Notes: generated by a model from the sequence alone, not told the origin. A stretch of 64,000 nucleotides of DNA from Owenia fusiformis (GCA_903813345.2 CAIIXF020000001.1:24800001-24864000), one strand, 5' to 3'. Numbered from the stretch's first letter, positions 1-64,000 are shown. Translations and numbers: made by a program.

Positions 1-3000
1 TGACACAACAACAGTGGCTGACGCAACTACGGCAGATACTACAGCAGCTGATGCTACAAGTACAGTGGCTGACACAACTACAGCTGATGCTACAGCAACA
101 GTTACTGATGCAACAACGGCTGATGTTACAACAACAGTTGCTGACACAACTACAGAGGTTGACTCAACTACGGCAGATACTACAGCAGCTGATGCTACAA
201 CTACAGTGGCTGACACAACTGCAGCTGATGCTACAACAACAGTTGCTGATGCAACATCGGCTGATGTTACAACAACAGTAGCTGACATAACTACAGTGGC
301 TGATGCAACTACGGCAGATACTACAGCAGCTGATGCTACAACTACAGTGGCTGACACAACTGCAGCTGATGCTACAACTACAGTGGCTGACACAACTGCA
401 GCTGATGCTACAACAACAGTTGCTGATGCAACAACGCCTGATGTTACAACAACAGTTTCTGACACAACTACAGTGGCTGATGCAACTACGGCAGATACTA
501 CAGCAGCTGATGCTACAACTACAGTGGCTGACACAACTACAGCTGATGCTACAACAGCAGTTGCTGATGCAACAACGGCTGATGTTACAACAACACTATC
601 TGACACAACTACAGTGGCTGACGCAACTACGGCAGATACTACAGCAGCTGATAATACAACTACAGTGCCTGACACAACTACAGCTGATGCTACAACAACA
701 GTTGCTGATGCAACAACGGCTGATGATACAACAACAGTAGCTGACACAACTACAGTGGCTGACGCAACTACGGCAGATACTACAGCAGCTGATGCTACAA
801 CTACAGTGGCTGACACAACTACAGCTGATGCTACAACAACAGTTGCTGATGCAACAACGGCTGATGTTACAACAACAGTTGCTGACACAACTACAGAGGT
901 TGACGCAACTACGGCAGATACTATAGCAGCTGATGCTACAACTACAGTGGCTGACACAACTGCAGCTGATGCTACAACAACAGTTGCTGATGCAACAACG
1001 GCTGACACTACAACTACAGTGGTTGACACAACTGCAGCTGATGCTACAACAACAGTTGCTGATGGAACAACGGCTGATGTTACAACAACAGTTGCTGACA
1101 CAACTACAGTGGCTGACGCAACTACTGCAGATACTACAGCAGCTGATGCTACAACTACAGTGGCTGACACACCTACAGCTGATGCTACAACAACAGTTGC
1201 TGATGCAACAACGGCTGATGTTACAACAACAGTTGCTGACACAACAACAGTGGCTGACGCAACTACGGCAGATACTACAGCAGCTGATGCTACAAGTACA
1301 GTGGCTGACACAACTACAGCTGATGCTACAGCAACAGTTACTGATGCAACAACGGCTGATGTTACAACAACAGTTGCTGACACAACAACAGTGGCTGACG
1401 CAACTACGGCAGATACTACAGCAGCTGATGCTACAAGTACAGTGGCTGACACAACTACAGCTGATGCTACAGCAACAGTTACTGATGCAACAACGGCTGA
1501 TGTTACAACAACAGTTGCTGACACAACAACAGTTGCTGACACAACTACAGTGGCTGACGCAACTACGGCAGATACTACAGCAGCTGATGCTACAAGTACA
1601 GTTGCTGACACAACTACAGCTGATGCTACAACAACAGTTGCTGATGCAACAACTGCTGATGTTACAACAACAGTAGCTGATACAACTACAGTCACTAACA
1701 CAAATACGGCAGTTACTACAGCAGCTGATGCTACAACTACAGTGGATGACACAACTACAGCTGATGCTAGAACAACAGTTGCTGATGCAACAACGGCTGA
1801 TGTTACAACAACAGTAGCTGACACAACTACAGTGGCTGACGCAACTACGGCAGATACTACAGCAGCTGATGCTACAACTACAGTGGTTGACACAACTGCA
1901 GCTGATGCTACAACAACAGTTGCTGATGCAACAACGGCTGATGTTGCAAAAACAGTAGATGACATAACTACAGTGGCTGACGCAACTACGGCAGATACTA
2001 CAGCAGCTGTTGCTACAACTACAGCAGCTGATGCTACAACTAAAGTGGCTGACACAACTGTAGCTGATGCTACAACAACAGTTGCTGATGCAACAACGGC
2101 TGGTGTTACAACAACAGTTGCTGACACAACTACAGTGGCTGACGCAACTACGGCAGATACTACAGCAGCTGATGCTACAACTACAGTGGCTGACACAACT
2201 ACAGCTGATGCTACAACAACAGTTGCTGATGCAACAACGGCTGATGTTACAACAACAGTAGCTTACACAACTACAGTGGCTGACGCAACTACGGCAGATA
2301 CTACAGCAGCTGATGCTACAACTACAGTGGCTGACACAACTACAGCTGATGCTACAACAACAGTTGCTGATGCAACAACGGCTGATGTTACAACAACAGT
2401 AGCTGACACAACTACAGTGGCTGATGCGACTACGGCAGATCCTACAGAAGCTGATGCTACAACTACAGTGGCTGACACAACTACAGCTGATGCTACAACA
2501 ACAGTTGCTGATGCAACAACGGCTGATGTTACAACAACAGTAGCTGACACAACTACAGTGGCTGATGCAACTTCGGCAGATACAACAGCAGCTGATGCTA
2601 CAACTACAGTGGCTGACACAACTACAGCTGATGCTACAACAACAGTTGCTGATGCAACAACGGCTGATGTTACAACAACACTTGCTGACACAACTAAAGT
2701 GGCTGATGCAACTACGGCAGATACTACAGCAGCTGATGCTACAACTACAGTGGCTGACACAACTACAGCTGATGCTACAACAACAGTTGCTGATGCAACA
2801 ACGGCTGATGCTACAACAACAGTTGGTGACACAACTACAGAGGCTGACGCAACTACGGCAGATACTACAGCAGCTGATGCTACAAGTACAGTGGCAGACA
2901 CAACTACAGCTGATGCTACAGCAACAGTTGCTGGTGCAACAACGGCTGATGTTACAACAACAGTAGCTGACACAACTATAGTGGCTGACGCAACTACGGC

Positions 3001-6000
3001 AGATAATACAGCAGCTGATGCTACAACTACAGTGGCTGACACAACTGCAGCTGATGCTACAACAACAGTTGCTGATGCAACAACGGCTGATGTTACAACA
3101 ACAGTTGCTGACACAACTACAGTGGCTGACGCAACTACGGCAGATACTACAGCAGCTGATGCTACATCTACAGTGGCTGACACAACTGCAGCTGATGCTA
3201 CAACAACAGTGGCTGACACAACTACAGTGGCTGACGCAACTACGGTAGATACTACAGCAGCTGATGCTACAACTACAGTGGCTGACACAACTGCAGCTGA
3301 TGCTACAACAACAGTTGCTGATGCAACAACGGCTGATGTTACAACAGTTGCTGAAACAACTACAGTGGCTGACGCAACTACGGCAGATACTACAGCAGCT
3401 GATGCTACAATTACAGTGGCTGACACTACTACAGCTGATGCTACAACAACTGTTGCTGATGCAACAACGGCTGATGTTACAACAACAGTTGCTGACAGAA
3501 CAACGGTGGCTGACGCAACTACGGCAGATACTACAGCAGCTGATGCTACAATTACAGTGGCTGACACAACTACAGCTGATGCTACAACAACAGTTGCTGA
3601 TGCAACAACGGCTGATGTTACAACAACAGTTGCTGACACAACTACAGTGGCTGACGCAACTACGGCAGATACTACAGCAGCTGATGCTACAAGAACTGTG
3701 GTTGACACAATTACAGCTGATGCTACAGCAACAGTTGCTGATGCAACAACGGTGGATGCTACAACAACAGTTGCTGATGCAACAATGGCTGATGTTACAA
3801 CAGCAGTAGCTGACACAACTACAGTGGCTGTCGCAACTACGGCAGATACTACAGCAGCTGATGCTACAACTACAGTGGCTGACACAACTGCAGCTGATGC
3901 TACAACAACAGTTGCTGATGCAACAACGGCTGATGTTACAACAACAGTAGCTGACACAACTACAGTGGCTGACGCAACTTCGGCAGATACAACAGCAGCT
4001 GATGCTACAACTACAGTGGCTGACACAACTACAGCTGATTCTACAACAACAGTTGCTGATTCAACAACGGCTGATGTTACAACAACAGTAGCTGACATAA
4101 CTACAGTGGCTGACGCAACTACGGCAGATACTACAGCAGCTGTTGCTACAACTACAGCAGCTGATGCTACAACTACAGTGGCTGACACAACTGCAGCTGA
4201 AGCTACAACAACAGTTGCTGATGCAACAACGGCTGATGCTACAACAACAGTTGCTGACACAACTACAGTGGCTGACGCAACTACGGCAGATACTACAGCA
4301 GCTGATGCTACAACTACAGTGGCTGACACAACTACAGCTGATGCTACAACAACAGTTGCTGATGCAACAACGGCTGATGTTACAACAACAGTTGCTGACA
4401 CAACTACAGAGGTTGACGCAACTACGGCAGATACTATAGCAGCTGATGCTACAACTACAGTGGCTGACACAACTGCAGCTGATGCTACAACAACAGTTGC
4501 TGATGCAACAACGGCTGATGCTACAACAACAGTTGCTGACACAACAACAGAGGCTGACGCAACTACGGCAGATACTACATCAGCTGATGCTACAACTACA
4601 GTGGCTGACACAACTGTAGCAGATTATACAACAACAGTTGCTGATGCAACAACGGCTGATGTTACAACAACAGTTGCTGACACAACTACAGTGGCTGACG
4701 CAACTACGGCAGATACTACAGCAGCTGATGCTACAAGTACTGTGGCTGACACAACTACAGTGGCTGATGCAACTACGGCAGATACTACAGCAGCTGATGC
4801 TACAACTACAGTGACTGACACAACTACCGCTGATGATACAGCAACAGTTGCTGATTCAACAACGGCTGATGTTACAACAACAGTAGCTGACATAACTACA
4901 GTGGCTGACGCAACTACGGCAGATACTACAGCAGCTGTTGCTACAACTACAGCAGCTGATGCTACAACTACAGTGGCTGACACAACTACAGCTGATGCTA
5001 CAACAACAGTTGCTGATGCAACAACGGCTGATGTTACAACAACAGTTGCTGACACAACTACAGTGGTTGACGCAACTACGGCAGATACTACAGCAGCTGA
5101 TGCTACAACTACAGTGGCTGACACAACTGCAGCTGATGCTACAACAACAGTTGCTGATGCAACAACGGCTGATGTTACAACAACAGTAGCTGACACAACT
5201 ACAGTGGCTGACGCAACTACGGCAGATACTACAGCAGCTGATGCTACAACTACAGTGGCTGACACAACTTCAGCTGATGCTACAACAACAGTTGCTGATG
5301 CAACAACGGCTGATGTTACAACAACAGTAGCTGACACAACTACAGTGGCAGACGCAACTACGGCAGATACTACAGCAGCTGATGCTACAACTACAGTGGC
5401 TGACACAACTACAGCTGATGCTACAACAACAGTTGCTGATGCAACAACGGTTGATGTTACAACAACAGTTGCTGACACAACTACAGAGGTTGACTCAACT
5501 ACGGCAGATACTACAGCAGCTGATGCTACAACTACAGTGGCTGACACAACTGCAGCTGATGCTACAACAACAGTTGCTGATGCAACAACGGCTGATGTTA
5601 CAACAACAGTAGCTTACACAACTACAGTGGCTGACGCAACTACGGCAGATACTACAGCAGCTGATGCTACAATTACAGTGGCTGACACAACTACAGCTGA
5701 TGCTACAACAACAGTTGCTGATGCAACAACGGCTGATGTTACAACAACAGTAGCTGACACAACTACAGTGGCAGACGCAACTACGGCAGATACTACAGCA
5801 GCTGATGCTACAACTACAGTGGCTGACACAACTACAGCTGATGCTACAACAACAGTTGCTGATGCAACAACGGTTGATGTTACAACAACAGTTGCTGACA
5901 CAACTACAGAGGTTGACTCAACTACGGCAGATACTACAGCAGCTGATGCTACAACTACAGTGGCTGACACAACTGCAGCTGATGCTACAACAACAGTTGC

Positions 6001-9000
6001 TGATGCAACAACGGCTGATGTAACAACAACAGTAGCTTACACAACTACAGTGGCTGACGCAACTACGGCAGATACTACAGCAGCTGATGCTACAATTACA
6101 GTGGCTGACACAACTACAGCTGATGCTACAACAACAGTTGCTGATGCAACAACGGCTGATGTTACAACAACAGTTGCTGACACAACTACAGTGGCTGACG
6201 CAACTACGGCAGATACTACAGCAGCTGATGCTACAAGTACTGTGGCTGACACAACTACAGCTGATGCTACAGCAACAGTTGCTGATGCAACAACGGCTGA
6301 TGCTACAACAACAGTTGCTGATGCAACAATGGCTGATGTTACAACAACAGTAGCTGACACAACTACAGTGGCTGTCGCAACTACGGCAGATACTACAGCA
6401 GCTGATGCTACAACTACAGTGGCTGACACAACTGCAGCTGATGCTACAACAACAGTTGCTGATGCAACAACGGCTGATGTTACAACAACAGTAGCTGACA
6501 CAACTACAGTGGCTGACCCAACTTCGGCAGATACAACAGCAGCTGATGCTACAACTACAGTGGCTGACACAACTACAGCTGATTCTATTACAACAGTTGT
6601 TGATTCAACAACGGCTGATGTTACAACAACAGTAGCTGACATAACTACAGTGGCTGACGCAACTACGGCAGATACTACAGCAGCTGTTGCTACAACTACA
6701 GCAGCTGGTGCTACAACTACAGTGGCTGACACAACTGCAGCTGAAGCTACAACAGTTGCTGATGCAACAACGGCTGACGCAACTACGGCAGATACTACAG
6801 CAGCTGATGCTACAAGTACTGTGGCTGACACAACTACAGTGGCTGACGCAACTACGGCAGATACTACAGCAGCTGATGCTACAACTACAGTGACTGACAC
6901 AACTACCGCTGATGATACAGCAACAGTTGCTGATTCAACAACGGCTGATGTTACAACAACTGTAGCTGACATAACTACAGTGGCTGACGCAACTATGGCA
7001 GATACTACAGCAGCTGTTGCTACAACTACAGCAGCTGATGCTACAACTACAGTGGCTGACACAACTACAGCTGATGCTACAACAACAGTTGCTGATGCAA
7101 CAACGGCTGATGTTACAACCACAGTTGCTGACACAACTACAGTGGTTGACGCAACTACGGCAGATACTACAGCAGCTGATGCTACAACTACATTGGCTGA
7201 CACAACTGCAGCTGATGCTACAACAACAGTTGCTGATGCAACATCGGCTGATGTTACAACAACAGTAGCTGACATAACTAAAGTGGCTGATGCAACTACG
7301 GCAGATACTACAGCAGCTGATGCTACAACTACAGTGGCTGACACAACTGCAGCTGATGCTACAACTACAGTGGCTGGCACAATTGCAGCTGATGCTACAA
7401 CAACAGTTGCTGATGCAACAACGCCTGATGTTACAACAACAGTTTCTGACACAACTACAGTGGCTGATGCAACTACGGCAGATACTACAGCAGCTGATGC
7501 TACAACTACAGTGGCTGACACAACTACAGCTGATGCTACAACAACAATTGCTGATGCAACAACGGCTGATGTTACAACAACAGTAGCTGACACAACTACA
7601 GTGGCTGACGCAACTACGGCAGATACTACAGCAGCTGATAATACAACTACAGTGGCTGACACAACTACAGCTGATGCTACAACAACAGTTGCTAATGCAA
7701 CAACGGCTGATGATACAACAACAGTAGCTGACACAACTACAGTAGCTGACGCAACTACGGCAGATACTACAGCAGCTGATGCTACAACTACAGTGGCTGA
7801 CACAACTACAGCTGATGCTACAACAACAGTTGCTGATGCAACAACGGCTGATGTTACAACAACAGTTGCTGACACAACTACAGAGGTTGACGCAACTACG
7901 GTAGATACTATAGCAGCTGATGCTACAACTACAGTGGCTGACACAACTGCAGCTGATGCTACAACAACAGTTGCTGATGCAACAACGGCTGATGCTACAA
8001 CTACAGTGGTTGACACAACTGCAGCTGATGCTACAACAACAGTTGCTGATGGAACAACGGCTGATGTTACAACAACAGTTGCTGACACAACTACAGTGGC
8101 TGAGGCAACTACTGCAGATACTACAGCAGCTGATGCTACAAGTACAGTGGCTGACACAACTGCAGCTGATGCTACAACAACAGTTGCTGATGCAACAACG
8201 GCTGATGTTACAACAACAGTGGCTGACACAACTACAGTGGCTGACGCAACTACGGCAGATAGGTCAGCAGCTGATAATACAACTACAGTGGCTGACACAA
8301 CTACAGCTGATGCTACAACAACAGTTGCTGATGCAACAACGGCTGATGTTACAACAACAGTAGCAGACACAACTACAGTGGCTGACGCAACTACGGCAGA
8401 TACTACAGCAGCTGATGCTACAACTACAGTGGCTGACACACCTACAGCTGATTTTACAACAACAGTTGCTGATGCAACAACGGCTGATGTTACAACAACA
8501 GTTGCTGACACAACAACCGTGGCTGACGCAACTACGGCAGATACTACAGCAGCTGATGCTACAAGTACAGTGGCCGACACAACTACAGCTGATGCTACAG
8601 CAACAGTTACTGGTGCAACAACGGCTGATGTTACAACAACAGTTGCTGACACAACTACAGTGGCTGACGCAACTACGGCAGATACTACAGCAGCTGATGC
8701 TACAAGTACAGTTGCTGACACAACTACAGCTGATGCTACAACAACAGTTGCTGATGCAACAACGGCTGATGTTACAACAACAGTAGCTGACATAACTACA
8801 GTGGCTGACGCAACTACGGCAGATACTACAGCAGCTGTTGCTACAACTACAGCAGCTGACACACCTACAGCTGATGCTACAACAACAGTTGCTGATGCAA
8901 CAACGGCTGATGCTACAACAACAGTTGGTGACACAACTACAGAGGCTGATGCAACTACAGCTGATGTTACAACAACAGTTGCTGATGCAACAACGGCTGA

Positions 9001-12000
9001 TGGTACAACAACAGTAGCTGACACAACTACAGAGGCTGATGCAACTACAGCTGATGCTACAACAACAGTTGCTGATGCAACAACGGCTGATGTTACAACA
9101 ACAGTTGGTGACACAACTACAGTGGCTGACGCAACTACGGCAGATACTACAGCAGCTGATGGTACAAGTACAGTGGCTGACACAACTACAGCTGATGCTA
9201 CAGCAACAGTTGCTGCTGCAACAACGGCTGATGTTACAACAACTGTTGCTGACACAACTACAGTGGCTGACGCAAGTACGGCAGATACTACAGCAGCTGA
9301 TGCTACAACTACAGTGGCTGACACAACTGCAGGTGATGCTACAACAACAGTTGCTGACACAACTACAGTGGCTGACACAACTACGGCAGATACTACAGCA
9401 GCTGATGCTACAATTACATTGGCTGACACAACAACAGCTGATGCTACAATTACAGTTGCTGATGCAACAACGGCTGATGTTACAACAACAGTTGCTGACA
9501 CAACTACAGTGGCTGACGCAACTACGGCAGATACTACAGCAGCTGAAGCTACAAGTACAGAGGCTGACACAACTTCAGCTGATGTTACAGCAACAGGTGC
9601 TGGTGCAACTACGGCTGATGTTACAACAACAGTAGCTGACACAACTACAGTGGCTGATGCGACTACGGCAGATACTACAGCAGCTGATGCTACAAGTACA
9701 GTTGCTGACACACCTACAGTGGCTGACTCAACTACGGCAGATACTACAGCAGCTGATGCTACAACTACAGTGGCTGACAAAACTGCAGCTGATGCTACAA
9801 CAACAGTTGCTGATGTAACAACGGCTGATGTTACAAAAACAGTTGCTGACACAACTACAGTGGCTGACGCAACTACGGCAGACACTACAGCAGCTGATGC
9901 TACAAGTACAGTGGCTGACACAACTACAGCTGATACTACAACAACAGTTGCTGATGCAACAACGGCTGATGTTACAACAACAGTAGCTGACACAGCTACA
10001 GTGGCTGATGCGACTTCGGCAGATACTACAGCAGCTGATGCTACAACTACAGTGGCTGACACAACTACAGCTGATGCTACAACAACAGTTGCTGATGCAA
10101 CAACGGCTGATGTTACAAGAACAGTTGCTGACACAACTCCAGTGGCTGACACAACTACGGCAGATACTACAGCAGCTGATGCTACAACTACAGCAGCTGA
10201 TGCTACAACTACAGTGGCTGACACAACTGCAGCTGATGCTACAACAACAGTTGCTGATGCAACAACGGCTGATGTTACAACAACAGTAGCAGACACAACT
10301 ACAGTGGCCGACGCAACTACAGCAGATACTGCAGAAGCTGATGCTACAACTACAGTGGCTGACACACCTACAGCTGATGCTACAACAACAGTTGCTGATG
10401 CAACAACGGCTGATGTTACAACAACAGTAGCTGACATAACTACAGTGGCTGACGCAACTACGGCAGATACTACAGCAGCTGTTGCTACAACTACAGCAGC
10501 TGATGCTACAACTACAGTGGCTGACACAACTGCAGCTGATGCTACAACAACAGTTGCTGATGCAACAACGGCTGATGCTACAACAACAGTTGCTGACACA
10601 ACAACAGAGGCTGACGCAACTACGGCAGATACTACAGCAGCTGATGCTACAACTACAGTGGCTGACACAACTAAAGCTGATGCTACAGCAACAGTTGCTG
10701 ATGCAACAACGGCTGATGTTACAACAACAGTAGCTGACATAACTACAGTGGCTGACGCAACTACGGCAGATACTACAGCAGCTGATGCTACAACTACAGT
10801 GGCTGACACAACTGCAGCTGATGCTACAACTACAGTGGCTGACACAACTGCAGCTGATGCTACAACAACAGTTGCTGACACAACTACAGTGGTTGACGCA
10901 ACTACGGCAGATATTACAGCAGCTGATGCTACAACTACAGTGGCTGACACAACTGCAGCTGATGCTACAACAACAGTTGCTGATGCAACAACGGCTGATG
11001 TTACAACAACAGTAGCTGACACAACTACAGTGGCTGACGCAACTACGGCAGATACTACAGCAGCTGATGCTACAACTACAGTGGCTGACACAACTGCAGC
11101 TGATGCTACAACAACAGTTGCTGATGCAACAACGGCTGATGTTACAACAACAGTAGCTGACACAACTACAGTGGCTGACGCAACTACGGCAGATACTACA
11201 GCAGCTGATGCTACAACTACAGTGGCTGACACAACTTCAGCTGATGCTACAACAACAGTTGCTGATGCAACAACGGCTGATGTTACAACAACAGTAGCTG
11301 ACACAACTACAGTGGCAGACGCAACTACGGCAGATACTACAGCAGATGATGCTACAACTACAGTGGCTGACACAAATACAGCTGATGCTACAACAACAGT
11401 TGCTGATGCAACAACGGCTGATGTTACAACAACAGTTGCTGACACAACTACAGTGGCTGACGCAACTACGGCAGATACTACAGCAGCTGATGCTACAAGT
11501 ACTGTGGCTGACACAACTACAGCTGATGCTACAGCAACAGTTGCTGATGCAACAACGGCTGATGCTACAACAACAGTTGCTGATGCAACAATGGATGATG
11601 TTACAACAACAGTAGCTGACACAACTACAGTGACTGTCGCAACTACGGCAGATACTACAGCAGCTGATGCTACAACTACAGTGGCTGACACAACTGCAGC
11701 TGATGCTACAACAACAGTTGCTGATGCAACAACGGCTGATGTTACAACAACAGTAGCTGACACAACTACAGTGGCTGACGCAACTTCGGCAGATACAACA
11801 GCAGCTGATGCTACAACTACAGTGGCTGACACAACTACAGCTGATTCTACAACAACAGTTGCTGATTCAACAACGGCTGATGTTACAACAACAGTAGCTG
11901 ACATAACTACAGTGGCTGACGCAACTACGGCAGATACTACAGCAGCTGTTGCTACAACTACAACAGCTGATGCTACAACTACAGTGGCTGACACAACTGC

Positions 12001-15000
12001 AGCTGATGCTACAACAACAGTTGCTGATGCAACAACGGCTGACGCAACTACGGCAGATACTACAGAAGCTGATGCTACAAGTACTGTGGCTGACACAACT
12101 ACAGTGGCTGACGCAACTACGGCAGATACTACAACAGCTGATGCTACAACTACAGTGACTGACACAACTACCGCTGATGATACAGCAACAGTTGCTGATT
12201 CAACAACGGCTGATGTTACAACAACAGTAGCTGACATAACTACAGTGGCTGACGCAACTACGGCAGATACTACAGCAGCTGTTGCTACAACTACAGCAGC
12301 TGATGCTACAACTACAGTGGCTGACACAACTACAGCTGATGCTACAACAACAGTTGCTGATGCAACAACGGCTGATGTTACAACAACAGTAGCTGACACA
12401 ACTACAGTGGCTGACGCAACTACGGCAGATACTACAGCAGCTGATGCTACAAGTACAGTGGCTGACACAACTACCGCTGATGCTACAGCAACAGTTGCTG
12501 ATGCAACAACGGCTGATGTTACAACAACAGTAGCAGACAAAACTACAGTGGCTGACGCAACTACGGCAGATACTACAGCAGCTGATGCTACAACTACAGT
12601 GGCTGACACACCTACAGCTGATGCTACAACAACAGTTGCTGATGCAACAACGGCTGATGTTACAACAACAGTTGCTGACACAACTACAGTGGCTGACGCA
12701 ACTACGGCAGATACTACAGCAGCTGATGCTACAAGTACAGTGGCTGACACAACTACAGCTGATGCTACAACAACAGTTGCTGATGCAACAACGGCTTATG
12801 TTACAACAACAGTAGCTGACACAGCTACAGTGGCTGACGCAACTACGGCAGATACTACAGCAGCTGATGCTACAACTACAGTGGCTGACACAACTGCAGC
12901 TGATGCTACAACTACAGTGGCTGACACAACTGCAGCTGATGCTACAACAACAGTTGCTGATGCAACAACGGCTGATGTTACAACAACAGTTTCTGACACA
13001 ACTACAGTGGCTGATGCAACTACGGCAGATACTACAGCAGCTGATGCTACAACTAGAGTGGCTGACACAACTGCAGCTGATGCTACAACAACAGTTGCTG
13101 ATGCAACAACGGCTGATGTTACAACAACAGTTGCTGATACAACTACAGTGGCTGACACAACTACAGCAGATACTACAGCAGCTGATGCTACAAGTACAGT
13201 GGCTGACACAACTACAGCTGATACTACAACAACAGTTGCTGATGCAACAATGGCTGATGTTACAACAACAGTAGCTGACACAACTACAGTGGCTGATGCG
13301 ACTACGGCAGATACTACAGCAGCTAATGCTACAACTACAGTGGCTGACACAACTACAGCTGATGCTACAACAACAGTTGCTGATGCAACAACGGCTGATG
13401 CTACAACAACAGTTGCTGACACAACTACAGTGGCTGACGCAACTACGGCAGATACTACAGCAGCTGATGCTACAAGTACAGTGGCTGACACAACTACAGC
13501 TGATGCTACAGCAACAGTTGCTGATGCAACAACGGCTGATGCTACAACAACAGTTGCTGATGCAACAACGGCTGATGTTACAACAACAGTAGCTGACACA
13601 ACTACAGTGGCTGACGCAACTACGGCACATACTACAGCAGCTGATGCTACAACTACAGTGGCTGACACCACTGCAGCTGATGCTACAACAACAGTTGCTG
13701 ATGCAACAACGGCTGATGTAACAACAACAGTTGCTGAAACAACTACAGTGGCTGACGCAACTTCGGCAGATACAACAGCAGCTGATGCTACAACTACAGC
13801 AGCTGATGCTACAACTACAGTGGCTGACACAACTGCAGCTGATGCTACAACAACAGTTGCTGATGCAACAACGGCTGATGTTACAACAACAGTTGCTGAC
13901 ACAAATACAGAGGCTGACGCAACTACGGCAGATACTACAGCAGCTGATGCTACAACTACAGTGGCTGACACAACTGTAGCTGATGCTACAACAACAGTTG
14001 CTGATGCAACAACGGCTGATGTTACAACAACAGTTGCTGACACAACTACAGTGGCTGACGCAACTACGGCAGATACTACTGCAGCTGATGCTACAAGTAC
14101 AGTGGTTGACACAACTACAGCTGATGCTACAACAACAGTTGCTGATGCAACAACGGCTGATGTTACAACAACAGTAGCTGACACAACTACAGTGGCTGAC
14201 GCAACAACGGCAGATACTACAGCAGCTGATGCTACAACTACAGTGGCTGACACAACTACAGCTGATGCTACAACAACAGTTGCTGATGCAACAACGGCTG
14301 ATGTTACAACAACAGTAGCTGACATAACTACAGTGGCTGATGCAACTACGGCAGATACTACAGCAGCTGTTGCTACAACTACAGCAGCTGATGCTACAAC
14401 TACAATGGCTGACACAACTGCAGCTGATGCTACAACAACAGTTGCTGATGCAACAACGGCTGATGTTACAACAACAGTTGCTGATACAACTACAGAGGCT
14501 GACGCAACTATGGCAGATACTACAGCAGCTGATCCTACAAATACAGTGACTGACACAACTGCAGCTGATGCTACAACAACAGTTGCTGATGCAACAACGG
14601 CTGATGTTACAACAACAGTTGCTGACACAACTACAGAGGCTGACGCAACTACGGCAGATACTACAGCAGCTGATGCTACAACTACAGTGGCTGACACAAC
14701 TGTAGCTGATGCTACAACAACAGTTGCTGATGCTACAACGGCTGATGTTACAACAACAGTTGCTGACACAACTACAGTGGCTGACGCAACTACGGCAGAT
14801 ACTACAGCAGCTGATGCTACAAGTACAGTGGCTGACACAACTACAGCCGATGCTACAACAACAGTTGCTGATGCAACAACGGCTGATGTTACAACAACAG
14901 TAGGTGACACAACTACAGTGGCTGACGCAACTACGGCAGATACTGCAGCAGCTAATGCTTCAACTACAGTGGCTGACACAACTACAGCTGATGCTACAAC

Positions 15001-18000
15001 AACAGTTGCTGATGCAACAACGGCTGATGTTACAACAACAGTTGCTGACACAACTACAGAGGTTGACGCAACTACGGCAGATACTACAGCAGCTGATGCT
15101 ACAACTACAGTGGCTGACACAACTGCAGCTGATGCTACAACAACAGTTGCTGATGCAACAACGGCTGATGTTACAACAACAGTTGCTGAAACAACTACAG
15201 TGGCTGACGCAACTACGGCAGATGCTACAGCAGCTGATGCTACAAGTACAGTGGCTGACACAACTACAGCTGATGCCACAACAACAGTTGCTGATGCAAC
15301 AACGGCTGATGTTACAACAACAGTAGCTGACACAACTACAGTGGCTGACGCTACTACGGCAGATACTACAGCAGCTGATGCTACAACTACAGTGGATGAC
15401 ACAACTTCAGCTGATGCTACAACAACAGTTGCTGATGCAACAACGGCTGATGTTAAAACAACAGTTGCTGACACAACTACAGTGGCTGACGCAACTATGG
15501 CAGATACTACAGCAGCTGATGCTACAAGTACAGTGGCTGACACAACTACAGCTGATGCCACAAAAACAGTTGCTGATGCAACAACGGCTGATGTTACAAC
15601 AACAGTAGCTGACACAACTACAGTAGCTGACACAACTACGCCAGATACTACAGCAGCTGATGCTACAACTACAGTGGCTGACAAAACTACAGCTGATGCT
15701 ACAACAACAGTTGCTGATGCAACAACGGCTGATGTTACAACAACAGTTGCTGACACAACTACAGTGGCTGACGCAACTACGGCAGATATAACAGCAACTG
15801 ATGCTACAAGTACAGTGGCTGACACAACTACAGCTGATGCTGCAACAACAGTAGCTGACACAACTACAGTGGCTGACGCAACTACGGCAGATATAACAGC
15901 AACTGATGCTACAAGTACAGTGGCTGACACAACTACAGCTGATGCTACAACAACAGTTGCTCATGCAACAACGGCTGATGTTACAACAACAGTAGCTGAC
16001 ACAACTACAGTGGCTGACGCAACTACGGCAGATACTACAGCAGCTGATGCTACAACTACAGTGGCTGACACAACTACAGCTGATGCTACAACAACAGTTG
16101 CTGATGCAACAACGGCTGATGTTACAACAACAGTTGCTGACACAACTACAGTGGCTGACGCAACTACGGCAGATACTACAGCAGCTGATGCTACAAGTAC
16201 AGTGGCTGACACAACTAAAGCTGATGCTACAGCAACAGTTGATGATGCAACAACGGCTGATGTTACAACAACAGAAGCTGACATAACTACAGTGGCTGAC
16301 GCAACTACGGCAGATACTACAGCAGCTGATGCTACAACTACAGTGGCTGACACAGCTGCAGCTGATGCTACAACAACAGTTGCTGATGCAACAACGGCTG
16401 ATGTTACAAAAACAGTAGCTGACACAACTACAGTGGCTGACGCAACTACGGCAGATAGTACAGCAGCTGATTATACAACTACAGTGGCTGACACAACTAC
16501 AGCTGATGCTACAACAACAGTTGCTGATGCAACAACGGCTGATGTTACAACAACAGTAGCTGAGACAACTACAGTGGCTGACACAACTATGACAGATACT
16601 ACAACAGCTGATGCTACAACTATAGTGGCTGACTCAACTACGGCAGATACTGCAGCAGCTAATGCTACAACTACAGTGGCTGACACAACTACAGCTGATG
16701 CTACAACAACAGTTGCTGATGCAACAACGGCTGATGTTACAACAACAGTAGCTGAGACAACTACAGTGGCTGACACAACTATGACAGATACTACAACAGC
16801 TGATGCTACAACTATAGTGGCTGACTCAACTACGGCAGATACTGCAGCAGCTAATGCTACAACTACAGTGGCTGACACAACTACAGCTGATGCTACAACA
16901 ACAGTTGCTGATGCAACAACGGCTGATGTTACAACAACAGTTGCTGACACAACTACAGAGGTTGACGCAACTACGGCAGATACTACAGCAGCTGATGCTA
17001 CAACTACAGTGGCTGACACAACTGCAGCTGATGCTACAACAACAGTTGCTGATGCAACAACGGCTGATGTTACAACAACAGTAGCTGACACAACTACAGT
17101 GGCTGGCGCAACTACGGCAGATACTACAGCAGCTGATGCTACAACTACAGTGGCTGACACAACTACAGCTGATGCTACAACAACAGTTGCTGATGCAACA
17201 ACGGCTGATGTTACAACAACAGTAGCTGACACAACTACAGTGGCTGACGCAACTACGGCAGATACTACAGCAGCTGATGCTACAACTACAGTGGCTGACA
17301 CAACTTCAGCTGATGCTACAACAACAGTTGCTGCTGATGCTACAACTACAGTGGCTGACACAACTGCAGATGATGCTACAACAACAGTTGCTGATGCAAC
17401 AACGGCTGATGTTACAACAACAGTGGCTGACACAACTACAGTGGCTGACGCAACTACAGTAGATACTACAGCAGCTGATGCTACAACTACAGTGGCTGAC
17501 ACAACTACAGCTGATGCTACAACAACAGTTGCTGATGCAACAACGGCTGATGTTACAACAACAGTTGCTGACACAACTACAGTGGCTGACGCAACTACAG
17601 CAGATACTACAGCAGCTGATGCTACAAGTACTGTGGCTGACACAACTACAGCTGATGCTACAGCAACAGTTGCTGATGCAACAACGGCTGATGCTACAAC
17701 AACAGTTTCTGACACAACTACATTGGCTGATGCAACTACGGCAGATACTACAGCAGCTGGTGCTACAAGTACAGTGACTGACACAACTGCAGCTGATGCT
17801 ACAACAACAGTTGCTGATGCAACAACGGCTGATGTTACAACAACAGTAGCTGACACAACTACAGTGGCTGACGCAACTACGGCAGATACTACAGCAGCTG
17901 ATGCTACAACTAAAGTGGCTGACACAACTACAGCTGATGCTACAACAACAGTTGCTGATGCAACAACGGCTGATGTTACAACAACAGTTGCTGACACAAC

Positions 18001-21000
18001 TACAGTGGCTGACGCAACTACAGCAGATACTACAGCAGCTGATGCTACAAGTACAGTGGCTGACACAACTACAGCTGATGCCACAACAACAGTTGCTGAT
18101 GCAACAACGGCTGATGTTACAACAACAGTATCTGACATAACTACAGGGGCTGACGCAACTACGGCAGATACTACAGCAGCTGTTGCTACAACTACAGTGG
18201 CTGACACAACTGCAGCTGATACTACAACAACAGTTGCTGATGGAACAACGGCTGATGTTACAACAACAGTTGCTGACACAACTACAGTGGCTGACGCAAC
18301 TACGGCAGATACTACATCAGCTGATGCTACAACTACAGTGGCTGACACATCTGCAGCTGATGCTACAACAACAGTTGCTGATGCAACAACGGCTGATGTT
18401 ACAACAACAGTAGTTGACACAACTACAGTGGCTGACGCAACTACGGCAAAATCTACTGCAGCTGATGCTACAACTACAGTGGCTGACACAACTGCAGCTG
18501 ATGCTACAACAACAGTTGCTGATGCAACATCGGCTGATGTTACAAAAACAGTAGCTGACACAACTACAGTGGCTGACGCAACTACGGCAGATAGTACAGC
18601 AGCTGATTATACAACTACAGTGGCTGACACAACTACAGCTGATGCTACAACAACAGTTGCTGATGCAACAACGGCTGATGTTACAACAACAGTAGCTGAC
18701 ACAACTACAGTGGCTGACGCAACTACGACAGATACTACAGCAGTTGATGCTACAACTACAGTGGCTGACACAACTTCAGCTGATGCTACAACAACAGTTG
18801 GTGATGCAACAACGGCTGATGTTACAACAACAGTGGCTGACACAACTTCAGTGGCTGACGCAACTACGGTAGATACTACAGCAGCTGATGCTACAACTAC
18901 AGTGGCTGACACAACTGCAGCTGATGCTACAACAACAGTTGCTGATGCAACAACGGCTGATGTTACAACAACAGTTGCTGAAACAACTACAGTGGCTGAC
19001 ACAACTACGGCAGATACTACAGCAGCTGATGCTACAATTACAGTGGCTGACACAACTACAGCTGATGCTACAACAACAGTTGCAAATGCAACAACGGCTG
19101 ATGTTACAAAAACAGTTGCTGACACAACTACAGTGGCTGACGCAACTATGGCAGATACTACAGCAGCTGATGCTACAAGTACTGTGGCTGACACAACTAC
19201 AGCTGATGCTACAGCAACAGTTGCTGATGCAACAACGGCTGATGTTACAACAAAAGTACCTGACATAATTACAGTGGCTGACGCAACTACGGCAGATACT
19301 ACAGCAGCTGTTGCTACAACTACAGTGGCTGACACAACTGCAGCTGATGCTACAACAACAGTTGCTGATGGAACAACGTCTGATGTTACAACAACAGTTG
19401 CTGACACAACTACAGTGACTGACGCAACAACGGCAGATACTACAGCAGCTGATGCTACAACTACAGTGGCTGACACAACTGCAGCTGATGCTACAACAAC
19501 AGTTGCTGATGCAACATCGGCTGATGTTACAACAACAGTAGCTGACACAACTACAGTGGCTGACGCAACTACGGCAGATACTACAGCAGCTGATGTTACA
19601 ACTACAGTGGCTTACACAACTTCAGCTGATGCTACAACAACAGTTGCTGATGCAACAACGGCTGATGTTACAACAACAGTTGCTGACACAACTACAGTGG
19701 CTGACGCAACTACGGCAGATACTACAGCAGCAGATGCTACAAGTACAGTGGTTGACACAACTACAGCTGATGCTACAACAACAGTTGCTCATGCAACAAC
19801 GGCTGATGTTACAACAACAGTAGCTGACACAACTACAGTGGCTGACGCAACTACGGCAGATACTACAGCAGCTGATGCTACAACTACAGTGGCTGACACA
19901 ACTTCAGCTGATGCTACAACAACAGTTGCTGCTGATGCTACAACTACAGTGGCTGACACAACTGCAGATGATGCTACAACAACAGTTGCTGATGCAACAA
20001 CGGCTGATGTTACAACAACAGTGGCTGACACAACTACAGTGGCTGACGCAACTACAGTAGATACTACAGCAGCTGATGCTACAACTACAGTGGCTGACAC
20101 AACTACAGCTGATGCTACAACAACAGTTGCTGATGCAACAACGGCTGATGTTACAACAACAGTTGCTGACACAACTACAGTGGCTGACGCAACTACAGCA
20201 GATACTACAGCAGCTGATGCTACAAGTACTGTGGCTGACACAACTACAGCTGATGCTACAGCAACAGTTGCTGATGCAACAACGGCTGATGCTACAACAA
20301 CAGTTTCTGACACAACTACATTGGCTGATGCAACTACGGCAGATACTACAGCAGCTGGTGCTACAAGTACAGTGACTGACACAACTGCAGCTGATGCTAC
20401 AACAACAGTTGCTGATGCAACAACGGCTGATGTTACAACAACAGTAGCTGACACAACTACAGTGGCTGACGCAACTACGGCAGATACTACAGCAGCTGAT
20501 GCTACAACTAAAGTGGCTGACACAACTACAGCTGATGCTACAACAACAGTTGCTGATGCAACAACGGCTGATGTTACAACAACAGTTGCTGACACAACTA
20601 CAGTGGCTGACGCAACTACAGCAGATACTACAGCAGCTGATGCTACAAGTACAGTGGCTGACACAACTACAGCTGATGCCACAACAACAGTTGCTGATGC
20701 AACAACGGCTGATGTTACAACAACAGTATCTGACATAACTACAGGGGCTGACGCAACTACGGCAGATACTACAGCAGCTGTTGCTACAACTACAGTGGCT
20801 GACACAACTGCAGCTGATACTACAACAACAGTTGCTGATGGAACAACGGCTGATGTTACAACAACAGTTGCTGACACAACTACAGTGGCTGACGCAACTA
20901 CGGCAGATACTACATCAGCTGATGCTACAACTACAGTGGCTGACACATCTGCAGCTGATGCTACAACAACAGTTGATGATGCAACAACGGCTGATGTTAC

Positions 21001-24000
21001 AACAACAGTAGTTGACACAACAACAGTGGCTGACGCAACTACGGCAAAATCTACTGCAGCTGATGCTACAACTACAGTGGCTGACACAACTGCAGCTGAT
21101 GCTTCAACAACAGTTGCTGATGCAACATCGGCTGATGTTACAAAAACAGTAGCTGACACAACTACAATGGCTGACGCAACTACGGCAGATAGTACAGCAG
21201 CTGATTATACAACTACAGTGGCTGACACAACTACAGCTGATGCTACAACAACAGTTGCTGATGCAACAACGGCTGATGTTACAACAACAGTAGCTGACAC
21301 AACTACAGTGGCTGACGCAACTACGACAGATACTACATCAGTTGATGCTACAACTACAGTGGCTGACACAACTTCAGCTGATGCTACAACAACAGTTGGT
21401 GATGCAACAACGGCTGATGTTACAACAACAGTGGCTGACACAACTTCAGTGGCTGACGCAACTACGGTAGATACTACAGCAGCTGATGCTACAACTACAG
21501 TGGCTGACACAACTGCAGCTGATGCTACAACAACAGTTGCTGATGCAACAACGGCTGATGTTACAACAACAGTTGCTGAAACAACTACAGTGGCTGACAC
21601 AACTACGGCAGATACTACAGCAGCTGATGCTACAATTACAGTGGCTGACACAACTACAGCTGATGCTACAACAACAGTTGCAAATGCAACAACGGCTGAT
21701 GTTACAAAAACAGTTGCTGACACAACTACAGTGGCTGACGCAACTATGGCAGATACTACAGCAGCTGATGCTACAAGTACTGTGGCTGACACAACTACAG
21801 CTGATGCTACAGCAACAGTTGCTGATGCAACAACGGCTGATGTTACAACAAAAGTACCTGACATAATTACAGTGGCTGACGCAACTACGGCAGATACTAC
21901 AGCAGCTGTTGCTACAACTACAGTGGCTGACACAACTGCAGCTGATGCTACAACAACAGTTGCTGATGGAACAACGTCTGATGTTACAACAACAGTTGCT
22001 GACACAACTACAGTGACTGACGCAACAACGGCAGATACTACAGCAGCTGATGCTACAACTACAGTGGCTGAAACAACTGCAGCTGATGCTACAACAACAG
22101 TTGCTGATGCAACATCGGCTGATGTTACAACAACAGTAGCTGACACAACTACAGTGGCTGACGCAACTACGGCAGATACTACAGCAGCTGATGTTACAAC
22201 TACAGTGGCTTACACAACTTCAGCTGATGCTACAACAACAGTTGCTGATGCAACAACGGCTGATGTCAAAACAACAGTTGCTGACACAACTACAGTGGCT
22301 GACGCAACTACGGCAGATACTACAGCAGCAGATGCTACAAGTACAGTGGTTGACACAACTACAGCTGATGCTACAACAACAGTTGCTGATGCAACAACGG
22401 CTGATGTTACAACAACAGTAGCTGACACAACTACAGTAGCTGACGCAACTACGCCAGATACTACAGCAGCTGATGCTACAACTACAGTGGCTGACACAAC
22501 TCCAGCTGATGCTACAACAACAGTTGCTGATGCAACAACGGCTGATGCTACAACAACAGTTTCTGACACAATTACAGTGGCTGACGCAACTACAGCAGAT
22601 ACAACAGCAGCTGATGCTACAACTACAGTGGCTGACACAACTGCAGCTGATGCTACAACAACAGTTGCTGATGCAACATCGGCTGATGTTACAACAACAG
22701 TAGCTGACACAACTACAGTGGCTGACGCAACTACGGCAGATACTTCAGCAGCTGATGCTACAACTACAGTGGCTTACACAACTTCAGCTGATGCTACAAC
22801 AACAGTTGCTGATGCAACAACGGCTGATGCTACAACAACAGTTTCTGACACAACTACAGTGGCTGATGCAACTACGGCAGATACTACAGCAGCTGGTGCT
22901 ACAAGTACAGTGGCTGACACAACTACAGCTGATGCTACAACAACAGTTGCTGATGCAACAACGGCTGATGCTACAACAACAGTTTCTGACACAACTACAG
23001 TGGCTGATGCAACTACGGCAGATACTACAGCAGCTGGTGCTACAAGTACAGTGGCTGACACAACTACAGCTGATGCTACAACAACAGTTGCTGATGCAAC
23101 AACGGCTGAAGTTACAACAACAGTTGCTGACACAACTACAGTGGCTGACGCAACTACAGCAGATACAACAGCAGCTGATGCTACAAGTACAGTGGCTGAC
23201 ACAACTACAGCTGATGCTACAACAACAGTTGCCCAAGCAACAACGGCTGATGTTACAACAACAGTAGCTGACACAACTACAATGGCTGACGCAACTACGG
23301 CAGATACTACAGCAGCTGATGCTACAACTACAGTGGCTGACACAACTACAGCTGATGCTACAACAACAGTTGCTGATGCAACAACGGCTGATGTTACAAC
23401 AACAGTTGCTGACACAACTACAGTGGCTGACGGAACTACGGCAGATACTACAGCAGCTGATGCTACAAGTACAGTGGCCGACACAATTACAGCTGATGCT
23501 ACAACAACAGTTGCTGATGCAACAACGGCTGATGTTACAACAACAGTAGCTGACACAACTACAGTAGCTGATGCAACTACACCAGATACTACATCAGCTG
23601 ATGCTACAACTACAGTGGCTGACACAACTGTAGCTGATGCTACAACAACAGTTACTGATGCAACAACGGCTGATGTTACAACAACAGTTGCTGAAACAAC
23701 AACAGTGGCTGACGCAACTACGGCAGATACTACAGCAGCTGATGCTACAACTACAGTGGATGACACAACTACAGCTGATGCTACAACAACAGTTGCTGAT
23801 GCAACAACGGCTGATGTTACAACAACAGTTGCTGACACAACTACAGTGGCTGATGCAACTACGGCAGATACTATAGCAGCTGATGCTACAAGTACTGTGG
23901 CTGACACAACTACAGCTGATGCTACAACAACAGTTGCTGATGCAACTATAGTGGCTGACGCAACTACGGCAGATACTACAGCAGCTGATGCTACAACAAT

Positions 24001-27000
24001 AGTGGCTGGCGCAACTAAGGCAGATACTACAGCAGTTGATGCTACAAGTACAGTGGCAGACACAACTACAGCTGATGCTACAACAACAATTGCTAATTCA
24101 ACAACGGCTGATGTTACAACAACAGTTGCTGACACAACTACAGTGGCTGACGCAACTACGGCAGATACTATAGCAGCTGATGCTACAAGTACTGTGGCTG
24201 ACACAACTACAGCTGATGCTACAACAACAGTTGCTGGTGCAAAAACGGCTGATGTTACAACAACAGTAGCTGACACAACTACAGTGGCTGACACAACTAC
24301 GGCAGATACTACAGCAGCTGATGCTACAACTACAGTGGTTGACACAAATACAGCTGATGATACATCTACAGTTCCTGATGCAACAACTGCTGATGTTACA
24401 ACAACAGTAGCTGACACAACTACAGTGGCTGACACAACTACGGCAGATACTACACCAGCTGATGCTACAGGTACAGTGGATGACACAACTACAGCTGATG
24501 CTACAACAACAGTTGCTGATGCAAGAACGGCTGATGTTACTTCAACAGCAGCTGACACAACTACAGTAACTGACGCAACTACGGCAGATACTACAGCAGC
24601 TGATGCTACAACTACAGTGGCTGACAGAACTACAGCTGATGCTACAACAACAGTTGCTGATGCAACAACGGCTGATGTTACAACAACAGTAGCTGACACA
24701 ACTACAGTGGCTGACACAACTACGGCAGATACTACAGCAGCTGATGCTACAAGTAAAGTGGCTGACACAACTACAGCTGATGCTACAACAACAGCTGCTG
24801 ATGCAACAACGGCTAATTTTACAACAACAGTTGCTGACACAACTACAGTGGCTGGCGCAACTACGGCAGATACTACACCAGCTGATGCTACAGGTACAGT
24901 GGATGACACAACTACAGCTGATGCTACAACAACAGTTGCTGATGCAATAACGGCTGATGTTACTTCAACAGCAGCTGACACAACTACAGTAACTGACGCA
25001 ACTACGGCAGATACTACAGCAGCTGATGCTACAACTACAGTGGCTGACAGAACTACAGCTGATGCTACAACAACAGTTGCTGATGCAACAACGGCTGATA
25101 TTACAACAACAGTAGCTGACACAACTACAGTGGCTGATGCAACTACGACAGAAAATACAGTAGCTAATACTACAAGTACAGCGGCTGACACAACTACAGC
25201 TGATGCTACAACAACAGTTGCTGATGCAACAACGGCTGATGTTACAACAAGAGTAGCTGACACAACTACAGTGGCTGACGCAACTACGGCAGATACTACA
25301 GCAGCTATTGCTACAACTACAGTGGCTGACACAACTACAGCTGATGCTACAAAAACAGTTGCTGATGCAACAACGGCTGGTGTTACAACAACAGTAGCTG
25401 ATACAATTGCAGTGGCTGACGCAACTACAGAAGATACTAGAGCAGCTGATAATACAACTACCGTGGCTGACACAACTACAACCGATGCTACAACAACAGT
25501 TGCTGATGCAACAACTGCTGATGTTACAACAACAGTTCCTGACACAACTACAATTGCCGGCGCGACTACGGCAGATACTACAGTAGCTGATGCTACAAAT
25601 ACAGTGGCTGACACAACTACAGCTGATGTTACAACAAGAGTAGCTGACACAACTACAGTGGCTGACGCAACTACGGCAGATACTACAGCAGCTATTGCTA
25701 CAACTACAGTGGCTGACACAACTGCAGCTGATGCTTCAACAACAGTTGCTGATGCAACAACGGCTGATGTTACAACAACAGTAGTTGACACAACTACAGT
25801 GACTGACGCAACTACGGCAGATACTACAGCAGCTGATGCTACAACTACAGTGGATTACACATCTACAGCTGATGCTACAACAACAGTTGCTGATGCAACA
25901 ACGGCTGATGTTACAACTACAGTTGCTGACACAACTACAGCTGATACTACAAAAACAGTTGCTGATGCAACAACTGCTGATGTTACAACAACAGTAGCTG
26001 ACACAACTACAGTTGCTGACGCAACTACACCAGATACTACATCAGCTGGCACAACTACAGTGGCTGACGCAACTACGGCAGATACTACAGCAGCTATTGC
26101 TACAAGTACAGTGGCTGACACAACTACAGCTGATGCTACAACAACAGTTGCTGATGCAAGAACGGCTGATGTTACTTCAACAGCAGCTGACACAACTACA
26201 GTGGCTGACGCAACTACGGCAGATACTACAGCAGCTGATGCTACAACTACAGTGGCTGAAACAACTACAGCTAATGCTGCAACAATAGTTGCTGATGCAG
26301 CAACGGCTGATGTTACAACAACAGTTGCTGACACAACTACAGTGGCTGACGCAACTACGGCAGATACAACAGCAGCTATTGTAACAAGTACAGTGGCTGA
26401 CACAACTGCAGCTGATGCTACAACAACAGTTGCTGATGCAACAACTGCTGATGTTACAACAACAGTTCCTGACACAACTACAATTGCCGGCGCGACTATG
26501 GTAGATACTACAGTAGCTGATGCTATAAGTACAGTGGCTGACATAACTACAGCTGATGTTACAACAACAGTTGCTGATGCAACAACGGCTGATGTTACAA
26601 CAACAGTAGCTGACACAACTACAATGACTGACGCAACTACGGCAGATACTAAAGCATCTGATGCTACAACTACAGTGACTGACGCAACTAAAGCTGATGC
26701 TACAACAACAGTTGCTGATGCAACAATGGCTGATGTTACAACAACACTTGCTGACACAACTACAGTGGCTGATGCAACTACGGCAGATACTATAGCAGCT
26801 GATGCTACAAGTACTGTGGCTGACACAACTACAGCTAATGCTACAACAACATTTGCTGATGCAACAACGGCTCATGTTACAACAACAGTAGCTGACACAA
26901 CTACAGTGGCTGACGCAACTACGGCAGATACTACAGCAGCTGATGCTACAACAACAGTGGCTGACGCAACTACGGCAGATATTTCAGCAGTTGATGCTAC

Positions 27001-30000
27001 AAGTACAGTGGCTGACACAACTACAGCCGGTGCTACAACAACAGTTGCTAATGCAACAACGGCTGATGTTACAAAAACAGTTGCTGACACAACTACAGTG
27101 GCTGACGCAACTACGGCAGATACTACAGCAGCTGATGCTACAAGTACAGTGGCTGACACAACTGCAGCTGACGCTACAACAACAGTTGCTGATGCAACAA
27201 CTGCTGATGTTACAACAACAGTAGCTGACAAAATTACAGTGGCTGAAGCAACTACGGCAGATACTACAGCAGCTGATGCTACAACAACAGTGGCTGACGC
27301 AACTACGGCAGATACTACAGCAGTTGAGGCTACAAGTACAGTGGCTGACACAAATACAGCTGATACTTCAACAACAGTTGCTGATGCAACAACGGCTGAT
27401 GTTACAACAACAGTAGCTGACACAACTACAGTGACTGACGCAACTACGGCAGATACTACAGCACCTGATGCTACAACTACAGTGGCTGACACAACTACAG
27501 CTGATGCTTCAACAACAGTTGCTGATGAAACAATGGCTGATGTTACAACAACACTTGCTGTCACAACTACAGTGGCTGAAGCAACTACGGCAGATACTAT
27601 AGCAGCTGATGCTACAAGTACTGTGGCTGACACAACTACAGCTGATGCTACAACAACATTTGCTGATGCAACAACGGCTCATGTTACAACAACAGTAGCT
27701 GACACAACTACAGTGGCTGACGCAACTACGGCAGATACTACAGCAGCTGATGCTACAACTACAGTGGATGACACAACTACAGCTGATACTACAACAACAA
27801 TTGCTGATGCAACAACAGCTGATGTTACAACAACAGTTGCTGACACAACTACAGTGGCTGAAGCAACTACGGCAGATACTACAGCAGCTGATGTTACAAC
27901 AACAGTTGCTGATGCAACAACGGCTGATGTTACAACAACAGTTGCTGACACAACTACAGTGGCTGACGCAACTACGGCAGATACTACAGCAGTTGATGCT
28001 ACAACTACAGTGGATGACACAACAGTTGCTGATGCAACTATAGTGGCTGACGCAACTACTGCAGATACTACAGCAGTTGATGCTACAACTACAGTGGCTG
28101 ACACAACTACAGCTGATGCTACAACAACAGTTGCTGATGCAAGAACGGCTGATGTTACTTCAACAGCAGCTGACACAACTACAGTGGCTGACGCAACTAC
28201 GGAAGATACTACAGCAACTGATGCTACAAGTACAGTGGCTGACACAACTACAGCTGATGTTACAACAACAGTTGCTGATGCAACAACGGCTGATGTTACA
28301 ACAACAGTTGCTGACACAACTACAGTGGCTGACGCAACTACGGCAGATACTACAGCAGTTGATGCTACAAATACAGTGGATGACACAACTACAGCTGATG
28401 CTACAACAACAGTTGCTGATGCAACTATAGTGGCTGACTCAACTACGGCAGATAATACAGCAGTTGATGCTACAACTACAGTGGCTGACACAACTACAGC
28501 TGATGCTACAACAACAGTTGCTGAAGCAAGAACGGCTGATGTTACTTCAACAGCAGCTGACACAACTACAGTGGCTGACACAACTACGGAAGATACTACA
28601 GCAACTGATGCTACAACTACAGTGGCTGAAACAACTACAGCTGATGCTACAACAACAGTTGCTGATGCAGCAACGGCTGATGTTACAACAGCAGTTGCTG
28701 ACACTACTACAGTGGCTGACGCAACTACGGCAGATATTACAGCAGCTGTTGCTAAAATTACAGTGGCTGACACAACTACAGCTGATGCTACAACAACAGT
28801 TGCTGATGCAACAACGGCTGATGTAACAACAACAGTTGCTGACACAACTACAGTGGCTGACGCAACTACGGCAGATACTACAGCAGCTGATGCTACAAGT
28901 ACAGTGGCTGACACAACTGCAGCTGACGCTACAACAACAGTTGCTGATGCAACAACTGCTGATGTTACAACAGCAGTAGCTGACAAAACTACAGTGGCTG
29001 AAGCAACTACGGCAGATACTACAGCAGCTGATGCTACAACAATAGTGGCTTACGCAACTACGGCAGATACTACAGCAGTTGAAGCTACAAGTACAGTGGC
29101 TGACACAATTACAGCTGATACTACAACAACAGTTGCTGATGCAACAACGGCTGATGTTACAACAACAGTAGCTGACACAACTACAGTGACTGATGCAACT
29201 ACGGCAGATACTAGAGCAGCTGATGCTACAACTACAGTGGCTGACACAACTACAGCTGATGCTACAACAACAGTGGCTGATGCAAGAACGGCTGATGTTA
29301 CTTCAACAGCAGCTGACACAACTACAGTGGCTGACGCAACTACGGCAGATACTACAGCAGCTGATGTTACAACAACAGTTGCTGATGCAACAACGGCTGA
29401 TGTTACAACAACAGTTGCTGACACAACTACAGTGGCTGGCGCAACTACGGCAGATACTACAGCAGTTGATGCTACAACTACAGTATATGACACAACAGTT
29501 GCTGATGCAACTATAGTGGCTGACGCAACTACTGCAGATACTACAGCAGTTGATGCTACAACTACAGTGGCTGACACAACTACAGCTGATGCTACAACAA
29601 CAGTTGCTGATGCAAGAACGGCTGATGTTACTTCAACAGCAGCTGACACAACTACAGTGGCTGGCGCAACTACGGAAGATACTACAGCAACTGATGCTAC
29701 AAGTACAGTGGCTGACACAACTACAGCTGATGCTACAACAACAGTTGCTGATGCAACAACGGCTGGTGTAACAACAACAGTAGCTGACACAACTACAGTG
29801 GCTGACGCAACTACGGCAGATACTACAGCAGCTGATGCTACAAGTAAAGTGGCTGACACAACTACAGCTGATGCTGCAACAACAGTTGCTGATGCAACAA
29901 CGGCTGATGTTACAACAACAGTTGCTGACACAACTACAGTGGCTGACGCAACTACGGCAGATACTACAGCAGTTGTTGCTACAACTACAGTGGATGACAC

Positions 30001-31330
30001 AACTACAGCTGATGCTACAACAACAGTTGCTGATGCCCCAACGGCTGATGTTACAACAACAGTTGCTGACACAACTACAGTGGCTGACAAAACCACGGCA
30101 GATACTACAGCAGCTGATGCTACAAGTACAGTGGCTGACACAACTACAGCTGATGCTACAACAACAGTTGCTGATGCAATAACGGCTGAAGTTACAACAA
30201 CTACGGCTGATGCTACAACAACAACCATTGCTGATGCAACAACGGCTGATGCTACAACAACAGTTGCTGACACAACTACAGTGGCTGACGCAACTACGAC
30301 AGATATTACAGCAGCTGATGCCACAACTATAGTTGCTTACACAACTACAGCTTATGCAACAACTGCAACAACAGTTGCTGATGCAACAACAGCTGTTGTT
30401 AAAACGACAGCTGCTGAGACAACTACATTGCATGACATAACAACGGCAGATTCTACAGCAGCTAATGATGCAACTACAGTGGCTGTCACAACTACAGCTG
30501 ATGCTACAACAACAGTTGCTGATGCAGCAACAGCTGATGTTACAACATCAGTTGGTGACACAACTACAGTGGCTGACACAACTACAGCTGATGCTACAAC
30601 TTCAGTTGCTGATGCAGCAACAGCTAATGTTACAACAACAATTGCTGACACAACTACAGTTCCTGACGCATTTACAGCTTATGCGACAACAACAGTTGCT
30701 GATGTAACAACATCTGATGTTACGACATTGAAAGATAGTACTGATGTTTCAGCAACAGTTGCTGATACAGCAACAGTTGCTAATGCAACAACGGCTGATG
30801 TTACAGCAACAGTAGCTGACACGACTACAGTGGCTAACGCAACTACGGCATATACAGCAGCTGATGCTACAACTTCAGTGGCTGACAGATCTACAATTGA
30901 TGCTACAACAACAGTTACTGAAGGAACCACGGCTGAAGTTACAACAACATTAGCTGACACAACTACAGTGGCTGCAACAACTACGGCAGATACTACAGGA
31001 GCTGATACTAAAGCTACAATTGCTGATACAACTACAACTAATGGTACAACAGCTGCTTATGCAACAACGGCTGAAGTTACAACAATAGTTGCTGACACAA
31101 CTACAGAAGATGTCACGTCTACGGCAGATACTACAGGAGCTGATACTAAAGCTACAGTTGCTGATACAACTACAACTAATGGTACAACAGCTGCTTATGC
31201 AACAACGGCTGAAGTTACAACAATAGTTGCTGACACAACTACAGAAGATGTCACGTCTACGGCAGATACTACAGCAGCTGGTGCTACAACTTCAATGGAT
31301 GACACAGCTAAAATGTCTGACGCAACTACG
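1..31330 (+). repeat. Coding tandem array, 141-bp / 47-aa unit ADTTTV-ADATT-ADTTA-ADATTTV-ADTTT-ADATTTV-ADATT-ADVTTTV, roughly 215-220 unit equivalents
   Basis: Periodicity read directly from the DNA and protein. Consensus unit is 21 T, 13 A, 8 D, 5 V. Units degenerate progressively from about 23.5 kb and strongly after about 30.2 kb. Confidence 0.97.
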
Positions 31331-31609
31331 ACAATCCTTTATGCAACAACAGTTGTTGATACTATTACCCCAATTTCAACTGCAGTTGCTGATAGAACAA
31401 CCACTGAAACAACAACAATTGGTGATTCAGCAAGCCCTGGTTTAACAGTTATGGATACCACTACCACTCATACTACAACCGAAGTATCCCGATTGATAGG
31501 AGTAATCCGTATTACTCATTATAATGGCTATACTGCCATGTTCAATTCCAGCCTTAGTAATGTATCAACGCCATTTTACCAAGGTTTACAAGCTGAAACT
31601 TGCCTTGAG
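2..31609 (+). CDS. Giant coding exon (5'-partial) of a transmembrane mucin: Thr/Ala/Asp/Val tandem repeat followed by the N-terminal half of SEA domain 1
   Basis: Stop-free frame from the window start. It ends ...RLIGVIRITHYNGYTAMFNSSLSNVSTPFYQGLQAETCLE at donor GAG|gtaaat (31609/31610, phase 0). The 'M' at position 14 is an internal GTG, not a start codon. Confidence 0.92.
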
Positions 31610-32032
31610 GTAAATGTTATTATTACTTTAAATACATGGTACTATATTTTAATTAGTTATATTACACAGTTTATATGATGATGATGTAAATACAGAAACA
31701 AAAGTGCACATATAAAAGTACGATACTTGAAATATTTAATTAACATTGGAAAGAGACGATAGACTATAATAAATATCCTAATTATTTTCACAGGACAACA
31801 TTTGACATTGCACTTTGCAGCACATTTTACAGTTTGATAAGTTACTCTAAATTATTGAGGCTACTTTCGCTTGAAGAAGACAATGTTTCCGATTCTGAAT
31901 CGTCCTTTTCTTTAGGTTATACATTATAATTATACTGTTTAACGTACAAATCCAAGCCCTTTAGTTTTATATTAACGTGGAAATATTAATAACTACAACA
32001 GCGATTCTACATTTTATTTTCTATCTTTTCAG

Positions 32033-32252
32033 ATTGATACAGCATTTTTGGCTTCATCGTTGGCATCAATGTATATTTCTTGTGAAATTATTGGATTTTC
32101 ATCAGGAAGCATTATTGCGAGCTTTATTTTAACCTTTCAACACAGCACCGATGTTATCATTCACTCGAGCTTGGTCCAGCGTGAACTTAGATCTAGCATT
32201 GCTACAACGACCACAACAGTTGTGTTTGAGGGGCATTCCGCATTAATATCAG
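32033..32252 (+). CDS. Mucin exon: C-terminal half of SEA domain 1
   Basis: Acceptor ttttcag|ATT, donor TCAG|gtaaat. 220 nt, phase 0 to 1. Reads IDTAFLASSLASMYISCEIIGFSSGSIIASFILTF..., which contains a GSII motif. Confidence 0.88.
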
Positions 32253-32594
32253 GTAAATGTCACTATAAATGTTCATTTTAAGCCAAAAAGTATCATTTTT
32301 GTTCACCGTACTTCAGATTCCACGGTAAGTTATTTAATCCAGCCGCGTCCCTTCTAAAACGAGACATGACCAGTTTCAATTTCTATGACATATCAAACCA
32401 TTCTACTATTAGTAACAAGTAATGGAAACCTTTTAACAACACTTGTCAACTTTTTTAAAAGTTTTGATAACGTTTTCATATATATTAGTAATTAACAATT
32501 GAGGAGATGGACTCATAGCAAAAATCGTCCCTTTTCTTGCTAGCTTGGACTGACATAGTGTACTCTGCTATTTCAAACATAAATTATTTTTCAG

Positions 32595-33977
32595 ATATAT
32601 TCACCACTATAGATCCTAAAACGTCGAGTGTAACTGAGTCTACAACAACACCAACAGTAGCTTATATAACTAATAACACATCTATAACACCAACAAGAAC
32701 TACTGCAACATCGACAGTGGCAGGTGCTAATACCGAGTCAGAGTATACTACATCATCAACAATGGCTGGAACATCTATAAATCCATCAACACCAACACAA
32801 ACAGAAGCTGGTTCAACTACTAAGTCTATAACAACAACAAACACGCCTGGTACAACAACAAAGTACATTGCATCACCATCACTGGTTAGTACAACTACTG
32901 AGTCCACTACATTATCAACAGTGAATGGTACATCTCCCGAGTCTACTACATCACCGACAGTGACTGGTTCATCTCCCGGGTCTACTACATCACCGACAGT
33001 GACTGGTACATCTCCTGAGTCTACTACATCACCAACAGTGACTGGTACATCTAGCGAGTCTTCTACATCACCGACAGTGACTGGTACATCTCACAAGTCT
33101 ACAGCATCACCAACAATGACTGGTACATTTCCTGAGTCTACTACATCACCGACAGAGAATGATACATCTACTGCATCTACTACATCACCGAAAGTGACTG
33201 GTTCATCTCCCGAGTCTACTACATCACCAACAGTGACTGGTACATCTACTGAGTCTACTTCATCACCGGCAGTGACTGGTATATTTCCCGAGTCTACTAT
33301 ATCACCGACTGGTACATCTCCAGAGTCTACTACATCTCCCGAGTCTACTACATCACCGATAGTGACTGGTACATCGGCTGAGTCCACTACATCATCAACA
33401 GTGAGAGGTACATCTATCAAGTCTTATACAGCATCAACAGCAACTGGTACATCCACTAAATTTACTACATTATCGAGTGGTACATTTACTGAGGCTACTA
33501 CTTCACCAACAGTGAGTGGTGCAACTGCTAAGTCTTCTGCATCACCCACATTATTCGGTACATCTACTAAACCTACTACAACATCAACAGTGACTGGTAC
33601 ATCCACAAAGGCTTCTACAACATCAACTTTGGGTGGCACATCTGCTGGGTCTACTACGTCACCAACAGTGACAGGTACAGCTACTATAATGTCGACAGTG
33701 GCTGGTACCGTTTCTGAAAATACAAAACTCGGAACTACTTTTAAATCAACATCAATTAAAACTACTGATCCTGTTACTCGAGTGACTCTTCCAGCAACAA
33801 CTCCCAAATCTTTGGCAACAAGTATATCAACACCAAGAGCAACTTCGCCTAGTTCCACTCCTAAACCTTCCATTTGTGCTTCGATGCCCTGCATAAATGG
33901 AGGAAGGTGTGTCTCATTAGAAGACACATATAGATGTGAATGTTTAGTGGGCTTTGGAGGATCAATGTGTGAATATG
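32595..33977 (+). CDS. Mucin exon: second Pro/Thr/Ser-rich region plus EGF-like domain 1
   Basis: Acceptor tttttcag|AT, donor TATG|gtaagt, phase 1-1. Ends with CASMPCINGGRCVSLEDTYRCECLVGFGGSMCE (six-Cys EGF spacing). Confidence 0.9.
32900..33700 (+). repeat. Coding 39-bp / 13-aa tandem repeat (ESTTSPTVTGTSP), degenerating 3'
   Basis: Repeated GAGTCTACTACATCACCGACAGTGACTGGTACATCTCCC-like units. Confidence 0.9.
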
Positions 33978-34127
33978 GTAAGTCTTGTTATAGACGTTTT
34001 TGATGTATTTCAAGGTCTCGACATGTATGTGAACAGTATAAATTCACGCTTATGACGTATGTAGCTTTACCCCTTGCGCTATTAGACAACATGCTGATTC
34101 ATGATGAATTGTGTACTCTATTTTCAG

Positions 34128-34255
34128 CTCTGAACACTTATGAGGGAGAAGTTATTATTTTGAAATACGAAGGAAAAGACGCTGTGTTTACTGAAGAACT
34201 AAACAACCCTGATTCAGATGAGTTTAAAAAGTTAGCAGAAGCCGTGTGCATAGAG
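34128..34255 (+). CDS. Mucin exon: N-terminal half of SEA domain 2
   Basis: Acceptor ttttcag|CT, donor GAG|gtatt, phase 1 to 0. Reads ALNTYEGEVIILKYEGKDAVFTEELNNPDSDEFKKLAEAVCIE, a SEA-type F.EEL.NP.S.EF motif. Confidence 0.9.
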
Positions 34256-34526
34256 GTATTGTCCCGTTTACCAGTAACTTCCCAATCACTTTAAAACGAT
34301 GTTTAGGAATGGTTAAGAAGTTTCGGTCAAATATCGTTCATTATCGTTCATTTAAATGCGTTTCTTAATACAAATGAATTTAAAGAATACACTTTTTGAT
34401 TATAATTATTTAATCAATCGAAAAGTTTTTTCGTCAATAGAAGAACAATGAAAATTATACGATATTGACATCCTTAGTTCGATCTGTATCCAAAAATTAA
34501 TAATTTTTTATTTTCTGTACTCTTAG

Positions 34527-34746
34527 GTGGAAGCCGCTTATAACAAGTCTGAATATTCCTATATCTTCGTTGGTTGCAAGGTAAACTCGTTTTACAATGG
34601 CAGTATTGTAGCTGAATACACTATTGACTTCGAGGAGCAGGTAGAACTTGTATTGAATGCCACTACAGTGTTAGAGGAGATCGAACGTACACTTAACACA
34701 ACGGTGACAGATGTGGAGTTCGATATTGGATCTCTCTATATAAGTG
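34527..34746 (+). CDS. Mucin exon: C-terminal half of SEA domain 2
   Basis: Acceptor tcttag|GTG, donor AGTG|gtatgt. 220 nt, phase 0 to 1. Contains FYNGSIVAEY. Confidence 0.9.
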
Positions 34747-34895
34747 GTATGTTTACATGAAATACTTTTAACACAGTGACGTATTTTGTGTATATTATAA
34801 TCCATTGAATCCTGAACTTTCTGGAATTATGTTTGTGCTTCGTTTATATTAGGTAGAACAAATTTTTTACTTGAAAGTCTTGTTTATTTTGATAG

Positions 34896-35039
34896 ATTTT
34901 GACGAATGCGTATTAAACGATACCAACGACTGCTCCCGTTATGCCTACTGTACCAATACACATGGTAGCTTCACGTGTACATGCAATGATGACTTCAGAG
35001 ATATTCCCAATACAGATAGACCTGGTCGCCTTTGTACAG
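34896..35039 (+). CDS. Mucin exon: calcium-binding EGF domain
   Basis: Acceptor gatag|AT, donor ACAG|gtataa, phase 1-1. Reads DFDECVLNDTNDCSRYAYCTNTHGSFTCTC..., matching the D-x-D-E-C ... C-x-N-x-x-G-S-F-x-C consensus. Confidence 0.92.
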
Positions 35040-35123
35040 GTATAACATTTATTCAATTTGGCTTTATGTTCAATGATTAATTAAGCTTTTCTTACAATCC
35101 AATTTCAGATTCTCAGAGTTTAA

Positions 35124-35345
35124 GGTCAGGGTGCACTTTGATGAAATTCATGACCATGTGCTATTTTCAGATAAACATAACTCATTCCACACATCATCTA
35201 CATCTTTCATTCTTCCCCACAAAAGATGCATTAGTGTACCTAGACTATTAATTGAGGGTTGATAATTCTTCAGAATGTTTTAATAACTAGAATATTCAGT
35301 GGTTTACTTTTCAAAATTGCAAAAAATCCAAAGTGCACTCTGGCC
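35124..35345. mobile_element. Intronic Kolobok-type MITE (222 bp)
   Basis: TTAA|GGTCAGGGTGCACTTTG ... CAAAGTGCACTCTGGCC|TTAA: 15/17 TIR match, purine-purine termini and a TTAA target duplication. Confidence 0.75.
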
Positions 35346-35429
35346 TTAAACAACGCATCATAGAAATTCAAATAATAATTTCTGATATTAGTTTATGTTC
35401 GAAATTTTAAATTTGTTGTTTTCCTTCAG

Positions 35430-36001
35430 AAAAATGCGATAGAACCCGTTGTGAAAATGGTGGCACTTGTCTGGAAAAACTTGGAGGGATACACCTGTGT
35501 AGTTGTCCGAGGGGATACTCTGGTAGAAACTGTGAAACAGTCGAGCCCATAAAAGTTACATCTGAGGTTGTAGTAGCGATTGTTGCTGGAAGTCTTGCCG
35601 TCGTTTTGATAGCTTCTATTGTTGTTATTGCAATTGCACTTGTATTAAGACATCGGGACGGCTACAAGAAGCAATCTGCAGCTGGATCAACGGCGACGTT
35701 CTCACAGCTTGCGTATGGTTCTGATAAATACTCATCAGTTGGCACCATTCGATCTAACATAACCCTACACTCGAGGTCAACATACGGACTTCAACATGCG
35801 CCTGTCAAGCCTTTAACAACATTGACGGGGCTTCCTAACGACTCGTTCAGCAGTATATCACCCATGCGACAACTGCCTCGGATAAACAGGGATATAAACA
35901 ATGCAACGGACAATGACAGGGCGCCAAGTGCGATTTGGTCTGGTATCAACTCTAAGCTATCTGGTTCTGTAACAGGGGACAGTCGCAGTCCCCAAAGTAT
36001 G
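35430..36001 (+). CDS. Mucin exon: EGF domain 3, transmembrane helix (35567-35647) and start of the cytoplasmic tail
   Basis: Acceptor ccttcag|AA, donor ATG|gtaagc, phase 1 to 0. Reads CDRTRCENGGTCLEKLGGIHLCSCPRGYSGRNCE, then VVVAIVAGSLAVVLIASIVVIAIALVL, then basic RHR. Confidence 0.92.
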
Positions 36002-36883
36002 GTAAGCATTACTTTTGGCACCACTGTGTCATTTCCCTAGATAAGTATAGAACCTGCTTGTAAATCCATCATTGATACTGTCTGTTATTCATCATCTTGT
36101 TCAACCATGAAATAAAAAAGTCATTCGAGGTATGATTTTTCAAGAATCAGAATGTGTTTATTGACCATTTATGGCCATGAATGTCGAGAGGATGTGCGAT
36201 GAAAATTGATGGATTCGGCCCAAATGAATAACCGCAACCCGATTTTGATACACGTCTAGCTTTTCATGTAGAAAATGTAGTCCATTCAAAATTTTATTAT
36301 CACGATCATTAATCTTCAATTCAGCAAACATATCACCTATCCAAACAAAACAATATTTTTTCCAGTTATCGATGTCAAGCACATACATCCCTGCTCCTAG
36401 TCTACACAGAGATACATCAATTGAACCACAAATCAGAAAGATGTGGACGGTAAGCTTTGAGTTTATTAATTACGATTCTAGTTAAGACCCGTAATGATGT
36501 GTTCGCGTTAATAGCAATAACAGACTGATATGTTTTACAACCAGATGTTTACAACAAATAATGCAGTACAACTTCATAGTACTCAGATCTTTACAAATAG
36601 CCACTAGTAAGCAATAATCAGTTCCCATTGTGTTCACACATTTTCGAAATTATGTTTATGACCAGACAATTAACACGACTGGTGGTTATGCCCGCAACGT
36701 TTCTAGTTTCATTCATTCATTAAAATCTGTGAACATTAAACTCCATAACACTTTGATATGATATTTTTTCATTTATATATCTGCTTCATACATGTATTTT
36801 GTGTTTCATTATGTGCCCCAATTCATGTATCAATCATTTAGTATTTTCCGATCTTTAAATCAGACCTTGTTTGATTTTTACAG

Positions 36884-36994
36884 GGACGCATGGCAAGAAC
36901 TGATAAACCATGGGACGGAACTAGTCGTTTTGAAGATTTTTCATCAACTTTTTCTGATTCTGGGGCTTCTGGTAACTGGCACACTCGACCAAAT
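36884..36994 (+). CDS. Mucin exon: cytoplasmic tail
   Basis: Acceptor tttttacag|GGA, donor AAT|gtaagt. 111 nt, phase 0-0, open frame GRMARTDKPWDGTSRFEDFSSTFSDSGASGNWHTRPN. Confidence 0.78.
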
Positions 36995-37194
36995 GTAAGT
37001 CATTGAAGTCACGTGACAACATCCATCTCTAAAACTGCCATTAGGACATTATAACATAAAATAGTAGAAGACTGGCACAGTTGGCTTGTTATATATCACG
37101 TTTTCATATCAAATACATGATACACTTTTATACATACCCTGATCCAATTTTGTTTTTCAATTCGTAATTCAACTCACCATCTCTTATATTTCAG

Positions 37195-37314
37195 AATTCC
37201 GAACGGGATATGCGATCGTATCGCACCTATGATGACGTCACGATGCCTAAGTCCACTGTTCCCGAGAATGAAAACAACAATACATTAGATGATATAAATA
37301 TGGACTATTTCTAA
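37195..37314 (+). CDS. Mucin terminal coding exon ending ...DDINMDYF*
   Basis: Acceptor tatttcag|AAT, phase 0. Reads NSERDMRSYRTYDDVTMPKSTVPENENNNTLDDINMDYF, with TAA at 37312-37314. Confidence 0.78.
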   Translation, partial: NSERDMRSYRTYDDVTMPKSTVPENENNNTLDDINMDYF

Positions 37315-37609
37315 TAAATGGACACTAACTAATGAAACAAACAAAATAACTGATCAACATCAATTTATAGAAGATGGCTTGGTAAAATTGATTTGAATTG
37401 ACTTCTCCATTATATATATGATTAAGAGCATTAAGATAGGCACAGCTACAACTAGTTCTATGGAAAATATTGTTTTGTACAAATAGATCATGGTTTTATT
37501 TTTATACAGACAAAGTTATACTATGATATATATGATTATTTGCCATTACATGTTAAAACCTTAATATTTTTCTATTAGTAGTATAATGTTAGAATCTCAG
37601 ATTAGAACG

Positions 37610-37615
37610 AATAAA
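37610..37615 (+). terminator. Candidate polyadenylation signal for the mucin
   Basis: AATAAA about 300 nt after the stop; another AATAAA overlaps the stop at 37313-37318. The hexamer is common in AT-rich DNA. Confidence 0.3.
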
Positions 37616-38437
37616 CAGAGATTGCACTACATCCACCTCAAATGTTAATGTTAAACAATGAACATGTAAATATACCACATACGCGCCGCTCTTCTAATTT
37701 TCCAATTGTAACTTTACCGAACCATACCCTCTGAACACCAGTCGAGACTTTCTACGATTGTGTGTGAAAAGTAAATATTTCTATTACGACGTACTACTAA
37801 TATTTGGAATTTGACTTCAATTATTTAATTGAATTCTTTTCTCAAATATTTCTGCGAAAATGTTTCTCTGAAAGTAACAACGTTAATTTGGGGTGTTCAT
37901 GTACTGCAATCACGTTCCGCATTACGTATATGTATATTCTACTCAGCAAATCACAGAGCCATTGGTGTCATTCATATAGCCTTAAAAGGGCCAAGACAAG
38001 TTCTGTAGTTTTGGTGTAAGACTATGCAATTTACTTTAGTTCATTTGGTAAATCCCATATGATATATTTTCAAAGTTTCTGCGTCGATTCAGATTACAGC
38101 ATAAGCAATTTATTAAAGGAATTGGGCATTGTGACACGATGCAGCATTATTGAAACTTTTGAAAATGCATAGTAAGCTCTTAAACCTCCTCACACTGTTT
38201 ATTGAACTTCTTATTTTCGTTTTTCTTTAGAACACGATTAAACATATCACACTCGAATATACGTATAGTTCAGCATAACGTACATGTATATGACATATGT
38301 TTGTATACTGCCTCAAATCTCAAATGCTGTAACTATTATATTGATATAGGTATAATTTGGGGGGGGGATTCTTGCTGCACATATTAAAACATGTTTCAAA
38401 ATACAAATAATTCTTTACGCTCCTCGACTTTTTCCAA

Positions 38438-41400
38438 CACTGTGCAAAATGTGCGATATCTCCTGTTTTATTTCAAGAGATTTGCATAAATAGTTTGCAA
38501 ATCTGCTTAGAATCCCCTAAAATATAGTCAGATATCAAATGTTTAATACGGACAAATTTGAGTATCATACCACCTATATCAAATTATTTGATGGTATGTC
38601 AAAGAATAGGTCCCACATTATACTAATTTAAATGGAGATATGATCAGGAGATTTGCAATCTATATTAAATATCTTCTGTCTATACTCTTAAAAACTGACT
38701 ATATCTTACTATTCATACAGTACTGGATATACAGAACAGGAGATATGCAGCCTATCCTGTGCTAGAGACAGCTTATTTCAGCTTATATCAGGAGATACTC
38801 CCAAATCAGACCCCCAAAACAGGAGATACTCTAACTATACGAAATGACGTCATCAGGTCTCATTGCTTGCAGCGCTAATAAAGTAAAATCACTTATCTAG
38901 CTTATTAACCACAAGTTAAATATTTTAGCTATTAGATAAACAAATTGGAGAAGCTTATCCCCTCTCTGTTGTCTATTAATAAAGTGAATTGTCATTAAGA
39001 TAAATAACTTTGTGATTTTAACATTCAGTGAGGTAAAATGTATGTACAAAAGTTAATAAGTATTAGTTACATTCCATTGTTCAAAACTGTTTTCTATAAT
39101 TTTATATCATAGTACCCCACACAAGTACCATGAGATTAATCCATAAATTATAACAAACGGATTAATGTAAACTTGTCACGTGGATTTCTTAATAGAAACT
39201 ACTTCATCAAAGGGACTATAATCTGGTGGTTTTTCAGATTTTATAAACACATTGTTTGAGATAACTAAATTGTTTTTAACACTTATAATACATAGATAAC
39301 AGAAAACATGAATTGTGAAATATAAGAGAATACACGTTGTTTAACAAAGGGCATACAGATTGTAGGTTGTATCTGTGTAATATGGAGCCTCTGTTCTCTA
39401 ATGTAAACTCAATCTGAAGGTGAAACAATGTAGTAAAACCGAGTGGAAAACTCATTCATTAAAATAGTATCTTTCCACAGAATTGATGGATTTAATTCAA
39501 AATTTGACACAATGTTTATCATAGTGTTGGGGACATTATGCCATCAAATTTATTTAAAATAATTCATATGCAAATTATCTTTATTGGAACTTTGAACCGT
39601 CAGTCATGACGGTTCTAAGTTCCAATCCATTAACTTTAATAAACGGATCAGTTTTCAAAACTCATTACACTGAAATTTGATAATTAGGGATTAAACATTT
39701 ATGTTAGCATTTTGCTCTGACATGTCTCAAGATGTTATTTACATCATTTCCCAATACTACTCAATATTACAGAATATATGACATTTACATACATCATTCT
39801 ACAATAATATGCATTGATTCAATATCCCGAATCCCAATTACTGCTCTGTAACTTGACATTTACAATGGTGTGCATCATTTTAACAATAGTATGCATTGAT
39901 TGAATATCCCAATTATTACTCAATATTATTGTATAAAATGACATTTTAATGGTATGCATCATTCTACAATAGTGTGCATTAATTGATTTTCCCAATTACT
40001 GCTCAATATTACAGTATAAAATGACATTTGCAATGGTATGCATCATTCTACAATAATATGCATTAATGGAATTTCCCAATTACTGATCAATATTACAATG
40101 TAAAATAAAAACAATTGTATTACTGAGACCAATCTGATGTTTATCTCAGACAATCTAGATAACATAGAATATGAAGTATGAAGTATTGTGTTTCATGCGC
40201 TTGTTCTTGTATCTCTAAATGTGACATTAAATTAATGCATAAACTCTAACAAATGGATTAATATAAAACTCAATGTGAAAGAGAAACAATGTAGTACATG
40301 TAAAACCGAGAGGAAAACTTATTAAAATTAAAACAGTAACTTTCCACAGAGTTGATGGATTCAAGTTATTTCAAAATTTAACACAATGTTTATTTTAAAG
40401 AATTCATTTGCAAATTATTTTTATTGGAACTTAGAACCGTCAGTTGTGCAGAAATTAATCCATTAACTTAAGTAAACGGATTAGTTTTCAACGGATTAGT
40501 TTTTCTAATTCCACTGAAATTGAATAATTAGGGATTAAACATTTATTTTAGCATTTTGCCCTGACATGTCTCAAGATGTTATTTACATCATTTCCCGATT
40601 ACTGCTTAATATTACAGAATATATGACATTTACAATGGTATGCATCATTCTACAATAGTATGTATTGATTCAATATCCCGAATCCCAATTACTGCTCAAT
40701 ATTCAGTGTAACTTGACATTTACAATGGTGTGCATCATTTCAACAATAGTATGCATTGATTGAATATCCGAATTATTACTCAATATTATTGTATAAAATG
40801 ACATTTTAATGGTATGCATCATTCTACAATAGTTTGCATTAATTGATTTTCCCAATTACTGCTCAATATTACAGTATAAAATGACATTTACGATGGTATG
40901 CATCATTCTACAATAATATGCATTAATGGAATTTCCCAATTACTGATCAATATTACAGTGTAAAATAAAAACAAATGTATTACTGAGACCAATCTGATGT
41001 TTATCTCAGATAATCTAGATAACATAGAACATGAATTATGAAGTATTAAGTTCCATGCAATTTACTTGCATCTCTAAATGCGCCAATGAGATGTGTTATA
41101 AACTCTAACAAACGGATTAATTATCAATGTAAATTTGTCATGGTGAAATTCTAAATAGAAACAGGTTTATCGCAAAGACTAATCTAGTGTTTATCTCTGA
41201 TATTTTAAACAAATTGTTTGAGATTACTAAACTGTTTTTAACATTAAATAGCTTTTCTTGTCAGGTGTCAACAATCTGCAGAGTAAAACCGATCGAGAGG
41301 AAAACTCAATAATTAAAAAATAACTTTCCATGGAGTTGATCAATTAAATTCAAAATTTAACACAATGTTAATCATAGCATTAGAGACATTATACAATTAA

Positions 41401-41917
41401 ATGTATATAAAAAAATGAACTCAAAAATTATTATTAAGGAAATAAGAACCCTCGGTTGTAGAAAATTAATCCATTCACTCTAACAAACGGATTAATTATC
41501 AATGTAAACAAGTCATCAATCATTAATAAGCCAGATAAGTTACAGAAATAAGATGTGATGACGTCATTTCGTATAGTTAGCGTATCTCTTGTTTTTGGAC
41601 CTCTGATTTAATAGTATATCCTGATATATGCTAGAAGAAGCTGTTGTTCATAGAATCGGCTAGTATATCCTTTCTGTCGATATGATAGAGTGGTAGACAA
41701 ACTATATGTTAGCCTTGATATATAACACAGCTTATATTAGTTCATATTTAGTAGAGTGGCAAATAGTACTAACTATACTAGTTGTCCGCCAAATATCTGG
41801 ATATAGCATGTGTCTATACAACACGGGAGATACGGGAGATATTTCACACTATGACAGTTGATATTAGAGCATAGTTAACAGGATATTCTATTACTATATA
41901 GCCTTTTTTGCACAGTG
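38438..41917. mobile_element. Non-autonomous CMC-superfamily (CACTA/Chapaev3-like) DNA transposon, 3.5 kb
   Basis: CAA|CACTGTGCAAAA ... TTTTGCACAGTG|CAA: 12-bp TIR and 3-bp TSD. A subterminal perfect 25-bp inverted pair (38831-38855 / 41556-41580) sits within longer imperfect inverted arms. CAGGAGAT motifs recur near the left end. Confidence 0.8.
39400..41500. repeat. Internal ~0.85-kb tandem duplication carrying an ~83-bp minisatellite
   Basis: CTGACATGTCTCAAGATG at 39717 and 40561; TACTGAGACCAATCTGATG at 40121 and 40981. CCCAATTACT...TGACATT...GCATCATT units spaced about 75-84 bp at 39750-40105 and 40593-40965. Confidence 0.85.
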
Positions 41918-42746
41918 CAATTGATTATTTTTATTTCACTGTTCGTAATTGGAAATGAGGTGAAATTAATATTGTAATAACGTTCAATTTTATATTTCGA
42001 AATAAAGCAATTAAAATTATATTATATGTTTTCTCAATTGTATCAAAGTATAGCGTTGGGAGGGAACATTATGAAATAACGACTATAGACATAAATACAA
42101 GCATCATCTGCAGTGGAATACCATTCAAAATCATTTTTCTCACTTCAGTGCCAGCCAGTGTTTTTTTATCCTTGGAGAACTGTTGATTTTTGAAATAAGT
42201 AACCTGAAAAATTGCCGTGTTTTGGTCAATTTCACACAATGCACACAAATTTTAGTTAAAAGGCAATATATATGATAACTAGCGTGCATGTTGATATGAT
42301 GTTGGTGTAAACATCGCAATAGTTTAATTATGGCTATAATACAATACGATCAGATTAAATTGTTATTTTATTGTCAGTTGTTCCGAATAAGTAATCGCCC
42401 GGTCAGTTTGTAAGGCTCAATAAAGGAACTACAATTTGCAAATGCTAAACTGATTAGAAAACATTTATATCACAATGAGCAACTGAAAAGATTTCATAAC
42501 TATTGGAAAGGTAGAAATTGTTATTGACCCAACTGTATTATGTAATATGACATATTTAGTCCCACCCAAAAGGCATTGATATTGTAGAAGTGAGCTTTAC
42601 ACCGGGGACATGCTTTTCCATAATAGACAAAGAACGACATAGTTTGTGTCTGTGGTACGGAGACTTTTAAATACCTATATGGATAACGCTTCAGAACGGA
42701 TTATTACAAGAAATACTACTTTGAAATATGAAGAAGAAACGACACA

Positions 42747-42801
42747 ATGCTGACAGCAACAACAACATTATTTTCACTGTTTGTGGTGATATTATCATTA
42801 A
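42747..42801 (+). CDS. Putative signal-peptide first exon, copy A (MLTATTTLFSLFVVILSL)
   Basis: cacaATG start, 18 codons + 1 nt, donor gtatga. Paralogous to 48137-48191. Confidence 0.5.
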
Positions 42802-44613
42802 GTATGATTATTTTTTATTATCTTCATATAAATATTTATCTTTTAGCGTGACCCATGACCAGATAATTAGAATGAAATATAAAGAATTTTCAGGATACTC
42901 TACATGCACACAAATAACATACTGGGCGATTCCTTTCGTTAAAAGATGGGTTCGCCCTATGCAAAAAGAAAGCGGAAGCTCGCCTTTCGGACCATGTGTT
43001 AAAGTATATTCATGTTTGGTGATTTTAACAATTTCATATAAGTCATTAATGTCTGACCTATTGCAACTGAGAAATAAACTAAGATTCAAACATAAAAATA
43101 CACGCAGTCCAATGGTGCCCAAATTAGGCTAAAATCACTTGAGAAGTGCTCAAAATGGTAAAAAAATGCATGATTTTGAAAGAATTTTTGGCCAGGGGGG
43201 GGGGGTTCGCCCGAACCCTGCGAACCCCATTGTAGCCATCCTTGGCCCAAGAGTAATTCATTGCATTACATTGATCATTGATACATGATCTGCTATGAAA
43301 GCAGTGAAGGACCGATCTTGAAGGATGACTTGTAGCACTTTCCAGAAAATTCTATGATGTTCAATCCTGTTACCAAGACCTTAGGGATCATTTGAAGGAA
43401 TACAGTACAACTATCAGTTTTATCGTCAGACTGAGTACAATTTGCGTACTCTGATTAAGATCTATATTGAAGCCTCGATTCACGCAAAGCATCCAGCTCA
43501 TTACGTCATATTTGGTACAATTAATCCTTGTTCAATGTTCTTTCATTCCAGTAAGTTTTTAGAAAGTCATAATCGTGGGCACAATTAAATTCATTATAAA
43601 ATGTCATATATTACCTTGAAACTGGGAAACATTAACGCCCATGATGTTTTGCTTACTTCTTTAATTCTACAAATAGATTATTTTAATCAATGCCATATCG
43701 AAAGTACTTGGCTACCCTTACTGAACGTTTTAAATTTGGAGATGTACAATGAGACGCAGTTACAGTATTTGATTTCATTTGACTCTCAGTATTTAATTTG
43801 GATATATAATGAACTTTGCAAAATTATACAAAAACGTGTTTTAAATCCTTCATTTTATTCATCTGAAGTACGTATAAAATAAGTAGCGTTGCGAAATAAG
43901 ACCGTGTAATGAATGGGAAATATTCCCAATACATGTTTGCCTAGGGTTGTTGATACTTTTGTTGATCGGATCGAGCAATGGAATTCGACAGGGCAAAAGC
44001 TTCCAAAATAAAATAAATTATTGATACATACACCTGTTCATTTCTGTAAGATTATCTAAACTGTAAATTCAACATAACCAAGAGTCCCGTTAGTCAATGG
44101 AGACTTTAAGCAATGTATTTAAATCGAACGGCAACCTGTGCGTATGAATCGCCCTTTACAAATGCATGTAGTTTTCTCACATAAACAGTCGTTTGGTTAC
44201 AGTGTTTTCTTAGTCCGTTAGTTAGACTACATATCATCATGTAATATGCCATTTTGTAAGATATTAAAAGCTAAAACATGTATGACATACAGTACATAAT
44301 TTTCCTCAGAAAGCATTGTTCTTTGGATCGAAATCAATTCAGTTTCAGTTTGAATCCAACGTGAAACTGAAGCAGATCTGGTATCTGAAGTAAATTAATT
44401 AGCGCTTGTTATTTTTGCGCGCTATACGCATTTCTTAGGTATTGATTCATGGACTTTGCGTTTAAGGATAAACGTTGTGGAAAACATTGCAGGCTTAAAG
44501 TCTCCAATATTTATATTTTGTCATTTCTTTCTATTTATAAAGGCGAACTGAGTAGATTGCAGTGTACCAACACAAATAATAGGGGCAATAAAAGGTTCTA
44601 AAAAGCAAGCCGA

Positions 44614-44849
44614 GTGTCCTGTTTAAGAACCCCTATTTTAACTTTTGAAAATGGATTTTAGCAATAACTATCCACCATGAATCTACTAGTTGAGATCCGA
44701 TCAACTTGAATTCTTCTGAGCAAATGGAGATTCCAGCAAAGGTGCCATTGACTTAACATTGGGATGGAATTGACTTCACCTTGCATATCTACTTTTATTG
44801 CTAGAATCCATTTTCACTATCTAAAATATGGGGTTCTTATACAGGACAT
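44614..44849. mobile_element. Foldback/MITE remnant
   Basis: About 54-bp imperfect inverted arms: GTGTCCTGTTTAAGAACCCC...GGATTTTAGCAATAA versus TTATTGCTAGAATCC...GGGGTTCTTATACAGGACAT. No TSD found. Confidence 0.6.
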
Positions 44850-46183
44850 TAAAGCTTAACTAAGGCCTTTTAAAACTTTTGGTTAGTACTATAACATCAA
44901 AAACAAGTTAATCACTGGGGTAGAAAACATACGGAAAGGATTACCGTCAATCCTTAAGAGATTAAAAAATATTGGACAAAATGAAATTATTATCGAGAGT
45001 TATCGAGAACGGTCCATCGAGAACATGGTTATAACAAACAGTCATGATATTGAATGGCAAGTTGAACCACCCGGAAAATCTTGAATAAATCTGGCACCGC
45101 TTACTCTTACAAGTTAATCCATTGAACGATATTCATGCAATCATTTGAAATGGGTTAGTCATAATCCTGCGGGCCGGGTGCAGTTTTATTACTGCTATCG
45201 CACGTTCGTTTACTGTGGGTGTACCTTTAAGACTACCCTTTAAGACTTTCATCTATGATGTTTTAGGCTCTGACACTAATGATTTGATTTAAAAAAAATA
45301 AACGCAACATTACATTATCTCGAGTTAATTTACTTCAGAGAATTATAAAGATTTATTTTCGACGTTTCACCGGTTATCCTACCAGCTTTATCAAGAATAC
45401 TTTTAAAAATGGATGTACACAGTTTGAGTTTGTCCTCATTGTCCTCTTTTCCCTGGTCTACGACGGACATGAACACAATTATCAACTTTAGATTGTCGAT
45501 AACACATCTTGTTTTATCAAACATCACATGACACCAGCGATAAGTCAAACGTTTTGGTACCTTCCTGTCTGATCAAGTTGCCATTCTTTGTTAGATTAGT
45601 AAGCTTTAGTCTTTTTAAAGGTCCAATTGTCGATCCATTTTAAGAAATTGACGACTGACTTCTGAAATACGGGTTATGCATGAGGTGAGGCAGCCATTCC
45701 TTTGATAGACATTCCAATTCAAAGCGAATCGACATATATGCAGCAGTCTTTTCCAGTTGCATTTATCTTTACTGGGCTATCTTCGTTTCCACTTGGAATT
45801 ACATTCCCGTGCCTTTGGTACCACTGAAGAATTTTCGATTCTCGTTCAAATTACCAATATCATCTGCATTTAGGGTCACTTGAGGAAATGCAAACCTAAT
45901 CAACCATAATTGTTTTAATTCTTTATACCAACCAATTTTATGTGCTAAGCGGAAGGGGAATCAAAAGATGTTAAACATTTTCAACAAAATGCTATTTTGA
46001 AGAGATACTATAAAAAGATTTAGCATCTCCAAAATATTCCATATTTATGAACAATGGTGTATCAAGAAATTGTATTTCGTAAGTAAATATGTCCGTGTAG
46101 TCATTTTTCATGTATCATATCAGAGTCTAGCTGCGGACGATGATTCCTAGCGGACTACTCCCCCTGTTACACAGGTTCTGTTA

Positions 46184-46991
46184 CCCCCCTATCACACCAA
46201 ACTAGTTCTTACCCGTTCTTGCCAGTCCTACGAAAACGTCGTAAAACGGGCTCAATCTAGCTGTGGTCGGGATATATGTCTGAAATAATTAGCTTCTTCG
46301 TTCTTAAACAGTCTTCAATACGTCCATCTCGTTCGCAGTTCGTTCAGGTCGCACCACGTCGATGTGCAACGTAGTAGAACGCGTCCCTTAGTCTAGAAGG
46401 TCAACATGACCTGATTACAGAACGGTATGGTCGCCATCGAATTTTGAATCGATTCAAAATTCTAAAATCACATTCCCGTCTGAGAACGTTCATAAAGTTC
46501 GTAAATAGACCTTAGAAAGTTGCAGCTACGTTCATTCCGTTCGCACACAGTTTAAAACCAGTTTTGAAGAACGCAGTGGCAACTTGTTTGGTGTGATAGC
46601 TATATTTTTGCTAACTCGTTCATAAGCAATGTTAAATCCGTTCTTAATCAGTTTAAACCCGTTTGCAATTAGTTCTACCTCGTTCTCAACAAGTCCTCAG
46701 ACAGTTCAACTCGTTGTTAAAACGTCCCTAGTAGGATTGAAGTACGACGGTTCCGTTCGTAGTACGTCCAGCTCGTCGTTAGTACGTTGTCACTCGTTCA
46801 AATTGTAGAACGTGGCGACCACGAGAACATTTTGAGCATTGTCTAAGTTCTAGAGGACCTACCCGTTCGAGTACGTTCGATGAAGCTTGTAAATAGATCC
46901 CAAACGGTTCTTAGTAGGTCCTGTCCGTTCGTACACAGTTGAAGCCCGTTTTTGAGAACGTAGTGAGAACTAGTTTGGTGTGATAGTAGGG
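46184..46991. mobile_element. MITE with TTA flanks (PIF/Harbinger-like), ~0.8 kb
   Basis: TTA|CCCCCCTATCACACCAAACTAGTTCT ... AGAACTAGTTTGGTGTGATAGTAGGG|TTA. Carries an internal copy of the right end at about 46537-46599. Confidence 0.7.
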
Positions 46992-47042
46992 TTACTTGAA
47001 CCCATCATTGTAAATGTGTTATGGTATACGTTTATTGGGTAA

Positions 47043-47403
47043 AGGAGTGGTATCGAATTGGAGAAATTTTTGAACACACGTTTCTCTTAAACCAGTCATA
47101 AAAAAAATTGAACACATCGTCAATTTAATGGTCATCTTTGGAATGGTAACACTATAATTTGAAAAATATATATAAACTTTCATCTATATTGTTTTAGAAA
47201 ACACATCAAAAACTTCTTTTGTTCTTGGTATCATGTTTCCAGAGTGAAATGAAACATCTTTCCGAACCTCATTGGAATAAAACGACATAAACACAACATG
47301 TCAACATTACATAAAATACCGTGATTTTTTACAGAATGTTTTCAATGATTGGTTTAAGAGAAAAACATTGTTGAATTCAGTTCTCCATATCGATACCACT
47401 CCT
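47043..47403. mobile_element. Kolobok-type MITE
   Basis: AGGAGTGGTATCGA ... TCGATACCACTCCT with about 60-bp imperfect arms. The flanks GTAA and TTAT are each one mismatch from TTAA. Confidence 0.65.
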
Positions 47404-48136
47404 TTATCTCAAATTTAAATCTCTCTCAAATCAGGAAAATCTAAAAAATGGTATCCCAATCCTAATAGCGTTTCATAACCGACAAGTTTCACCTACACGT
47501 TTCAAATGTACAGTATGATAATTATTTTAAAAGTTGTGTTAACACATAACGAACATCCGGACCTCCTTTATTTGAAAATACTTATGATAAACGTAACTTC
47601 TTTCCTTGTATTCAATTCCTTATGTAAAATGATTCATTGTAAACAGATTATCAACTATTCATATCATTTATTGAATAGCTTGTTACTAATAGGTAAATAC
47701 TTTTCTCAAAATGTAAATAGTGTATTAGCGTAACAAAAACAAATAAATGGTCATATCATGTGGTATTATTCGAAATAAATAATCCATTTGTCAACTTGCG
47801 ACTGCTACTGAATGAACTCCAAATAGTATTTATTCAGCAGATTAGACTTTATTTATAACACAATAGCATCTGAAACTATCCCTTACCTCTTGGAAATGTA
47901 GGTATTCCTATTGGATAAACTATTTATATAAATATCGACACCGCCCAAATACACCTGAATGAAACCATTATTCCGTATAAGTAAACCTAACGCTTGAAAC
48001 ATGCTAGTTGTTTGGAACAAGAATAACAAATGATAAAAAGGAGATTGTAAATGGACATAACACTAAAATGAAATTTATACTTCAAAACGATGTAGAATGG
48101 ATAACTGTATATGAAGAAATATGAAGAGAATACACC

Positions 48137-48191
48137 ATGCCGATAGTGACAATAAAAATAGTTTCACTGTTTTTCGTGATATTATCATTAC
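48137..48191 (+). CDS. Putative signal-peptide first exon, copy B (MPIVTIKIVSLFFVILSL)
   Basis: caccATG start context, hydrophobic core, 55 nt, strong phase-1 donor C|gtaaga. Confidence 0.6.
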
Positions 48192-49190
48192 GTAAGAATA
48201 TTTATCTCATTACCAAATTGTCTCAAAATAAGTCATGATCAATTATCAAATAAATGCTACATTAAAATTATAAGTAGAGATAAAAGAGCAAATAAACGAC
48301 AATTTCTAAGCCTAATTATAAATGTTCTTACTCGGCTTTTAAACTACCAACATATTTGAGAAAACATTACTTGGTCAAAGGAAAGTTTTAAAAAGGTTCC
48401 GATAAAGTGGAATAGATGGCACAATTTAAATTCTCCCAAATAATAAGAATGGTAACCATTAAAAAATATTATTGTAAAAATCTTTAGTTTTCCTGAAATT
48501 ATGTGTACAAAAAGGAATGACATAAACCAGAAATATTCTAAAATTGAAACAATTTTTGTTAGGCTGTTCGCTAGATCTGATTATCTCTTTAAGTGTCAAA
48601 CTAAATCATAATTAAGAAATTGAAAATTTTGTGAAAACTGTGAAAACTTCGGATATTTATAACACATCATAATTTCAAAATATGTCTAAATAACTTAATT
48701 GTTAACATGTTTTGTATCTCGTACAACGGTCTTTCTTTAGTACGGATAAAATGTCCCATTGGCTTGCAAAGGTCTTGGAGAATTGGGGGAGAATTTAACA
48801 TTGTTTGTTTCCCTTATTATTGGGCTTGCTCTGTTTTCTTATAGATTTTTAGTCCTCTCTCTTTTTTGGGATTTCATTTTTAAACTATTGCATCCAAAAA
48901 TGCGGTTATCAAATGAAAAATATGAAATGAAAAATTGATCCACCAATTCTAGCTATCATTCAAGTTTTTTTGTGCCTGCGGTGTCTGATCTCAAAGGTAT
49001 CCACTTGGTGGTGAAACTGGTAAGAGCCAAGGTAACCAAAAATGTTCATGGAAAAAAAATTGGATATCTTATAAATAAAGAATTATGATTGATCTGCTTA
49101 CTGTCTTATTGTAAGTAAAGAGTCGTGTATACAAGATGTAGCTGCAGAATATGATAAATGCACATCAACAGGTTAATTGAAATATTGTAG

Positions 49191-49322
49191 GAAATGCCGA
49201 AACCACTACCTCGACACTTGCAGCCAACAATGGTGCTCCTACAACACAAACGACTCTATCAGTTGATGGAACAAGCAGTACCAGTTACATTGAGACAACG
49301 GTCAGCTATATCACCAATACAG
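49191..49322 (+). CDS. Putative exon 2 of a second mucin-like gene (Thr/Ser-rich)
   Basis: ttgtag|GA ... ACAG|gtatt, 132 nt, phase 1-1. Reads (R)NAETTTSTLAANNGAPTTQTTLSVDGTSSTSYIETTVSYITNT. The polypyrimidine tract is weak. Confidence 0.55.
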
Positions 49323-50094
49323 GTATTAATAAAGCCACTTAACCTCATTCTTTCCTCCTACATAGGCTTCTCTGCTTCGAAAAGATCTGAGGAAAAGTAA
49401 AATGCTCCTAAAACAAAGATGATGCAAGGAGCATATAATATGTTAAACTATCCATGGGATATGCAAATCGAGTGTACAATTGTAAACCTTATTTTAAAAA
49501 TTGTTTAAAATAATCATAATTACGATTGCAAACCTTCAATATCATTCCTCAATAAATATGTACCAAGTTCTATAAACGCTCCAAATGAATGTCCAATATA
49601 GAAATTAATTTAAGGTTGAAACTTCCAAGATATTTATAATTAATATTTTTAAATGTATGACCGAAGATTTGGTCTTGTTGTTTTAAAAGACAGCTTTTAG
49701 GAGAACTGAATTCGTATTCTAAAATAAGATCTGTCGAATCGAAGTACCCAAAGTTGGACCATACTATTTTGAAAATGAAAGCACTCCTCCACTTTGTTTC
49801 AATGTTAAAATGGGGCGTTGTCGCTTCAAACGAGTCCCTGCATTAAATCATTAACACGAGTCGATTAAAACCCTGCGTCTAATCGAATAAATTGAAAATT
49901 AAACAATTGCGGTGATATGAACAAATGTGCGATAAATCGACTAAAACCTCGAATTAATACTGTGGTCACTCAGGAAAGACGGATCGGATGTAGCAGTTTC
50001 TTGGGTGTCTCAAAAAATGGACCCAAAAGTATATCAACAACAAAAAACTATCAATATTTTGAGGCAAAGCATGTAGGTTTCTCCAGGGTTTTTA

Positions 50095-50320
50095 GTTCAA
50101 TTTAACCTCCTCATATCTCGCTGACAGCCTGCACCCTTACTGCCACATTGTCCATCACATTTGATAATGTTTCTGGTGGAATGTTTTAAATATCTCTTAA
50201 GATGTTGGCTTTAAGTTATTCTAGGTCTCATGGCTTGGGATTACCATAAACATGGTTCTTCAAGTTACCCCAAAGAAAAGGTCTGGGGTGTCAAAGGACC
50301 ATATGCACTCTCCATTGGGA
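50095..50320 (-). pseudogene. Degenerate Tc1/mariner-family transposase C-terminus
   Basis: With frameshifts and stops, the minus strand reads LTP..FLWGNLKNHV.YGNPKP*DLE*LKANILRDI*NIPPETLSNVMDNVAVRVQAVSEI*GG*IE. This matches the SPDLTP.DFFLWG.LK..VY ... GG.IE pattern. More eroded N-terminal remnants may lie at about 50880-51110. Confidence 0.7.
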
Positions 50321-53070
50321 TCTCCCCATGAGAAAAAAATAATTCATCTGATTTTTCAAAATGAGTATTCTGCTTTGATTACTACATTTATATTCACACT
50401 AGTATCTTGTTGACCTATATTCAGCACTGTATTGATGTATAGGCCACTTATTAGGGTCATAATTCAATCCTGAAGTGTAGAGGCATCATAGATTCCAAAC
50501 CAGGAAGTATTTTGTGTCTGTCAAAATCCATTTGCATCCTACGCATCCCTTCATCTTATCCAAACATGTTACTACATAATGAAATATAATGGTATATTTT
50601 GGGGTTTTACAAAGTTGTATGATATTTGATAAGTGTAAAAGTTGTTTTTGGAGCATTTTTCTACAGCCATTTTGTAGGGAAAAAATGATGAAAAAATCTT
50701 TTAATTTTAAGTATGACCTGAATCGATTGCAAACTTCATATTTGCACATTTGATGAGATAAACCATTTGTGTCAAAACCATAAACCATTTGTGAAATTGT
50801 TAAGTTTGCAATCGATTCAGGTCATAGTGTATTTTTGGTATTTTTGTGATAATCAATGAAAATCAATGGCCTCTATTGGGATCTGCTGATATCCTCATGT
50901 TAAGTCGATGATGCACAGCCTCATGTAAGTCAACTGAACTAAATGGCCCCTATCTCAGCCAATGTGTGCCAAAGCACTTTAATACCTTTCAAAGAATTGT
51001 ATGACATTCTATTCTTCATGCTGCACCTAGGAATGATTCATTTTGACCATAGGGGTATTTGCCAAAAAACGCACATCTTCCTTTGTTGAATAGGGAGGAC
51101 CTCAAAAGACGTTGAAGAAACTGTTCTCATGAAAATCCTTTTAAGTTTTGTAATTCTTCTTTCATAAGGAAACCCTATGTCAAATAATACATACAATGTC
51201 ATTATTATTGTTCTCAATTATTCAAGTTCACATCAAGTGATATTGTCTGAGAAATATGTGTAAAAATACTAAAATAGCCAATCAATTATAACACAATTGA
51301 ATCCATTCGTACCGTCCACAAATCCAGACGATACTTAATAATTAAATTGCTTATTGAAAACGTAAACATGTACATGTATAAAAATCGTTAGGTTTGTATC
51401 TTGTTTCACATTGATTTGGAAAATAAAATAGTACCCCGGACAGGTTGTATGATGCAGTCGTTTTTTTACTCTATATTTGCAATAGAACAACCATTCTTAT
51501 TGAAATTTTCATATTTTATTCTGAAGACAATTTCAAACATGGAAAAAAATATTTTAACGAAATTGCTAATATTATGATTTTGAAAGGCTTTTTTCAAAAA
51601 CACCCCACTGTCAATAAAATACAGGGTTTGCTTGAACAATAAAACTTTTAACGTCATTTCAAAGATTGTTTAGCTATTGAATTTTTGGCAGCCTAAAGTC
51701 TTTCCAGATGTAATTGATCCCATTTAATTATGGCTGATTATTGTTATTCATTTTTGTCATATTCAATAGGCCTAATATTATTACAGTGCATTAGGCCAAT
51801 GAAAAACTTGTCACTCTGTGTCACATTTCTCTGAAAAGGCACCTTTTTCTCCACGGGGTTACTCCGCCACTGTCACTCAGCATGCAAGCCCGTGGCGCAT
51901 ACATTGTACCATGCTTTTAAAATGTCAGGTCTCCCTGACAATTTCATGATAAAATTTGACACAGCTATATCAACATCTCTGAAGGATCCAATGCCAAGAT
52001 AGAATACTTCGAATTGGAGATTCGTAATGTTTTACTTCATCTTTGATAGTATTGAACAGTTCGATCGGGTTGAACTCATGTCCGTGGACAAGAAGATTGA
52101 CCTCCTCTATCTGGGCTCAATCTAGGGAATGCTTCACAAAACGAGACCCAGAGCAACAAGTTTTTATTGGCCTAATGAACTGTAATAATATTGAATATGA
52201 CTCAAGTGAATAACAATAATCAGTCATAAGTATACATATGGCAACAGATATATCTGGAAAGACTTTAGGCGGCAGGAAATTCAATAGCCAGACAATATTT
52301 GAAATGACGTTAAAAGTTCAATTGTTCAAGCAAAACCCTGTATTTTATTGACAGTGTAGTATTTTTGAAAAAAGCCCGTCAAAATCATTAAATTGGAAAT
52401 TTTGATAAAATTTTTATTTTCCATGTTGGAAATTGTCTCTAGAATAAATCTTGAAAATTTCAATAAGAATGGTTATTCCATTCACTGGGGGTATCGTGAT
52501 GCAACAACACCGTGTTGTTGCATCAAGATGGCCAGACTTCCGGTGATAGATTTTCGTACGATGTTTTGTTTTCCCAATTTACACCCATTTCTAGGACGAG
52601 TTGCTCAATAATCATACACATGCAGTTAGCACATGATCTATATTTAAAAAAACTGTCATTGGTATACACGTAGCATCATCAAGAAGCGATAAATTCGTGG
52701 TTTTAATTCCTCACTATTGATGCAACAACACCACTCTGTTTCTTATCGATGATGCAACAACACCAATGTGCTGATGCAAAAACGCCAATATAATGTATCA
52801 TTGAACAACAAGAGAAACTGTTTTATGTTCTGTTTACAGGTGTAGGTCGGGACATGAATACCAGTAAAACGCGTGAGTCAGTGGTCCATGAACGAAACAT
52901 ATTTTGTTTGGTTTCTTTGTCTATATCAAAGTTAAAAGGATATACAAGGCAAACTAAATAAAGTACAGAATCCCCGGGAGGCAATCTCATTGATATTGTA
53001 TCTGAAAAATAAAGATTATACATTTTCTAAATTAAATGCCCTTGATTTACTGTATGGAAATTGCTTACAA

Positions 53071-54796
53071 GGTGTCACTCCGGTAAATACCACTTCCGGG
53101 TAGGACAGTGTTTTTTAATACTTTAAAAACGAAGCCATGCCAACTTCAATGGTGTGTATAGTAGGTTTAAAAAGAAAATAAGTGTATGCAATGTGGCCAT
53201 TTGAGGTATGTATGTAAAGCTTTCTAAATGTGCCATTTTAAGAAAAAAATCGCAAGAATATAGTCCCGTAAACTGGAACTACTTTATTCGTTAATTTTCA
53301 TCGGTGAAGCAGGGATTTTACCTGAAAATGAGTCCCTATGTTGGCGTAGTGATATATAAAAATCGAGACGCAAACCCTATGTTAAATACAGTGTCAAGAC
53401 GAAGGTTATGTATAGGGGAACGCAGAAATATAGTCATTGTATGGGCTAGTTCGTTCGAAAATGGCGATATGTACCCCAGAACTTGAATTTTGTGATTTTT
53501 TTCAATATTTTTCAATGATTTACAGGAGTGACACCTTAATACCCCCGCCTTAGATTGGCTGCCATTTGCGCAGAGACCATGGATGTTGTCGAATTTCAAT
53601 ATAGAGTCGATATTTACATTCAGGCTAGGCCACACTATGCTTTTAATTCACATTAAAACATCCTGTGCCTATCAGAATGGCCAAACGGGGGCCCAAAGGG
53701 GTCATAAATGGGAGAAAATCAACTGGAATTCCATCAAAATTGCTGGTTATTCTCCATAAATTACACGATTTTAAGGTTCCATACCTCATTTGAATTGCTA
53801 CAATGTTGCAAATTATCATTTTTACAGGCTTAATAAACACGCCAGGTGTATCACAGGAAGAGTAAACAAGATTAATTTGTAAATTGCTACATTGTAGCAA
53901 TGGTATGAGTATGATGTAACAATACACTGGGGCCTAACTGGCGTAATTAGGAGAAAAAGGGCAAATTTTGCACATGGGGACCACACTTGACTCAAAATAT
54001 TTGCATTTAGCAACATACATTTCAATTCATTCTGTGTAATACTTGAAAGGCATTACTATAAAGATTGACAAAATGAAATAATCTCGGAGATTTTGCGTCT
54101 AAAATTTTTGCATGAGATCTTTGAAGTTGATGACCCAATTTAAGGTCATTTTGGCCAGTTTTTAGAGACTCAGCCCTCACCTATTTCCCCAAATATGGCT
54201 AGATTTTGTAGAAAACGTATTAAAAGTTTGGAAATGCAGCTGTTTCTCGAGCATGAAATAACTCAATTGTTTGAAAAAATGCTAAATGAGCAAAAAATAT
54301 CATAGTCAAATTTTCCCGTTTTGGGATATTAAGGTGTCACTCCGGTAAATACCACTTCCGGGTAGGACAGTGTTTTTTAATACTTTAAAAACGAAGCCAT
54401 GCCAACTTCAATGGTGTGTATAGTAGGTTTAAGTGTATGCAATGTGGCCATTTGAGGTATGTATGTAAAGCTGAGGCCAAGTACTTTCTAAATGTGCCAT
54501 TTTAAGAAAAAAATCGCAAGAATATAGTCCCGTAAACTGGAACTACTTTATTCGTTAATTTTCATCGGTGAAGCAGGGATTTTACCTGAAAATGAGTCCC
54601 TATGTTGGCGTAGTGATATATAAAAATCGAGACGCAAACCCTATGTTAATAGTGTCAAGACGAAGGTTATGTATAGGGGAACGCAGAAATATAGTCATTG
54701 TATGGGCTAGTTCGTTCGAAAATGGCGATATGTACCCCAGAACTTGAATTTTGTGATTTTTTTCAATATTTTTCAATGATTTACAGGAGTGACACC
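53071..54796. mobile_element. Composite-like (KolobokP-type) non-autonomous element: two ~465-bp direct repeats, each with its own TIRs
   Basis: Copies at 53071-53535 and 54333-54796, each GGTGTCACTCCGGTAAAT ... ATTTACAGGAGTGACACC. Inner flanks are TTAA/TTAA; outer flanks are ACAA/ACAA. Confidence 0.85.
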
Positions 54797-55263
54797 ACAA
54801 ATAACTAATATAATTTTGGAAAGACAACAGATATCAGTCATTTTGTGTTGTTAGTACCTCAATTGAAATACTCAATTCTGATTGGTTGATGAGCGGGCAA
54901 CAAAATGTATTGTTAGTACCTCAACTGAAATACTCGATTCTGATTGGGTGATTAGCGGTCAAAATTATGTACTGTTGACCGCTACTTCTGAAAAAAAGTT
55001 TCATGACGTCACAAAAAACATGGAAGACGGACATTTTGTAAATGTTGAGGAAAATGACTTTACTAGGCGACAAGTATAGCAAAAATACAAATAGAAACTT
55101 AAAATTAACATTAATTCACTAACGAGTACGCCGTGATGTGCCAAATACAGAGTTAAGCTTCTTGCACTGTCTCCATATTTTCTAAAAAAAATATTGCTAA
55201 CGTGGTTCGGAGAAAAGGTTGTGAAATGAAGCCATGCCGATTGATGATCGTCGTCTATATGTG

Positions 55264-55819
55264 TATTATTAGTTTACTCGGACTAACAAAACAATTGTAG
55301 ACCTCTCCATTCGATCAACCGTCAAAATCATATACCTCGACTGTAAACCTTGAAACTACTGTTGACCTCGACCTTCGGTCTCTGTCAACAGTATTTTTTC
55401 GGTTTACAGTCTCGGTATACAATTTTGCCGGTTGGCCTCTGGGGAGGTCAACAATTGTAAACTGTTGACCACTACTAGGTACTGTTGACCCCTATTTTTG
55501 AAAAATTGTTTTTTTTAATGTTGAAATTTTTTTAATTTTGAAAAAATAAGTTGTGTAAAAAATTACAAGTATTCGACGGTTTGGGGATTTTTTGCTAAAA
55601 TATGATACCTTTACTTATCAAATATGTTCACGTGATATTCGATTATATATTCGTCCAATTATTATATTATTTGGACTAACAGAACAATTGTTAACCTCTC
55701 TTTTCGGTCAACTGGCAAAAGTGTCCTCGACCTCTGGTCTTGATCAACAGTACTTTCAAGGTTTACAGTATCGGTATACAATTTTGCCAGTTGACCTCAA
55801 GAGGGGTCTACAATTGTAT
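55264..55819. repeat. Two related hairpin-forming repeats (55264-55458 and 55663-55819)
   Basis: Both run GGACTAACA.AACAATTGT...GGTTTACAGT.TCGGTATACAATTTTGCC.GTTG.CCTC...ACAATTGT. The first folds around GACCTTCGGTC. Confidence 0.7.
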
Positions 55820-55828
55820 ATTGTATAT

Positions 55829-56012
55829 TATGAGGTTATATAATGGTTCTTTCTGTATATCGTGTTTATACTCGAGTGAGTATATGATATATTCACAAGT
55901 GAGCGTGAGAATATAATATATTCACTCGTTCGCTACGCTCACTTGTGAATATATCATATACTCACTCGAGTATAAACACGATATACAGAAAGAACCATTA
56001 TATAACCTCATA
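55829..56012. repeat. Perfect 78-bp inverted repeat with 28-nt spacer
   Basis: 55829-55906 is the exact reverse complement of 55935-56012. Confidence 0.92.
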
Positions 56013-57513
56013 TTATCCCACCCAAAGTATGATGTCATATATCAAGTTGAAGAGTTGTATACGCTGCTCAGGAGTTTACGCTATCCAGGAGTTGTACATC
56101 GTTCTCAAGAGTTGTATAGGATGAGCGTTGGTTTAATGATATTGCAGTTATACAATGCTATTATATAAAAGTTATTTACTGAGAGGGATTCAATATTGGT
56201 TTTATTTCGAGAGACAATATGATATTTCCCGAGGGCCCGGGATATCTGGGATAACTGTACCCCTATCAATTTACCTTTTTGGGCCCTAAATCTTATCACT
56301 TTTGTTTACCTTTTTACTCAGTCGGAGAGAAGGAATCCAAAGAGAGCAATAATTCTACATGTGCGTCGTGCAAGATTTCCATTAAACGTGTAACTAAACG
56401 GGCTCTCTAATAAAGTCAATTAGACGTTTTTACACGTTGGCTCTCCAAATTGTAGGAAATATAGAATCATGTCATATTATATCATAGATGAAGCAATCAT
56501 CCCATCAACATAAGCTCACGAATGTCACAGTTAAACTGTTTTAGTTATAATTTGATAAACAGTGGTAACGTACATCTACTAGTTTATCACTGTTCCACAG
56601 AAGGATGACAGATAATATCATGATAATATCCAATAGCTCATCATGTTTACCGAGAACGAAAGATATTTGTCCACCATTTTGAATGATACTAACTGGAGTC
56701 AGGGTCATCAAGCTATGGAACAGTGGTTTATGAAAATAGATTGGGTTACTAAAGCTTGCCATGTTAAAAGCGATTGAACTATGTTATAGAATAACGTCCA
56801 GTACATTATAATATGTAAAAGTATAAATTTTTGAAAATACATATAAAGATCTTCGCCCGCAGGACGTGTATTTTGAATGCCTTGAGAAGAACGCAAATAT
56901 GGGTAGGCTAATTGGTAACGGTATTGCAATAGTAGCATTTAAAAATCTGTTCCTCTCGAGATGAAATTATACTATTAATTGGTGTTGCTGCATCATTGCT
57001 CAAATCTAGAGGAGTGTTGTTGCATCTTCGGTTTGGTGTTGTTGCATCAATAGTGAGGAACTAAAACCGTGAACTTATTGCTTCTTGGTGATGGTATATG
57101 TATATTAATGACAGTTTCTTTAAATATAGATCGTGCGCTAACTGTACGTGAATGGTTATTGAGCAACTTGTCCTAGAAATGGTTTTAATTGGGGAAACAA
57201 AATATCGTACGAAAATCTATCACCGGAAGTCTGGCCATCTTGATGCAACAACACGGTGTTGTTGCATCACGATACTCCCCAGTGCCATTGCAAATATAGA
57301 GTAAAAATACGACTGTATCATTCAACCTATCCGGGGTACTAATGACATTGTTGTATTCTTCTTTTATAAGGAAAATCTAAATCTAATTTACTCGATTATC
57401 GTGCAGATATGTGATGTACTGACGTGTTAACACCACAACATATATAGCATTTAATATTATCAGGGTTCTCACTAGGCTTTTAAACTCCAGGGATTCTCTG
57501 GAGTCTAATTTTT

Positions 57514-59530
57514 TGTAGACCCTCTTGCTCCAGAATAGTGTGGGAAATTTAGGAATTCCCCACTTTGTGTTATTTTAATTAAATTGTAATAATCTTTAAT
57601 AAATTTAGAAGTTAATTGTTACATGTCATTAACAATATAAGAGAGACTCTCCCGGGAGTTACTAATTACACTGGACCGAAAGGTAAAGGGTATTTCCCCT
57701 AAAATTGGTCACGTGGGATCCCTGATTTACAATAGTTGAACCTGGGGCTTGAAGAAGAAGAAGCGTGAGGAAGATGGCGGCCATTTAGCTTTGGATTGAT
57801 GCTGAAACTTGTGGAGATATCGTAGGAGATAAGTGTAATCTATCATTAAGGATAGTGACATTTATTCGAGAAGTATTTTGTGCTGTTGTTGAGGCAGTTT
57901 AATCTACACGGAAGTAGGTTTATTGGACGTTTTGGAGAGGGAAGAGCGGGAGAGAATTAGGGCCATGTGTGGTGTGACTACCTGTTGATGACCCGAAGTT
58001 TGGAGTAAGGTATCTAGAAGCAGGAAGACGCATGTGGTAAGGTAACCTTTTTCTATGGCTCGTATTCCATAGCTTCAAATGATGTTGAGGATGATGATGT
58101 GCTGATCATCTATTATTTTTGAGAAGCAGTGAATTATTTATAAGACTTTATTAAAGGTGCATTTATGTGCGTTTAACTTTGTATTTCCAAGCTAAATATT
58201 TCCATCTGGCTGCCAGTGTTGTCTTCCAAGTGTTTGATATCTAAGCCTGTAAATTTTATTCTCAGTTGCGGCATCTAAAAGTGAGCTGGAAGTAACTGTC
58301 ACTTCCTGCGGAACTACCAGAGAGTGACTGGGAATAATTGTTGTTTAGTGTTGATCAGAACCTGATTTATACAGTATTTCTATGCTTATATCAGTTTGAG
58401 ATCTCAAATAACCTTTCTATAGTTGTGCTTTTAGTGTTTTTCTACCTTTGCTAATAAAAAGGGGAATCTATATCTCTTTAATAAATTAATTCATCATCCT
58501 TTAGCTTCTCTTAACAAATACTCCTTATTTCATTCTCTCAACGCTCCTCTTGTACCATTGAAGAGCCAAAGATATTTGTGAAATAAATTGATCTTTTGCC
58601 TTTGCTCCTCATGTAAATTATTTTTGAGTAATAGAGATTGTGTATTTCTCATTAGAGCTTTATCAGAAAATTCATAACTCGCTCCTTATACTAAATAACT
58701 CCAGGAGTAACTTATCTCAAGAATTGTACTCATCATTATTGTAAGAGCTAGTTTATTCAGGTTTGCTCTTTGGCCCTACAGAATCTACCAGTGAGCCGAG
58801 AGTAATTATTATTCTCCGCGGAACTAACAGAGAGTAGGCTAGGAGTTATCTGAGAGTGGAAAGAGTAGGAATATACAACGAGTAATCCAAGGAGTAATTG
58901 AGGAGTTATCTGAGAGCAGGAATAAACAACGAGTAATCATTGGAGTAATTAAGGAGTTGTCTGAGATTAGGAGTAATCAAGGAGTAATCTGAGAGCAGGA
59001 GGAGTAAATTGAGAGTGATCATATTAGCAGAGGAGGAGCAACTTGAGGAAACCAAGAGTAAATTGAAGTAAGCTGAAGAATAGCCAGGAGTATTATAAAT
59101 TTTGATGTGAGGAGTAACCAGAGCAACGACCCTAGAAGAGACGAAGCAGCAGAGTGAATATAATTTTCAGGACATTGAGAGTAGTATTTCTTTATGAACA
59201 ATTCAGTGATGATAGACATTTGAGTTTTATTTTATCAGAGCATTTGAGTAATAATAAGGACTTTGAGATTACTCTTTGAGTATATGAGAATAAATAAAGA
59301 CAGTAGACATACATTATTTGAGTAGATTGCTATTTTATTGTAATTTTTATTGTAATTGTACAAATATATGTGTTTTTGTTGCCATTAATTCTTGTCGTGT
59401 ATGTTCTCTTAAGCCGCAGTACCACCAAACCAGGTCTGCGCCCACGTAGATAATCTGTGAGAATCCCATAATAAAATATTTGTCAGTGACTTGACCTCTC
59501 CACACTACCACATTTTGGCCAGGTCCGACA
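57514..59530 (+). mobile_element. Probable 5' LTR of a Gypsy-type retrotransposon (left boundary uncertain)
   Basis: Ends in ...GGTCCGACA immediately before a PBS; candidate start TGTAGACC. Contains AATAAA (~59288) and GGAGTAAT/GAGTTATCTGAGA short repeats (58840-59010). No second LTR in the window. Confidence 0.5.
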
Positions 59531-59531
59531 T

Positions 59532-59550
59532 TGGTGGCAGCGTCGGGATT
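59532..59550 (+). promoter_or_regulatory. Primer-binding site, probably tRNA-Leu
   Basis: TGGTGGCAGCGTCGGGATT, located 1 nt after the terminal CA. It is a near-complement of the tRNA-Leu 3' end as recalled (...AATCCCACCGCTGCCACCA). Confidence 0.7.
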
Positions 59551-59578
59551 TGCTTAGGGAGGACGTCCAAAAGAGAAT

Positions 59579-60964
59579 ATGGCAACTAAACCAGAGGAAG
59601 GAATGGAATACGTGGAATCCCAGATGGAAGGAAGAACACAAGAGGAGGAGTCCTCTGATAACACTGTCTTCTTCAAAGGAGATACTGCTCAAATGGATAT
59701 TGAGCTTGATGATACAGTGCCAGTCAGAAGAGACACGTTTAGTGGAACTGAATCTGCAAGACAAGCAGAGGAAAATCCAGCAGGAGCGAGGTCAAAGACT
59801 GGATACACAGTACAGGGAGAAGGTTATGGGATGACACCAGCAAGAGGTTACCCTTTAACATCCACTGTACTTGATGGAAAATCTCCAGGAGTAATTATAC
59901 CCATGGAAAAGGAGCTACAGAGTCAACAATTCCAGATGTCTGTTTTAAACAGTCAACTGAAGGCGCTGGACCAGCAAAACAGAACTATGTATGAGGATCT
60001 GAGGAGGGAAGTCTACTCAGGTCAGGAAAATCTTCGAAGGGAAGTACATGCAGGTCAGAGAGAGATACAAACTGAGATAGAAAGACTGAGTGCAAGCCAC
60101 CTAGAAGCGCAACAAGAAGTTAAGGGCTTTCTGTCTATTCTAGTGCAGCGTCTCCCAGCTACTAAGGATGATAGTCGTTTGACTTCTGATGAGTCAGTGA
60201 GTAAACAAAAGCAGAGTTATAGGAGTACAATGACTGCAAATCAAGAGCTAGAGCAGAAGAGTAGACTAGACTCTCCACATTCTCCAGGCAGAGTAAATAC
60301 TCAGCCGCAAGGAGATGTATGTTCTGGCATATATAGGAAAAGGCCATCACTTCAGAGACAGGATCGGTATGTTGGTGAGGAATTAGCATCTCATCTTGGC
60401 AAAGGATGGTCACAGGATGCTAAGATGGGGGGTGATAGGTTGCCATTATCACAAGAATATGAAAGGAGTTACTCTGAACAACTGAGAGAGCAGGGGAAAT
60501 CTGTTCCATTGCTCAGAGAGGAGACGTATCAGAAACCTACCCAATACTCCCGTGAGCCGTTGGCCCAGGAGGGGGTTGGGGAATTCCATGACGCAGGAGA
60601 ACTCGAGAGGAGTGAGATAAGGAGAAGTAGGAGACATTCCCTACACTCTCCGATAGAGTACCCTCTTGATCATCAGGATGGAAGGCAACCAGAGGATCTA
60701 ATTGGTAATATTCCAAATCCAGATCTTAGTAGAGATACCCAGCAGAGGGTATCAAAGGAAGCATTAGCTCCAGAGGTGAAAGAGGAGAAAGCAGCAGAGT
60801 CAGTGATTGTTACCAAGGTTCTGGACATGTGTACTAAGTTAATCAAGTCCAACAAAGGTCCACGGGTGCGAATAAAGCCAACACATACCTTCGATGGTAG
60901 TACACCTTGGAAAGACTACAAGGCATATTTTTCTACATGTGTCACAAGACAAAATCGTGTTTAA
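59579..60964 (+). pseudogene. 3'-truncated Gypsy-type gag ORF
   Basis: ATG directly after the PBS, then a coiled-coil-like segment. Ends with RIKPTHTFDGSTPWKDYKAYFSTC (P..FDG...W..Y...F gag motif) and drops abruptly into AT-rich DNA at about 60940. No pol follows. Confidence 0.72.
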
Positions 60965-61769
60965 TAATTTGCAATAAACTGCTTATTACCATCTTACTCG
61001 GTGCTTAGTTGTCGCTATCCTTGATTATTGATACACTTATTTGGAAGGTTACTTCTGCTTACCCCTAGGTATTGATACACGTATCCGTGGTTTTTAGGCC
61101 CGAATACCGAGGTTTATCTTTTTAATTATCGTGTCTTATTCTATTGCATTAATATGTTGTTAACTTTAGAACTACGCGCGTGATATGATAGGCCTACATT
61201 CTGACATTTATTTGAATATGCTACGTGTGTATGCTTGGTTTTTGGACTGATAACGAGTAGTAAGTATCGATGTGTTTAGCTAAATAGAAGCGTGATAATC
61301 CATAAAGCTAGATAAGGACAATTCGTTTAAAAGAAAGCTACACTTTATAAATCTATTAATAAAAATGTAATATTTTAAGAAAAACAGGTTTTTAGATTTA
61401 CCAGACGCCAGCAAGGTGTTGTGGTTTACGATATTAATTGAAGTTGCAGATTAAATATTCTTATTTAAAGACGTCTTTATGCAAAAAGTCTGATCTATTT
61501 AAGACATCAGTATTCTCAGAAATTGGTTATCCGAAGCGGATACCAAGTTCTGACCAGCAGACGAACAATTGGAGACATAGGTTATGTTTGTTTATTTAAC
61601 GGTCAGACTTGTTGACTTGCCGATCCGTATTTTCAACTTTGTGCGAACACGTTCTGTTTATTATTCCTTTATACTTTGTATTTGCTGAGCAATGACTGAT
61701 TTGATAGTTTTATTCAAAAATTTTATTGTCCATTTTTTATATTTTTAATAAGTGATGTTTGATAAGTAA

Positions 61770-62560
61770 AAAAATTAAGAAATGGTGTAATTCTTTGTGG
61801 TAAATCATAAGATTGATTATGTCTAACCATGAGATAATGAAATGACTGAGGTAAGATATAAGCATTTGTTATGGAAGACATATTATCAATATATCAGGTA
61901 TATCACATATAAAAATAAATACAGCGTTGTTGCAAATTGAGCAATTGTTTTAATAATATAATAAACGGGGCCGTTGGAAGAAACATTACAACATATTGAT
62001 ATTGAGCGTCATGTGTTGTTTGAACTGTCTTGTCGCTCATAATTACATCAGCCAGTTGTCCATAATCCGGCGTTTCTCAGTCTGGCATGCTTTACTGATT
62101 TTAGGAATGGTTGCAAGATTTCCCATATTATGTCCTTTTAATGGCCATTTTGTATGCCTTTTATTTCCACACCATGTTTTGATTTTGCCTTGATGCTATT
62201 GTGTCATAGTGTTTTTGCTTTAAAAAAGCAAGAAATATCAACTTTTTAATTAAAGAAATGTTGGTTAATCTCTTGTTGTAAATCACATTGTTGATTATGT
62301 TAACGGACCATGAGATAACATATTGTCAGGGGAAAGATATCAATAATATAAAATAAATATTATAGATATTAATTGTTTGCACTGAAGTAATGTGACTATT
62401 CTAGCGAATCAGGTAGATATTTCTACGGTTTTCCGGTTTTTCCGTAATGAAAGCATTTATTTTTCGTTTCCATTAATTTGACTAGTAGGGTCGTTGATAA
62501 ACACATTAAAACTGTAAAAGTATCTATTGGAAGTACTTGTTTTAACTGTCTTGTCGCCTC
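61770..62560. repeat. Diverged ~0.5-kb tandem duplication
   Basis: GTAAATCA..TTGATTATGT..ACCATGAGATAA at ~61800 and ~62278; AACTGTCTTGTCGC at ~62023 and ~62544. Confidence 0.55.
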
Positions 62561-62586
62561 TCTTTTTGACTCTCAAAGTCAAATGG

Positions 62587-62807
62587 CATAGCCGTAGCCA
62601 GGGGGGGGGGGTGCGATGCATAACCAATAAAATAGAACCATGAAATAGAAGAAGAGAAAGAAGCTTCTAGCTCAATTTTGAAGGAAGTTGCATCTTTTGG
62701 CCTGCTTTTGCCACGATTGCACCCCTCTCCCGAATGAAAACCGAGATTGTTTTTCTTGGCGATCGTATCCCCCCCCCCCCCCTGACTGAAAGTTGGCTAT
62801 GCCCCTG
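62587..62807. mobile_element. Small degenerate MITE with G-run/C-run subtermini
   Basis: CATAGCCGTAGCCAG(G)n ... (C)n...TGGCTATGCCCCTG. No TSD recovered. Confidence 0.4.
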
Positions 62808-64000
62808 AACATGGATAATAGGGGCACTATTACCATGCGTACAGAGTCTAGTTATAAACTATAAGAAGACGAAACTCTCTTTTTCATACACATGCCTGCA
62901 TAACAATCGGAGACAGAAGTTTTAACATTGTCCAACAAAAATAATAAGAATCTAACATTTAATGATAACAAAAGGATTAATTGCTATATAGTCTTTGTTT
63001 TTTAACTGCAGACGTATACCAACATCAACTTGATTACAGAAAAGATTATCTAACAGTCTAGAATTGCTCCTGGGTTTTAATTACAGTTTATGAATAGAGT
63101 TATTTTTGCCTCTATTCTCATTTTTAAACCGGTCTCTGTTTGCTTATCCATTATTTGTGATAAATTATTTCAGTTAGAGTCGAAATCAAACACCAAATAA
63201 ACCGGATTAAAATAAGCCAGTCTGATTGCGAATTTGCAAATCCTGTAAAAGTAACTTAAAGCCGCCTTTTAATTAGAGAAAACAATAAGCTTATCCATCT
63301 GATTAAGAAGAAATCAATGCTATTTGATTCGTGCATTATCTTCAAGCAAGCCAGTAAGACAATCAACGATCTGGCGTTTTGTTTAATCCCCGCCAGTTTA
63401 AATTCAATATTGACCAATGCATGACTTAATATTTTCATTCTACAAACATTGCAGTGTTTTAATGATTGTATAAACCACATTGTTACCATCCCCGATGCAC
63501 CATCAGGCCTGTCTCTCAACCCAAAGTTGTATATCTGTAATTTGGGGGGGGGGGGGGGGCGACGTTCATGTAGAAATATACAATAATTATGTCCGTGTAA
63601 AAGCTAAAATTATAAAAAATCTAATTTCAAAGTCATTCTATTCATGGAAGCGTCAAGTTATGAAAAACAATGCTAAACACTAAAATAAACAAATCGACTA
63701 GATTACTTTTGAAAACTTCCTGAGAGGAAATGGACAAATGTATTTTCCTAACTCATTAGAACGTCTGTCTGATTGAAATACTATTTTTCTAAATACAATA
63801 TAAATGAATAAATCTTGGTTGCAAAATAATGCTGAGCCTAATAAAAAATTCAAATACTTTCTTTTGCAAATTCCTGAAGAAACTAAAGGATTACAGGTTT
63901 GGTTAGAATAAACTGCTTAAATTGTACATTTTAAAACTATTAGTGTGATTTGAAACCCGGGATTTGAAACAAGTTTGTATTGAAGGTCTGTTACAGAGGG

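Follow-up and report, generated by a model that had tools for sequence, protein, structure and literature searches.

What kind of gene, if any, lies behind a reading frame that runs for more than 31 kb without a stop, and is still open where the available DNA begins? The DNA in question, the window, is a stretch of 64,000 nucleotides (nt) from Owenia fusiformis (GCA_903813345.2 CAIIXF020000001.1:24800001-24864000, one strand). We consider it likely that the window covers the 3' portion, 37 kb, of a genuine animal gene, and that the product of this gene is a mucin-like type I transmembrane glycoprotein at least 11,529 residues long.

Open frame and exon-intron organization

Read from stop to stop with the standard code, the plus-strand frame that starts at base 2 is free of stops from 2 to 31678 (10,558 codons) and has not closed where the window begins. 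The other two plus frames contain 1,515 and 185 stops across these 31.6 kb, and the minus frames 60, 28 and 1,598. A GT donor is situated at 31610, directly after base 31609, and the stop-free frame from 2 to 31609, open at the window edge, that an earlier note on this DNA had reported is borne out. The open frame, the TRF repeats and the donor delimit the visible part of exon 1 (2..31609, plus strand, like all exons of the model), and its reading as one exon, 31.6 kb long, is a prediction from sequence alone. It comprises a T/A/D/V tandem array (~2-31310), a non-repeat linker, and the N-terminal half of a first SEA module (~31484-31609).

Nine GT-AG exons totaling 2,982 nt follow downstream, and end with TAA at 37312-37314; all nine introns of the model are GT-AG. 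The ten exons, as far as they lie in the window, splice to 34,590 nt, or 11,529 codons, in which the terminal TAA is the sole stop. An AATAAA overlaps this stop codon. The earlier note had counted eight more exons and 2,898 nt; the phase-matched GT-AG introns and the TAA stand, whereas the present model has nine exons and 2,982 nt, probably because the earlier one was without the 84-nt exon at 36366..36449. This has AG/GT borders, an open frame, and phase 0 on both sides, so models with and without it are both in frame; it is a possible further exon of the gene. None of the 22 in-frame Met codons of exon 1 precedes a hydrophobic stretch like that of a signal peptide, and translation of a type I protein must therefore begin farther upstream, and pass through the array.

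The downstream part of the locus recurs in other samples. The stretch 31300-37400 is present in at least 20 runs from six studies of the same organism, and the contigs of run X2 are colinear with the exon-intron layout. Among the single-copy indels that separate the window from run X2, three of the five intronic ones are not multiples of three; the sole exonic indel is 3 nt.

Domains, membrane span and tail

Pfam was run exon by exon, with single exons as queries. Exon 2 (32033..32252; 220 nt), the C-terminal half of SEA module 1, matches SEA above the cut-off (E 1e-7, profile positions 37-100 of 106). Exon 3 (32595..33977) begins with a stretch of 425 aa rich in Pro, Thr and Ser (PTS; T 32.9%, S 20.9%, P 8.7%) and built of repeats of 13 aa, or 39 nt (TRF periods 39 and 117 nt over 32871-33686), and continues into EGF 1 (residues 427-455, ~33875-33961; E 6.8e-9). 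SEA module 2 is divided between exon 4 (34128..34255; N-terminal half, E 0.023, profile positions 11-32) and exon 5 (34527..34746; 220 nt, C-terminal half, E 6.9e-4, profile positions 37-98); each is a half-domain, and below the cut-off when taken alone. Exon 6 (34896..35039) is a calcium-binding EGF (EGF_CA, E 1.5e-8, above the cut-off), and exon 7 (35430..36001) contains a third EGF (E 1.9e-5) and the transmembrane segment (~35567-35647), after which the cytoplasmic tail begins. EGF-like domains thus flank SEA2 on both sides, with one EGF before it and EGF_CA and EGF after.

The two SEA modules resemble each other closely. Exons 2 and 5 align without gaps over 73 aa (E 4e-13), and the N-terminal half at the end of exon 1 aligns with that of exon 4 (E 4e-7). 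Alignable, interrupted by an intron at the same position and in the same phase, and each with a second exon of 220 nt, the modules are by all sequence signs paralogues. A SEA pair that shares intron position, phase and exon size is not expected from chance open frames. SEA1 has the motif G-S-I-I-A (exon 2) and SEA2 G-S-I-V-A (exon 5), and the two coincide in the alignment. Places one to four agree with G|S[V/I]VV, as that motif is given in PMC13643018, and the fifth is Ala.

The hydrophobic run in exon 7 is 27 residues long (best 19-residue Kyte-Doolittle mean 3.15), and is followed directly by a basic stop-transfer stretch, R-H-R-D-G-Y-K-K. The cytoplasmic tail is 222 aa, Ser/Thr-rich, and extends through the 84-nt exon 8, exon 9 (36884..36994, from the exon model) and exon 10 (37195..37314). 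Class I PDZ motifs have the form S/T-x-hydrophobic; the protein ends M-D-Y-F, with Asp rather than Ser/Thr at position -2, and so is not of this class. Taken together, the exon-wise Pfam matches, the PTS composition and the hydrophobic segment uphold the order repeat-SEA-PTS-EGF-SEA-cbEGF-EGF-TM-tail that had been proposed beforehand. Relatives of the gene are another matter. When exon 7 was compared by phmmer with 1.84 billion representatives, 2,035 matches were obtained at E <= 0.001, the best 150 all by way of EGF, and SEA was present in none of the nine longest-coverage matches scanned. No protein resembling the predicted product was found in the collections searched.

Transcription and splice signals

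Three raw RNA runs were sampled (6-12% of each) and mapped from the end of the array, 30701, onward. In two of the three, sparse reads (depth 0.04-2.46) occupy 11 and 12 bins, every one of which contains exon sequence; the five bins with intron only, or with no more than 13 nt of exon, have no reads at all. The reads at the locus are sense-strand, with the first mate always on the minus strand. Exonic coverage totals ~20 reads, and none of the nine splice junctions reached the 3-read threshold for listing. Run X21 has a depth of 0.61 in bin 36301-36524, where the 84-nt exon is the sole exon, and of 0.40 in the exon 9 bin, 36749-36972; the bin containing exon 10 has zero reads, and the third run has nothing outside dispersed repeats.

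Is the array present in the mRNA? The last 450 nt of the mapped array (two bins, 30701-31148) have zero reads in all three runs, and this would suit an explanation that we regard as unlikely, namely that the array is real and in frame, but that the usual mRNA holds much less of it and the protein is far below 11,500 residues. Splicing might join an upstream signal-peptide exon to an acceptor somewhere in the array, or might excise internal stretches. The sites for such splicing are poor. Among the 1,864 YAG sites in the array, none is preceded by eight or more pyrimidines in the 11 bases upstream, and 59 are preceded by seven. The gene's nine modelled acceptors have 7-10, eight of them 8-10, and so those 59 equal only the weakest. 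Nor does any site in the array match GTRAGW, although donor-like GTA sites there might be used because the gene's own modelled donors are themselves weak in consensus (GTAAAT, GTATTG, GTATAA). Against a shortened mRNA, too, the frame is kept over all 31.3 kb to the window edge, something that intronic sequence has no need of, and in the known tethered mucins large repeat exons are as a rule read whole (PMC13643018, PMC13345508). We favor, for these reasons, a giant exon that is read whole here also.

The giant array

The array is dominated by four amino acids: T 41.2% (4,345 of 10,536 residues), A 26.7%, D 16.0% and V 10.5%. S accounts for 1.6% and P for 0.3%, and rare residues for ~5.6%. With so little Pro and Ser, and so much Asp, it is not a classic PTS domain. 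AlphaFold2 returned no confident fold for 500 aa of it (mean pLDDT 40), a result that agrees with disorder but supports it only weakly, and no relatives of the array, or of the tail, were found in the protein collections searched.

Units of 5-7 aa (D-x-T-T-type) are arranged within a 47-aa higher-order repeat, and TRF finds periods of 141, 282 and 423 nt with 77-82% matches. Slippage of 15-, 18- or 21-nt units gives multiples of three with or without selection. The 119 distinct repeat lags in the array are all divisible by three, and not one of 19,284 k-mer lags, or of 432 lag changes, is indivisible by it. The lack of stops is weak evidence by itself, and nearly automatic, because a single substitution can turn just 242 of the 10,536 codons into a stop. 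What is informative is that the array contains no frameshift, and that its open frame runs straight into a SEA domain. Neighboring copies at lag 141 mismatch at codon positions 1, 2 and 3 with frequencies of 6.5%, 8.0% and 6.3%, and their codon differences are synonymous in 373 cases and non-synonymous in 1,118. The near-equality of the three positions gives no indication that purifying selection maintains the identity of residues. It appears that the array evolves by gain and loss of units and by substitution, and that its frame and composition are constrained, but its single residues are not.

Could the array be a non-coding satellite, or the gene a decaying pseudogene, with the frame of a smaller SEA/EGF gene next to the array free of stops across it by mere coincidence? 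We think this very improbable. A codon set nearly immune to stop-creating substitutions, units that keep the frame by construction, equally variable codon positions, and very low expression in the sampled RNA runs are all in its favor. Yet the end of the array shares its exon and its frame with the first half of a genuine SEA domain, the second half of which is in the next exon; an internal start with a signal peptide is absent among the 22 Met codons; the RNA reads are confined to exons and consistent in strand; and no 1- or 2-nt indel survives in 31.3 kb despite hundreds of private substitutions. A coding array, continuous with the gene downstream, accounts for these features better.

The length of the array is a separate matter, for the gene could be real and the array misassembled (expanded, collapsed or mis-joined), in which case 31.6 kb would describe the assembly rather than the organism. 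The window begins inside the array, and within this lies a pair of near-identical copies, 16816-19945 and 19414-22543 (span 16816..22543, plus strand), spaced by 2,598 nt, the commonest distance among repeated 80- to 300-mers. They differ at 38 of 3,130 positions compared (98.8% identity over 3.1 kb), and include a 1.5 kb stretch of identity that rounds to 100%. Such a pair is an error-prone spot for assemblers, and assemblies and lift-overs are known to break mucin repeat exons into segments or to give them the wrong size (PMC13345508). On the other hand, 28,455 of the 31,461 150-mers in the array region (90%) are distinct, so long accurate reads could place the array; together with the 7-23% by which neighboring copies differ, this provides anchors for such reads nearly everywhere. 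Even the near-identical pair retains its 38 differences, and dropping one copy would shorten the array by just 2.6 kb. A serious error of length seems to us quite unlikely, and we take the array to be at least 31.3 kb long.

A proposed mechanism

How might such a protein work? The frame-preserved array would be read unbroken into SEA module 1, and GT-AG splicing would then add the PTS stretch, EGF, SEA module 2, calcium-binding EGF, EGF, membrane span and 222-residue tail. A signal peptide, presumably encoded upstream of the window, would bring the protein into the ER, and the Thr-rich array would there become O-glycosylated. That this glycosylation is dense is an assumption, because the array, in contrast to defined PTS domains, is nearly proline-free and rich in aspartate. 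With ~1,680 net negative charges, the array might form an extended, hydrated, polyanionic brush at the apical cell surface, some 2.6 um long if the chain is extended (10,536 x 0.25 nm). The SEA modules may cleave themselves as they fold and keep the giant outer chain attached by non-covalent contacts; this putative cleavage is suggested by the position of G-S-[I]-[I/V]-A, which is where cleaving mucins have G|S[V/I]VV. By analogy with what has been proposed for MUC1 and MUC17, the outer chain could be shed under mechanical load, while the EGF modules and tail remain with the membrane part, and could signal.

A bolder reading, unlikely in our opinion, is that the array is not a conventional mucin domain at all, but a protein-encoded polyanion in which charge and spacing, rather than or besides glycans, do the work. 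It might form a brush more than 2 um long that binds cations or calcium, is strongly hydrated, or interacts with minerals or particles; two force-sensitive SEA modules in series would tether it, and it would constitute a class of surface polymer distinct from, and independent in origin of, the vertebrate PTS mucins. It draws on the ~one Asp per six residues, the net charge of about -1,680 in the window, and the near lack of proline.

Provided that cells transcribe and translate the array in the form given here, it belongs among the largest coding exons, and its product among the largest proteins, outside the well-studied human mucins. The tethered-mucin design could then be built on a proline-free, acidic repeat of Thr, Ala, Asp and Val. 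Nature would have provided a test of what a mucin brush needs—composition or exact sequence, glycan or backbone charge—and of whether a series of two SEA modules provides staged points of mechanical release. For annotation there is a warning: genes of this kind get missed or truncated.

Comparison with known tethered mucins

Tethered mucins are defined by the possession of one or more Pro-, Thr- and Ser-rich domains (PMC1552070). Such a PTS domain, as in SEA-type tethered mucins, is found here in exon 3, and not in the giant repeat; an extracellular SEA near the membrane, a single membrane span and a cytoplasmic tail are all present. The earlier interpretation as a membrane mucin survives in its layout, which matches MUC17 and its relatives as outlined in PMC13643018, and in the unbroken frame of the repeat; it fails in so far as the giant array is not PTS. 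That coding exons of this size are extremely rare, as was also claimed, is fair, but this one is neither unprecedented nor a record, since human MUC12 alleles range from 4,677 to 23,080 aa, and the longest MUC4 repeat alleles measure 27,843 bp, according to PMC13345508; the exon size range of MUC12 is comparable to that of the giant exon.

MUC3A/3B, MUC12 and MUC17, of human 7q22, have a giant single-exon repeat, EGF-like, SEA, EGF-like, span and tail, in that order, and a SEA with a G|S[V/I]VV-type motif (PMC13643018). The gene here shows the same order of domains after its giant repeat, is predicted to carry this repeat in a single exon, and resembles the motif in the first four places. Theirs is a PTS repeat, whereas the one here consists largely of T/A/D/V, Pro accounting for 0.3% and Ser for 1.6%. 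An extra SEA module separates the array from a distinct PTS stretch, one of the EGF modules is calcium-binding, and the 222-aa tail ends D-Y-F, not the class I PDZ-binding C-terminus that MUC3/12/17 are described as carrying in PMC13643018. Database searches found no sequence similarity to these mucins beyond the common domains.

MUC16 has many SEA repeats. It too combines a giant, degenerate repeat in a very large exon—O-glycosylated in its case—with more than one SEA and a membrane anchor (PMC13345508, PMC9080433), but as characterized in the latter it is without EGF domains, whereas here three EGF modules accompany the two SEA modules. Outside vertebrates, a cnidarian mucin1-like gene (SP-PTS-SEA-TM; Actinia tenebrosa) exemplifies SEA-anchored mucin-like proteins, although the sea-anemone candidates have one SEA and no adjoining EGF (PMC9080433). 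Drosophila Muc14a, which spans 52.6 kb, shows that repeated coding sequence can occupy tens of kb in an invertebrate mucin (bioRxiv 10.1101/834630); a T/A/D/V array is not described for either in the passages cited.

By described layout alone, the order SEA1...SEA2, tandem EGF-like, span, tail of IMPG2 matches the SEA1-PTS-EGF-SEA2-cbEGF-EGF-TM-tail here, with the difference that the gene here has an additional EGF before SEA2. IMPG2, at 1,241 aa, lacks a giant array and is termed vertebrate-specific in PMC10558372. The gene from O. fusiformis is an extreme, yet recognizable, member of the tethered mucins.

An open frame of more than 31 kb

The gene in this region of the Owenia fusiformis contig is probably real, and would encode a giant mucin-like protein of the tethered type. 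Read stop to stop in the standard code, one plus-strand frame meets no stop between base 2 and 31678, a span of 10,558 codons, and continues past the 5' edge of the window; the stop-free frame that the earlier note had described is thus present, with a GT donor directly after 31609. Stops number 1,515 and 185 in the remaining plus frames over the same 31.6 kb, and 60, 28 and 1,598 in the minus frames. Long minus-strand ORFs are also found across 1–31609—up to 2,252 codons (6037–12795)—and since two of the minus frames have only 28 and 60 stops, these ORFs are by-products of the repeat codon set, not evidence of antisense genes.

Most of what is modelled as exon 1 (2–31609 within the window) is a tandem array (about 2–31310 as assembled), whose periods, by Tandem Repeats Finder, are 141, 282 and 423 nt across nearly the whole stretch (77–82% matches), with sub-periods of 15–21 nt. 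The array is composed of T (41.2%), A (26.7%), D (16.0%) and V (10.5%), with little S (1.6%) or P (0.3%); Cys occurs once in the 10,536 residues of the exon reading, and tryptic sites in the array are few. The most frequent Asp-to-Asp units are DATTA (296), DATTTVA (241), DTTAA (184), DVTTTVA (127), DTTTVA (124) and DTTTA (118). Asp recurs once per ~six residues, the net charge of the array is -1,679, and its peptide mass is ~1.0 MDa. Toward the 3' end, where the array is more degenerate, the share of residues outside the T/A/D/V set climbs from ~3% to 18%; degeneration at array boundaries is known for several human mucin repeat arrays too, according to PMC13345508. Pfam finds no family in the array, and Rfam has no match in the whole window. 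AlphaFold2, run without an alignment on 500 aa taken from the array, predicts no confident fold (mean pLDDT 40), which is compatible with disorder and weak evidence for it.

Distinct 150-mers account for 28,455 of the 31,461 in the array, with a local identity of 0.77–0.93 at lag 141; to judge by sequence, the array is therefore degenerate enough for long accurate reads to assemble. Two copies at a spacing of 2,598 nt (16816–19945 and 19414–22543) are the exception: they differ by 38 mismatches in 3,130 positions, and over 1.5 kb their identity rounds to 100%. They are either the product of a recent higher-order duplication or a possible spot of assembly error, and an artefactual copy would mean an array 2.6 kb shorter.

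Could the open frame be due to chance?

Stops, residue identity and reading frame, taken in turn, give a mixed answer. Only 242 of the 10,536 codons are one substitution away from a stop, and a stop-free reading is for that reason weak evidence. Between neighbouring repeat copies, at lag 141, mismatch rates at codon positions 1, 2 and 3 are 6.5%, 8.0% and 6.3%, and codon differences are synonymous in 373 cases and non-synonymous in 1,118. The expected excess of third-position change between copies was not found in this codon-position test; change is nearly equal at the three positions, and thus the residue identity of the array is not conserved.

The reading frame, in contrast to residue identity, is kept. 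Recurrence in the array takes place at 119 distinct lags; none of 19,284 lagged positions, and none of 432 lag changes, is indivisible by 3. Slippage of 15-, 18- or 21-nt units accounts for part of this. Rare private variants make up ~5.6% of array residues, however, and so indels of 1–2 nt should also have built up. Between the window and X2—a sequencing run that acts as DNA, because it is colinear with the introns—three of five indels in single-copy intron sequence are not multiples of 3; the sole exonic indel is 3 nt.

Good splice signals are absent from the array. It contains no GTRAGW donor, and none of its 1,864 YAG sites has at least 8 pyrimidines in the 11 upstream bases (59 have 7); the nine real acceptors of the gene have 7–10. 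Of the 22 in-frame Met codons in exon 1, none precedes a hydrophobic stretch of the signal-peptide type, and the start of a type I membrane protein would therefore have to lie upstream of the window, with translation reading through the array.

Gene model and domains

From the donor after 31609, nine more exons can be chained on the plus strand with AG/GT borders and matching phases: exon 2 (32033–32252), exon 3 (32595–33977), exon 4 (34128–34255), exon 5 (34527–34746), exon 6 (34896–35039), exon 7 (35430–36001), exon 8 (36366–36449), exon 9 (36884–36994) and exon 10 (37195–37314). Together these total 2,982 nt, ending in TAA at 37312–37314, and the full model of 34,590 nt, or 11,529 codons, has only the terminal stop. 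The chain is the one traced in the earlier note; the count there, eight exons and 2,898 nt, is what remains when the 84-nt exon at 36366–36449 is left out. That exon is in phase 0 on both sides, and could therefore be a cassette exon.

The order SEA-PTS-EGF-SEA-cbEGF-EGF-TM-tail, proposed at first sight, agrees with hydrophobicity and with Pfam scans run on single exons, one at a time. All of the features are on the plus strand. SEA is matched in exon 2 (E 1e-7), and again in exon 4 (E 0.023) and exon 5 (E 6.9e-4); EGF is matched at the end of exon 3 (E 6.8e-9) and in exon 7 (E 1.9e-5), and EGF_CA in exon 6 (E 1.5e-8). A canonical PTS stretch of 425 aa, built of 13-aa repeats (T 33%, S 21%, P 8.7%), opens exon 3. 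After the EGF of exon 7 comes a membrane span, a 27-residue hydrophobic run whose best 19-mer has a Kyte-Doolittle mean of 3.15, then R-H-R-D-G-Y-K-K, and then a 222-residue tail rich in Ser, Thr, Arg and Asp. At 33918, in exon 3, X2 has a 3-nt GGG insertion, which would give the first EGF one more Gly; at a depth of 19, this is either a contig error or a length polymorphism that keeps the frame.

The first SEA module (end of exon 1 plus exon 2) and the second (exons 4 and 5) are paralogues. Their second halves align without gaps over 73 residues (26% identity, E 4e-13), and their first halves over 37 residues (E 4e-7). Intron position and phase are identical in the two, and each second-half exon is 220 nt. 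Internal consistency of this kind is hard to get from chance open frames. Both modules carry G-S-I-[I/V]-A. A PDB sequence search with the two second halves returned chance-level matches only (E at least 0.23), and no SEA chain.

Sequencing reads

A run search with 31300–37400 listed 20 holders from 6 studies, all of one coded organism. None of those listed is recorded as RNA, and holders guessed to be RNA, with 0.4–0.67 of the words, may be DNA; X2 is one of these. Three RNA-seq runs with the same species label are available as raw reads (X21, X22 and X23), and 30701–37400 was mapped on these, reading 6–12% of each, and on X2. Reads from X21 and X22 are sparse (depth 0.04–2.46, in 11 and 12 bins), but every bin that has them contains exon sequence, and in every read the first mate is on the minus strand. 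Bins that are intron only, or have at most 13 nt of exon (31597–31820, 31821–32044, 32269–32492, 34285–34508 and 36077–36300), have no reads in any run. X23 has no reads outside dispersed repeats, and the bins at the array end (30701–31148) and exon 10 (37197–37400) are empty in all three RNA runs. In the fraction read, each of the nine predicted junctions stayed below the 3-read threshold. We take these results as weak but consistent support for the view that the 3' exons are spliced and expressed at a low level from the sense strand; they do not bear on the array.

X2 differs from the window at 64 or more places. Among the 40 differences listed, 17 are not exonic and 23 are; all 23 of the latter fall within the PTS stretch of exon 3 (12 synonymous, 11 not).

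High-copy dispersed elements occupy 35120–35326 in intron 6 and about 36525–36748 in intron 8. These are the only sites of heavy RNA depth (8–64x), with both mate orientations and many loose ends into unlike sequence. In X2, summed contig depth reaches 2,700–4,200 over the bins of intron 6 and 114 over the bin of intron 8, versus 10–30 in the flanks. Neither element matches an Rfam family.

Relatives and neighbours

Word-index searches found no relatives of exon 7 among longer proteins (334–2,000 aa), and none of the last 137 residues of exon 1 among proteins of 5,464–17,388 aa. With 500 aa of array against proteins of 275–875 aa (8,000 scored), there was one marginal match, E 7.6e-4, covering 6% of the query. 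A phmmer search of 1.84 billion representatives with exon 7 gave 2,035 matches at E <=0.001, of which the best 150 are multi-EGF proteins matched mainly to query residues 1–45. Eleven of the listed matches reach residue 76 or beyond, and the nine of these that were scanned with Pfam contain no SEA. This search says nothing about orthologues. The ESM Atlas returned EGF clusters only for exon 7.

Further along the window, a 468-codon plus-strand ORF (59558–60964) stands in ORF-poor, AT-rich surroundings, with a shift in GC skew over 56–62 kb. It matches no Pfam family, and the ESM Atlas offers weak leads only (0.79–0.84), some of them gag or Ty3-capsid-like clusters. It may be a decayed retroelement.

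How the protein might work, and what it resembles

Domain order, membrane span, frame-kept array and paralogous SEA pair are the parts already seen; the rest is conjecture on our part. A signal peptide would be encoded upstream of the window. The 4,345 Thr of the array would be O-glycosylated, giving an extended chain, and Asp at every ~six residues would make that chain polyanionic regardless of glycans. A length of 2.6 um is arithmetic. G-S-I-[I/V]-A sits where cleaving mucins have the SEA motif G|S[V/I]VV (PMC13643018), and so self-cleavage during folding is possible. Self-cleaved SEA modules may hold the outer chain non-covalently and let it be shed under force, as has been proposed for MUC1 and MUC17 according to the same review.

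MUC3, MUC12 and MUC17 have their PTS domain in a single exon and a SEA flanked by two EGF-like domains, as that source describes, and from the PTS stretch onward the predicted protein follows their order, PTS-EGF-SEA-EGF-EGF-TM-tail. IMPG2, as outlined in PMC10558372, is alike in the whole C-terminal order, SEA1 ... SEA2-EGF-EGF-TM-tail. Similarity beyond shared domains was not found for exon 7, the end of exon 1 or the array, among the word-index and phmmer matches listed. Points of difference are a giant array that is not PTS, a second SEA module, one EGF that is calcium-binding, and a C-terminus in D-Y-F, versus a class I PDZ motif. MUC4 repeat alleles reach 27,843 bp (PMC13345508), Drosophila Muc14a extends over 52.6 kb and includes repeated coding sequence (bioRxiv 10.1101/834630), and SEA-anchored mucin-like proteins are reported from sea anemones (PMC9080433). 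Set against these, the exon size and the layout, though extreme, belong to a known kind. The membrane-mucin reading of the earlier note is supported in part: gene and layout are most likely of the tethered-mucin kind, and the giant array is acidic and proline-free instead of PTS. What is unusual here is that acidic, proline-free repeat, together with the doubled SEA module.
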